Positions 1 to 64,000 of a DNA stretch of 64,000 bases are shown here, piece after piece. The notes under the pieces were generated by a model that saw only the letters and a program-made list of their open reading frames with translations, was not told the DNA's origin and did no database searches. Source of the stretch: Eutreptiella sp. 'Long Island Sound 2002' (Eukaryota > Protista > Euglenida); contig OZ038378.1 of NCBI GenBank assembly GCA_964036045.1, forward strand, positions 39,122,001 to 39,186,000. The letters are read 5' to 3'. Every line of letters begins with the position of its first letter. Positions within the stretch are counted from its first letter, which is position 1. A program made the translations under genes and the position numbers.

Positions 1-2865
1 GGTGATCATTTGGGAACGAATCAATGGTGAATGAATCAATGGTGAGCAAATCAAAGGAGATCAAATCACAAGTGAACGAATCAATGGTGAACAAATCATG
101 GGTGAAGGAATCAGTGGTGAAAGTGCTCCTGCTCCCTGCACCCTGCACCGTGCTTCCTACTCCCCCTTAATGAAGAACTAGGACTGTACCAGCTCTAATC
201 AAAGCACAGTGTACGATCTACGGCAAACAAACCGTGATCTTCGTAAATGGAGAACTGGGACAGTACTAGCTCCATTCTAGGCACTGAAAGCAGTCGGATC
301 ACTGGTGAACGAATCATTGGTGAACGAATCAATGGTGAACAAATCAAAGGAGATCGAATCACACGTGAACGAATCCATGGTGAACAAATCAATGGTGAAC
401 AAATCACGTGTGAACAAATGAATGGTGAAAGTGCTCTTGCTCCCTGCACCCTGCACCGTGCTTCCTACTCCCGCTTAATGGAGAACTGGGACCGTACCAG
501 CTCTAATCAAAGCACAGTGTACGATCTACGGCAAACATGCCGTGATCTTCGTAAATGGAGAACTGGGACAGTACCAGCTCCATTCTACGCACTTCTGTGG
601 TTCGATCTCCTTTGATTTGTTCACCATTGATTCGTTCACCATCGATTCGTGCACCGGTGATGCGAGTGCTTTCAGTTCCTGAAATGGAGGTGGTACCGTC
701 CTAGGTCTCCATTTGCGATGATTACGGCTTTTTTGCTACAGAATCTACACTGTTCTGTGAGCTGTGATTCGATCTCCTTTGATTTGGTCAGCATTGATTC
801 GTTCACCATTGATTCTTTCATCAGTGATCCGACTGCTCGCAGTGCTTGGAATGGAGCCGGTACTGGCCCCGTTCTCCATTTACGAAGATTACGGCTTGTT
901 TGTTGTGCACTGTACACTGTGATTTGATTGGACCTGGTACTGTCCCAGTTCTCCATTCAGCAAGAGCACGAAGCAGGGGGTAGGGTGCAGGGAGCAGGAG
1001 CACTGTAACCATTGATTTGTTCACCCGTGATTTGTTCACCATTGATTTGTTCACCATTGATTTGTTCACCATTGATTCGTTCACCATTGATTCGTTCACC
1101 AGTGATCTCACCGCTTTCACTGCCTAGAATGGAGCTGGTACTGTCCGAATTCACCATTTACGAAGATTACGGCTTGTTTGCTTTGGGATGCACACTGTGC
1201 TTTGAGCAGACCTGGTACTGTCCCAGTTCTGCATTAAGCGGGAGTAGGAAGCACGGAGGAGGGTGCACGGAGCACGAGCACTTTCACCATTGATTAGTTC
1301 ACCATTGTTTCGTTCACCCGTGATTCGTTCGCCATTGATTTGTTCCCCAGTGATCCGATTGATGTCAGTGCCTTGAATGGAGCTCGTACTGTCACCATTC
1401 TTCATTTACGAAGATTACGGCTTGTTTGCTGTGGAGTGTACACTATGCTTTGAGCAGAGCTGGTACTGTCCGAGTTCTCCATTCAGCGGGAGCATGAAGC
1501 AGGAAGCAGGGTGCAAGGTGCAAGGAGCAGGACCCGACTCACCATTGATTCGTTCACCCGTGATTTGTTCACCATTGGTTTGTTGACCGTTGATTTGTTC
1601 ATGTGCGATTCGATCTCTTTTTTGATTCGTTCACCATTGATTGTTCAGCATTGATTCGTTCACCAGCGATCCGACTGCTTTCAGTGCCTGGAATGGAGCT
1701 AGTACTGTCCTAGTTCTCCATCTCTGATGATTACGGCTTGTTTGCCGTGGACTGAACACTGTGCTTTGAGCAGAGCTGGTATTGTCCCAGTTCTCCATTC
1801 AGCGGGAGTAGGAAGCACGGAGCAGGGTGCAGGGAGCAAGAGCACTTTCACCATTCATTTGTTCACACGTGATTTGTTCACCATTGATTTGTTCACCATG
1901 GATTCGTTCACGTGTGATTCGATCTCCTTTGATTTGTTCACCATTGATTCGTTCACCAATGATCCGTTCACCAGTGATCCGACTGCTTTCAGTGCCTAGA
2001 ATGGAGCTATTAGTGTCCCAATTCACCATTTACCAAGATTATGGCTTGTTTGCTGTGGACTGTACACTATGCTTTGATTAGAGCTGGTACGGTCCAAGTT
2101 CTCCATTCTGCGGGAGGAGGAAGCAGGGGGCAGGGTGCAGGGAGCAGGAGCACTTTCACCATTGATTCGTTCAGCCGTGATTTGTTCACCATTGATTTGT
2201 TCACCATTGATTCGTTCACCTGTGATTCGATCTCCTTTGATTTGTTCACCATTGATTTGTGCACAATTGATTCGTTCACCAGTGATCCGACTGCTTTCAG
2301 TGCCTGGAATGGAGCTGGTGCTGTCCCAGTTCTCCATTTGCGATGATTACGGCTTGTTTGCCGCAGATCGTACATTGTGCTTTGATTAGAGCTGGTACGG
2401 TCCCAGTTCTCCATTCCACGGGAGCAGGAAGCAGGGGGTAGGGTGCAGGGAGCACGACCACTTCCACCATTGATTTGTTCACCCATGATTTGTTCACCAT
2501 TGATTCGTTCACTTGTGATTCGTTCACCATTGATTCGTTCGCCATTGATCCGACTTCTTTCAGTGCATGGAATGGAGCTGGCACTGTCCCATTTCTCCAT
2601 TTACGACGAATACGGCTTGTTTGCTGTGGACCCTACATTGTGCTTTGAGTAAAGCTCGTACTATCCCAGTTCTTCATTCAGCGAGAGCAGGAAGCAGGGT
2701 GCAGGCTGTAGGGAGCAGGAGCATTTTCACCATTAACTCGTTCACCCGTGATTTGTTCACCATTGATGCGTTCACCATTGATTCGTTCACCCCTGATTCG
2801 ATCTCCTTTGATTTGTTCACCATTGATTCGTTCACCATTGATTCGTTCACCATTGATCCGACTAC
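1..2865. repeat. Composite satellite (~300-bp units: runs of a ~15-bp subrepeat TGATTCGTTCACCAT plus a ~130-bp spacer), with orientation flipped at ~593-600
   Basis: The motifs TTCACCATTGATT and CTGGAATGGAGCTGGTACTGTCCCAGTTCTCCAT recur. They appear as reverse complements in 1-593 and forward in 600-2865. ORFs here translate to GEQING/CSPLIRSP repeats. Confidence 0.95.
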
Positions 2866-3128
2866 AGGTCTGTAGTGAAACCTAGTAAAATTTTTTTTGA
2901 AAATTTTTTTTTTACTAGGTAGCAGTTTACTAGGTAACAGGTTTTTTTACTAGGTATTGGGAACCGAGTAAAAAAAAAGTTTTTTTTTTACTAGGTTTCA
3001 AAACCTAGTAAAAAAAGTTTTTGTTTTTACTAGGTTTCGGAACCTAGTAAAAAAAAAGTTTTTGTTTTTACTAGGTTTCAGAACCTAGTGAAAACAAAAT
3101 GTTGTTTTTTTACTAGGTTACTGGGTAG

Positions 3129-4360
3129 CCACCTTGCCCACTTGTGGGCCACTTCTGATTTTGCCCCCCGCTCTGAAGCGGTGGGGCTCCCCGATACGGC
3201 AGGGGTGAGGTAGCCAATTTGCCCACTTGTGGGCCACTTCTGATTTTGCCCCCCGCTCTGAAGCGCCGGGGCTCCCCGATACGGCAGGGGTGAGGTAGCC
3301 AATTTGCCCACTTGTGGGCCACTTCTGATTCTACCCCCCGCTCTGAAGCGGAGGGCATCCCCGATACGGGAGGGGTGAGGTAGCCAATTTGCCCACAAGT
3401 GGGCCACTTCTGATTTTGCCCCCTGCTCTGCAGCGGTGGGGCTCCCAGATACGGCAGGGGTGAGGTAGCCACTTCGCCCACTTGTGGGCCACTTCTGATT
3501 TTGCCCCCCGCTCTGAAGCGGTGGGGCTCCCCGATACGGCAGGGGTGAGGTAGCCAATTTGCCCACTTGTGGGCCACTTCTGATTTTGCCCCCCGCTCTG
3601 AAGCGGTGGGGCTCCCGATACGGCAGGGGTGAGGTAGCCAATTTGCCCACTTGTGGGCCACTTCTGATTCTGCCCCCCACCTCTGAAGCAGAGGGGATCC
3701 CCGATACGGCAGGGGTGAGGTAGCCAAGTTGCCCACAAGTGGGCCACTTCTGATTTTGCCCCCTGCTCTGCAGCGGTGGGGCTCCCGGATACGGCAGGGG
3801 TGAGGTAGCCACTTTGCCCACTTGTGGGCCACTTCTGATTCTGCCCCCCGCTCTGAAGAGGAGGGGATCCCCGATACGGCAGGGGTGAGGTAGCCAATTT
3901 GCCCACTTGTGGGCCACTTCTGATTCTGCCCCCCGCTCTGAAGCGGTGGGGCTCCCCGATACGGCAGGGGTGAGGTAGCCTCTTTGCCCACTTGTGGGCC
4001 ACTTCTGATTTTGCCCCCCGCTCTGAAGCGGTGGGGCTCCCCGATACGGCAGGGGTGAGGTAGCCAATTTGCCCACTTGTGGGCCACTTCTGATTTTGCT
4101 TCCCGCTCTGCAGCGGTCGGCCTCCCCGATACGGCAGGGGTGAGGTAGCCAATTTGCCCACTTGTGGGCCACTTCTGATTTTGCCCCCCGCTCTGAAGCA
4201 GTGGGGCTCCCCGATACGGCAGGGGTGAGGTAGCCACTTTGCCCACTTGTGGGCCACTTCTGATTTTGCCCCCTGCTCTGCAGCGGTGGGGCTCCCAGAT
4301 ACGGCAGGGGTGAGGTAGCCACTTTGCCCACTTGTGGGCCACTTCTGATTTTGCCCCCCG
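3129..4360. repeat. 85-bp tandem array (~14.5 copies) inside the Mutator-like element
   Basis: GCCCAC(TT/AA)GTGGGCCACTTCTGATT recurs at 3221, 3306, 3391 and onward (period 85). Confidence 0.97.
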
Positions 4361-4631
4361 GGACAAGTTTTTGGGTGAGTTCGGCAGTGTAGCTTTTGCT
4401 ATAGCCCCCCTCTACTCCACCTTCCTACATCAGGACGACTTTGTGAGCTGCCATCCTGCCTGCCTTCTGATGCTACATTGCCTTTTGTCTAGGCGTGTTG
4501 TCAACGGTAGCATCCAACTTCCACAAGACAGATTGTGGTTGTTGCGTGAGATTGCACAGGCAGCTTTGCACTATCGCACTTCTCCGCATGCCCCCCCTAT
4601 TGAGACCACACCCAGTTGGGCCTTGGCACGG

Positions 4632-5111
4632 ATGTATGCTACGCCCTATTCTTCACCCAGCCGTTCGTCGTGCTTTTTTTGCGACGACACAGCCCACATC
4701 ACGTGCCCTGAATGTGGAGTTTATCAGTGTGCCCTGCATGCTTCCGGTTTCTGTTCCACGGAGATATGTGTGGCATTGCGCAAATGGAGAGTGCAATTTA
4801 CTGCCACACTGGCATGCATTGTGTTGGCATTCGCCTTGGGTGACCGGCTTGTGGTTGACAAGCCGCCTTCTTTAGATGAGGTCCGTCCAAAGGTGGTGAT
4901 CCGTGGTGAAGAATTTTTTGTTCCAGAGCATTACCCCAAAGATGCCTCTGGGAAATTGGAGTATGACAAAAATCTAATCAAAGAGTTGGAAGAAAAGACC
5001 ACGGGCGTGATTCGCAACATGTGCAAGCACAACCCTCCCTCTGCACAACCCACCTACAAAGACAAGAAGTCGGACCTCATCTACAAGCGCGTGTTTTGCG
5101 ACTTCATATAA
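4632..5111 (+). CDS. Hypothetical protein with a Cys/His zinc-finger-like motif (cargo of the Mutator-like element); start uncertain
   Basis: The open frame is 4332-5111. It contains CFFC-x7-CPEC-x4-C-x2-H-x4-C, followed by a hydrophobic stretch and a charged, protein-like C-terminus. Confidence 0.45.
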   Translation: MYATPYSSPSRSSCFFCDDTAHITCPECGVYQCALHASGFCSTEICVALRKWRVQFTATLACIVLAFALGDRLVVDKPPSLDEVRPKVVIRGEEFFVPEHYPKDASGKLEYDKNLIKELEEKTTGVIRNMCKHNPPSAQPTYKDKKSDLIYKRVFCDFI

Positions 5112-5521
5112 AGCACACGTGTGTGCACCTCATATATGTATATATATATTTATGATATAAAAGCTCCTTCTTTTCTTGAGCCTCATTTTATTTTTGCTGA
5201 CCTTGCAATACACGGTTTGGCCCAGGTGGGGCGCCACTTACACAAGTGGCCTGGAATAGACCAGGGGGCACCATGCCCTTAAACATAAATACCACCTGCC
5301 GTTGACCCCCCCCCCCCCCCATAAACTTGGTGTTTTTTGTTCAAATTCAAGTCCAAATTTGTCACTACCTAGTAACCTAGTAAGGGAAAATTTTTTAAAA
5401 TTTTTGCTTTTTTTACCTAGTAAAAAAAAATTTTTTTTTACTAGGTTTTGCTACATTTTACTAGGTTTTGCTACATTTTACTAGGTTTTGCTACGTGCAT
5501 ACTAGGTTTCACCAAATGCCC

Positions 5522-5700
5522 TCCGACTACTTTCAGTGCCTGGAATGGAGCTTGTAGTGTCCCAGTTCTCCATTTGCGATGATTACGGCTTGTTTGCCGT
5601 GGATTGTACACGGTGATTTGAGTAGAGCTGGTACGGTCTCAGTTCTCCATTGAGCGGGAGTAGGAAGCAGGAAGCAGGGTGCAGGGAGCAGGAGCATTTT
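5522..5700. repeat. Continuation of the composite satellite after the insertion
   Basis: TTTCAGTGCCTGGAATGGAGC...CAGGGTGCAGGGAGCAGGAGCA, in the same orientation as 600-2865. Confidence 0.9.
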
Positions 5701-6189
5701 TGGGAGCGGGGAAAGGAGAACTGAGGGAAACCGAACAGGTACTTGTACCTTACCAGTGGTGGCTCCACTGCTTTTCCGCACACGCCACTCAGAACCACGA
5801 GTGGGTGCCCCACCGGCGCCAGGAGCCACACTCGGGCCGGATTGACGGGAAGTGGTGAGCGCAACGAGGTTGTCCACATCCAGCAATTGGCATTGGACAA
5901 CCCCTCACCACCCCCAGTTCTCAAAAAAGTGGGTTTCAAGTGGGGGGGGTGTCTGGGGGGGGTCCGGACCAAAAACTGGGGGATGCACCCATTGGACAAA
6001 ATAATCATTTTACAAGGGGTTAAACTAACAATTCAACCCCTTGGGGTTGGGTACGCCAATAGGCGCAAAAAGACCCAAAAGGGGGGGGTATGTGGCGTTT
6101 TCCCCGATATGCGCCTGCCTGGCTTTGATCTAACAACCTCTGCAAGGTGATTTTTGTTTTGGTTTTTTTTTACTTTTTTTATGTTTTGA

Positions 6190-6712
6190 TTTTGTCCCCT
6201 TTGTTGGGGATCCCCGAGAATGCAGGGGTGACGTAGCATTTCCGCCCACTTGTGGGCCCCAGAAGGCAGGGGTTAGGAAGCCAATTCTGATCTTGTCCCC
6301 CCTTGTTCCACTGACCATCCCCCCCCCCTCCTGTTGCAATTTTTTTTTGCCAACATACATACCGCAAAAATGTGTAGCGCGATGAGGGGATCATTTTAAG
6401 CCATGTATGTTGGGGTCCGGGTGCCCCCTTCCCCTTCAGGCGGCCCTAGCCCCCCCCCCCCCCCCCTCCCCGCCCTGAAATTGGTTGGAAAGTGGGAGGG
6501 AGTCGGCGTATGGCCCGATGGTCCCCCCCCCCCCCCCGTGGACTACCTAGTAACCTAGTAAGGAAAATTTTTTAAGATTTTTGCTTTTTTTACCTAGTAA
6601 AAAAAACTTAAAAAACTTTTTAAAAATTTTTTTGTACTAGGTTTTACTACATTTTACTAGGTTTTACTACATTTCACTAGGTTTTACTACGGCACATACT
6701 AGGTGCCCCCCT
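6190..6712. mobile_element. Remnant of a related element: degenerate 85-bp-type units plus a second copy of the ACTAGGT right arm
   Basis: 6543 CTACCTAGTAACCTAGTAAGG matches 5365. The 6200-6300 region contains GCAGGGGTGACGTAGC..GCCCACTTGTGGGCC, resembling the 85-bp unit. Confidence 0.65.
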
Positions 6713-7349
6713 AGGTGCCATGCCCCTTTTTTCACCTCCTCTCTCCCCCTCTTCACAACAACTAACCTTTTGTACATTGCGTTTTTAGGTGCAGTGTATC
6801 CAATCTTTATTGGTTCTTCCTCAACCCCTTCCTCTCCTACTCCCTCTGCTCATCAAACCCGATAGACCCTAACCTACCAACTAATGTGTTGTACACCTTC
6901 TACTTGCGGTGTATCCAATGCCCACCCATTGGTCTCCCCTCCCATCCCTGTTATCATCCATCTGCGCCACGGTTCCATTGCCTTACCCATGCTTGGAGTA
7001 CCCAAAATGTCCGTGGGGGTGCCTCACTTCACCTCTCCAAGTAGCAATGGCGGTCAGATTGTATTTTTTTTTTTCATCAGCACTCGCGCTGACACTCAGA
7101 AAAAAAACAAAAACTGGGGTACACTCGCGCTGACACTCAAAAACAAAAATAATTTTAGTTTAGTTTTTTTTTTTCCGGAGTGTCACTTCGTTACACTTGC
7201 GTGACACGTGGGGGTGGTGAGTGAAAATGATGCCGGCGCCCAACCCATATGTTGAGAATGTTGCCTCTGATGCTGTGGTGGCACGCGATTGTTGAAAGCA
7301 TTCAGCATTGTGCCTGGCAGATTCCAATAACAATTGCACACTGGTCAGT

Positions 7350-8560
7350 ACCGTTGTGGGTTCTCTGGGGAATTGTCTTACAATGTGAACAATAACCTTC
7401 AGCAGCCAAAGCTATCTAATGCTTGTACCTTTAGATTAGTTGGCTAGTCAGTGCTAACAGTACACTGGCACCAATGCGTCAGTGTACTGCTAGCACACTG
7501 GCCCGTTGGTACTACAGTCTTTCCTTTGTAGATCAATGCACACACCCTCCTTGATCCCATTTTGTAAGTACTTGAAATGGTTGGTAAGTTGTGGTTGTCC
7601 TTCTTGTTGTAGGTTTTCATGTTTCTGTGTTGTAAGAATATTCCTGGTCTGCGGCACCTGCATTGGGCCCTGCAGCGCACGTTTGGCATGCACAGCAGTG
7701 CACCTGCAGCCCCCAGGGCAAGAGTGTGTTAAACTGCGAGGGCAGGAGTGTCTGCAGTTGTGAGAAACAGTGTCATGGTGTTTCATATTTTTTGAGCGCC
7801 TTGAGCGGTGTGATGGGCAGCAGTGTGAGGGATAGGGAGGGGTGGGCCAGATTCCGCAGTACGTGTTGTTTGCATAGTCAGAGTTGCTGTGAGGGATAGG
7901 GCACGGTGTGGGACCGTAAACCTGAGGTCATGTCCCATCATTGGCCTGGAATCATATTCATGTGGTTTCAGGCCTGGGCTGCCACCCGCCTCAGTCCAAG
8001 GCGCAGTCCCTTGCTGGACTCATTAACACATTGCGAATGGCACCTGACGGCTCCTTGCTGAACAATCTGGACAATATGTGTCGCGGATCCGCCGTGTGAT
8101 CCTTGAAGTACTGTTGGAATGCCAGAGTGGTTCCGGAGGGTGACGACCATCGTCAATCTATGGCCAAGGAGCAGTCCCCACCTCCTGCCCCATCCAAGCA
8201 CAAGAAGCAGGCCAGAGACTGCTCCACACACGCTTTGTGCAATGTCCCATCTTGAATGTGGTCAGGGTGTCGAGGGTAATCTGTGCCACATGGTCGGCGT
8301 GCTACAGCGAGGGACATTTGCCTGTCGCTCTGCGCTCTTTTAGGAGGATTGTTGTGGCCAGCATTCGAGGTAGGTAATGGTGTGCTTGTGGCTTTACCAA
8401 TGACGAAGGCACAGCAATTCAGTGAATCTATTGGGGAGAGAAGGACACTGATGACAGTGGGGCGAAGACAAACCCCAAACAGCGAGTCAGGGAACATCGC
8501 AGCAAAACCCTGTCCGTTCTGCTTCCCAGAAGGTGGTTGCATCTGTGATGTGCTTCAGTC
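7350..8560 (-). pseudogene. Possible highly degenerate non-LTR (LINE-like) reverse transcriptase remnant
   Basis: Minus-strand fragments NAGHNNP (resembling the xPGPDG motif) and PFQVL..GIKEG-CAL across a frameshift near 7545 (resembling GIKQGCPLSP). There are many stops and no clear YxDD. Confidence 0.3.
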
Positions 8561-11500
8561 CTCGTCTCCATGGTAGGCCGGTTTACAATCCCCCGAGTTC
8601 CGGGGCATGAAGTGGTGCATTGTACACTCGGTGCAGGTTCATACATTTGGAAACCGGCATTGATTGATGGCGGGTTTGTTAGATAATGCCTGGCCCCACC
8701 GCACGTGATGCAGATAGACTCTTTGCGTGCCATTTTCATCCTCAATGCAAGACCTGGTAGTAAGGTGCTAGCTGAAATATGTTGGACCACTGGTTCATGG
8801 TTGGTTCATGGTGAGGGAATAGTCCCGGCTAAGTGCCCGCCTCCGCACATGGCACACACACAACAAGGAGAACATCAATCAAAGTTGCAACTTTGAAGAT
8901 GAGGCCAGGGTGCCCCGGATGCCGGGAGTTGTGGAGCACTATTCTTGGGGTGCACTGTGCGCACACTTAGCGCCGTAAACGTGGGGCACGCAGGTCCGAA
9001 ATGTGCCGTAAACAGCACGGATGTTTCCATTAAGTGTAGGCATTGCCAAAGGGGGGATAGTAGGTGGTTTGGCACATTTCTAACATGAGCGTTTAGGGCT
9101 CTGATGCCGTAAATAGTGAAGATTTTTGCAGGGAAAGCAGTGAGGAAGCAGGGATATGTGAACCCCTAGAGAGTACACCCCTCCTTGGAGCCCTGTCTGA
9201 CGGGGAAGGGCAGAGATGGACCGATTGGGGGGAACTTGCATAGTCCTTTTGTTGCATCATGTTGATATGGGGGTGAATTCAAACATTTTCCACAAAAGCC
9301 CTACGGGACACACCAGTGAACACCACCAATGGGCGGGGGGGGGGTCATTTTGTAGTGGGTACACATGTACGGCGCCAATGCCAAAAATGTTTACGGCGCT
9401 GGCGCCGTATAAAGCGAGGGGGTAAATTTCTGATGATTGTAGCGATAATGGGGGTTTTAGGGCAGTGCTTTTCACCAAAATCAGCCAAAAAATTTCCGGG
9501 TGCACCTAACCACGGTGAGAACTGTTAAAACTGCAAACTGCATAAACTGTCATATGCAAGGGTCATGAAAATATGGGGTTGATCTAAAAAGGTTTCCACA
9601 GTAGCCTAATAGGACCGAATATCTGAAACAATTAGGCTGTATTTTCGTTACTGGTTTGAAAGTGGCTGTAAGAGCCAAAATTTATTCCAATTGTGGAGCC
9701 TTTCCGTCTCACTACAGTGCACCGCTTTCTTGAATCTGTTGTTTTGATGATTATTGTGAAATTTTGTGGCAGTGCCTGTCATGAGCAACAATGACAAATG
9801 TGACCAGCATGTTTTTGGCCCATGTGTGCTGCATTCGTGTGTGTGCAGTTTAGCTGAACCTCGGGGAGCTGGCAAGGGAAATCCACACACCATAAAAATG
9901 TTGCAAAAAGTACAATATTTACATCAAAATGTGTCATTGCACGGGGCTGCAATCGAAATTCCGAGGTGCCTGCCCCCCCGTGATTTCAGCTAGACACACA
10001 CGTGATTGCAGTACAGAAGCGCCAGCGTGCACCCAAGGACGTGCTAGTCATTGATGCTGAAGAATGGCCGTGCCACAAAACTCCCATTGTCACAATCATC
10101 ATTGGAACCAAGAGATTCCAGAAGGTGGTGCATTGCAGCGAGACTGGCTTCCCAGAAGAAGGTCTGGCTTTTTTAGCCCGTTTCAAACCACCTGAAAAGA
10201 CAAAATTATACTCTCAGCTATTGGATCTTATTAGGCTGCTGTGCAAACCTTTTTGGATCCCTCCCATATTTTCATAACCTTTGCATGTGGCAGCTTATGC
10301 AGTTTGCTATTTTAATATTTGTCACCGTGTTTACGCGCACGCATAATTTTTTGGTTGATGTTGGTGAAAGGCACTGCCACAAAAAACCCACGATCGGGAT
10401 AATCATCACAATGTACCCTCTCTCTGGCGCCGTAAATGTGTTTTTACTATAGAATGATCCCTACTCCGGCCAGTATTGATGTTCATTTGTGTTCCCGGCT
10501 GCCATGGGTCATGACGGGGACCACATGGTATCTATGGGAAGCACCAGTGGACCATGCAGGTTCTTCTCTAGCTAGGCATCTTTGCCCCACCCGTATAGTG
10601 AGCAACAATGTTTGCACCACATTCTGCTGTTTTCCAAGGTCTCCGTAGCTGTCAATTTCTACGGCATCAACGCTTCTACGGCGGCATGAACACCGTAAAC
10701 ATTTTGGCAAAGATATTTCAACGGAAGGAAAACTTCTCCAACGAAAATTTCAATTTTTTGCACTGAACGGCGCCTGCTGATGGCTTCCCAGGCCGTTCCC
10801 GCCGAAAATTACAATAAGATGATATTTTGATAGGCTGCTTGTTATGCAGACATCAATCTTTTCTTCTTTGCAACTGTCCAAATAGACAGAAATTTTGCGT
10901 CTGGTTCGTAAATTAGATTTTGCACCTATCTTTCTTTTTGTTGCTTTTTTTGACATTCTTTTGGGGCCACCAACGAACTATTCGGTGAAGACAAAATGGA
11001 AATTTCAACAAGATTCGTCAATATGTATGGCGGGTGTGCCGTAAAATTTCTGCTGGTTGCCCATCCGTAGTGGAGGAAGTTAGAAGCCTTGGATACACAT
11101 TTTTTCCAAAAAGTGTATATTTCATACGGCGCCGTAGCTTTGAGGGTTTACGGCTGTTTTTGCGCGTGTAGCGCACCCCAAGGTGTTTGAAAGTTATTGA
11201 GGTTTGTGGAAGTAATTATTGTGTATTGTCCATTGCCAACATATTTCATGGTTATTGAGAGTTAAGAAAGATTTGCGGTACCAAGTAGCATGGCATCAAT
11301 ACCACATGATGCATGCCACTATCCCCCTTTGGAAGCCTTTTCCCATGTCTCTGGTAGTCCAGGCGGATGCACAGACTCGATGACCAATGTGGCATTGTGG
11401 TACATGTCACTATGCCGTAAAGCAGTCCAGCAGCACCCCACACAAAATACCTTACGGAGCCAGGTGAAGTACTAGCCACAATAGCCTAGAAAAAGCAAGC

Positions 11501-14149
11501 ACAAGGCAAAACCGGAGGCACCTAGCCCCGGGGCCAGAGCCCCCATGATACTCGGAAAGGCTTTCAACGGGGACACGACCAACACACTGCTATGGTTGTT
11601 GTGGCACCCCCTTAGTAACTCAAAATGTGTACCAAAGTGTGATGTCATTATTCTCCACCCCAACTTGCACCAAACCAAAATAGAAGCCGTGTTTGGGGCC
11701 CTTTACTGTTGATCCGGGTGGCAAGCCACACCCACCATGTATGAACATTGATCCAACAGGACCTTGTCGCCAATGCTTAGGCACACTACCATCTCACCAT
11801 GGCTGTGCCCTGATTTGGCTAGTGGCTCTCTACCATGGGTAGCCTTCGCTTCCCATTTCGATATTGGGTCCCACCAACCATTCTAATGCTAAAATAGCAC
11901 ATGCGTACCTCTTTGTGTCAGCTCCAATCCTACACTAATTTGTACCTTGCATGGGCAAACGTGCGATGTTTACGTTTCACAAGTACCGACCATCATAGGG
12001 GCCTGTCTACACCATCTAGTGCATAAGAAATCAGTGTGGAAGTAAAACGGGCATTGTTGGATATTGTTTCACACGGGCTGATCCATGGTGCTGAATAGCG
12101 CCTTTAAACGAACACTTCTTCACCACAAAATGGACGCGGGCATGGCATCACAGCCGGAGCTAAATCATTTAGCAATTATTTCATAGTCCCATTTGCATGA
12201 AAGGTGGATTGGGTTGTTGGACAACATCCATGATGTAGAGTGCTATGACAATGGTACCCACCTAGCAAGGTGGTTCGACACATTTAGGATTGTGTTGAAT
12301 TCTTTGCATGAAACTTGCAATGGATGGATTCTCAATAGTACGCAGCTGGAGTCGTTCTGTCGCTCTACGGTTTCGGAGAGAGAATCGTCCTAATGCGAGA
12401 TGCTTCTTTGACACCTGGTGTACCATGGTGCAAATGGGATCCAACCATCTTTGTTGACCTATGGTAATTGCAAACCTATGAGGCACACAAAAGCACACGA
12501 GTAAGCCTACATGTGGTGTTGTGCCTGAAGCAGAAGGTTTAGGACGATCTTCTCTTACAATAAAATTCACAATATCGCCAACATATGCAAGAAGAAGCAA
12601 AAATATATCTTAGAGTAGGCAAAGTTCGCCAAAAAGGCAAGTATGCATGAATCCACTGAAGCCAGTTCGGATCTCATTTGGCTCCTCTTTTGGATCTTTC
12701 ATCCATTTCAGCGATTTCGGCTATTTGGGGTATAATTTCAAGAGAATTCCCAATTTATACCATCTATAATCCACAGGTGCTAATGTCTCATGGAGGTGAT
12801 CCAATGCTCTCATGTCTTTTGGTAGGAGTGCGGGTCGTGCAAGGGGTTAACGCTGTGCATCGCAAGCATCATATACCTGTTTGTGATTTTTTATGTTGAC
12901 GGGTCCACAACGCTGCTTTTGTCTATCTTTGTTTCGCCGAGCCTATGCTTTTAGGTTCAGTGGTGACTCGAGGGAGCTCATTCTTTTGAGTTACCACCTC
13001 CCCCCAATCACTTGGGCGGGTTACCACGGTGTATGTGGTACCCTCCCCCACGAGGGGCGCGCCAAGAGAACAACCGGGATCCTTTGGTCCTCTTTATGTG
13101 CTGTCGAGCAGGTGACAATGCTCTGGGAAGCCGGTTCGCATTGCATTTGGCTGTTGTGTTCCATATTTCAGCGATTTCAGTAATTTCAACAATTTCAGGT
13201 ATCATCTCAAGAGACTTCAGAATTCATATCATCTATAATCTATAGGATGGAGGATTCCACATTTGTGGTTGAGATCAAGCCTGCTATGCGTGCGCGCACC
13301 CTTGTTCAAATTGGGCCCCCGGCCCGCCTTGCCACATGCGGGGAGAGGGGGAGGGGCCCCCTCCGCACAAGTCACAGGCCACCTCTCAACCCTCTATGAC
13401 AGGGAACCCCATGTGTTAAGTAAAGTGGTTCTATCACCCCTACACCCTTACCCCTCAAAATGACCGCCTGGACGTGGCGATCATGGCGTGCATCTTGATT
13501 TTTGTCATCTATGGTCGTTTTAAATAGTTAGGAGCCCTTGAAGTGTGTAGTTTGTAAGCAAGGATCCAAGAATTCCTGTATGTGTAGGGATCGGATTTAA
13601 GGGTGCGCGACCAAAGTTAATATGCAAACTGATGTAATGTATGAATCTCAGGGCTGAAATCGTAAAAAATCGAATCATAGGGTTAATTAATTTCTAGCAC
13701 TGGCGACAGCGCTCTTGGCGGCGGCGCAAACTCGCAGCACTTGAATAAATTCTGGTTGGCAAAAATAAAAGGAGAGTGATTGTCATTTGCGGTCAAAAAG
13801 AAAAATATGTTCCTTTTCATTGCGGTCGTGGCTTTGCTCTTCGTGTTTCGTTTCGTGTTGGCGGTTTGCTGTTTGCTCTTTGCCGTGCCCACTCAAGCCG
13901 CTGACATGAAGGTCGCAGACGAGCCGCAACCGTTGTTGACCACTGCCGGCGGCTACTGGTGTGATGCCCGGAGTTGATTTGGTGTGTTTCGTTTTGCAGG
14001 GGTGAATGCATGCAGATTCAGATGGAGTTTGTCGATTTGGTTTTGCGCGTGCATGCTTGCCTGCAATCCGTGCCCTGCTTGGTTGGTTCGCTGGAGCTTG
14101 CTTGTGTGTGCCCCGTTTGAGTTTGATTTCGCATTAGAGTGCACCGACA

Positions 14150-14600
14150 CACAAATCACAGAAAAACGGCGCGCTGACACTCAAGTGGCACAGTTGACAC
14201 AATCATTGCGCGCTGACACACGCATGGCACACACACAGCGCGCGCTAGACACACAAGTTACACACACTTTGCGCGGTGACACAGAGATGACACACACACA
14301 GTGCACTGCCACACAAATGACACACACACACAGCGCGCTGACACATGACACGCGCCAGCACACAAATGACACACACCCAGCGCTCGCCGGACACACAGTG
14401 ACACACCCAGCGCGAGCCGGACACACAAACACACACCCATGGCGCCGCAAACACACTATCCCATACCCAACGCGCGCCGGACACACCATTACACACCCAG
14501 CGCGCGGCAAACACACTATCACACACCCAGCGCGCGACAAACACACAATGACACACCCAGCGCGGCGAACACACCATCACACACCCAGCCACACACCCTC
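14150..14600. repeat. Degenerate ~30-bp AC-rich minisatellite (ACACACCCAGCGCGC...) directly upstream of the Helitron ORF
   Basis: CACACACCCAGCGCGCG is repeated with variable spacers. Confidence 0.85.
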
Positions 14601-14615
14601 TTCCTTTGGTACATC

Positions 14616-17600
14616 ATGGAGTCGCCTGACCGCCCGTTGGGAAACGTTCGCCACTTGTTTGCACATGCTGAGTGGCAAGACAAGGGTGTGGATGCTGTTG
14701 CCAACTTCAATCATTGGCACATTGGAGTCTGGACGGACGACAGGGTGGACGACCTTGATCCTACCGTGGCGGAGGCAGCCAACCGTGCCGCTCTTGCACG
14801 GCTCAGCGCCACCATAGAGCGTGCCTTTGACTTCTTGCAGGATGAGGAAGAAATTCGTGTGTGGGAGGCACGGGCTGTAAAAGTGCAGAAGCACACTTGT
14901 GGCCAAAAATGCCTCATTGATGATGGGCATGGTGCCAAGGTGTGTAAGGATGGTATTCCCACGCAGCCTCACAGCAAAGCATGTGCCCGTACAATTCACA
15001 CGAAGGTGCCTGAGGAGCTAGAATCATTGTTGTTGGACCATGGACTTGCCCATCGTAATGCGGGGACGAACAAGGTGGAGTTGCACGACTCTATGATCGG
15101 CAAGGTGTACGAGGCCGCACGGGAAGGGTGGTCTATTAGTGGGAATAGCCAATTCTCGCCAAGGTTGTTCGTTGCCTCTGGGGGTTGTCATCAAAATTGG
15201 CAGGTTGTTCATGGACGCCGCTTCTTGCTCGCCTACTTGGTTAAATATTTGAGCAGTGAGGAGGAGCGTTGTTTGGTGCGCATAACAAAACAAGGGGCCA
15301 CAATTATGCACGCCCATGTCCAAGATGAGCAACAGCGAAAGCGCACAACGGGACAACGAGTAAAGCCGTCACATGCCCGACTCATTGGCTTAAGTGACAT
15401 CATGTTCTTGGTCCTTCAATACAAGACCGTCTTTTGCACATTTACTGCCAACCGAGTGAACATCGGTTCCCCGGAATCGCGCTTTGTTGTCCTTCGTCCG
15501 CGTTGGTCGCCAGAATGCAAGCAAGCCAGATCTTTGGGCCTGACCCCTTCTTGGATCGAAATGGGTACAGACCGCACGCACCAAGACCCGACGATTCACG
15601 AAGTGGGCGACATCTTGGCCCGTTTGGTGCCAATCCCACTGCTGATTTTCTCCATCCACTCCGTGAACCTGATCGCGGGCAACGAGCCTCGTATCACCAA
15701 TGGGCAACCTCCCGGTACACCCCAGACAAGGTGCTACTGTATTGTTTGCGTCCGGCGGAGATATTGGACATGACGTTGGAGGAGTATTCTATGTTCACGT
15801 CTATTGACGATGTGTGCAAGGACCGCTCCTTGTGGAAGCTTGACTGGGTTCAGCGACGTGAGCGCATCATGAATTGGAGGAAAAATGGGATGTTTGATGT
15901 TCGCTATAAGCGAGTGCTGTTGAATCCAGAAATCTTCACACGCCCGGGACTGTATCGTCGAATTTTCGAACGCTTGGGTGATTCACAAGCCGGCCAGGCA
16001 ATCGCCCGTGCTGTGCAAAGTCCAGCCTCCTTTTGCGAGCCATGGATGCACAAATTGGTTGACTTTGAGGCTAAACCCGTGGTTGTGGTATACCCACGGT
16101 ATGCGCCTTCGCTCAACGGCAACTGGATGAGTAGTGTTGTTCTACGCCATGCACCACCTTTTACTCACGAAAAGACCATGGTGGACGAAGGGATGTGCAA
16201 CAATTGCAGGGCAGACCGCAACGGTGATTGGCATGCCGCAACTCACAACCTACTTGGCAACCTCTCCTTGCAGTGTTGGGTGTTGGGGGAGTTGAGCTTC
16301 TGGCCCATTGGGGTTCGTACCATGTTTCGCATCATTGAATGTGTCTATGAGCAACTACACGGCATGGGAACTTATAACATGACCTCAGGGTCGGCTTTCA
16401 CGGACGCTGAATTGGACGAAAAACATACCTCAAAGTATGAAGCTCTCCTGCAATCAGCATATGAACGACACATGGAGATGCTACGCCACCTTTCCCCATG
16501 GCAACAGGCTGCTGATCAAGAGGCTGCAAGTTGGCAAGAGCAACAGGACGGCATGCAATTGTTGCTTGACCGGTTTGATCGCCTTCTGTACTTCATGGAG
16601 CAAATCGTGGCCCCTGATGACATTGCCGCCGAGGGATTGCCACACATCCGCCCCTTGTACATTGAAGGCCCCCCCGGAGGTGGCAAAACTTTCATTGCTC
16701 TACAATTTGTTCGGAAATCGTTTGAACGCGGTATAACTTCCTATCAGGTGGAGATCACATGCGTGTCCGCATACCGTGCATCCGTTCTTGGTGGCGTACA
16801 CATCCACGAGTTGTTTGGTTTCTTACCGGGCAACTCAAACCTATGGGCCACTCCGCAAAGTCTCGCTGCCGTCGCGCTCCGCCGCTTACGGAAGAATCCG
16901 GAGAAAATGCGGCGCTTGCAGGAATTGATTGTCTTGGTTGTGGATGAATTCGGTCAGTGTGGTGCAGAGTTGCTGGTCGCCATGGATATTGTCTTACGCA
17001 AGGTTCGGGGTACTGAGCACCCGTTCGGTGGCCTATTGTTAGTAGCAGCGGGAGATCACTATCAGACTGAACCAATCCGAATGCGGCCCCCGTTGACTTC
17101 ATACATATTTTGGTGTAACTTCGAAGTCATTAGTCTTCGTAGATTGTTCCGCAGCCGTGGTGACCAAGGGTTGCAACGAATCATCAACCTAATGCGGGTC
17201 CCCGAGATGTCAGCGGAGGGTATTGAAGAGGTGTTGCACCTTATCGAGGATGCCTTTTTGGGCTTCAATCGGGTTGTCTCCCCTGATGAGGTCCACTCGG
17301 ACGCTGTGTGGCTCCTCTCGAAGCGGAAAGCTGTCAGTGATGCGCGCGATGATGCCTTTGAGGTGGCGAGGCCCGATGACCCTAATGTGCTGATGGACCA
17401 GTTCAAGCGTAAGTACATGGCGGAAGACCAGCACTTGCAGGCGGACAACTGGCGGCCGGCTTCAAATGATCGCCTTGTGACGCCTTTGGATTGTACCTGT
17501 GCGTTGGTCAAGAAGTGCTATGCAATTGTGGGCAAGCGCGTGACCGTCACCCGAAATTTTAGGTGGGACGATCGTGGGACAGATCGCTTGGTGGCAAATG

Positions 17601-18037
17601 GCATGGCTGGCATGGTGACGCACTTCAATGATATCACGGTTAGAGTGGAGCTCGACAACGGATGGCATGTACCCGTGCACCGTGTGTATTCTCCTGTAGT
17701 GCACTGTGGGGGAAAGCAACTTCGTCGTCGCCAATTTCCTCTAGAGCTTGCGGTGGCGTCTAGCATTCACGATGCCCAAGGAATGACGCTTCCACACCTT
17801 GCCACCCACTTGGATGCTGACTCCCGCCACGCCATGTGGTCGCGGATGATAACGTTCACGCTCTTCACACGCGCGGAGCGTGTACGCGGCATTTGGTTGG
17901 TCAACTACGACCGCAATGAAATGCTCCGTGTGTTGCAGCACCGTACTGCCTGGCATGGGGAGGTGGATGTGTTAAAGAAAGTCCCTACCAGGACCGGCCC
18001 CTGCTGTACCCCTTCCACCATAACCCGTCACTCCTAG
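14616..18037 (+). mobile_element. Helitron-type Rep (HUH endonuclease)-PIF1 helicase gene, frameshifted between the Rep and helicase frames (~15,500-15,720)
   Basis: Rep frame (14439-15773): motif 2 EWQDKG..HWHIGVW, QKHTCGQKC, CKDGIP and motif 3 YLVKYLS. Helicase frame (15434-18037): YCLRPAEILDMTLEEY, GPPGGGKT, VDEFGQ, GGLLLVAAGDHYQ, LRRLFRS and RRQFPLELAVASSIHDAQGMTL. Termini were not identified. Confidence 0.88.
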
Positions 18038-19628
18038 GGTCTTGCTCCTCACCAGGGTCTGCATTTTCCCACAAAAAAATAGAAAAAGGCTCCTCCACAC
18101 AAACCCCTTGCAATACCCTACTCCCAAGTACAATCCAATCCAATCCAATCCAATCCACACTGGGGCTTCCGTTCAACACGCCGGTTGTCTCACGGTGCAC
18201 ACGGAGACACGGCGGTGGGCATGTACAAGAATTGCACCAAAAAGGAAGCCCTGAAATTGGCATATGAACACAAATAAAGCAAAGTTGGGGAGAGATGGAA
18301 ACGTACACAATCACAGCCATAGACCCCTCATTCCCTGGACCCAAGACCTTCCCTTGACTCGCCAACATGATACCCTGAACCCAGTCAAATAGGATGGCTA
18401 AATGCCATGTGTCAAAAGTCACTACATAAACCCCAAAAATGTGTTCACTCCCAAGCCTCTAAATCCTAGCCCAATAGGGGAGGTGGCGTGTCATGGCCTA
18501 GAGTGGCACTCAGGACCATGCCCTACCCTGACATAACCTTGGTCGGACTTGGAGTCGATTGGGCTTGGAGAAGTGCCCCATGAAGATGACCTCACAACAT
18601 GGCAAAATCAGGCAAATCACACCATTATGCCCAAAAATCAATTATATACTCAAAAATGCATACGGCAAATATTCAAATGCTCCATGCATGTGTCAAACAG
18701 GAAAGTAGTATACAAGGTATAGATATAGACCAAAGGTCCATGCCCAAGAATGTCCCATCATTGGCTCCGAAACCCCTCCGGTTATGTACATGACATGCTT
18801 CACAAGTCAACTCATGAATTTGAGACCTAATATTGTGAGGCCTCGTGTGCCACGCCAAATTGACCACGTGATCCGGCATATGGTGAGGTACAACACCGAA
18901 GCATATGCCAACATATAAGCAACATACCATAGTTCTCGGATCTCTAGGCACTTTACTGTTAGCCGACCAGTTGAGCACATGAAATACAAAAATGAGCATA
19001 AAATGAGGTCAAAAACATGCAAATAATGCCAAATTCAAGATGATTACAATAGTATATAACTTCCCTCACCCATGGTATCAACATATGATTCAAAACACAA
19101 TTGCTTGGGACCATTTGCAAACATTCCCCCCACTTGGATCCCCACATGGACGCATAGGGACACCTTTGAACCTCCTCCCAACGCGCACCATGAAATTGGG
19201 AAAATTGATAGTGGCGCTTGTGGGTCGCTCCGTGAGCCCTCCCACATGCACTATATGAGCGGTAGACTTGGTCTAGCGCTATGGAGCTCACTATTCGGAC
19301 ATGGGCGAAGCCCTTGCCACGTATGACTCCATATATCTTCCTACAAACGGAGATATATAACATGGGCGTGAGCATATCGAAGCACATACCATGCATATAA
19401 CACATACCCTCATAAAGTGGCTCCCACCATGATATGCCATGCCCCTCCATGGACATAACTTCACGTTAAAAATACATAGGAACCCAAGGAAAGTTTCTAT
19501 GCAACACCAACACTCATGCTGTACACTGGAAAGTCGCATTAAAATATTCGGTTGCACGGTCCAAGAGTTATATCTTACTTTCTACCCTCTTGACCATTAT
19601 CCCTTGCTACACCGGGCATGTGTACACA

Positions 19629-20288
19629 TCAAAGGCGTTTGATGCTCCCTAAATTAAGTTGAGACCAAGGCGGTTCCAACCCCATTCTCGAATTGGGTAT
19701 TCCTCGCCGTGAGCCAGAGATATGACCTTTCAAAGTGGCCCCACGAATCAATTTTGTTTCTCCTTTATCTCCAAGAAAAACGAAGGGGATAACAAAAGGA
19801 AGGTTGATTCGTGATCGGGGAAAAATGTCGGACCACTCGAGATTCATCATATCAAGTGCGGCGATGTCGAAGTCAAAAATCCGATTCTGAAAGTCTGAAA
19901 AAATCCGATTAATTTTGCGAGTGTATAACATGAAAATTGCGGAAGCAACGAACCCTTTACTGATGAAGTCTGACCCTTCATCGGGGTTTCCGCCAAAATA
20001 TCTGCAAATAACAGTTAACCAATCGGTGGATGAATGGTGTCTCCACCAACCGTAGGTGTCACGTACACGTTGCTTTCCTTTCTGTTCTAGTTCTTGTTGT
20101 CCTCGTTCATCTAGCAACGTTCGTGCTTCGAAAGCAGCCTTGTTGAAACCTTCTTCATTGAATGCGCCCAACACAGTGTCAATGATATTCTCTTTCATTT
20201 CTTGTTCAAATCCCCCCCGCAGGGGGCTGGCTTCTGTGGGGGTCGGGGTGTTGGGGGCCCCTGACCCCGCGCCAGAAGCAGTGACCAA
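19629..20288 (-). CDS. Hypothetical protein (219 aa), no recognised domain
   Basis: Uninterrupted, non-repetitive ORF with globular-looking composition amid degenerate repeats. Confidence 0.35.
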   Translation of the reverse strand: MVTASGAGSGAPNTPTPTEASPLRGGFEQEMKENIIDTVLGAFNEEGFNKAAFEARTLLDERGQQELEQKGKQRVRDTYGWWRHHSSTDWLTVICRYFGGNPDEGSDFISKGFVASAIFMLYTRKINRIFSDFQNRIFDFDIAALDMMNLEWSDIFPRSRINLPFVIPFVFLGDKGETKLIRGATLKGHISGSRRGIPNSRMGLEPPWSQLNLGSIKRL

Positions 20289-20889
20289 CTACTACGTTAC
20301 GCGACCCCCCCCCCCTGGAAGACAGCCCTTCTCAAAACCCCGCAATGCAGCCCCTTAAAATGATCGCAATGAAATTCTAAGAACGCAACTTTTCTTCTTT
20401 TTGGCCGACGATGCTCGTTTTGGCGCATTAGGGTCGTTTTAAGCAGTTTTTCGGGCAGTCTCCGAAAATTTGGGGCTGAATTCTGTATTGGCTCCTGCTT
20501 GCGAAGTTACATCATGTTGTAGGCCCTTAAAATGACCGGCTCGGGCCAAAACGCCAGAAAAGCAACCTAATTGGCCAAATCGGGTGCTGTTTCGATGATT
20601 TACAGTCAATTTTGTGCGTTTTTTGGCAGTTTTCTGCCATTTTTTTCGCCATATTTGGCATGTATACTTGCTGCCCATCTGGCTAGCCTTTTTTGCCAAT
20701 GGTGCAACCATGTTGTGCAAGAGGCACGAAGCAGCACCCGCTAGGCTACGTTTTTGTGGGGCTTGGCCCACAAAAACGGAGCCTAGCGGCCGGCGCTGGC
20801 GCCGTTGCTCCCGTGTTTTCATGGTTTTCTCCTTCTCCGCCTTTGAATGGTCTTTTTGCCTTTGTGCTCCTCGTCCTCGCCGTTCTCAT

Positions 20890-23800
20890 CTGAGCACCCG
20901 TGCGACCCCACCTCGTGCAATTTCCCCCCGCTTGTTCACCTCCCCCCCCCCATGGGGGGCTTTTAATTGGGGGGCCGGGAAATGGGGCCCCGCCCCCCTC
21001 TAAAAGCAGTCCTTATGCCATTATATACAATCCGCGCGCCGAAACGAAACATACTTCAAAAGTCTACGATGCAGCCCCTCTAAATGACCGCCTCAGAGAG
21101 CTGATTCGCACTGTCATATCTCTTTTGATCAATCATGACTGTTTTGCAAAGTTAGGACCTTTACAAGGTTTGAACTTCTGTAACAGCATCCACTAATTCC
21201 ATATAACCTAGGGATGCGATTTAAAGGTGCACCAGCAAAGTTGAGGTTCCGAGCAACACTATATATAAGCCACAGGCCCCAAATCCCAAGAAATCTATTT
21301 GCCATATTAATTATTTGCTGTGCACGCGTGCATTTCGCAGTCGCCGGCATTTGCGATCTTTCATTTTGACTGTTCAAAGTGAAATCGGGCTACAGTGCAC
21401 GAAATTTCGATCTAAGACCAGTTTTATAAATGATTCTAAAAGCTCTGTCTTGCTGTATAGTTGAAAAACCACCGTCATTTTGTTTTAGCACTGCTTTTCG
21501 ACTTGACGGTTTTCAGCGCGGACGGCCGCCTTCACAAGCTCAAAAATGAAAAGAATACACCCGAATTGACCGAAATTGCCCTTAATTTCGTCCAAATCCG
21601 ATACAATAGGCCCGAGTTATGAATATGTCAATTTTATGCTATTTGCAACCTGTGTCGCTAATATTGCCAAATGCACCCTCCCTGTCTTTGCGCTGCTAGC
21701 TTAAACACAAGGCAAAGGAGTGTTTTTGCTCTTGTTTGTCACCGCCTGGCTCCACTTCTGACATAGAAAGGTGACCCGAAAACGGCTAAAAACGTAATAA
21801 GGCTTTTCTTTTGATGGTGCTTCGCACCAGCAAAGGAAAAGCCAGACCAAGCACGAAAGACGAAGGATTCATTTAATCTTACTTTTCCACACCCTCCACA
21901 ACATATCATGTATCCTTGCTTCATTGCAATATCTCAAAATGCTCATCGTTGTTTGTTATAAGTACTTGATCATGCATGTGCATATTGTGCAATTTGACTT
22001 CCACGTCCGACAGATCCCTTTCACAGGCGATCGCAGCCCGCACACTGCCCTTCCCCATCTCGTGGAGCCCCCCTCCGCTTGTTCACCTCCCCCCCCATGG
22101 GGGGCTTTTAATTTGGGGGCCGGGGAATGGGGCCCCGCCCCCCTCTAAAAGCAGTCCTTATGCCATTATATACGACTCGCGCGCTGAAACGAAACATACC
22201 TCAAAAGTCTACGATGCAGCCCCTCTAAATGACCGCCTCGGAGAGCTGATTTGCGCCGTCATATTTGTTTTGATCAATGATGGCTGTTTTGCAAAGTTAG
22301 GAACTTTACAAGGTTTTAACTTCTTTAGCAGCATCAACTAATTCCATGTAAGCTAGGGATGCGATTTAAAGGTGCGCTAGCAAAGTTGAGGTGCCGAACA
22401 ACACTATATATGAGCCACAGGCCCCGAATCCCAAGAAATCCATTTGCCATATTATTTTTTTTGCTGTGCACGCATGCGTTTCGCAGTCGCCGGCATTTGC
22501 GATCTTTCATTTTGACTGTCCGGAGTGAAATCGGGCTACAGTGCACAAAATTTGGATCCAAGACCACGTTTATAAATGATTCTAAAAGGCGCGTCTTCCT
22601 GATTAATTCAAAAACCGCCGTCATTTGTTTGGCACCGTCTTTCGATTTGACGGTTTTCAGCGCACGCAGTCGCCTTTTCAAGCTCAAAAATGAAAAGAGC
22701 ACCCCCAAATTGACCAAAATTGCCATTAATTTCGTCCAAATCCGATACAATAGGCCCAAGTTATGAATATGTCAATTTTATGCTACTTGCACCCTGTGTG
22801 GCTAATCTTGCCAAATGCACCCTCCGTGTCCTTGCGCTGCTAGCTTAAACACAAGGCAAAGGAGTGTTTTTACTCTTGTTTGTCACCGCCCGGCTCCACT
22901 TCTATCATAGAAAGGTGACCCGAAAATGGCTCAAAGCGTAATAAGGCTTTTCTTTTGATGGTGCCTAGCACCAACAAAGGAAAAGCCACACCAAGCACGA
23001 AAGACGAAGGATTCATTTAATCTTACTTTTCCACACCCTCCACAACATATCATGTATCATTGCTTCATTGAAATTTCCTCAACATGCCCATCCTTCTTTG
23101 TTATGAATACCTGATCATGCACGTGCATATTGTGCAATCTGACTTCCACGTTCGACAGATACCCTTCCGAGGCGATCGCAGCCCGCACATTGCCGTTCCC
23201 CATCTCGTGGAGCCCCCCTCCGCTTGTTCACCCCCCCCCCCATGGGGGGCTTTTAATTGGGGGGCCGGGGAATGGGGCCCCGCCCCCCTCTAAAAGCAGT
23301 CCTTATGCCATTATATACGATCCGCGCGCCGAAACGAAACATATCCCAAAAGTGTACGATGCAGCCCCCCTAAATGACCGCCTCAAAGAGCTGATTCGCG
23401 CTGTCATATTTGTTTCGATTGATCATGGCTGTTTTGCAAAGTTGGGACCTTTACAAAGTTGTAACTTCTTTACCAGCATCCACTAATTCCATATAAGCTA
23501 GGGATGCGATCTACAGGTGCACCAGCAAAGTTGAGGTGCCGAACAACACTATATACAAACCACAGGCCCCAAATCTCAAGAAATCTATTTGACATATTAT
23601 TTATTTGCTGTGCACGCGTGCATTTTGCAGTCGCCGGCATTTGCGATCTTTCATTTTGACTGTCCAAAGTGAAATCGGGCTACAATGCACTAAATTTCGA
23701 TCTAAGACCAGATTTATAAATGATTCTAAAAGCCTCGTGTTGCTGTTCAATCGAGAAACCGCCGTCGTTTTGTTTTGGCACCGCTTTTCGATTTGACGTT

Positions 23801-25523
23801 TTTCAGCGCCCCCAGCCGCCTTTTTAAGCTCAAAAATGGAAAGAACACCCCCAAATTGACCAAAATTGCCCTTGATTTCGTCAAAATCCGATACAATAGG
23901 CCCGAGTTATGAATATGTCAATTTTATGCTATTTGCACCGTGTATCGCTAATCTTGCCCAATGCACCCTCCCTGTCCTTGCGCTGCTAGCTTAAACATAA
24001 GGCAAAGGAGTGTTTTTGCGTTTGTTTGTCACCGCCCGGCTCCGTTTCCGACATAGAAAAGTGACCCGAAAATGGCTAAAAACGTAATAAGGCTTTTCTT
24101 TTGATGGTGCTTCGCACCAGCAAAGGAAAAGCCAGACCAAGCACGAAAGACGAAGAATTCATTTAATCCTACTTTTCCACAACCTCCGTAACATATCGTG
24201 TATCATTGCTTCATTGAAATTTCTTCAACATGCTCATCGTTCTTTGTTATAAGTCACTGATCATGCACGTGCACATTGTGCAATCTGACTTCCACGTCCG
24301 ACACATACCATTCAGAGGCGATCGCAGCCCGCACACTGCCCTTCCCCATCTCGTGGAGCCCCCCCCCGCTTGTTCACCCCCCCCCCCCATGGGGGGCTTT
24401 TAATTGGGGGGCCGGGGAATGGGGCCCCGCCCCCCTCTAAAAGCAGTCCTTATGCCATTATATACAGTCCGCGCGCCGAAACGAAACATATCCCAAAAGT
24501 CTACGATGCAGCCCCTCTAAATGACCGCCTGAGAGAGCTGATCCGCACTGTCATATTTTTTTTGATCCATCATGGCTGTTTTGCAAAGTTAGGAACTTTA
24601 CAAGGTTTTAACTTCTTTAACAGCATCCACTAATTCCATATAACCTAGGGATGCGATTTAAAGGTGCACTAGCAAAGTTGAGGTGCCGAACAACACTATA
24701 TATAAGCCACAGGCCCCAAATCCCAAGAAATCTATTTGCCATATTTTTTATTTGCTGTGCACGCGTGCATTTCGCAGTCGCCGGCATTTGCGATCTTTCA
24801 TTTTGACTGTTCAAAGTGAAATCGGGCTACAGTGCACGAAATTTCGATCTAAGACCAGATTTATAAATGATTCGAAAAGCATCGTCTTGCTATATAGTTG
24901 AAATACCACCGTCATTTTGTTTTGGCACCGCTTTTCGACTTGACGGTTTTCAGCGCGGACGGCCGCCTTCACAAGCTCAAAAATTGAAAAGAATACCCCC
25001 AAATTGACCGAAATTGCCATTCATTTCGTCAAAATCCGATACAATAGGCCCGAGTTATGAATATGTCAATTTTATGCTATTTGCAACCTGTGTCGCTAAT
25101 CTTGGCAAATGCACCCTCCCTGTCTTTGCGCTGCTAGCTTAAACACCAGGCAAAGGAGTGTTTTTGCTCTTGTTTGTCACCGCCTGGCTCTACTTCCGAC
25201 ATAGAAAGGTGACCCGAAAACGGCTAAAAACGTAATAAGGCTTTTCTTTTGATGGTGCTTCGCACCAGCAAAGGAAAACCCAGACGAAGCACGAAAGACG
25301 AAGGATTCATTTAATCCTACTTTTCCACACCCTCTACAGCACATCATGTATCATTGCTTCATTGCAATTTTCTCAACATGCTCACCGTTGTTTGTTATAA
25401 ATACTTGATCATGCATGTGCATATTGTGCAATTTGACTTCCACATCCGACAGATACCTTTCAGAGGCGATCGCAGCCCGCACACTGCCCTTCCCCATCTT
25501 GTGGAGCCCCCCTCCACTTGTTC
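20890..25523. repeat. Tandem array of a ~1,146-bp unit (four copies)
   Basis: The anchor CATGGGGGGCTTTTAATT occurs at 20951, 22096, 23241 and 24388 (spacing 1145, 1145, 1147). The array breaks off at ~25523. Confidence 0.97.
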
Positions 25524-26126
25524 TTCACGGGTGTGTGTATCTGTACCCCTACATTGCATAGGGTTGGGGTGAGTCATCGTCACCCTCATAATCTCACTTA
25601 TCCCACGTATCAGTTGACCCGTATTTGGCATATGTGGTTCATTCGGTGCATGGAAATGATCGATTATGCGCGGGTATTTTTTGCATAGCGTCTGCACATG
25701 ACGCACATGACGTGTCGGAAAATAGTCTGCTCCAAAACTGACAAGTACAAGTGCTGCATTGGCAGGAATGTCACGCGGTGGTACCATTGCTGAGGCGTTC
25801 AGGTTGATGGTCCGTCCCCGCCAACCTAAATTCCACAGTTCGTGTAGCGTCACCTGCCCACCATGACTGCCACAAATCAAAATATCAATATTATCCAATG
25901 CCTTATTATTAATTAACTCATGTGCGAGTGTGCAGAGGTTGGGATGGGTTCGATCCCATGTATTGATGTCGCCCCTCCACCTGTCGGGATATTCATCGTA
26001 TCCGTTATATGTATCTGTGGTATCGCCGATCAGTCCAATAGTATGACCTTCCCGTTCCACATATGTATACATATTCCTGTTCAGATTGTACCCAGCACCA
26101 GGTTGCAGCACTGCTATACATACCAT
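25524..26126 (-). pseudogene. Alpha/beta-hydrolase-like protein, 3' end cut off by the junction with the host tandem array
   Basis: It has a nucleophile elbow ICGSHGG, then VSFGADY (Asp) and EPHMP (His). The frame runs into tandem-repeat sequence below 25524. Confidence 0.55.
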
Positions 26127-26314
26127 TTTTTGTTTTGTATTTCTTATTTTTTGTCCGCATTGGTTTGTAGTCGTGCGTACAACCCTGTCTCTAATTCGTC
26201 TGTAAGAAAGTACACATTCAACGAACGACGGTGTTGGAGATATTGCGCTGCAATGTCTGGAAGTGTGGCAGTGGGCACGTGCTTACGTGGCCATCTCGTT
26301 CACGGATTAGAGGA

Positions 26315-26465
26315 CGGGGGGGGAGGGGCATGATGTCCCCCAATGGGATGATGGGAGTGGCATGATGTCCCCCAATGGGATGATGGGAGGGGCATGATGT
26401 CCCCCAATGGGATGATGGGAGGGGCATGATGTCCCCCAATGGGAACGAGACAAAGCAACCACACG
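26315..26465. repeat. G-rich minisatellite block 1 (GGGGCATGATGTCCCCCAATGGGATGAT)
   Basis: Same unit as 27436-27725 and 29478-31745. Confidence 0.95.
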
Positions 26466-26680
26466 TTTTCGTCTGCTGGGGATCGATTTAGATACCATGG
26501 GGCGTGGAAGGAGAGGGTCGCGTACCCAGCCTACATCGGCGAAGGGAATGAACAGATTCGTCTGGGCGTGGGAGCATGGCTTTCATGTGGTGCAGGCGAC
26601 ACATGCGCCATGTCTCTGTGGTACATGAAGTAGCGTGTGTGTTTTTTTTCTGCGCAGGAGAAAAAAAATACAAGGGGGGA

Positions 26681-27427
26681 TCAACCCCTAGACAATATGA
26701 GTTCTGGTACGTATTTTGCAACCCGGGTTACAGGAACGTACATTTGTTCAAACGGGGAGATCGAGAGAATCGCAAGGCTTGCCGCCACAGATTTGTGCTC
26801 TGATCTGTACTGCTCAATGAGAAGCTCCACATCATCCCTTGACCTATTGAGTAATGCCAATCTGTCTTGATAATCCTTGAGTTGGCTCCTAAATTCATCT
26901 CCCCTGGTCATTGTCAGCTTTAAAGCGTTAGAAAGGGAGGCCATTTCGGCGCGTAGTTCTGCGTGGCCCGGTCCGATCCCCTCCATCGTTTTAAGAGCAG
27001 CCTCTGCATTCCTCAAATTGCTCAACAGTTGGGAATCCTTTTTGATATATGCCACTTGCACCCTTGACATCTCCACACTGAGCAATTTGGTAGCGAATCG
27101 AGCCAACATGTGAATATTGTACATGGAGTACGGCATCAGGTCCCAATGGCTTCCCCGGTGCATGCGACGATAGAAAGCCTTGAGGAGCACACTGTCTTGT
27201 GCCAAGGTGTTCAAAAGGTGCCACAAACAAAATGCAGTTGAGGGACTGCTTTTCAGGTCAAGGCAGCAGGGCGATGACAGACGAGATAGAACAGCATTTG
27301 TGGTACGAACGGAAACGCCTGACATATCCGCAGCTCTCGTCATGAGCATGGCTATGTCCACACCACCGTCAGTGCTGATTGGTGGTTCCACCTGTAGCCA
27401 GTCTGGGGGACATTGTGTGAGGGACAT
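26681..27427 (-). CDS. Viral hypothetical protein with a C-terminal coiled-coil-like region (248 aa)
   Basis: Long ORF in the viral region with heptad-like LSNLRNAEAAL..ELRAEMASLSNAL. Confidence 0.6.
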   Translation of the reverse strand: MSLTQCPPDWLQVEPPISTDGGVDIAMLMTRAADMSGVSVRTTNAVLSRLSSPCCLDLKSSPSTAFCLWHLLNTLAQDSVLLKAFYRRMHRGSHWDLMPYSMYNIHMLARFATKLLSVEMSRVQVAYIKKDSQLLSNLRNAEAALKTMEGIGPGHAELRAEMASLSNALKLTMTRGDEFRSQLKDYQDRLALLNRSRDDVELLIEQYRSEHKSVAASLAILSISPFEQMYVPVTRVAKYVPELILSRG

Positions 27428-27435
27428 TGCCTATA

Positions 27436-27725
27436 TGGGATGATGGGGGGGGGGGGGGGGGGGGGCATGATGTCCCCCAATGGGAACGGGACAAAGCAAC
27501 CACACGTGGGGGGGAGGGGCATGATGTCCCTCATTGGAATGATGGGAGGGGCATGATGTCCCCCAATGGGATGATGGGAGGGGCATGATGTCCCCCAATG
27601 GGATGATGGGAGGGGCATGATGTCCCCCAATGGGCATGGGACAAAGCAACCACACGTGGGGGGGAGGGGCATGATGTCCCCCAATGGGAATGGGACAAAG
27701 CAACCACACGTGGGGGGGAGGGGGG
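27436..27725. repeat. G-rich minisatellite block 2
   Basis: GGGGCATGATGTCCCCCAATGGG and GGGACAAAGCAACCACACGTGGGG units. Confidence 0.95.
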
Positions 27726-27860
27726 GAGATGTACCTGCAGAACGCCGTTGTGGAGGGATGGTGGATGTTACCAGCTTAATATATGCATATCCTTGTACGC
27801 GGATGACTTTGATGGATTTGATGCAATGTATTGAATTGAATTGAAGGGCAACGAAAGGAA

Positions 27861-28097
27861 CTACCTAACGAACAGAGCAATAAGCACAACGGCTAGGCAA
27901 CAGGCAACAAATAGAGGCATGTATGCGTTTCTCCCCTGCCCTGACCTGCGTGTTGTCTGCTTCTGCTGCTCCTCATTGTTCCTTCGTGATCCCGTGACCT
28001 GTGGTATCACGAGTGGGGCAAAGGATACGGCGGTAAATGCAACGGGAAGTACAGCAGGGTGCACCATGATTTCTTTCTTAGTGGACCGAGTTTTCAA
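27861..28097 (-). CDS. Small putative membrane protein
   Basis: 78-aa ORF with a hydrophobic C-terminus LFVACCLAVVLIALFVR. Confidence 0.4.
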   Translation of the reverse strand: MKTRSTKKEIMVHPAVLPVAFTAVSFAPLVIPQVTGSRRNNEEQQKQTTRRSGQGRNAYMPLFVACCLAVVLIALFVR

Positions 28098-28155
28098 AGT
28101 TTTTAGAGTAACAAGAGGGCCCGTTGTGTTTGATTATTCATCGGGATCCCGATAG

Positions 28156-28416
28156 TCAATCCTGCTGGTCAAGGGAATCAACACCTTCAAGTGCACTTTC
28201 TGTTCTCCTGATCAATTGTTTCAGAAAATGCTTCGCACGTGCCCGTGCACGTTCCGCCTGCTTCAGAACATTTGTCATGAGCCCTGTGTCCACGTCCGGC
28301 AGTGGTTTTGATGTGCCATTTTGGTACTGCAGGATAATCCCTGTCAATCCATAAAAACAAACGTCCTTGGTGGTAGATATCACACTCTCTTTGTAAATAA
28401 GAAAGAAAAGGATCAA
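28156..28416 (-). CDS. Small hypothetical protein
   Basis: 86-aa ORF, divergent from and abutting the 28416-29054 ORF. Confidence 0.35.
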   Translation of the reverse strand: MILFFLIYKESVISTTKDVCFYGLTGIILQYQNGTSKPLPDVDTGLMTNVLKQAERARARAKHFLKQLIRRTESALEGVDSLDQQD

Positions 28417-29054
28417 TGGATTGTGAACTGTCCGTCCACATCACCAACAAGCTGTCACCTGAAGCGTTAAATATGCTATTCGAGATGTATGTCACAACCT
28501 ATGGAGGCGCTGGTCAAAAGGTTTGGTTCAAGAATGCAGATGATTTGAAACGATATGCTTGTGGTGTATGGATGGTTTGTGACCAAACTATCCCAAAGGC
28601 GTACATTTTGTTTCAACCACGGCTGTTAACGAATAAAATTTCACTGGGATGCCATGATGGAACACCAGAGGGAAAACAATTTGCAGTGGAGCTGCGAATC
28701 AAACTTTTATTAACTCCCGGGTACATGGTGGAAGCATCAGACGCAAGTTCGTGGATACTGCGGAAGAACAACGTACCTATTATCCGCGATCCCGCATTGA
28801 TTAAAGAACTGGTAATCGCTGACCCAACGAAAGAGGAAATTGAAATGAACGAACTTTTCGATCCGAAAGACAAATGGTCACAGTGCTATTTCCACATTTT
28901 TTACGGAGTTCATGATGGGGAGACCGGTGCTGTTCCAGTGGAGCAATACAGAAATGCAGAAACCTTGTTTGGTATTGATCCGAAATGTGTTGAGTGGTCC
29001 GACGGGGCTGATTGTGGAAGGACTTGTAAACGTACCAATGGACTCAATCCATAA
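28416..29054 (+). CDS. Viral hypothetical protein (212 aa), possibly GNAT-like fold
   Basis: Intact ORF. The motif HDGTPEGK..KLLLTPGYMVEASDASSWILRK resembles uncharacterised large-DNA-virus proteins from memory; the fold is not verified. Confidence 0.6.
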   Translation: MDCELSVHITNKLSPEALNMLFEMYVTTYGGAGQKVWFKNADDLKRYACGVWMVCDQTIPKAYILFQPRLLTNKISLGCHDGTPEGKQFAVELRIKLLLTPGYMVEASDASSWILRKNNVPIIRDPALIKELVIADPTKEEIEMNELFDPKDKWSQCYFHIFYGVHDGETGAVPVEQYRNAETLFGIDPKCVEWSDGADCGRTCKRTNGLNP

Positions 29055-29477
29055 AGGAGTGGTCTGTGAATTTCATTTTTTTATGTTTTGTCATCTTCCT
29101 TTTGTAAATAGCGACAAGGGCGGGATATGTTTTCCATATAAACCAGGACCGGTGTCATAGCGAGCAATAGCGGACGGCGACCACCGCTGCCCCACCATTT
29201 CGGTACATGGCGTCATGCCATGTCTTGTGCACTTTGTGTTCGTGTGGCTCATATGTGAGTCAAACATAATAACGGTCTTGGTTGATCTTTGCAGAGAGAA
29301 ATGAATGCCAACCTAACCTGACCTGCAAGATAACGGGAAAGCATCGGAGCACGAGGACAGCCACAACAGCAATGCGGGGATACGCAGAGGGAACAGATTG
29401 GATGCCGTCCAGCATGGTAACCTCGCAGAGACCACAGGGATGGAGGGGAAGCCGAATGTCTAGATAGACGTCAAAAA

Positions 29478-31745
29478 TGTGGGGGGCATGATGTCCCCCA
29501 ATGGGATGATGGGGGGGGGGGGGGGGGGGGGGGCATGATGGTCCCCAATGGGAATGGGACAAAGCAACCACGCGTGGGAGGGAGGGACATGATGTCCCCC
29601 AATGGGATGATTGGGGGGGGGGCATGATGTCCCCCAATCGGAATGGGACAAAGCAACCACACGTGGGGGGGAGGGGCATGATGTGCCCCAATGGGATGAT
29701 GGGGGGGGCATGATGTCCCCCAATGGGATGATGGGGGGGGGCATGATGTCCCCCAATGGGAATGGGACAAAGCAACCACACGTGGGGGGGAGGGGCATGA
29801 TGTCCCCCAATGGGAATGCGACAAAGCACCCACGCGTGGGGGGGAGGGGCATGATGTCCCCCAATGAGATGATGGGGGGGGCATGATGTCCTTCAATGGG
29901 AATGGGACAAAGCAACCACGCGTGGGAGGGAGGGGCATGATGTCCCCCCATGGGATGATGGGGGGGGGGCATATTGTCCCCCAATGGGATGATGGGGGGG
30001 GGCATGATGTCCCCCAATGGGATGATGGGGGGGGGCATATTGTCCCCCAATGGGATGATGGGGGGGGGCATATTGTCCCCCAATGGGATGATGGGGGGGG
30101 GCATGATGTCCCCCAATGGGAATGGGACAAAGCAACCACGCGTGGGGGGGAGGGGCATGATGTACCCCAATGGGATGATGGGGGGGGGGCATATTGTCCC
30201 CCAATGGGATGATGGGGGGGGGCATGATGTCCCCCAATGGGAATGGGACAAAGCAACCACACGTGGGGGAGAGGGGCATGATGTCCCCCAATGGGAATGG
30301 GACAAAGCAACCACCCGTGGGGGGGAGGGGCATGATGTCCCCCAATGGGATGATGGGGGGGGCATGATGTCCCCCAATGGGAATGGGACAAAGCAACCAC
30401 GCGTGGGAGGGAGGGGCATGATGTCCCCCCATGGGATGATGGGAGGGGGCATATTGTCCCCCAATGGGATGATGGGGGGGGGCATATTGTCCCCGAATGG
30501 GATGATGGGGGGGGGCATGATGTCCCCCAATGGAAATGGGACAAAGCAACCACGCGTGGGCGGGAGGGGCATGATGTCCCCCAATGGGATGATGGGGGGG
30601 GGCATATTGTCCCCCAATGGGAATGGAACAAAGCAACCACGCGTGGGAGGGAGGGGCATGATGTCCCCCAATGGGATGATGGGGGGGGGGCATATTGTCC
30701 CCCAATGGGATGATGGGAGGGGCATGATGTCCCCCAATGGGAATGGGACAAAGCAACCACACGTGGGAGGGAGGGGCATGATGTCCCCCAATGGGATGAT
30801 GGGGGGGGCATGATGTCCCCCAATGGGAATGGGACAAAGCAACCACACGTGGGGGGGAGGGGCATGATCTCCCCCAATGGGAATGGGACAAAGCAACCAC
30901 ACGTGGGGGGGAGGGGCATGATGTCCCCCAATGGGATGATGGGGCGGGCATGATGTCCCCCAATGGGATGATGGGGGGGGCATGATGTCCCCCAATGGGA
31001 ATGGGACAAAGCAACCACACGTGGGGGGGAGGGGCATGATGTCCCCGAATGGGAATGGGACAAAGCAACCACGCGTGGGGGGGAGGGGCATGATGTCCCC
31101 CAGTGGGAATGGGACAAAGCAACCACGCGTGGGGGGGAGGGGCATGATGTCCCCCAATGGGATGATGAGGGGGGGGCATGATGTCCCCCAATGGGAATGG
31201 GACAAAGCAACCACGCGTGGGGGGGAGGGGCATGATGTCCCCCAAAGGGATGATGGGGGGGGCATGATGTCCCCCAATGGGAATGGGACAAAGCAACCAC
31301 GCGTGGGGGGGAGGGGCATGATGTCCCCCAATGGGATGATGGGGGGGGGCATGATGTCCAATGGGATGATGGGGGGGGCATGATGTCCCCGAATCGGATG
31401 ATGGGGGGCGGCATGATGTCCCCCAATGGGAATGGGACAAAGCAACCACGCGTGGGGGGGGGGAGGGGCATGATGTCCCCCAATGGGATGATGGGGGGGG
31501 GCATGATGTCCCCCAATGGGAATGGGACAAAGCAACCACATGTGGGGGGGGGGGGGGAGGGGCATGATGTCCCCCAATGGGAATGGGACAAAGCAACCAC
31601 GCGTCGGGGGGAGGGGCATAATGTCCCCCAATGGGAACGGGACAAAGCAACCATACGTGGGGGGGAGGGGCATGATGTGATGAGGCCCCCAATGGGAATG
31701 GGACCAGGCAACCACATGTCGGGGGGGGAGAGGGGCATGATGTCC
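29478..31745. repeat. G-rich minisatellite block 3 (~2.27 kb)
   Basis: Dozens of GGGGCATGATGTCCCCCAATGGGA(T/A) units interleaved with GGGACAAAGCAACCAC(A/G)CGTGGG. The long ORFs here are repeat translations. Confidence 0.98.
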
Positions 31746-31764
31746 CCGCTGGCAGTTGCTCATG

Positions 31765-32751
31765 TCACAAAACCAAAATTTTGCAACGAATGTTGGCATA
31801 GTGGAAGTCGATGAACCGTGACATATTCAGTCGCAGAAATTTTGAGCACACGACCTCGATTGGCAACAGCACACCAATCATTACCAGCTTATACATGGCA
31901 ACCGTGCGGCTCTGTTGCAGTTGCTTAACATTCTGTGTAACTATGGTTTGCAGGCGGTTGACGTCAGTTTCATTCTCCACGTCCTGTGGTATACGTGCTT
32001 GTTTGAAACGGTGACGTAGCACGTGCAGTTGGCGCAACAAATCTTCTCTATCAGCCACTGTGCTGTGTGCACGATGCCTTTTTTTCCGTTTCTTTGACTC
32101 GTGGTGTGTGTCGTGGTGCGAATGGATATCCACCGTGGGAGGTATGTGTGTATCTGATCCTACTGATTGTATGTGATCTGACTCTACTGATTTTATGTGA
32201 TCTGACTCTACTGACTGTATGTGATCTGATCCTACTGATTGTATGTGATCTGATCCTACTGATTGTATATGATCTGATCCTACAGATTGTATGTGCTCAG
32301 CACTCCTGTTCAGTCTGCGCAGCCTTCTTCTTCGTTCTCGACCTGACGCGGACTTGGTCTTACTACTACATTGAATCGCGTCTGTCTGATCCAGTTGCTG
32401 AACGTTGCGACCTTCAGAGTCACATTCTGTCTGTGCATCACCTTCCTCCACCCCACCCTCAACCTCACCCTTTGCCTCAACTTCTTCCTCTTGTGCCTCA
32501 TCTTCTGCCTCAATGTCAGCAAAGGGATCGTCATCATCCTCAGCAATTGTGGCCTGGCCCTTTGCCTCCTCCATCTTGCGTGCCATATCTGATCTATCCG
32601 TGTGCAGAAACTCGTCACGTAAATATTCCTTACACTCGAACCACTGCAAAAACCATTCTGCTGGTACAGGCTGCCATCTGACACTGGCAGTTACTCTGCC
32701 TGCTGGTTTCTCCAACAATTCAAATGTGATTGTGTTCACCTTACGAGGCAT
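31765..32751 (-). CDS. Conserved NCLDV protein resembling the iridovirus 287R / FV3 12L family; C-terminus probably disrupted; contains an 8-aa (24-bp) repeat
   Basis: REDLLRQLHVLRHRFKQARIP...VKQLQQSRTVAMYKLVMIGVLLPIEVVCSKFLRLNMSRF parallels the family pattern (LL.K..L.K.Y...IP...L.LD..V..YK.YL.GGF...E......DM.GF), as recalled. It carries HIQSV(G/E)SD repeats. Confidence 0.6.
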   Translation of the reverse strand: MPRKVNTITFELLEKPAGRVTASVRWQPVPAEWFLQWFECKEYLRDEFLHTDRSDMARKMEEAKGQATIAEDDDDPFADIEAEDEAQEEEVEAKGEVEGGVEEGDAQTECDSEGRNVQQLDQTDAIQCSSKTKSASGRERRRRLRRLNRSAEHIQSVGSDHIQSVGSDHIQSVGSDHIQSVESDHIKSVESDHIQSVGSDTHIPPTVDIHSHHDTHHESKKRKKRHRAHSTVADREDLLRQLHVLRHRFKQARIPQDVENETDVNRLQTIVTQNVKQLQQSRTVAMYKLVMIGVLLPIEVVCSKFLRLNMSRFIDFHYANIRCKILVL

Positions 32752-33718
32752 GTTGTTCTTTGTATATAAATGCGTCAGTTTGTGTCTTAAATGAGGACAG
32801 AAAGGAAAGCAGTTGTGATTGTCTCTCGATCATTTGGGTTGGCCAGCGTCCAACCTGAACAACTGAACCACTCTGAAATATTCGGAAACTGTCACATGCA
32901 GATCGCGTTCCAATCCTCAGATCCCAAATTGTCGATGCATCCGTAGGTTTGACGAAGTACCAATCGAATTGTGACCGTAAGGGAACAAATGCAAACACAA
33001 ATTGCGCTTTCCAATCCATATTTGCCCCAAATGCAACAACATTCAAAGTGGATTGTCTTTGTCGTACAACTGCAGTCCAGTTACAACCCTCATCACTCAC
33101 ATCGTCATTGATGGCCTTTGCAATGTCAACCATACGCGGCACATGTACAGGTATTTCATGGACATTCTGAACAAAAGACACATTGCTCATCACCACATCC
33201 AATACAAAACCGACTGATTTTGAATTGATTGATGTATGATTCTGAGCGCCTGGACACAACGTGAGACCATTGTTCATGTATCTATGTAGCAAATAAGGTA
33301 TTATTGTGCAAAGCATTGTGGCCTGACAGCAACCGGTAACATGAATTGTATTGCGACTGGATATCTTGAAGTGTGGTATCTTTCCGTTGTATGCAACGTC
33401 CATATTGAGCATACTGCGGAACCATCGTTGTTTTTTGAGACGCTTTAACAGAAAGCCCCTTGTTTGGTTGTGATACTGCATCATCACCACCGTGGGTACT
33501 TGTGGGTCTGCAACATCGATATCTGTCACACATATACTATCACTGAGGCGTTGTAAGTCCACATTTATGTTTACGAGATATACCACCCACGTACGTGTGT
33601 AAATTGTGTTCTGTCCGGTGGCCATGTTGACCATGGAACCCAGCAGCGGATGAACTTCAATGTCGCCATTGTACACCTGTACATCTGGCGACACCATAAT
33701 ACACAAACACCTGGACAT
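32741..33718 (-). CDS. TATA-binding-protein-like factor of NCLDV type (copy 1, complete)
   Basis: Two TBP-like beta motifs, FRSMLNMD..HFKISSRNTIHVTGC and FRIFQSGSVVQVG, with DVVMSNVSF between them. Confidence 0.7.
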   Translation of the reverse strand: MSRCLCIMVSPDVQVYNGDIEVHPLLGSMVNMATGQNTIYTRTWVVYLVNINVDLQRLSDSICVTDIDVADPQVPTVVMMQYHNQTRGFLLKRLKKQRWFRSMLNMDVAYNGKIPHFKISSRNTIHVTGCCQATMLCTIIPYLLHRYMNNGLTLCPGAQNHTSINSKSVGFVLDVVMSNVSFVQNVHEIPVHVPRMVDIAKAINDDVSDEGCNWTAVVRQRQSTLNVVAFGANMDWKAQFVFAFVPLRSQFDWYFVKPTDASTIWDLRIGTRSACDSFRIFQSGSVVQVGRWPTQMIERQSQLLSFLSSFKTQTDAFIYKEQHAS

Positions 33719-33726
33719 ACAAACAA

Positions 33727-34317
33727 TCAGGCGGCAGGAGGAATCAGGATGTCATCATCAAAATAGTTGCTTGCAACACCCCCCTTAGCATCCCATTTAC
33801 CATACCCACTGACCGTACCCAATGCGCCTGCATGCAAGTCCAGTGTGTAATTGGAGCGCATTGGTCTCATAATGTTCCAATTATTCTGATGCAGTGGTCT
33901 GACGTCCCCACGCAAATGGTCCGAGAACTGTGTTCGCCATGAACGTGTGCGCTGTGAGCAAAAGGGTCGCCTGGATATGCGATCTAAAAGTTTGCGCCGC
34001 TGTGCATCGCTGTAAACACCGGTTACCAAGCTATGTTGTGGTAACTTGCGCTTAGCCTTGCTGAATCTTTCGTCAGGGGTTTCAACATCACGCAGTCCGT
34101 CATGATCACCAAATGTCACATCACGACTAACATTCAAAAACTTCAAAATGGAACCATCAGATGGTATTGGTATTGTATCATTGGGTGCAACGTGGGGGGA
34201 ATAAGTTTGTTGAACATTGTCAGTTGTTGATTTTTTGCATTGCGCAAACCAAAAGAGGAGGAGGAGGATAAGCACAACAATCAAGATCGCAGCAAAGATC
34301 CACCCAGTACGACTCAT
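33727..34317 (-). CDS. Viral single-pass membrane protein (copy 1)
   Basis: N-terminal TM segment WIFAAILIVVLILLLLFWFA; 196 aa. Confidence 0.7.
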   Translation of the reverse strand: MSRTGWIFAAILIVVLILLLLFWFAQCKKSTTDNVQQTYSPHVAPNDTIPIPSDGSILKFLNVSRDVTFGDHDGLRDVETPDERFSKAKRKLPQHSLVTGVYSDAQRRKLLDRISRRPFCSQRTRSWRTQFSDHLRGDVRPLHQNNWNIMRPMRSNYTLDLHAGALGTVSGYGKWDAKGGVASNYFDDDILIPPAA

Positions 34318-34342
34318 CGTTGTTTATTTTTTACATTACACA

Positions 34343-34748
34343 CTATACATCCTGCAATAAATCCGACTTCAATATGACATTATAAGTAGATGGTTGAACA
34401 AGAAAGAGTGAATCATTGTCCGCAATTTGTGCCTTGCTGTTCTTAGCATGTTTGCAAAGCGTGACATTTGCACAACCCAAAGAATATGCATGCTGCAGCC
34501 CCCGCTTCATGTACCCCCCCTCAGTGGCAGTATGAAGCGCCAACATATGATACCCATGAAAACTACGGGTGGCAATGGGAGGTATGTCCCGGCTGACCAG
34601 TACAGGGAGTCCAATTAGTTTGTGTCTTGCAGTTGCCAATGACATGTGCACTTTTTTACCTTCTTCAGTGTCACTCAAAATAATTCCCACTTCTTTTTCG
34701 TTGTCATACCTGATTCCGTCGTAAGACATGATTCTGTCATGCAAACAA
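34343..34748 (-). pseudogene. Viral hypothetical protein (copy 1), start lost at the insertion junction
   Basis: Matches 42376-42789 except for the first codons, which are replaced by the GC-rich element. Confidence 0.6.
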
Positions 34749-37700
34749 GACAGGGCCCCGACCACCCCCCTGGGCTGGTACCGCCTACAAGAGGACTGGA
34801 CCAAGCTCACCGTCAAAGCCCTCCGGGACCTGACCACCCCAGGCAGCGGCCTCCACGAGACCATCGTTGACCTCCTGCTCTGGGGAGCCCGCAAACACAC
34901 CCGGGGCCAGCACATCTGGATCCCCCCCATCGAGTGGGGCCAGGCCCTGACGCACGACACCGGCATCAACGTCACGCGTCAAGGGACCGTACGCCTACGA
35001 CGGGCCCCAGAGGAGACGGACCACCCAGCGGACCCGAACCGCCCGGAGCAGTGGGAACAGGCCACCGCGCCCAACCGCGACACCGCCCTCCGCGCCGCCG
35101 GCCTCCGCACCCCAGACGACGACCTCCCCCCCCCACCTACAGACAGTGACCACCCCCCGCCGGAGCTCTGGGTTACAGTCCTCGAGCGCGGCCACTACTA
35201 CGTGATAGCCGCTACGGCTACGTCCCCCGGCCCGCAATGGCTCATCCAGGGGACAGACACCATGTTCGCCCCGGAGACCGCCCCACCAGGGGCAGTGGGG
35301 GACCCCACCACCCAGCACAGGGTCCTCAGGGGTGTCCTCCAGCCAGGGGACAAGCCCCCAGCCCGCGCCCTGGCCCAAATCACCTCAGGGAAGGCGGGCT
35401 ACCACCTGGGATTGGCCATGCTCTGCCTAACCCACTGGATCCAGCGCCGCTGGCCACCCACGGGGACCGTGCCCTGGGTTTGGGCCATCCCCACCGCCCA
35501 CACACAAGTCGAGGCAGGCCCGGACACACGACCAAACCCCCCCCCAGACCGCAGCAGTCCCTCACCTGCGGGTACCACGCCATCCACAGGGTCCTCAACC
35601 GCGCGGGTCTTAGCCCAAAGCTAGCATACCCCCTTTCCACCACTGACCAAGAGGTCCACCAGATACGAAAGCTCGTCTGCGAAATCCTTGCCGCGGCAGC
35701 AGAAGACGGCAAGCTTCTCCTCCAAACCGCCCGGCCTACAACTGCCCACGCAAGCGCGCGGCAAGCGGACACATACACCGACACAGCACACCCCGCCGCA
35801 CAATCCCCGCCCATGCCCCCCCCCTCTCGCTGCTCAACCGGAGACCCACACACGCCCACCATCGCGCGCACCCCCGGGCCCCGCGACACGGGCCTCCCCC
35901 ACCCGCCCGAACACCAGCACACGCCCGCCACACACCCATCCGCCGGACACCCTTCACCGCCCTCCACACTCGACAACCCACACACACCCGCCGAGGGGAG
36001 CCCCGCGCCCCGCGGCACGCCCACCCCACCCAGTGGCCCGCCCACGCCCCCCACACACACCCCAGAGGACCCAGGCCCACCCCCCCCGGCCCCTGAACGC
36101 AGCCCAAGCGACTTGTTCCCCCCCGCGGACGCCAACCCTCACGACCTCGCACATTGCAGGACCCGGGCCCAGCCGAGCCCAGAGCGAGAAGGCCACAGCC
36201 CCGCGCCTCCCTCCCCCGCCGCTGCAGACCAGATCGGCCCGCCGGGCCGCCAGGTCACGACCGCCCCCCCCCAGCCGCCCGCCCCCAACCTACAGCCCGA
36301 GGACATGCCCTCCATCCTCCCCGCCGTGGCCGCAGCAGAAGCCGCCGCCCACGAGCCCGCCCGCATCACAGCCCAACCCGCGTCCACCACCTCCTCCTCA
36401 TCCTCAGCCTCGTCCACCTACTCCATCTCATCCTCCGACCCCCCCCTCCCCGCCGCCCTCATCCTCAAGGCCACGGCGAAAGACAAAGCCGCAGCCGCAC
36501 GCACCGACCCCCCAACCCCCACACAGGCGACTCAGGCACCCCGGCAACGCACCGGGACGACCCCCGACCCGACAGCGGCGCCCTCACACCTCCAAACAGA
36601 GGTACTCCTCAACCTGGAACCGGACCCCAACCCCAAACCCGACCCCAAACCCAAGCCGGCGCCCACGCGAGCACACACAACACCACAGACGCAACAACAC
36701 AAACCCACCCGACACCACCCCCGCCCGGACCCTCGCCCAAACCAGGACCCCCCACCCACCGCAACCCGCGCCCCCCTCCCGCCGGCACCCACCACCACCG
36801 CAGAGACAGCCACCCAGCACGACCCCGTCCAAGCCCTCGTCCGCATCCCCGTCACCAAGCGCCCCGTCATCCATCCCCCACAAACCAACACAACCGCCGG
36901 CCAAACCGACCCAGGGGCGTGGGACCCCTCGACCACCGTCACCGTCAAGCCCGGCCCCCAACCCGCCCCCCCTGCCCACCACATAGTGCAGCCCCGGGGA
37001 CTGCCCACGATGGCCAACCCCCCACCCCCACAAGGGGGACCGGAAAACCCACAAGGGGTCCATGGGCCATACCCGCAACACCAACCCCACCACTACCCAC
37101 ACCACCACCACCAGCGGCCCCACCACCACCACTACCAACACCACCCCCACCACTACCCCTGCCCAGCGCCCTACCCCACCGGGCCACAACCCCCCATGTA
37201 CGAACAGCACCAGCGGACGGGATGGCAGCCACCGAACGCTCCACCCGCATACCCCACCTACCGCCAGCGGCCACCCCCCCCGTACCAGCCACCACCCCTG
37301 TACCAGGAACCGTATCCATACCCCCCCAGCCACCACGTGCACGCCGAACAGGCCCCCCGGGCCCAACCCCGCCAAGGACAGCCACTCGACCCATACCACC
37401 AGCCGCTACCGCCACCACACCCCTACGTGGCGGATCCATGGACGACGGGGGACCTCCCCCCCCCCCAGTACCAGGCGGCACCGCGCGAGGCCCCCCAGGG
37501 GCCGCCGACGCCTCCTGACTGGCCCGACTCGAGCGATCAGGCCCGGTCCCGCAAACGGCGGCGCTCCCGCCCCCCCCCCGCACGGCACACTGGCCCACGG
37601 CGCCCACACTCCCACCGCGCCTCAACCACCCACTCGCGCCGCTTATGCTCCCCCAGGTGCCACCACGACCCCCCGGGACCCCGCTCCCGTCGCTCCCGCT

Positions 37701-38569
37701 CCCCCGGGCACCACCACGAGCGCCACCGCCGCCCCATGTCCGCCTGCCCCTCCCCCCACCGGCCAAACAAGACCCCCACCCCCAGCCCCCGCCACCACCA
37801 CTCCTGCTCCCCCCGACGCAGCCACGCACGCCACTGCCGCCCCACGTCCACCTCCCCCTCCCCCCACACGCCCCGCCGGGCTCCCCGTTCCCCCCGCCAC
37901 CCGTACCCATCCACCACCCCCAGCCCCCGCCAGCACCACTCTCGCTCCCCCGGACGCCACCGAGCACGCCACCGCCGCCCCATGTCCACCTCCCCCTCCC
38001 GCTCCCCCCTCCGCCCGTACCCGTCCTCCACCCCCAGCCCCCGCCGCCGCCGCTCCTGCTCCCCCAGGCACCGCCACCCCCGCCACCACCGCAGGTCCAC
38101 GTCCTCCCCCCGCCGCACCATGACCACAGGCACGGACCCCTCCCCCCCCTGGGCCCCCGCCCACCTCGCCTGGTGGTCTCCCCCCGCTCTGCAGGAGCTC
38201 CGCCGCTGGGTGAAGTGGGCCGGAGGAGCGGGAAGGCACTTAGGGGTGCACATGGTGCATACCTTCGAGGAGGTTCGAACCCGCACCCCCGCAAACCCCA
38301 ACGAGGCCGCCCCGGAGGCCATCATGCCGCAAGCGGCATGGGAGGCCCTCCTCCGCGATGCGGTCCAGGGCCTCCGCCCCCCCTACACCCCCCAAGCCCT
38401 CCGCCAGTGGCTCCAGGCCACCCACCCCCAGGCCTGGGCCGCCGGCGCCCCCTCCCCACCCCGCCCCTCCCGCCACCACCACACCAGGGAGCAGCACGAC
38501 AAGGGCAGGGGAAGGGCAAGGGGCACCAAGGAGCACTCAGGCAAGAGGGCACGGAAGGGCCCGAAGTGA
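34749..38569 (+). pseudogene. Ulp1/C48 (clan CE)-like cysteine protease domain followed by a long Pro/His-rich region; frameshift at the C9 run ~35537-35545
   Basis: Frame 34728-35624: LHETIVDLLLW, HIWIPPIEW, LWVTVLERGHYYVI (His) and IQGTDTM (Asp). Frame 35237-38569: PQQSLTCGYHAIH (Gln, Cys). The H-D-Q-C order matches clan CE. Confidence 0.6.
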
Positions 38570-40904
38570 GGGCAGGCACTCGCAGGGACAGGACGCCGGA
38601 AGCGACACCACATGCAGGCAGGAAACCACCCAAGAACCAGGAAGGGGCGGGAGCGGGGACCAAGACACGGAGGAAAAGGGCACCACGGCAGGCACCACGA
38701 CCCACACCCAGTAAGGGCACACCACGACGGGGGGACCAGCGCCGCCCCAGCCCCACCAAACACCCCAACACACACCACCGAAGCAAACATCGGACGCCAT
38801 GCAGATCACACCAGCGCACGCCCATCGGCCACCGGAAACCACACGGAGAATGGAGGGCACACCTACACGGGGAGAACGGGCCACACCCACAGAGGAAGCC
38901 GCAGTGAACGCCGCCGCACGGCGCACCACCACGCCCTCACCACCAGGCGACGACCCCGGCCACCACAAGGGCCACCTCACAGGCACCGGAAGAGGACGAA
39001 GGCACGGCCGCGGCACCCACGACTAGGGACCGAAACCCCCAGAGGACACGGGACCAAGGCACAGGCCCCCAGGGAGGGCAATTCCACGGACCGTCACGCG
39101 AACGACCTACCGACCCACCAGCCCGAGCGGCACGCCCAAGCCCCCACAGCACGGACCCAGCGAGCCACCCACACCTAACCGCACCCCCCAGCCACCAGCC
39201 AGCCACACTCCGGCCCGCACTCCGCACCACGACACAGGCCAGGCTGACCTCCACTGACCCACCGCGGCACCCAGCGAGACCACGGCACACCGCACCACAG
39301 CGCGCCACAGTGCAACGCGCCACAGCACGACGCGACGCAACGCGGCACAGAGCGGCACAGCACGACACAACTGACCCTAACCTGAGGGACTAACCGAAGC
39401 CAGCCACCGCACACCCTGGAAGGCGCCGCGCCAGCACGCCACACACCAGCACCGCAGGCGACGCACGGGGCCACAGCGCGCCTGGCGACAACGGTGGCGG
39501 ACCACCCAGAAGATTACAGCCGGCACCGCAGAGGGGAAAGGACAGGAACAACCCCAGCCCCCTAACCCAAAACCACAAGCACCCGCCTGGCGCAGCTGCC
39601 CAGCGGGCAGAGCCAGGACCAATCCCGGCAAGAAGGGGCGCCGAGCCCACCGTGTACATAGCCCACTCGACCCATGAGGCCGGAACACGGCCACACAGAA
39701 CGCAACTGAAGACAGCAGCCCGGAAGACAACACTGAATGCAGGCCAGTGCGTGCGCCAGCCCAGGGAAGGCAGAGGGAGGAACAGGCAAGCCCCCCCCCC
39801 CCAAAAAAAAAGGAGGGGGGAGGGGGAAAAGGCACGAAAACAGCCCACAGCCGCCAAACTGCCCGCCAACACCACCACAGGCGGCCAAACCCCCCCCCAG
39901 AAGGCACCGAAGACAGGACCCCCACAGAGGCACAGGGGGACCACCCACCCAAAACCGGCAACACCAAGCCAGTAACAGCGGCCCACGGGGAAAAGGGACA
40001 CCGAAACGAAAAAAAAAAAAAGAGAGCCACCAGCCCAGCCCGAAAGAAAGGGGATGGAGGGACAGGGACCACAAAGCCCGGAAAAAAAAAAAAGAAAAAA
40101 CAAAAACGCAAAAAACACACCCCGACAACCCAGCCAAGAAGGGCTGGGCACAGCCGAGACCCGGGCCCAACACACACGCCCACACCGCACGCCGGAACCA
40201 GGAACGGCGGGGGGCAAGCGGGGCGCCCACGAAACCACACACGTCCCAAAAGCAGGCCGAAACCGAAGCCCAACCACGAACACCACAAACAGCCGACACT
40301 AGACGGACAACACCACAAACCGTGCCCAAACACACCCACCCAAGACCCCAGCCAGGACTGGGGGGGTTAACAAAACCCACACCCAACCGCCAACCGGACC
40401 CAAACATAAACGCCGCACAAAAGTAGGAAACCCAGTGCCCACAGCCCGGGCACTGAGGCAGTCCGTGCCATGCAGGTGACCCGGCCAAACGAGATCTGGA
40501 GACCGGGGGTAAGGCTGCATCCTAAGGCCTGCGCTGCTTTGGGACTCGAGGCGGAGCATGCGACACCCAAGCGCCTCGGAACCCTAGTACCAAGAACGTG
40601 CATGCATGCCTTGGGGAAGGGATACGCCAGGAAGTCCGGTGAACCCCTAGGGTTCCGCCCAAAGGAGGGGACGTGCGCAAGCACGGTGGCACACCCTCCC
40701 GGCGAGACAAGCATGTCACGCTGGCGGCGATCAGCCCTCCCGGCGTTGCCCGGGGCCGCTTTGTTGGGGGCCAACAGACAGGTCTAGCGGGAAGTAAGCC
40801 GCCTCCCCTCTTCACGCGCGGAGCCTCTTCCTGTTCGTCACAGGGGCGACGCCAGGGGGAACCATGGGGCGCCTCTCCACGACCGAGTGCACCTACCTAC
40901 CTAC
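34749..40904 (+). mobile_element. GC-rich, apparently 5'-truncated retroelement-like insertion ending in (ACCT)n; no RT or transposase detected
   Basis: Composition shifts abruptly to C-rich. It starts mid-ORF and ends ACCTACCTACCTACCT at 40891-40906. It lies between the two copies of the 1.88-kb duplication. Confidence 0.7.
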
Positions 40905-41752
40905 CTCTGGAATATTCGGAAACTGTCACATGCAGATCGCGTTCCAATCCTCAGATCCCAAATTGTCGATGCATCCGTAGGTTTGACGAAGTACCAATCG
41001 AATTGTGACGGTAAGGGAACAAATGCAAACACAAATTGCGCTTTCCAATCCATATTTGCCCCAAATGCAACAACATTCAAAGTGGATTGTCTTTGTCGTA
41101 CAACTGCAGTCCAGTTACAACCCTCATCACTCACATCGTCATTGATGGCCTTTGCAATGTCAACCATACGCGGCACATGTACAGGTATTTCATGGACATT
41201 CTGAACAAAAGACACATTGCTCATCACCACATCCAATACAAAACCGACTGATTTTGAATTGATTGATGTATGATTCTGAGCGCCTGGACACAACGTGAGA
41301 CCATTGTTCATGTATCTATGTAGCAAATAAGGTATTATTGTGCAAAGCATTGTGGCCTGACAGCAACCGGTGACATGAATTGTATTGCGACTGGATATCT
41401 TGAAGTGTGGTATCTTTCCGTTGTATGCAACGTCCATATTGAGCATACTGCGGAACCATCGTTGTTTTTTGAGACGCTTTAACAGAAAGCCCCTTGTTTG
41501 GTTGTGATACTGCATCATCACCACCGTGGGTACTTGTGGGTCTGCAACATCGATATCTGTCACACATATACTATCACTGAGGCGTTGTAAGTCCACATTT
41601 ATGTTTACGAGATATACCACCCACGTACGTGTGTAAATTGTGTTCTGTCCGGTGGCCATGTTGACCATGGAACCCAGCAGCGGATGAACTTCAATGTCGC
41701 CATTGTACACCTGTACATCTGGCGACACCATAATACACAAACACCTGGACAT
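40905..41752 (-). pseudogene. TBP-like factor (copy 2), lacking the C-terminal ~42 aa
   Basis: Nearly identical to copy 1 up to FRIFQ, then runs into the insertion tail and stops. Confidence 0.75.
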
Positions 41753-41760
41753 ACAAACAA

Positions 41761-42351
41761 TCAGGCGGCAGGAGGAATCAGGATGTCATCATCAAAATAG
41801 TTGCTTGCAACACCCCCCTTAGCATCCCATTTACCATACCCACTGACCGTACCCAATGTGCCTGCATGCAAGTCCAGTGTGTAATTGGAGCGCATTGGTC
41901 TCATAATGTTCCAATTATTCTGATGCAGTGGTCTGACGTCCCCACGCAAATGGTCCGAGAACTGTGTTCGCCATGAACGTGTGCGCTGTGAGCAAAAGGG
42001 TCGCCTGGATATGCGATCTAAAGGTTTGCGCCGCTGTGCATCGCTGTAAACACCGGTTACCAAGCTATGTTGTGGTAACTTGCGCTTAGCCTTGCTGAAT
42101 CTTTCGTCAGGGGTTTCAACATCACGCAGTCCGTCATGATCACCAAATGTCACATCACGACTAACATTCAAAAACTTCAAAATGGAACCATCAGATGGTA
42201 TTGGTATTGTATCATTGGGTGCAACGTGGGGGGAATAAGTTTGTTGAACATTGTCAGTTGTTGATTTTTTGCATTGCGCAAACCAAAAGAGGAGGAGGAG
42301 GATAAGCACAACAATCAAGATCGCAGCAAAGATCCACCCAGTACGACTCAT
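41761..42351 (-). CDS. Viral single-pass membrane protein (copy 2)
   Basis: 196 aa, two substitutions relative to copy 1. Confidence 0.7.
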   Translation of the reverse strand: MSRTGWIFAAILIVVLILLLLFWFAQCKKSTTDNVQQTYSPHVAPNDTIPIPSDGSILKFLNVSRDVTFGDHDGLRDVETPDERFSKAKRKLPQHSLVTGVYSDAQRRKPLDRISRRPFCSQRTRSWRTQFSDHLRGDVRPLHQNNWNIMRPMRSNYTLDLHAGTLGTVSGYGKWDAKGGVASNYFDDDILIPPAA

Positions 42352-42375
42352 CGTTGTGTATTTTTACATTACACA

Positions 42376-42789
42376 CTATACATCCTGCAATAAATCCGAC
42401 TTCAATATGACATTATAAGTAGATGGTTGAACAAGAAAGAGTGAATCATTGTCCGCAATTTGTGCCTTGCTGTTCTTAGCATGTTTGCAAAGCGTGACAT
42501 TTGTACAACCCAAAGAATATGCCTGCTGCAGCGCCCGCTTCATGTACCCCCCCTCAGTGGCAGTATGAAGCGCCAACATATGATACCCATGAAAACTACG
42601 GGTGGCAATGGGATTTATGTCCCTGCTGACCAGTACAGGGAGTCCAATTAGTTTGTGTCTTGCAGTTGCGAATGACATGTGCACTTTTTTACCTTCTTCA
42701 GTGTCACTCAAAATAATTCCCACTTTTTTTTCGTTGTCATACCTGATTCCGTCGTAAGGCATGATTCTGTCATGCAAACAATCCCACAC
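42376..42789 (-). CDS. Viral hypothetical protein (137 aa)
   Basis: Complete version of the ORF truncated at 34748. Confidence 0.55.
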   Translation of the reverse strand: MWDCLHDRIMPYDGIRYDNEKKVGIILSDTEEGKKVHMSFATARHKLIGLPVLVSRDINPIATRSFHGYHMLALHTATEGGYMKRALQQAYSLGCTNVTLCKHAKNSKAQIADNDSLFLVQPSTYNVILKSDLLQDV

Positions 42790-42849
42790 ACATTGTCCGG
42801 TACCTATGGCACCATTGCGGAGTAGAATTGAATCATTCCTTCCGGATTC

Positions 42850-44100
42850 TCAATCCCAACCCCAATTCAGATCTGTTGCAACATTGCGGTCATCTGTATA
42901 TAGGATGTATGCAGTTGACAGACTTGATGCCCACTTCAAGATCTCCCTGGGGTGCCTGAATGCCATGACTTCCGGCCTTATTCGCATTGCGTTGGGCGAC
43001 AAAAATGCCAACGGCCCAAGGTTATGTAGGGTTTGCAGTTTGGTGGCGAAATCCACTAAGATGTCCCATACAGTACCACTGGTTCGCACCTGATCACCAG
43101 CAATCTGTGTGTACTTGGAGTGATGCACCCTCTGCCACAAAAGGTCCACCAGTGCAGAGGCCGAAAGGCTTTCACAGTTGTCCACGGCCAGATACTCGCA
43201 TTTATAACCGTCAGCATCTGTCAGGTCGTTGTCTGTACAGACACGCACACTATGACACAGCAGATGGCTTTTTCCTGAGCCACGTGCACCACATATGACC
43301 TGTAAACATTCCCTTCTTGTCCTCCACTGTTGTAATAGTTTAAGTAGCTTTTGAATATTTCGTACCGTTGTGTCTGATGTCAGTAGCCATTGCCCACACA
43401 TGTATCGTGCATATGCTTGTTGAAGCGGATGTATGTATGTGGTGGTGACACCAAATAGTGAGCACATTATCTCATGAATACAATTGACCCGTACAATACC
43501 CGATGATATTCGCAATAGTGAGTCCCACAACAGAGTTCGCCATCGACCAGGCAACAGTTTGCCCTGTGCAATGGCCACGTGTTCTGCTTGACACAACGCT
43601 GTGCATATATCATCCAGCCCATCCCGCCCAGCTGTCAGATCCAAACTAGGGAACGGTGAATCGTGTAACATGATCGGATTCGTCCCGTGGGGGGGCGTCA
43701 GAGACAATAGGCCATGCTCCCTCAACATCCGGATAAATCTACGTAAAAATCGGCGGACAGGACCATGGGTACCATACATGTATCTAGTCAGGTACACGGG
43801 CATGTGCTGACCATAGAGGAAGGTGACACGCTGGTGATCTGTTGCATATTCGCGCAACCAGTTTTTATACAGGCTGCTGACTGATAACACTGCATCATCA
43901 TAGGATATACGACCTGCCTCTGCAGCCAGTTTGACAGCCGGTACGGCAAGAAGCCACCATATCAATATATTCGGGGGATGAATCACAATGAATCCTTCAG
44001 GTAAATAGTCAGCAATTTGTACCATCCTGAATATCTCTGGGTTCCAGATACTACAGCGGAACAGATAGTACTGCTGGGCCATGGGTATAGCTATACCCAT
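42850..44100 (-). CDS. P-loop NTPase, possibly a degenerate D5-like superfamily 3 helicase
   Basis: Walker A ICGARGSGKS and Walker B-like YLAVDN lie near the C-terminus; no primase motifs were recognised. Confidence 0.45.
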   Translation of the reverse strand: MGIAIPMAQQYYLFRCSIWNPEIFRMVQIADYLPEGFIVIHPPNILIWWLLAVPAVKLAAEAGRISYDDAVLSVSSLYKNWLREYATDHQRVTFLYGQHMPVYLTRYMYGTHGPVRRFLRRFIRMLREHGLLSLTPPHGTNPIMLHDSPFPSLDLTAGRDGLDDICTALCQAEHVAIAQGKLLPGRWRTLLWDSLLRISSGIVRVNCIHEIMCSLFGVTTTYIHPLQQAYARYMCGQWLLTSDTTVRNIQKLLKLLQQWRTRRECLQVICGARGSGKSHLLCHSVRVCTDNDLTDADGYKCEYLAVDNCESLSASALVDLLWQRVHHSKYTQIAGDQVRTSGTVWDILVDFATKLQTLHNLGPLAFLSPNAMRIRPEVMAFRHPREILKWASSLSTAYILYTDDRNVATDLNWGWD

Positions 44101-44321
44101 CAGAAATCGCTGTCTGAATTTGAGTCGTCGTACTCCGTTGAAACCGTTGAAACTGATCCGTCAGAACGATTGTCCGCACAGCGGAACGTGTGCTGTATAA
44201 TGGCTGTGTATGTTGCAAATGTGTTCAACATGGCAACATGGGGGTACAACGTATGTGCAGCCGTATGCATCTCATACTCAAATTGCTGTGCTAATTGTGA
44301 CCAACTTGTAATCTGGTCCAT
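44100..44321 (-). CDS. Small hypothetical protein with an acidic tail
   Basis: 73-aa ORF abutting the NTPase start. Confidence 0.35.
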   Translation of the reverse strand: MDQITSWSQLAQQFEYEMHTAAHTLYPHVAMLNTFATYTAIIQHTFRCADNRSDGSVSTVSTEYDDSNSDSDF

Positions 44322-44434
44322 TCTAATTTAGCCAGCAAAGCTCCCAAAACACACACACAGACCAGCTGAATATTCCGCACAGTGTGAAAAACCTCAGCCA
44401 GTAAATCTCGTAGAATCATCAATTACTTATTACA

Positions 44435-44782
44435 TTACGCAGCTATACATAGTTTTAAAGCACATACTACCTCAGCCTCCTGAAACAAAGTCGTAACATT
44501 ACTGCACCACATTGCGATTTTGTCAGGGTGCAAATTATGCATCAATCCCTGTAGTATGCTTTGCACTGCTGTTGTGTTGTCCAAATTTGTAGTGGCCAGA
44601 AAAACGATGAGACCATCGGATACGGAAAATTGATTTACCCAGGTGTGGTCTGCAAAACCACAGGGCGGATAGTCCAGATGGATTAAATGCAAATCATGAA
44701 ATGGTATATGGTCCGGTTTGATTGGTGCCCATTCGAATCTGCCCCACCACAGCCCGGCACGCAGAAAATGCCTTTGTGTCAT
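44435..44782 (-). CDS. Hypothetical protein
   Basis: 115-aa ORF abutting the RING ORF, on the same strand. Confidence 0.4.
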   Translation of the reverse strand: MTQRHFLRAGLWWGRFEWAPIKPDHIPFHDLHLIHLDYPPCGFADHTWVNQFSVSDGLIVFLATTNLDNTTAVQSILQGLMHNLHPDKIAMWCSNVTTLFQEAEVVCALKLCIAA

Positions 44783-44783
44783 T

Positions 44784-45500
44784 TTAGCATTGTACGTGAC
44801 GTGAAACTGACAATTGATCGTTTATTGTTTTCTGCAGGAGATAATCCATGTCAGTGTTGTCCGCCATTTGCTCACGCACTGTCTGTTGTACCATCAATTT
44901 GAGTTGAATGGAACGAACGATAGCATGGATGCACACGTTGTAGCACAGGCTGTCAGTCAAGCGAACACGCACCGCCCTGGCAAATCTCTGCAAAAAAATT
45001 TGATCACTACACGGACCGCATGTTTGCAGGTCCTGTATGGCACACAGTGTTTGATGACATCGTTGTAGATGCCTAACTGTTGGTTGCTTACCCATAATTG
45101 CATGCAAATCCTCTTTCTGTATTGGCGTGCGGCATAACGGACATAGTACCCCAGTGGGCAATCGTACTAGTTGCAAAACACATTCCAAATGGAATGTGTG
45201 TTGGCACTGTGGTAACACAACCACGTCAGCAGTATTCAAAGGTTCGAGACAACACGAACAGCATGTTTCGTCATTCGTGCATTGCCACTTACGTTTATGT
45301 CGTTTACGCCGTCTGTGTGGTATCAGGTGTGATAATTGTACTGTGTTGTGTGTATTGGCATGCACTGGTGAAGAAGCATCGCTGTTGATTACAATGTCCA
45401 ATGAAGTGCCACCGCCATTGGTCATCATGACTGTCAAAATTGTGAATGCCATATCTGCATCAAACAGATCCATCACTTCCATATTTCTACTTATATACAC
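44784..45500 (-). CDS. RING-H2 finger protein (putative E3 ubiquitin ligase)
   Basis: CSCCLEP..LPQCQHTFHLECV..CPLCR. Confidence 0.85.
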   Translation of the reverse strand: MYISRNMEVMDLFDADMAFTILTVMMTNGGGTSLDIVINSDASSPVHANTHNTVQLSHLIPHRRRKRHKRKWQCTNDETCCSCCLEPLNTADVVVLPQCQHTFHLECVLQLVRLPTGVLCPLCRTPIQKEDLHAIMGKQPTVRHLQRCHQTLCAIQDLQTCGPCSDQIFLQRFARAVRVRLTDSLCYNVCIHAIVRSIQLKLMVQQTVREQMADNTDMDYLLQKTINDQLSVSRHVQC

Positions 45501-48500
45501 CTGTGCATTGCTGCAGAACGTCTGTGGCCACTGCTACCACATTTAACGGACTGCAATGCCACGTGAAGCGCCGGTCGAAACCGTCATATGCATATAAGAA
45601 TTGTACAATGTTACCATACTGATCGCGAATAGTGTAGTCATAGTGTGATGTATTGTGTTCAAGCATCTTCATTGCCAACCGCATTGCATAACCTGATTGT
45701 GCAGTACTGGTTGCACCCTCAACGAGCGCCTCACAACCTGCCATTGCGTGAATGAAGAAATCGATGGGGCTCAGACCCATAAAAAAATTTCCAGTATATA
45801 CGAGACCCCGATTGCGTAGATCGAGCAATTGCTGTTCCCTAGATGAACTTTGTGAACACAGAATGCATGTGGAAAAAATTTACCGTGAACATTGGGCTGA
45901 ACACGACCACCCTGGATCACTCGTTGTCCAACACAATACGTTGTTTGGGGGATGTTACTGATGGACCCCTTAGATCCCAAGATTGTAAGTAACAACATAT
46001 TGTTCGGCATACTGCCACGGTCAAGTCGATTGCGACAGAGGTATCGTACAACCCGTTCGTCATTGACACGCTGTACCGTAATTAATAGTTCAAGCAACGG
46101 TGTCCCGGTATTGAGTACGGTATTGATGCACACATCTTCTTGCTTATGCAGAACCTCTGCAATTACTCGTTGTGTGTAGGCATTGCAGACAGACAACAGA
46201 CTTTGTGGCAGGCGACAGTCGTCGAGTGAGACTGTCAGGTTGTAACATCGCATGGTAACGTGTGCAGTGAGAATTTGCATACAGTTGATGAAATGTTGTG
46301 CGACACAACCTCCGTGTTGCACATACAGATGATGCAATAATCCATGTTTTGCTGTCAATGATGCCGCATCAAAAACCCCAGCATGTAGGAGTCCTGCAAA
46401 GATCTGTACCTGACGTCTGTCCTGCGGAATGTTATGGAGCCGCAAATATATTTCAAGTAGGCCCCTGGGGCGTGCCCCTGTAAAATGCAGATTTGTTGGC
46501 AACATCATGGACATTAATGCAAGTCCAGTGTATCGGTATTCCTGAAAATCCATACATGAAACAAAATAGCACGTGGGATGTGCTATGCACAATGCAGCAT
46601 ATGTTTTTCGCATTTCATCCTGCCTGTGTATGATTTGATCAAATGCGAGAGGCATGGAACAGCACAGTTGTTGCGATTCACCACGCGTGAAATGTGTCAT
46701 GGATCTGCCCCCACGGTCACACCGTGTCAACCAAAAGGCTGTGACAATGGCATGATGGATCAGACGGACAACCGGCTTTGAGCCCTGTCCCGTGACAATT
46801 TGATGCTGCAATGCCATTATGTTCTGCAGCTCAGCCTCGGCAGCTGGGGATTGTGGAAAATGTACGTTAATCTCATCGCCATCGTAGTCACCACGGAGTG
46901 CCTCTATTGCTGCACAATTGCATGCAAACGATTGTATAGGCAGGGGCACAACCCGCATACCAAGCATGGACTCCTCTACCAATGTGGGTTGCCGATAGAA
47001 GAGTATGTAATCGCCCTCCTGTGGCAGTACCAACAACTCATCACCCACATCCAATTTTGGCCATTTGATGTAGTTTAATGGATTCAGAAATTGTCCATCC
47101 CGCAGGACTCTGTCACCCACACACATGCGCACCTGAATACGATTATCAATGGTAGTCATGTTTAATGGCAGAGCACATACCGTGTACGGTACAGGTGGTG
47201 TACTGCAATTGGCATTGATACAATACTTCCGGCCATCTCTAACCAGAATATCAGTGGACTGTAGTGTCAATGTCTGCTCAGCAACGAAGGAAATATGCCA
47301 TTTCTGTGGATTGTTATATTTTTGCATGAAATGTACCTGCCCAGTGTGTGACATTCTTGTTGCATACTCCAAATTGTACATTTGCACCACCAACAACTTT
47401 GTAATGCGTTGTAACACCTGATAAGGCAAACCAACCTGATCGGCAAGCAGAAACGCATCACATGTTGCAACACCCCGGGCACAAAAATTGACATGCTTGC
47501 CCATACCCTCTCTTCGGATGCGTCCCGCCTTGCCTACCCAACGGTTTCTTATGGAAGTCGTTGAGGTTTTTGCACTTTGTGCAGTTGTAGTTGCACATAC
47601 AGACTCCGCGGATGTTGCCGCCAACGATGCATTGGTTACCGTCTGTGTGGCTGATGGCGGGCAGCTGGTTGACATTGTATAACGACAACGTGCAATCCTC
47701 GTCCTCCTTGTCACCGTGGTAAATGAACTCTGTTGTTGATCAAGGTATATTTTTTTGATGCTGTGCTGAATTTCCGAATTGCGCTTGTGTTGGTTTACGG
47801 GGTCATTCGAATATATCCTGATTGCATGGAGAATATTGGCATATTCGATCGTGATGTCGTCCTTTATCACCATGCCAACCGTATTTTGACTGCTTGGGCG
47901 CGCCACAGGTGGCAGTACAGGCAACACACTCAATAGCATGTTTACAGGGGGATTGTTGATCGGATTCAAACCCAATGCAACGTAATCTGCATCTGGCACC
48001 TCAATTAGTAGGGTGTACACACTTAAACTGGACAGCGGTATTTCACACGGCAGCTCGGGGTTGGAAATGTACATTTGCAATCCAATGTTGCGTACAACTG
48101 ACCGCTTACGCCCACAATGCATACAATGTGACTGTCGCTGCAGAAACAGTTGTATCGTGCGTAGATGTGTGGTGATACTTGCCGGAGAGCGTCTTGGTAA
48201 CGGAAACATGACTCTCAGTATGTTTGGTGACAGCAAGAGACGTCGACAGAGAATACACATAAAGTTCACCACATGCACCACGTGGGTAATGAAAAGTGGA
48301 TTATACATGCATTGTGGTAGCATGATGTGCCCCATGTGACCAGGACATCCTTTGTAATCAAGGGAACAGGTGCGACAGGCTGCACGTGGCATACCACCCA
48401 GTCGTTCGTCATCGAGTAACTTCACGTCATTGATCTCCAGCACCGACAAACGCTGTAGAATCGCATACCGTGACAGCACTGCGAATTGCACTTTGTTCGT

Positions 48501-48785
48501 GGTAATGTACTGTATGAAATTCGGTGATGCATTGCTCGGTACGGCTGATCCAGCAATGCTGGAATAATACACACCCGTTCCTGCAAACGGTGCCCGGCGT
48601 TTTTCTGATGGTTTTTTTGTTCGTACACGTGTGTGCTCAGTGACCTCAGTCACTGCCCGTGTGCTATAGAATCTGTCTTGCAATTCACTTAATGCGATGA
48701 ATTGGGTCGTCATAGGACCTGTGGGAGAGGGTGTGCCAGCAATGACTACGAATGCATGCTTGTGTCCTTCGTGTCCTTGTGACAA
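45487..48785 (-). pseudogene. RPB1: Viral RNA polymerase largest subunit, N-terminal ~1,090 aa, frameshifted at ~45,830-45,880; the C-terminal (A''-equivalent) part is not seen
   Basis: It has CRTC..CPGHMGH, GKAGRIR..MGKHVNFCAR, RQPTL and the catalytic GDYDGDEIN, then GSKGS..CVGQ. The second frame gives GLSPIDFFIHAMAGCEAL..TAQSGY..QFLYAYDGFD (bridge helix). Confidence 0.96.
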
Positions 48786-49408
48786 AACACACGTAACCCC
48801 TGCATAATGAGCGCAGTACCATGCTTGGCGTTTGTTACCTGTGCTTGTGCAAGCAGCGCCGTCAATGTTTCTTCAAAGCGACTCAGCGCCATTGAGCCAT
48901 CTATGGTTTGCAACGATGGTATCACCCTACCGATCAACTGCAACATTTGTGGTGCTATATCCATCAGGCCCCTTATATCCACTGACCCCATTTCCTGTGA
49001 CTCAGTCACAGCAAGGTGCCCACCCACCCCACGTTGCAGAAGGCCTGCAATGTGCTTTTTTTGCTGATCGAATCGTCCAGCTTTACTTGGGTCACAGGCA
49101 ATACAAAGATTGTACCACGTCAACCAAAGGTTGCCATATGTCATCTTGTTACTGTCGTGCAATGTAAAAGGTTCATGTATGGGAAGTGAATGTTGTTTGA
49201 TGACCAAACTGGGGCTATTTGTAAATTGCCGACCATTGATCGAGATCATTGCCGTCTGGTTGGCTGCTATTGACATATAGGTGCACACTGCCTGTGCCAC
49301 ATCCGTGCTACTTATCTGACCTGAAGAAATTGATGCTGCCAATGTACTGTAGCAATCACCCTGCCCAAATGCCAACGATGCATGCAAGTGACCAAGAACT
49401 GAATCCAT
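48746..49408 (-). CDS. Viral hypothetical protein (220 aa)
   Basis: Long ORF overlapping the RPB1 start, on the same strand. Confidence 0.55.
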   Translation of the reverse strand: MDSVLGHLHASLAFGQGDCYSTLAASISSGQISSTDVAQAVCTYMSIAANQTAMISINGRQFTNSPSLVIKQHSLPIHEPFTLHDSNKMTYGNLWLTWYNLCIACDPSKAGRFDQQKKHIAGLLQRGVGGHLAVTESQEMGSVDIRGLMDIAPQMLQLIGRVIPSLQTIDGSMALSRFEETLTALLAQAQVTNAKHGTALIMQGLRVFCHKDTKDTSMHS

Positions 49409-49463
49409 GTATGTTTCTGATTGTTTCTGTATATGTGTATGGGAATATACGGTGCATCGTCCC

Positions 49464-49976
49464 TTAACAGTTTACGTGACTGCATGCACAACACTCCATG
49501 CATGTACGGATTTCAGTGCTGCCCTCGTCTGCTGATCTGGTTTGTACCGATCTTACCGAAATACGATTGCTGCCACACCGTTTGCAATGGTAAACATTAC
49601 TGATGCATGTACTCAACAGTGCCTGTTCAGTGTGCGAAATATCGATTACTTCTTGTTGCAGAAACGATACAAAATGGTCCTGCTGCTCCAGAATGCGCTC
49701 TGGGTGGATGCCACATGTCAGCCAAACAAGCACGCTTGGGATGGCCATGTGACAAATCAATGGATCTGCTGGTATCTCATTCAGTAGTCGCTGCCGCCAT
49801 TCTGACGTGTCCTCCTCGTCAATTGCTTGCAGCAATGCATTTATTATACTGGCACGGTCCATTTGTAGGCCTGCTGATGGCATTGTACAGAAACTCTGGA
49901 TTATAGGTATAAGAATAGACAGATGGACAGTTTCAGATTGACTGCTGCAGAAATGAGATTGCATCTGCAATTGCAT
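49464..49976 (-). CDS. TFIIS: Transcription elongation factor TFIIS-like
   Basis: C-terminal zinc ribbon CKRC..VQTRSADEG...CMEC. Confidence 0.92.
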   Translation of the reverse strand: MQLQMQSHFCSSQSETVHLSILIPIIQSFCTMPSAGLQMDRASIINALLQAIDEEDTSEWRQRLLNEIPADPLICHMAIPSVLVWLTCGIHPERILEQQDHFVSFLQQEVIDISHTEQALLSTCISNVYHCKRCGSNRISVRSVQTRSADEGSTEIRTCMECCACSHVNC

Positions 49977-50394
49977 TGAACAAGGAGATCAGATCAGTTA
50001 TTGGAATGTTTGTCCAAGGTGCAAAACACACGGCAGAAAATTGACATATGGACATAATCCGTTGTATTACGGGGCGATGCTGATGCTGAATGCTTCTTAG
50101 CATAATAATGCCCCCGTCTGCTGACAACAACGGTACAAAAATGAGCAACAACAGTGCATACCAGCGTCGTACATAATGCAATAGCCCTCCTGTATGTTGA
50201 ACCAACACCCACCCGTCTGTTGTATCATGGTCAAAACACGGGGGCATTGCACAATTTCGCAAGTTGAAAGTGGAAGAAATGCTCGAGTGCATTTGGGCCA
50301 ATTGGGGACATCCCAAAAATGGCATTAGGGCAGTTATTGGTTCAATCAGGCATGTGTACAGAGTAATTAACATTTTGTGCGTCTGATAAAACAA
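49933..50394 (-). CDS. Hypothetical protein
   Basis: 153-aa ORF overlapping its neighbours. Confidence 0.35.
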   Translation of the reverse strand: MFYQTHKMLITLYTCLIEPITALMPFLGCPQLAQMHSSISSTFNLRNCAMPPCFDHDTTDGWVLVQHTGGLLHYVRRWYALLLLIFVPLLSADGGIIMLRSIQHQHRPVIQRIMSICQFSAVCFAPWTNIPITDLISLFNAIADAISFLQQSI

Positions 50395-51504
50395 ACAACA
50401 ATGAATAGGGATGATAGCATACTGCTGTTGCCCATGCGATTACGTAACCAGGTTGGGTGGTGTGCACTTGCTGTGCTATATGCACAATCACGGGGGTGCC
50501 ATGTGAGACATCAGCGTCTTGGCAGAGAACAATTTGCCCTGTGGCATCGAACGGTCACACCACTGCTTCCAGCGTGGCCCTTGGAAGATTATGTTTTCCG
50601 TACACACGTGCAATCACTTTTGCAGCAATGGGAACGCAAAAAATCCTACAACACTGTGCGTCGCTATGCCTCAGATTTGCAATTACTTTACAGAATGCTG
50701 ATTGATAGTTCCCTCATTGAACATATCAGCAGCAATCGCCTCATCCGAGTGTCATACATGCAGGCCAAATAGATCAACAAAGCATCAGATCACCCAATGT
50801 TGCAAAATTACTATCAACCCTACCTCATTCAGGATGATGCATCACGTCGCCGTCGTGATATATTTACACACGTTGAAATTGATGCATTGTACGGGGCTGC
50901 CAACAAGGAGGGTGATCGCGCCATGCTTCTACTACTTTTGACAGCGGGCTTGCGTGTTGGTGGTGTACGGTCATGTCGCTACAGGGATTTCATATGTGAC
51001 GAACAGGCCGTGAGTGTTGCATGTACAGTTGAGAAGGGTGGCAGGTTGCACCGTTTCTATGTGTGTCGCCTTCTACAGAATAGCATTATGCAATTGCGCG
51101 CAAAAAACCGACACGCACAGTACATTTTGTCCAGTAAACGTAAAAAAAATGATCCAGTTGCGATCATGACCCTGCAGCGTCGTTTCACATCGTTACAGAG
51201 GAAAGCACAGTTATCAAAACCTTATCGGGGGGTGCATGCCACACGCCATACTGTTGCACACGCTTTACGCTTGATTGGCGTCCCATGCACATTTATTCAG
51301 GCATATTTGGGGCACCAATGTGTACAAACCACGAATGTCTATGGGCGTTTATCAGCAGTTGATGAAGCTCACGCCCTCCATTTGCCGTGGGCGGACGGGC
51401 CAAAAAATAGTGGAATGGTCACAGACACAACAGAACGCGGTTGGACACTTTTGCGTGCCTTATGTGGTCAGATGACGGTACATGATAGAAAGGAAGACAA
51501 ATAA
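50377..51504 (+). pseudogene. Tyrosine recombinase/integrase 1 (XerC/D-like), split by one in-frame TAG at 50770-50772
   Basis: ORFs 50377-50772 and 50797-51504 share a frame. The N-part has KSYNTVRRYASDL (integrase core-binding-like). The catalytic set is GLR, EKG, HATRH, LGH and TTNVY. Confidence 0.9.
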
Positions 51505-52109
51505 TGAGCGAGGAAGTCATTGAGATTGTTGTGGATGATCGTGAGGAACACTTGCACGCAGCATTGCGTGCAATAGATACAACTGATTTCAAGCTACACA
51601 AAAAAAGACTAAAAGTCGGCGATGTACTGATACAAACAAAAGTGAAAGACACAGTGAATATTCGCGTTGTCCTCGAAAGGAAGCGCATGGACGACCTGCT
51701 GAACAGTGTATTTGAGGGACGTCTGAAGCGTCAGATGACAGCCATGAATGAAATGTGTGTTACTGCACAGGCAGAGGTGGTGCTTTTGCTGGAAGGCGAT
51801 ATTGAGTGGCACATCAGACGAACGGTGGCCCAACGGCAGCGGCAACAGCAGCATGCCTGTACAGAAACTGCCATGTACAACTTGATATACTCTCGTATGC
51901 TGGATGTTTTACGTGGTGATGACCACGTATATGTTATCCAGACACCCTCTGTTACAACATCTGCACTGCTGCTACACAGATATGCTCGCAAATTTCGTTC
52001 ATGCGTGCAACAAACTGAACCAGTCGTCAGCCGTTTTGAGGGCGCGCTGAGGTCGCGTGTAAACAAAAATGACATCACGTCGCCCTCGCGTGAGGGCAAC
52101 AGAAAATAG
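51504..52109 (+). CDS. ERCC4 (XPF/Mus81-like) structure-specific nuclease
   Basis: IVVDDRE..RLKVGDV..VLERKRMDDLLNSVFEGRLKRQ..LLLEG. Confidence 0.9.
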   Translation: MSEEVIEIVVDDREEHLHAALRAIDTTDFKLHKKRLKVGDVLIQTKVKDTVNIRVVLERKRMDDLLNSVFEGRLKRQMTAMNEMCVTAQAEVVLLLEGDIEWHIRRTVAQRQRQQQHACTETAMYNLIYSRMLDVLRGDDHVYVIQTPSVTTSALLLHRYARKFRSCVQQTEPVVSRFEGALRSRVNKNDITSPSREGNRK

Positions 52110-53534
52110 ATTACGCATATCCCTCTCATCCTCCCCGCCGTGTGGGTGGCGATACATGTCCATCAGTATAACTGTGGCATCGAACGTCAGACCCTTGCAG
52201 CTGTGCACCGTGGTGACACACACGTTCCGGAATGAGCTGCGTGGTACCTTGTGACCAACAAGTGTATTGAGTATGAATATCAAAAAGTTATTGAATTCGT
52301 CAATTGGCACAGAGGCCGCGGTCCGTCCAATCAGTCGTATGCTGTATTCGGAGGAAACAGATAACTTCTCAATACAATTCAATCTAATTTCCAACGTGTT
52401 GTCATTCAATAGGGTGTTACACATTTCTGAGACATTACATTGCAGCGCCTCACTCAAAACGGAACACAGCATGTCACGCAGACCGTTGGAGGCCCATCTG
52501 ACATGGATAGCAGTCGACCTGGTGAAAGCAGCCAATAATAAATTGATGATCTGCTTGTTGGTTCGCAGAACTACTGCCATGTTGTTGTTGTTGGTCAAAT
52601 CATTACAGTACCACCGCCAGAACTGTCGATAGCTGCGTACACAAAATGCGTTGATGTTTTGACCAACGGGGGCTGACGCTGCAGGCACTATGTGTGGTAC
52701 AAGTTGCTGTGCGAGTTTGACTGTTGTACAGGGACACCGGTGACACACGTTCAGCTGCAATTTGTGTATAGCATGTGTCTGTACACGTGTCTGCGGCAAT
52801 TTCCCAAGATGTTCCACTGCATCACTTGACACGTGTCGGAAGCCATAGATTGTCTGATTACTGTCACCGACAAAAACGATGCCTTGCATTGTTCTATGCT
52901 GACGTTGTATGATACCGATGATAATCAGTTGCTGCGCAACATTCAAATCCTTTATTTCGTCCACCAATAACCAATCATAGACAGGAAATGCCAGGTCGTG
53001 TCGTGTTGCATAGTGGATGATACCATCGAAATCGAAACATCCCCTCTCTGTCGCATCCGCATATATGTCCTCAATGACCTGCTGTGTCAGCTGTCTGATT
53101 CTGACATCAACACCCGGCAATGTATCCTCCTGTATTGTATGCAGCCCATTGCTGCGGGCATATGTCAAGAGGTCTGAAACCTGTCAACGCAAGTCCTGCA
53201 TACCACCGGTGGCGGCAGCAATGGCAGAGTCTGCCTGATATGGACACAATTTGGGTGATACCTTGGTACTTGGCCATGAACGCTGAACAGCAGCCCATAC
53301 AAATGCGTGTAACGTATGAGCAGCCCATATGTCATGGCTGCGCTGACAGGCATCAGATGCCATTGAATTGTTGAATGCCAGATATAACCCAGATCTTCCC
53401 ATACCATGTAAAATATCTGCACAGTCGTATAGAACGGTCGTCTTTCCGGAGCCAGCCACAGAGTCCACGATCCATACACCATTATCCTTGGCTGTGGTGA
53501 TGGCACTCACAACATTTTGCTGTTCGGTTGACAA
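51999..53534 (-). pseudogene. UvrD/REP-type SF1 helicase, split by an in-frame TGA at 53184-53186
   Basis: Motifs AGSGKTT, LAFN, TLHAF, VDEIKD, VGDSNQTIYGFR, TVHSCKGLTF and VALTRG. Both ORFs are in the same frame. Confidence 0.92.
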
Positions 53535-54022
53535 CCGGGAAATTTAAAAAAACTGTTTATTTGGACATTGATAACATCACTGACATGACGAACAGGCATA
53601 AACACAACATCAATATGACCAAACAGGAATACACATTTTGGTCCACCCGCTGGCAAGGTAAATTGCCACACAATGTGGTGTTACATGATGATGGGTCAAC
53701 CACGGATTTCGATATACTCACGGACCTGGATTCGTTCATTCGGTGTAGAGGGACTGTCCAAAAATGGCCTACCTGTAAACTGAGTGCCGGTATGCCAGTA
53801 TGGCAAATAACACCAGTCATGGTACAGTCACGATGGTTCCTATTGGACATCTCTCCACCCAGCCTAGCAAACATACTGATGAGACGTGCCGTGCAAAATC
53901 GTATTGATATAACCACATTGCTGCACACTACCAAGCTATGTATGTCACGGATTCAAGACGACATTGAAGTTGTGCAGTTGACACCAGAGTATGGCTATTT
54001 GGAAGCAGAGGCCTATATTTAG
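53528..54022 (+). CDS. Viral hypothetical protein (164 aa)
   Basis: ORF divergent from the helicase, with protein-like composition. Confidence 0.5.
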   Translation: MTTGKFKKTVYLDIDNITDMTNRHKHNINMTKQEYTFWSTRWQGKLPHNVVLHDDGSTTDFDILTDLDSFIRCRGTVQKWPTCKLSAGMPVWQITPVMVQSRWFLLDISPPSLANILMRRAVQNRIDITTLLHTTKLCMSRIQDDIEVVQLTPEYGYLEAEAYI

Positions 54023-54088
54023 AGTGCAATTGAGCCAGACTATAAATTCTCATTCACCAATGTCTACACTGGCAACCGTCAACAATTT

Positions 54089-54367
54089 GTGAATTTCTTT
54101 GAGCGTCACCAACTGACCGGCTTTGTTGACCGTGGGGCTACATCACCAGAAGACCCCCCACAATGCTACCTGACAGGGAATGACATAAAACTCACAGAGC
54201 CAACGGTCGTGCAGTGGCCAGATTCATGTATGATGACACTCCAATCACAACTTAATAAGCGATTGGATGATGATGATGATGTAATGTATAATACAGATTC
54301 TGATTGTAATGAACACAACGAATTTTGCGACTCTGACGAAGAACCCGAATCCGAAGGGGAAAGCTGA
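54089..54367 (+). CDS. Small acidic hypothetical protein
   Basis: 92-aa ORF with an Asp/Glu-rich C-terminus, overlapping the A32 start. Confidence 0.4.
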   Translation: MNFFERHQLTGFVDRGATSPEDPPQCYLTGNDIKLTEPTVVQWPDSCMMTLQSQLNKRLDDDDDVMYNTDSDCNEHNEFCDSDEEPESEGES

Positions 54368-55238
54368 AAAGGATGCACAACAACAAAAAAGGGGTGAGGG
54401 AGACGTATCACAAAGGAAAAGGCCACCAATTGGCCAATGGGCAGGGGGTGCAATTGTAAGCTTTCGTATACCATGGTTTGACCCCGCGGTGCATCTGGAC
54501 GGCAGTGAAAGATTGGGTATCATAGGACTACCAGGCACCGGCAAGTCCTGCTGTGTGAAATCGTTGCTACATGCACTGCATGGTCAATTTGGCAAGGTGA
54601 TGGCCATGAGTGGCAGTGAGAGTGACAACAGATATTATGAATCATTCATTCCCAAACTCTTTGTACACAATCGATTGAGCGTTTTGGCTCTGAAACAATT
54701 TGTGAATGGACAGCGTTTACTGAGGGCAACAGATCCCAATGGTGCCCATCAACATTCCCTGATCATAATGGATGACGTTCTGGATAATGCGAGACAATTA
54801 GACCAGCCAGTGGTGCACATGCTGTACAAACAGGGTCGTCACATCAGTAGCAGTGTCTGGTTAGTACAGCAGTACCCAATGGATGTACGGCCATTCATCA
54901 GGTCAACCAGATCTGCGGTCATCCTGTACGGCAATGTAAATCAGCAGGCACGAAGAAAAATGTATGATAACTATGGTTCGTTATTCCCATCGTTTGCGGA
55001 GTTTGAGGCTGCATTCGAGCACGTGACCACAAGCCAGCCACACACTGCCCTTGTGATACTACTGAAAGGGTCCCGTCCAATTCAATCCGCGGTCTTTTGG
55101 TATAGAGCAGATTTGTCACACATACCCCCGGGCTTTATCGTTGGACATCCACGAATGCAGGAACATTCTGCTGCACGGCTAGATGCAGGCAAGGCACAGG
55201 ATATGGGCTTGTTGAGTATGGTGGGTAGTGACCACTAA
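54309..55238 (+). CDS. A32: A32-like virion DNA-packaging ATPase
   Basis: GIIGLPGTGKS (Walker A), AMSGSESDNRYYESFIP, IIMDD (Walker B) and QGRH..LVQQYPMDVRPFIRS. Confidence 0.93.
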   Translation: MNTTNFATLTKNPNPKGKAEKDAQQQKRGEGDVSQRKRPPIGQWAGGAIVSFRIPWFDPAVHLDGSERLGIIGLPGTGKSCCVKSLLHALHGQFGKVMAMSGSESDNRYYESFIPKLFVHNRLSVLALKQFVNGQRLLRATDPNGAHQHSLIIMDDVLDNARQLDQPVVHMLYKQGRHISSSVWLVQQYPMDVRPFIRSTRSAVILYGNVNQQARRKMYDNYGSLFPSFAEFEAAFEHVTTSQPHTALVILLKGSRPIQSAVFWYRADLSHIPPGFIVGHPRMQEHSAARLDAGKAQDMGLLSMVGSDH

Positions 55239-55654
55239 CCGTGTTTTACTGCATAGTAGGTGTTGTTAATTGGATTGTAAATGACATGCAACATTCTGGT
55301 TGCGTCATCAACATGTAGGGGCACGTGTGCATGTATGTTGTGGATGTAATCAGTGATTTGGTGTGTAACAACGGAAGTTGCAAACGATGACTGCTTTTTT
55401 TTGTGCCTAAACACCACGTAAATTGTCAATTGACAATTGAAGCAATCACAGATACAGTCACTGTTTCTTTGGTCCCATGTGACGGGCGGCAAAGCTGTGT
55501 TCAGGCCGCGTAGTGCCATACGTGTTCGACATTCTGTCACATTTGCCACATAGTACATATTCAACTTCGCCTTCAGTCTTTGTGTTGTTGATGCTGTAAA
55601 TTCAGATATCAGTGCCGTGAGGAAATTGTTGGTTGCCCAAAGGTGCCGTTGCAA
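55235..55654 (-). CDS. Hypothetical protein
   Basis: 139-aa ORF in a tightly packed minus-strand run. Confidence 0.45.
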   Translation of the reverse strand: MQRHLWATNNFLTALISEFTASTTQRLKAKLNMYYVANVTECRTRMALRGLNTALPPVTWDQRNSDCICDCFNCQLTIYVVFRHKKKQSSFATSVVTHQITDYIHNIHAHVPLHVDDATRMLHVIYNPINNTYYAVKHG

Positions 55655-56086
55655 CTATACTGATGTATATTGTGAATTCATGAGCTCCGATACCATCTGC
55701 ATAGAAATGCAGTGTTCAATGATCAACACATCAGACAGGTTCATCATTGCTGCATCAAGAAGATTCAGCAAATCAGCGCCAATTTTTTCAAACAGCCAGG
55801 GGAACCATGCTGTGCAGTGTTGGGGGGCCTCGACTACAGCCGGAACCGTACGCAGTTTGCGTAGTTTGCGTGATCTGCACTCTTGATTGTTACCAGATGA
55901 GAAAATTCTTTCATATAAACAATCCAATGGGCGACATTCATCGCAATGACATCGCAATGCCGTCCTGACAGCTTCATCAACCATTTCCCGTGTACATGGC
56001 GAAATAGGGGCACGATGTTGCCAATGATTGACAACAATTTGGCATATGCGGTCAAGATCCGCCTGATGTAGCGATATGGATGTCAT
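55655..56086 (-). CDS. Hypothetical protein
   Basis: 143-aa ORF abutting the next gene. Confidence 0.45.
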   Translation of the reverse strand: MTSISLHQADLDRICQIVVNHWQHRAPISPCTREMVDEAVRTALRCHCDECRPLDCLYERIFSSGNNQECRSRKLRKLRTVPAVVEAPQHCTAWFPWLFEKIGADLLNLLDAAMMNLSDVLIIEHCISMQMVSELMNSQYTSV

Positions 56087-57209
56087 ACTGTGAAAACAAT
56101 ATGGTGATGCCAGCAGCAGTTCGCGAAGCAGGATGTGTAATGATCAAGTGCACCCTAAGCTCGCGCTTCGGAACCGATGACCAAAGCCGTACAAAAGGTG
56201 CTATCCACTCAGATTTGCTTGTATAATTTGGCACAGTGATCTCAATATGTACACTGTAACAAATTGATAAGGATAGCACTGTGGATGCAATGTGATGAAG
56301 GCATTGTGTGTCAAAACAATTGTGATTGTAATGTAAATTCAGGACCTGTAGGCGCTGACATGCCGCAATGGAGTTGCTGATTCGATAGAATTGGTATGGG
56401 TGCAAATCGTGACCGTGCAACCATAGGGTCAATTTGCTGACATTTGTGAGCGGCCGCAATACGTCACAGGGAACACATCCAAGGCAACATACATCGAAGC
56501 CGATTGCTACCTTTACTTTAATGCCATCATCACATGCAGCACACATGCCGGATGCAAACCGGTTTCCGCATGTGTAGCATGCACTGCAGGTGTAAATTTC
56601 ATGTTGGTGTGTGTTATGTTGATGGGCATGTAGGTGGACTTCAACCCTGCTCATGCATTTGAGAGCAACCGTCCGCACGTCATTGAGCAACGCATAGGCC
56701 AGTGCACGTTCTGTAAATGAAATTATAGACTCTCTGAACCATTGGTCACAAATGATTGAGAATTGTACTGCACGCAATCCGTGCAAACACGCGGGCCAGA
56801 AGGATCGAATCACCCACCTTTGCTGTATCGGGGAAATGGCAAAGTAACCCCCCACAGCCACATTGAGAAGAAATGCAGAATTCAATTCTACAATGGCCTG
56901 CTGAATGCAATATAGACCGGTGAGCATCATATCCAGATTTGGTATGTTGAGGGAGGTGAGGCTCAGCCGTGATAGATGACCACATCCACCCAGAATTGTG
57001 CAGACCTCTGTGAACATGTTGCTGCCAGCACCATTCAATACAAGGCATACCTTTGACAATTGTGATGCACAAACTGCCTGGCGTAGTTGGTATGGTATGG
57101 TGGTGTGCATCACACAGTGCAGATTCAAATTTAGACAGGTCAACGCAGTTGAAATACTCAACCATCCACAAATTGTGTCAGCACATATTTTGTCACATGT
57201 GATGGTCAA
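56052..57209 (-). CDS. Leucine-rich-repeat-like protein
   Basis: LSKVCLVLN, LSRLSLTSLN, VSKLTLWLH and LQVLNLHYN (LxxLxL pattern). Confidence 0.5.
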   Translation of the reverse strand: MTITCDKICADTICGWLSISTALTCLNLNLHCVMHTTIPYQLRQAVCASQLSKVCLVLNGAGSNMFTEVCTILGGCGHLSRLSLTSLNIPNLDMMLTGLYCIQQAIVELNSAFLLNVAVGGYFAISPIQQRWVIRSFWPACLHGLRAVQFSIICDQWFRESIISFTERALAYALLNDVRTVALKCMSRVEVHLHAHQHNTHQHEIYTCSACYTCGNRFASGMCAACDDGIKVKVAIGFDVCCLGCVPCDVLRPLTNVSKLTLWLHGHDLHPYQFYRISNSIAACQRLQVLNLHYNHNCFDTQCLHHIASTVLSLSICYSVHIEITVPNYTSKSEWIAPFVRLWSSVPKRELRVHLIITHPASRTAAGITILFSQYDIHIATSGGS

Positions 57210-57463
57210 TGTTCAATCCTCAAGCATTGGTATTGCACCGTTGTCAATGTCCAGTATCTGCAATTGTCTCCCTGGTAGGAGTATTGGGCCCGGCAGCCGG
57301 AGTTGTAATGACACCATTTGACAACGTGCCCTTGCCATTATAATAGGGTAGTGGTCGTATTGTGCACTCACATACCGATACTGCAGTAGTCACCAATGAT
57401 TGTGATTCACGTGACTCAGGACTCGATTTCTGACAAACTCACTAATGAGCATGATGATTTCAT

Positions 57464-57853
57464 TTGGCACATCTGTGTACGGCGACATGCTGTGCTGTGG
57501 TAACAAAAAATAATTGTTGCCTATCGGATAACCTTTTCCACAACCCTGATACACCAATTTCTGACGAACAGGTGCTGCAATACAAAATCAGTGTACGTGT
57601 TCTGAGTCGCATTTTGAAAATTGCCAGTATGGGACGACAATTGACAATCACACTAATGCTTGGACTCCCAATGCGTATATCAACCACCATGGCCAGCGAC
57701 AGTAACGTGAACATTTATCTCCACTTTCCTGCAGACATATATACAGACCGTGAGAACCGTGATAAAACTATGACAAGATGTGTAGGAGATATTCCCGCAA
57801 TAACAATGCCTCACCCTGAGTCAGCGTCATCTGTGCAACGGACCTGTCAATAA
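57464..57853 (+). CDS. Hypothetical protein
   Basis: 129-aa ORF. Confidence 0.3.
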   Translation: MAHLCTATCCAVVTKNNCCLSDNLFHNPDTPISDEQVLQYKISVRVLSRILKIASMGRQLTITLMLGLPMRISTTMASDSNVNIYLHFPADIYTDRENRDKTMTRCVGDIPAITMPHPESASSVQRTCQ

Positions 57854-58105
57854 TTGGGGACATCAGAGCCTGTGTGTATTGCTGTATGGCATGACTATAA
57901 TTGTGCTTGTGCCTGTCCCAGGCCTTGGACATGCATGGTGCATTGTCTGCCTGGTTAGGGTTAGCATGCAGCCATGCCACAACATCCAGGCCCCAATCAC
58001 ATCTCAAGTTTGTCCTGGTTTTCTTTCTGACAGGTGGTAACAGCAACTGGAATACTTGCAGGTTATCATTATCAGCCGAGTCCTAGCTCATTTGACTCTT
58101 TTTTT

Positions 58106-58570
58106 TTACTCCAATGACAATTTCACCTTCAAGCCCTGAATGCGGTCATGCCTGTGACTGTAGAGGCACGTCCCCTGTGCTTTAAAGGGACAGTCTGGAC
58201 CGCGATTAGATTGCTGTGTCTTGAGAAGTTCCCGATGCTTTTCGCAGCAAGTGGGATGATGGTATCTGCATGCATCAGCAAAACTACATGACCCCTGAAT
58301 GTAATGTATGCAGACTTTGTTGTAATGCGTATCACTGTCGCCAATGTGGGCCTTGGCGATACAGCCATTGTCGGGGGCAACGTTAAGGGGGATATAAGAA
58401 TGTGGACGTGTGATAACTTTCTTCTTTGGCATAAGAAGGGCAATGACGGAGTCAGGGATGGAGGCCGTCTTACACAATATACGGCCAAAGTTGAAACATT
58501 TAAAAGTACGCACACAACAACAGTACAACAGAGTGTTCCGCAAATTTCTTGTACAATATGGGGTTGACAT
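58106..58570 (-). CDS. CCCH zinc-finger protein (start probably downstream of the listed position)
   Basis: CIHYIQGSCSFADACRYHH plus a second CPFKAQGTCLYSH. Confidence 0.65.
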   Translation of the reverse strand: MSTPYCTRNLRNTLLYCCCVRTFKCFNFGRILCKTASIPDSVIALLMPKKKVITRPHSYIPLNVAPDNGCIAKAHIGDSDTHYNKVCIHYIQGSCSFADACRYHHPTCCEKHRELLKTQQSNRGPDCPFKAQGTCLYSHRHDRIQGLKVKLSLE

Positions 58571-59822
58571 ACTGAATAAACCGCATCTACTTCAATGTAC
58601 ACTGCAAACAATGCAGAAAAATGGTCAGAAATTGCATTCCCGTGTATTTCGTTGTGTACTGAATTTGTTGTATTTCGGGACGGTGAAATTCTCACTTGTG
58701 AGCATGAAGCAGCATGCAGATGCAAGTTCCTGCATCAGCACCTATGTACCCCTGTATGCACAACGGCATATGCATGCACAACAGCATACAAAAATATGGT
58801 ATGCAGTCATCATTGGCAATAATGCTGCAACAACCAACAGGAACGATGTGCGTTACCATATCAGTATTGTATACAAGGTACTTTTCGAAAGGCAATTTGG
58901 TGAAACGTGCCGTCTGCCAGCTGATTTTACGATGCAAATGCTTGCAGACAGCATTGCACACCATGTGACACACAGACAATACAAACCCGGGTGCTCTCCC
59001 GTCTCATACCAAGTACAGGTTGTGAAACACATAAGAAAATTGTGGAAATGTCTACATCTTGCACTTGACACACCATCATTGATGCAGTATTTGCATGTTC
59101 AACAAAGTGTCTGCTCCGAACATAAAAGGGCACTGGACAATGAAACACTATATGGAAAAGTGTTGCGCCCGCGCATGTTGAATCGTAGACGCAACTATTT
59201 TGTGGAGGATGAAATTGTGCGAATTCACCAGTCATACAGTACCCTGCCACATCAGCACGCAGCAGCACATGCACTACGTGATGCGGTAATTTTGCAGACT
59301 CTAATTGAAACCGGACTTCGGCGTCGAGCTGTAGCCTGGTTGAGATTGCATGAGATTTTTAAAACCAACACCTGCAGCGTGCAGAATGCTGTTTGTACAC
59401 CTGACAAAAATGGGAACATTAGGATGATATTGTTGGGACCCCGTGCAGGAGAGTTGCTGTTACCATACTGCTTAAATCTGTGTGCAACAGGTCGACACAA
59501 TGGCTGGCTATTTCCGAGCAGCAAACAAGCAGGGCTGCACATTGGAGGACCGATGATTAACAGGATAGTACAACAGCGATGCCAACAACTGCAGATAGTG
59601 GGTGTACATGTACACGCCCATGCCATCAGACACTACGTCATCAGAAAATTGGTGAGCATTGACAACAATCTTGAGCAGGTCTCCAAATGGATAGGTCACA
59701 AAACCATTAACATCACGTATGAATATTATTGGAGTCGTAAAACCTCTTTGGACATGTTAGCCGGAATGAACGTACCATGGTTGCAGGATACTGACATCGA
59801 TGTCACTCAGAAATCTGCATAA
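58410..59822 (+). CDS. Tyrosine recombinase/integrase 2, intact (470 aa)
   Basis: RNYFVEDEI..RDAVILQTLIETGLRR, DKNG, WLFPS, HAIRH, WIGH and TYEYY. Confidence 0.92.
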   Translation: MITFFFGIRRAMTESGMEAVLHNIRPKLKHLKVRTQQQYNRVFRKFLVQYGVDILNKPHLLQCTLQTMQKNGQKLHSRVFRCVLNLLYFGTVKFSLVSMKQHADASSCISTYVPLYAQRHMHAQQHTKIWYAVIIGNNAATTNRNDVRYHISIVYKVLFERQFGETCRLPADFTMQMLADSIAHHVTHRQYKPGCSPVSYQVQVVKHIRKLWKCLHLALDTPSLMQYLHVQQSVCSEHKRALDNETLYGKVLRPRMLNRRRNYFVEDEIVRIHQSYSTLPHQHAAAHALRDAVILQTLIETGLRRRAVAWLRLHEIFKTNTCSVQNAVCTPDKNGNIRMILLGPRAGELLLPYCLNLCATGRHNGWLFPSSKQAGLHIGGPMINRIVQQRCQQLQIVGVHVHAHAIRHYVIRKLVSIDNNLEQVSKWIGHKTINITYEYYWSRKTSLDMLAGMNVPWLQDTDIDVTQKSA

Positions 59823-60054
59823 TCTCCTGACAATGTGATAGGGTTTGCACCTCGTCAACGCCTGTATCAGTGGGTATCATCTCTGTTTGTATCAGTTGTA
59901 CTGCAGTCATCAACCTGGTTTTGCAACATGTTCTGTGCACCTTTAGAATGACAAATACATCGTTTTGCGATATGCCCTGTGCACGGAGTGCAGCATACAT
60001 CTCATGTAAATGACCTATCACCTTACAGCATGTGTAACATCGAATTGGCATCAT
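59803..60054 (-). CDS. RPB10: RNA polymerase subunit RPB10 (N)
   Basis: MPIRCYTCCKVIG..HRTCCKTRLMT. Confidence 0.9.
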   Translation of the reverse strand: MMPIRCYTCCKVIGHLHEMYAALRAQGISQNDVFVILKVHRTCCKTRLMTAVQLIQTEMIPTDTGVDEVQTLSHCQEIMQISE

Positions 60055-60085
60055 TATATCTACAAAAGAAAGAAACAAAAGAAAC

Positions 60086-60481
60086 ATGGACAATCATTAT
60101 AATCATTCAATGTACAGATGGCGACACGCAAGGAGGAATGAAGACAACTCATCTGCACAACCACATGTGTGGATCTGGGTATCAATCTTCATCATCGTAG
60201 TTCTAATTTTACCTGTTCTGTTGATGCGGCGTTCCCGTATGCCATACAGGTGTGTCCACTATGGTGCATATTACACTGCTGATCCTACTAAATCCAACCC
60301 TAACCCCAACCAGCAGCCTGTGACCGCGAGTGTCCCAGCACAGGTGGCGGTCCAGCAGCCTGCGACTGCGAGTGTCCCGGCACAGGTGGCGGTTCAGCAG
60401 CCTGCGACTGCGAGTGTCCCGGCACAGGTGGCGGTTCAGCAGCCTGCGACTGCGAGTGTCCCGGCACGGGTGGCGGTTTAG
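60086..60481 (+). CDS. Membrane protein with 14-aa repeats; stop codon inside the repeat array
   Basis: TM segment WIWVSIFIIVVLILPVLLM. The ATASVPAQVAVQQP repeats continue past a CAG>TAG change at 60479. Confidence 0.6.
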   Translation: MDNHYNHSMYRWRHARRNEDNSSAQPHVWIWVSIFIIVVLILPVLLMRRSRMPYRCVHYGAYYTADPTKSNPNPNQQPVTASVPAQVAVQQPATASVPAQVAVQQPATASVPAQVAVQQPATASVPARVAV

Positions 60482-60582
60482 CAGCCTGCGACTGCGAGTG
60501 TCCCGGCACGGGTGGCGGTTCAGCAGCCTGCGACTGCGAGTGTCCCGGCACAGGTGGCGGTTCAGCAGCCTGCGACTGCGAG
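60311..60582. repeat. 42-bp coding tandem repeat (~6.5 copies)
   Basis: CAGCAGCCTGCGACTGCGAGTGTCCCGGCACAGGTGGCGGTT. Confidence 0.95.
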
Positions 60583-60831
60583 GAATAGGACTGTACCCTG
60601 ACCCCCGTATGTACAGGACGTGACACAGCCCCGTTGTTACATGGACAGTGTTTACACCACCAGTAAACCAGATGCTTTGCATTCCCGAAAATAGCTGACA
60701 AACAAACGCTGATCGCTGGTCAAATCTAATCCGTTTTTTTGTTGTTTGTCAAATTTTGTCAAAATATCAAAATCATTTATCATTCGTCGGTATTTTTTGT
60801 ATTATGCAATAGGATCGGACAAAACAACACA

Positions 60832-61659
60832 ATGCGCAATTCAACATGGACAACATCGGGCGGATTTCAACCTCAATTGTCCAAAATAATACTTCGTTAC
60901 AACCCGGTTTTTGTTTGTGAACTTCCTGCTACACAAACACTGAAAAATCTGACACAACTGCTGAACAAAACATCTGTTAATTCAGATACGGTCCTGTGGC
61001 GATTTAGCGAGAGCAAAATAACAATACACAACACCAGCACCGTCACAGATAACCCAATTCAGGTGCAGTGTGATATGGGAATGTCACTATGCAGTGCCAC
61101 CTTTGCATGTTATCAGCCCGATATAGCTGTTGCACTTCACACCCCAGAGCTGCTCCTTGTCACCAAAAACTTGCGCAGGAATATACCAGTGTTCCTTTTT
61201 CTGACACGTGACCTCAGTAAATTCGGTATCGTCGTTGTTACCCCTGGGCATCTCCGCACAACATTGCTGGAAACTATTTCACACACACCCCCCCTTGACG
61301 TTAATATTGACCACTGCAATGCATACATGATTTTTGATCCCAACACACAGAACATCACAGATGTTGGTGCAGTTGTCATAAATAGTGCTGATCTTGTACA
61401 ACTAGTCAAGGAATACGCAACGTGCTGCAAGGAGGTCACCGTTGAGGGCAACACCACATTTGTTCAGTTCAGTGCAGACAATAACAGAAGTTTGCATAGG
61501 ACGGATAAAAGGCAACATTTTTTGTTCATTTCAATTTGTTCATTCAGTGCAGATGACAACAGGACTATTTCAGCTGTGTGCGCAGATCGCGCCAAAATTC
61601 GCACAGACACGGTAACAGTTTCTGTTGCCAGTACTGTGGTGCATTTGGCAGGTACGTGA
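60832..61659 (+). CDS. PCNA: Divergent PCNA (sliding clamp)-like protein; C-terminus possibly degenerate
   Basis: The pattern LKNLTQLL..VLWRFSESKITI..FACYQPDIAVALHTPELLLVTKNL..VFLFL and VINSADLVQLVKEY..EVTVE..VQFSAD fits PCNA secondary-structure motifs. Confidence 0.65.
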   Translation: MRNSTWTTSGGFQPQLSKIILRYNPVFVCELPATQTLKNLTQLLNKTSVNSDTVLWRFSESKITIHNTSTVTDNPIQVQCDMGMSLCSATFACYQPDIAVALHTPELLLVTKNLRRNIPVFLFLTRDLSKFGIVVVTPGHLRTTLLETISHTPPLDVNIDHCNAYMIFDPNTQNITDVGAVVINSADLVQLVKEYATCCKEVTVEGNTTFVQFSADNNRSLHRTDKRQHFLFISICSFSADDNRTISAVCADRAKIRTDTVTVSVASTVVHLAGT

Positions 61660-62521
61660 TCTGCAGGGCATGCCGATGCATTATAACAAAAAATGCACCA
61701 ACAAGACCTATCAAATTGCAATTCCCGTAGACTTGATCAACGTAGTAAGGTGGTATGGGCACTGACTTGTTAGCATTGCAGGGCAACTGACATGACTCAT
61801 AGAACGCATCTGATGCTGAGTTTGTATTGCGCAGCTTCCAGGGTGTTTTGATTTCCAATAGATGGCGTCGTACGATAATAAGTTCAATGCCGGGACCAAC
61901 CTCTTCACAACGCTCTACAAGATAAAGTATCCCATCCGGTGACCCCCGAAGAAAATGCAATGGCTCGCAGGGTATCCAAATACCCTTTTCGTGTAGGACA
62001 AAGTTATGACTGTCATAATGCTGTGCAATAAAGTCCTTGAACAATCTGAAGGCGGTTGCCTCATTCTTTGAGCCATATGTCAGTGGTGCTCCTTCAAGGC
62101 GACATGGATGAAGTATAGCATGCATTCTTGCTAGCGGTGTTTCATAGGGATTGTTGTTGTGTATAGCCCCAAACGTACTTGCAGTCAATCGCATATCTCG
62201 CAATCTAAGCCACGTCTCAGTTCCCTGTTGTGCATTCCACGCATGTAATTGGTCAGTCACACACAACACCTTTGGTGGACGTTTCACAGGTGCACCAAAC
62301 TTCAGGTGCCCATAAGTTCCGTCCCTTAAATCAGACACCCACCGAAAAAAATTACATGCATCTTCCTTCCACCTTGCACAACAATAATATTCACGACCAG
62401 GATTCGCTCTGGAACGACTGGTTCGTCTTGCTGCTGGCCTGTTGTGCAGGCACACTGTGTGCTCAGGGTCGTCATTCTGCACAGGGGCAGGTAGTAGCAG
62501 CGCAGATTTGTGTGGTAACAC
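61565..62521 (-). CDS. GRF zinc finger fused to a YqaJ (lambda-exonuclease-like) viral recombinase
   Basis: CLHNR..NPGREYYCC..CNFFRW, followed by QGTETWLRLR..RLTAS, YGSKNE, GSPDG, LEIKTP and QVYGN. Confidence 0.9.
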   Translation of the reverse strand: MLPHKSALLLPAPVQNDDPEHTVCLHNRPAARRTSRSRANPGREYYCCARWKEDACNFFRWVSDLRDGTYGHLKFGAPVKRPPKVLCVTDQLHAWNAQQGTETWLRLRDMRLTASTFGAIHNNNPYETPLARMHAILHPCRLEGAPLTYGSKNEATAFRLFKDFIAQHYDSHNFVLHEKGIWIPCEPLHFLRGSPDGILYLVERCEEVGPGIELIIVRRHLLEIKTPWKLRNTNSASDAFYESCQLPCNANKSVPIPPYYVDQVYGNCNLIGLVGAFFVIMHRHALQITYLPNAPQYWQQKLLPCLCEFWRDLRTQLK

Positions 62522-62694
62522 GGTTGTGGTCTAGTTTTGCAATGGGTTGCAATTGCTCATCTGCGTGCTGCGTATGGCACGGACAGCATAGAAGCTGTGT
62601 ACATCTGACCATTGCACAAATTCTCCTTCTCCGAGTGCCTGCAGAATTGCAAGATCCACACCTGAATATTCACCAGGATTACGGTGTTCAATCA

Positions 62695-63348
62695 TTATGC
62701 ATATCCGAATCCAAACACACACACTACAGCAAAACACGAGATACATGGTGAGATTGTCCCGTTTCTAAATTTCATCATATGACATTGCTCAAGCATCTGG
62801 TGTCTGGCTAACGTCACACGTGAATCAAAGGTATTGTGCTTATGAAGACCATAGATGATGTACAACCAAAGCACGGTTACTCGGACAGACAAAACTGCAA
62901 GATTCATCCACCCAATAACAATCCACACAGGCAATGCTGTGCTGACAACTATTCGCAAAATGGAGGGTGTTTGGCCTGCACAGATTTCCCATGTCCATAA
63001 TGTGGTCAGAAGGACCTGTGAGATACAACATTGGATTGCACATCGAAACGTAAAGGCACTGTTGGAACCCGTTCTTTGATTGAGACTGCATGTGCTCATC
63101 AACAGACCAGTGAATACAACGTAGTGCATTTCTCTGTAACCATCTACGTGCTGTGTTGTGCCACAAAGTCCCCCGTATACATTCACAGCTCCCCACAGGC
63201 GTGCCACGTGCTGTATTTGAAGTTGGATCAAGTGCAGGGCAGTAAAGCTGATCATGCACACAGGATACAGCAACATGAACCAGTAATACGGTGTATTGGA
63301 CGCCAGTGTGGTGGTGACATTTTGCCCTATTGTGTCACAAGTGCTCAA
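62695..63348 (-). CDS. Putative multi-pass membrane protein
   Basis: 217 aa with several hydrophobic segments. Confidence 0.35.
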   Translation of the reverse strand: MSTCDTIGQNVTTTLASNTPYYWFMLLYPVCMISFTALHLIQLQIQHVARLWGAVNVYGGLCGTTQHVDGYREMHYVVFTGLLMSTCSLNQRTGSNSAFTFRCAIQCCISQVLLTTLWTWEICAGQTPSILRIVVSTALPVWIVIGWMNLAVLSVRVTVLWLYIIYGLHKHNTFDSRVTLARHQMLEQCHMMKFRNGTISPCISCFAVVCVFGFGYA

Positions 63349-63484
63349 TGTATGATTTGCACCCTTCAGAACCTAAGCAATCTACCTCCCCATACCCTCA
63401 TCCGAATATGAATACGTCTGGTTTTTGCGTGGCATGCTGGCGTAGCCGTAGCTGTTGTATATAAGGAAAAGGAAAATATCTTAA

Positions 63485-63886
63485 ATGCAGCATGATGACG
63501 AAAGGGACAAACGTCCCTCCCCCCCCCAACGACACAGCATTGTTTTGGATGTTGCTGCTATAATCGCCCTCACTGTCATCCTCTATTTTATAATGACAAG
63601 ACTGCGTCAACATGCAGTGCGTTGGTCATTCAGTGGCACACACGTACCAGACCCACCAAAACCCCTACCGCCGCTGTCATCCATCCTCCATCCCCCACCA
63701 GAGCCACAGCCTGTGCACTCCCTGGCAAACATACTGCCACGGCTACCGGAACCGGAACCTATACCTTCACAAGCACCGAGTCAGCCGGCAGACACAAGTT
63801 TGGTGTCATTACAACGGTTCCTGAAAGAACAGCATGTTGCATCACAACACATTCGACCTTTTACGACACATCATCATGAAGAATAA
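63485..63886 (+). CDS. Single-pass membrane protein with a Pro-rich stalk
   Basis: IVLDVAAIIALTVILYFIM, followed by PDPPKPLPP/PEPEP. Confidence 0.55.
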   Translation: MQHDDERDKRPSPPQRHSIVLDVAAIIALTVILYFIMTRLRQHAVRWSFSGTHVPDPPKPLPPLSSILHPPPEPQPVHSLANILPRLPEPEPIPSQAPSQPADTSLVSLQRFLKEQHVASQHIRPFTTHHHEE

Positions 63887-64000
63887 TGTTTTGTGGATGC
63901 GTGCTTGTAACTGTGCCGGACAAGTAACGTCAAATATTGCCAGTAGTTCACGTTTGCCTCCGTCAGATGGGTCCGATTCCACTTCAGCTGTGATGACATA

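Follow-up and report, generated by a model that had tools for sequence, protein, structure and literature searches.

The 64-kb stretch of DNA analysed here, the window, lies within a repeat-rich eukaryotic contig of 1.66 Mb (1,657,498 bp). Viral genes begin near 31.8 kb and continue as far as the right end of the window; their span totals about 25 kb, the viral region has a GC content of 46%, and the genes are broken and interrupted by host mobile DNA. Between 40905 and 64000, ATG-initiated ORFs of at least 150 amino acids cover 68% of the sequence, against 7% for host DNA at 4400–14000 and 0.2% for 10 shuffles. The original prediction had placed at least 38 kb of NCLDV genes in a repeat-rich chromosome; viral genes are indeed present from about 31.8 kb, but the predicted span also takes in a 6.2-kb GC-rich host element, a 1.9-kb duplication, about 2.8 kb of satellite and, left of 31765, ORFans without a viral match.

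A DUF5767-like protein is encoded at 31765–32751 (minus strand) and ends short beside a satellite. A DUF5767 profile built from seven Pimascovirales-side proteins matched 31768–32751 with E = 1.6e-14 among 35 window genes, upholding the predicted 287R/12L-like protein, which is the type that we take DUF5767-like proteins to be. The first copy of a TBP-like factor (32741–33718, minus) is whole, with an Atlas assignment of 0.95 and clusters that are 89–100% viral. Farther right lie genes for a RING-finger protein (44784–45482, minus; Pfam), the N-terminal, A'-like part of a split RPB1 (45487–48713, minus; motif LRGDYDGDE), TFIIS (49464–49976, minus; Pfam 49467–49976), an ERCC4 nuclease (51504–52109, plus; Pfam), a UvrD-like helicase (51999–53543, minus), an intact A32 packaging ATPase (54309–55238, plus; Pfam Pox_A32 54309–55235, E = 8e-7), the C-terminal half only of PCNA (57458–57853, plus; match at 57458–57850, E = 2e-8), RPB10 (59803–60051, minus; Pfam 59806–60051, E = 6e-15), and a GRF zinc finger joined to a YqaJ nuclease (61565–62764, minus); the UvrD, GRF and YqaJ assignments are Pfam matches too, and the window also has a Pfam match to DUF5850. 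Membership of the Nucleocytoviricota is indicated by the A32-like packaging ATPase together with the element's own RNA polymerase and transcription factors (RPB1, RPB10, TFIIS and TBP-like). The A32, RPB1, RPB10, TFIIS, TBP-like and YqaJ markers had all been predicted, and all were recovered far above chance. No double jelly-roll MCP, PolB, VLTF3 or SFII was found within the 64-kb window, and an Rfam scan gave no matches. The PCNA called earlier at 60832–61656 was a different matter: the ORF (60832–61659, plus) is at best a possible second, very divergent sliding clamp, since its E is weak (1e-3 among 35), neither Pfam nor PDB gave a match, and its single-sequence fold of pLDDT 30 is unusable, although the clear PCNA half exists elsewhere. 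A Helitron-like PIF1 gene had matches confined to mixed eukaryotic clusters.

Decay is evident in three in-frame stops, in the first recombinase gene, the UvrD-like gene (53184–53186) and the GRF/YqaJ gene (62531–62533), and in one frame break in RPB1 near 45860–45880: Pfam Rpb1 domains 1–4 match at 45774–48713 (E = 2.5e-29), and domain 5 starts in the next frame (E = 4e-14). These lesions had been anticipated, but the shortness of RPB1 is a lineage trait and not decay, since its relatives end at a like position; the frame break is the sole RPB1 lesion. Stop-codon reassignment was ruled out, because all three stop codons serve as terminators (12, 9 and 8 of 29), and there is thus no code change.

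Host insertions, copies and endogenisation

Two host insertions were mapped. The first, at 20208–25523, is a 5.3-kb host repeat consisting of a 700-bp head and four 1146-bp repeats, with very high summed depth in four of four runs and a 7-bp direct duplication on both sides (20201–20207 and 25517–25523). It splits a gene whose N-terminal half, of 201 codons by frame check, lies at 25524–26126 (minus) and whose C-terminal half lies in frame with it at 19632–20207 (minus); a contig from run X9 carries the empty site. Position 25524, predicted to be the viral left border, is consequently only the edge of this insertion; the frame check and the empty-site contig rule it out as the viral end. Neither half matched a Pfam family. 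The C-terminal half is multi-copy, of uncertain origin, and unlike the viral core in its tetranucleotides (r 0.25), whereas the N-terminal half is virus-like in composition from about 25558 (tetranucleotide r 0.66 to the viral core and 0.32 to host), and at 25557 other contigs change over to different sequence. Between 26321 and 31747 are GC-rich satellite arrays that vary between copies (26321–26444, 27430–27723 and 29480–31747), with ORFans among them (26681–27427 and 28416–29054).

The second insertion (34749–40904, plus) is a high-copy host element of 70% GC that starts mid-ORF and ends in a (CCTA)n tail. It is flanked by a 1,878-bp direct target duplication (32871–34748 and 40905–42781) containing the TBP-like gene, DUF5850 and an ORFan, and the second TBP-like copy, in the right repeat, is cut by the element. 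The two repeats differ by 15 substitutions and one indel, but agree with each other against outside contigs at 6 of 11 tested sites. The element has dozens of distinct flanks at 40904–40907, and its summed depth is about 1000-fold above the flat viral bins in all four runs. No RT domain and no Pfam family were found in its nine ORFs, but it is likely to be a 5'-truncated non-LTR retroelement, which would have entered by target-primed insertion after the window copy had split from the other copies.

The window is one of several copies. Its A32 is identical to P0015 and its second recombinase, YR2, to P0191, both on the 1,657,498-bp contig. A32 has seven entries over five contigs of 0.25–1.66 Mb, broken on two of them; YR2 copies occur on contigs of 1,657,498, 250,370 and 696,488 bp, lengths that match A32-bearing contigs, and an intact recombinase is present on two of the four other long contigs with A32 copies. 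Copies are only 1–1.6% diverged. Differences to outside contigs (38 tested of 430 rows) included 35 coding changes, 14 synonymous and 21 non-synonymous (neutral 0.73; p = 0.06), and appear, from sequence comparison, to fit clearly neither neutral drift nor purifying selection.

As in other GEVEs, viral genes are contiguous with host DNA, have been invaded by host elements, and are decaying. The rival reading is a free, co-cultured giant virus mis-joined to host contigs during assembly. It draws on two facts, namely that none of the listed short-read Logan contigs spans the whole host–virus junction and that the stretch is also present in two estuary metagenomes; however, those runs carry the host repeats too, in similar proportion, two host insertions with duplicated targets lie inside viral genes, and stops, frame breaks, satellites and five long contigs with diverged copies all speak against it, making a mis-join highly improbable. 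Host insertions in viral genes, stops, and copies on other long contigs bear out the endogenisation proposed originally, and we regard the region with near certainty as real, decaying endogenous Nucleocytoviricota DNA.

Tyrosine recombinases and the route of integration

Pfam identified two Phage_integrase genes (E = 4e-17 and 3e-13). YR1 (50401–51504, plus) has an in-frame stop at 50770–50772, between its N-terminal part and the catalytic domain, and no other copy among the matches listed. YR2 (58443–59822, plus; 459 amino acids) is intact, retains the R-K-HxxR-H-Y residues, and is the founding member of a small family with a TGLRRRAVAWL motif; in two of its three environmental relatives (P0192, P0218 and P0219), the first His of H-x-x-R is absent. 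YR2 had no matches to phages. Searches for the genomic context of free relatives gave none in GTDB or IMG/VR and nothing but one chance match in metagenome scans.

That the integrases are the virus's own, as predicted, is backed by physical linkage: YR2 is on the same contigs as A32, coverage of the recombinases is as flat as that of the core genes, which rules out high-copy host transposons, and a 5,348-bp contig of run X1 joins the A32 end, the PCNA piece, YR2 and RPB10. Their role in integration is, however, inferred, since one recombinase gene is interrupted by a stop and no attachment site was found. Neither an att site nor a terminal repeat was found in the window, where the left end has been overwritten by host elements and the right end lies beyond it.

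By analogy with phaeoviruses, YR2 may well have integrated the virus from a circular genome, a proposal that we make tentatively; several insertions or later segmental copying would have followed, and then silencing and drift of the integrated copies. A serious possibility, albeit short of probable, is that the same endogenous lineage integrated by accident, through host repair or transposon-mediated capture, with copies arising by segmental duplication and the recombinases resolving genome dimers or being passengers. The missing att site and terminal repeat fit such an origin, as do best family matches of the XerA/C/D type, the small distance between copies, and a left end that, at about 25557, joins a gene which is multi-copy and does not look viral, the same join being seen on an X1 contig; a survey also reports that Nucleocytoviricota insertions carry mobility genes less often (10.1101/2025.04.19.649669). 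Against accident, several copies have an intact YR2 in linkage with core genes, and a second relative is also multi-copy on megabase contigs, suggesting a lineage habit. This relative is represented by an RPB1 of 34% identity on four other contigs of 0.3–1.3 Mb (the P0033 cluster has five RPB1 entries, one of them split, on contigs of 0.31–1.31 Mb), likely a second endogenisation.

Phylogenetic placement of the lineage

A32 and RPB1 both define a distinct, long-branch clade with no member in IMG/VR. The best A32 identities there were 28–39%, and labelled top matches were PM_01 in nine of nine cases. The AU test on A32 rejected grouping with Imitervirales (p = 0.044) and Algavirales (p = 0.010), the two orders that would have overturned the predicted placement, the references for these being IM_01-like and prasinovirus-like sequences only; the A32 references were without asfarvirus, poxvirus, marseillevirus and pithovirus, and L170 and near-duplicate rows were left out (53/110 rows; 35/110 rows in the AU set). 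The same test did not discriminate between nesting in PM_01 and sister positions (0.41–0.63), and the very long lineage stem (3.3) is a long-branch warning. The A32 structural model (pLDDT 48) had an iridovirus-like ATPase as its top BFVD match but is too poor to weigh.

RPB1 is at best 39% identical to any relative and 21–25% to IMG/VR proteins. In trees of 204, 53 and 42 rows, the lineage had support of 100, its union with Pimascovirales rows 82 (LG+G4) or 90 (C20), and that union plus three unlabelled rows 99 (LG+G4) or 94 (C20), most of these "Pimascovirales" rows being unlabelled proteins grouped via L339 (PM_01) and L077. The best trees in the AU test (fast searches, 5000 replicates) were the Pimascovirales ones, but grouping with five Imitervirales (p = 0.10), Asfuvirales (0.07) or Asfu/pox (0.10) was not rejected; nesting in the PM_01 core was (p = 0.007). 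The protein ends 66 residues past the bridge-helix motif, and three of four lineage relatives end 64–69 past it; the end position is alike in 34 of 38 Pimascovirales-clade proteins vs 4 of 69 IMG/VR RPB1s. This split is a trait from our own comparison, not a formal Pimascovirales criterion, and since it also occurs in archaea and three unlabelled proteins, it is not unique to the order. Lineage RPB1s share an altered active-site context, RGD[YF]DGDE, a motif with no matches in IMG/VR.

Both trees thus favour the predicted Pimascovirales-side, deep-branching position, and we have good confidence, on sequence grounds, that the lineage lies beside or at the base of Pimascovirales, the order of iridoviruses and marseilleviruses, as sister or basal group. 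That the clade is undescribed also seems fairly probable from these comparisons. It is rather unlikely that the clade instead belongs to a group already described, evolves fast and has been drawn to the Pimascovirales base by long-branch attraction; such a group could be PM_01, PM_14 or another GVMAG v2 family, Proculviricetes, or Asfuvirales, the order of the Euglena GEVEs. The A32 values for PM_01 and the RPB1 result for Asfuvirales leave room for this reading, as does the composition of the trees, which were made without PM_11–14 and Proculviricetes and had no labelled egovirus or Mininucleoviridae sequences; only two of the seven markers of the concatenated tree of PMC8575486 are in the window. 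However, RPB1 rejects the PM_01 core and keeps its position under C20, asfarvirus RPB1s are unsplit with a different motif, and IMG/VR, where the clade has no member, includes the first GVMAG set.

Relation to known systems and significance

The original prediction took the best-known GEVEs to derive from phycodna- or Imitervirales-like viruses. That picture is incomplete, since GEVEs of Asfuvirales and of medusavirus-like type (PMC12455990) have been published, as have insertions of iridovirids in fish (10.1101/2025.04.19.649669). As described in PMC12455990, Euglena gracilis GEVEs are likewise multiple, related, eroded, transposon-invaded and duplicated in a repeat-rich genome, but are Asfuvirales of 25–37% GC against 51% in the host, whereas the window element has 46% GC, a split RPB1 and a Pimascovirales-side position. 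The ray-finned fish insertions are also Pimascovirales DNA in a host chromosome; by that account they fall inside Iridoviridae, in vertebrates, and are read as occasional events, whereas the present clade encodes recombinases and, in RPB1 trees, falls outside the iridovirids sampled. PM_01, in its description (PMC8575486) known from MAGs only and without a host, provides the best labelled A32 matches, the best DUF5767, TBP-like and RPB10 matches and a similar RPB1 end, but identities are only 28–39% for A32 and about 25–30% for RPB1, its motif is NADFDGDE rather than RGD[YF]DGDE, and RPB1 rejects nesting. Ectocarpus phaeovirus EVEs (PMC13236599) resemble the element as multi-copy Nucleocytoviricota in a eukaryotic chromosome that encode a tyrosine recombinase whose catalytic residues are intact; they belong to another order, their recombinase gene is located towards one end, and both excision and attL/attR sites with a CC core are reported, whereas the window holds a decayed copy with two recombinases of about 370–460 amino acids and no att site found.

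On balance, we favour a decaying temperate giant virus of an undescribed clade, of family rank or higher, beside or at the base of Pimascovirales, which probably integrated by its own recombinase. A bolder reading, unlikely as it stands, would make it an unsampled temperate giant-virus lineage of order rank. Such a lineage would be the sister group of Pimascovirales as a whole, would have a recombinase family of its own and an RNA polymerase whose active-site loop has been rewired, and would routinely integrate in aquatic eukaryotes; its endogenous copies, present in two or more assemblies, would then be the group's only long genomes.

To our knowledge, neither a host nor a latent cycle is known for most aquatic Pimascovirales. 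The element links a deep, database-absent branch beside Pimascovirales to a cultured eukaryote, and its several long copies are a source for reading the gene content of the lineage. It would add another independent instance of giant-virus latency based on a recombinase, and a deep sister group would inform both how Pimascovirales is rooted and where the RPB1 split arose.

Gene content and decay of the viral stretch

The window's right-hand side is intronless and gene-dense: ATG-initiated ORFs of at least 150 amino acids cover 68% of positions 40905-64000, versus 7% in host DNA and 0.2% in shuffled sequences. Pfam matched all of A32 (the packaging ATPase), RPB1, RPB10, TFIIS, and YqaJ, as the original prediction had named them, plus ERCC4, UvrD, RING, DUF5850, a GRF finger, the start of Rpb1 domain 5, and two phage-integrase-family genes. 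The TBP-like gene named there is backed by the Atlas and by a weak match to a protein that Pfam assigns to TBP, from a genome of PM_01 (a Pimascovirales family), and the ORF at 31768 matched a DUF5767 profile built in this analysis. As for the PCNA motif, a profile from 27 viral PCNA proteins recovered a clear C-terminal half at 57458-57850, but gene 60832-61656 scored weakly, and with that profile only. MCP, PolB, and RPB2 were absent from the 64-kb window, as were viral matches left of 31765. A membrane-protein-like viral ORF contains an in-frame 42-bp repeat at 60311-60582.

The decay lesions claimed earlier were found: the RPB1 frame breaks near 45860-45880, where an indel distinguishes the contigs from runs X1, X5, and X8; in-frame stops occur in UvrD, GRF-YqaJ, and YR1 (one of two tyrosine recombinases); PCNA is halved; and the DUF5767 gene is shortened. 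An altered genetic code was rejected as the cause of the stops because all three stop codons terminate genes. Relative to outside contigs there were 14 synonymous and 21 non-synonymous substitutions, a pattern between neutral and purifying.

Placement of A32 and RPB1

Six environmental proteins are related to A32 at 43-58%, beyond which matches drop to ~30%; IMG/VR held no lineage members. All labelled A32 neighbours (9/9) were PM_01, but the scan patterns favoured that family, and Imitervirales and Algavirales references were therefore fetched separately. In a quick tree, which carried a long-branch warning, the A32 clade fell on the Pimascovirales side, fully supported and with a very long stem. 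The AU test of tree topologies rejected both placements against which the lineage was to be checked, Imitervirales (p = 0.044) and Algavirales (p = 0.010); positions within the Pimascovirales side were not separated.

A handful of relatives align with most of RPB1 at 34-39%, and in RPB1s of the clade RGD[YF]DGDE replaces NADFDGDE, with the three catalytic aspartates kept. The trees included rows from asfarviruses, poxviruses, Imitervirales, eukaryotes, and archaea; motifs, length, or heptad repeats served to label the pox, archaeal, and Pol II rows. Labels of references L339, L419, L329, and L337 came from PMC8575486 S1. The clade grouped with Pimascovirales rows with support of 82 (LG+G4) and 90 (C20), rising to 99 and 94, respectively, with three unlabelled rows included. 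The AU test favoured these trees, rejecting nesting in PM_01 (0.007) and grouping with all six Imitervirales (0.044), Pol II (0.041), or two unlabelled groups. Both markers favour a place beside or at the base of Pimascovirales for the predicted deep lineage, but the RPB1 test rejected neither Asfuvirales (0.07), Asfuvirales plus pox (0.10), nor five Imitervirales (0.10).

The window RPB1 stops 66 residues past the bridge helix, and so do three of four relatives from its lineage and 34 of the 38 proteins in the Pimascovirales clade; 65 of 69 IMG/VR RPB1s end elsewhere, and archaeal RPB1 is split at the same place. Three unlabelled split RPB1s (P0100, P0107, and P0074; motif LN[AL]D[FY]DGDE) form another deep clade beside Pimascovirales. 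Judging from sequence trees built without PM_11-14 and Proculviricetes (PMC10132985), the window's clade is probably undescribed.

Left border and inserted elements

Position 25524, the viral start originally predicted, was rejected: it is an edge of a duplication-flanked insertion, across which the 603-base stretch 26126-25524, opening with an ATG, continues in the same reading frame at 20207-19632. This 5.3-kb insertion, a head plus four 1146-bp repeats, has a 7-bp duplication on both sides, and its empty site is present in one X9 contig. Contigs from X1, X5, and X8 diverge from the window at 25557, one X1 contig connects 25524-25570, at the least, with the sequence from 25647 on, and tetranucleotides are virus-like across 25524-26300 and not across 19632-20207. 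The viral end therefore either sits at ~25557, where it is fused with a multi-copy gene, or lies to the left of 19632. The right border lies beyond the window.

Within 20201-25523, the 7-mer of the duplicated target also closes each repeat unit, and the array may represent an element that prefers certain sites and carries a recombination core. Some X1 contigs omit 28136-29094 or loop back, so the ORFan block at 27667-29125 differs among copies. Farther left are nested host repeats (1-6720: an inverted 15/308-bp satellite, an 85-bp array, and paired TACTAGG repeats) and a Helitron-like Rep/PIF1 helicase gene spread over two frames (14370-18034).

A host element of 70% GC occupies 34749-40904, with a 1,878-bp duplication on both sides. 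Many different flanks adjoin its end, and its summed depth, which is not copy number, was ~1000x that of flat viral bins in 4/4 runs. The duplicates have diverged by 15 substitutions and one indel, and they agree at 6 of 11 variants tested against outside contigs; the duplication therefore originated in this copy. The whole, 32871-42781, has the form of a duplicated target enclosing an element that lacks its 5' end and finishes in a (CCTA)n tail. For target-primed insertion, 1,878 bp is unusually long, and a rival explanation is unequal recombination between two inserted copies.

Endogenous state and recombinases

The window A32 and YR2, the second recombinase, are identical to proteins of a 1,657,498-bp contig. 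Seven A32 entries, which could be loci, haplotypes, or strains, are spread over five contigs (0.25-1.66 Mb), on two of which A32 is broken; YR2 copies occur on contigs that match three of those five in length. The endogenisation originally proposed is supported by these long contigs, the host insertions, and the lesions in viral genes: the viral stretch is a real, multi-copy, decaying giant endogenous viral element (GEVE) with a linked intact recombinase. The stretch occurs in ten runs, which belong to four studies and cover two organism labels and two estuary metagenomes; host repeats are also in the estuary runs in similar proportion, a weak sign that the DNA is integrated in cells in the wild. 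At 45664 and 48911 the two estuary runs (X8 and X9) have the same long loose ends, readable as another copy or a related virus with other neighbours.

YR1 and YR2 are XerA/C/D-like and 22% identical. YR2 is complete and retains the residues R, K, HxxR, H, and Y; it has coverage like that of core genes, is joined to A32 and RPB10 in one 5.3-kb contig from another run, and forms, as founding member, a small family together with three environmental clusters. The claim that the virus had its own integrases is supported as physical linkage, but YR1 carries a stop and no att-like structure was seen. Separately, four ENA contigs (1.31, 0.84, 0.61, and 0.31 Mb) carry same-clade RPB1s 34% identical to the window's (P0033, P0186-P0189), the one on the 0.84-Mb contig being split; they are likely a second endogenous set, which suggests that integration recurs in the lineage.

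Most likely, by analogy with phaeoviruses, YR2 would have recombined the circular genome of a temperate virus into host DNA on one or several occasions, after which the window copy would have decayed; accidental capture plus segmental duplication is nearly as likely. In phaeoviruses, recombination of the circular genome into host DNA by a recombinase is shown (PMC13236599), whereas here we infer that step.

Published accounts describe Asfuvirales GEVEs in Euglena and Rhizophagus and medusavirus-like ones in Amoebidium (PMC12455990), 22 high-confidence GEVE genomes in GVMAG v2 (PMC13524828), endogenous iridovirids in fish (10.1101/2025.04.19.649669), and single Marseilleviridae-like genes in Symbiodiniaceae (10.1101/2022.04.12.488082). 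In this literature, with subscription papers thinly covered, we found no multi-gene, recombinase-bearing endogenous element of a deep Pimascovirales-side clade. GEVEs are thus a known kind; what is new here is a probably undescribed Pimascovirales-side clade together with a linked intact recombinase.
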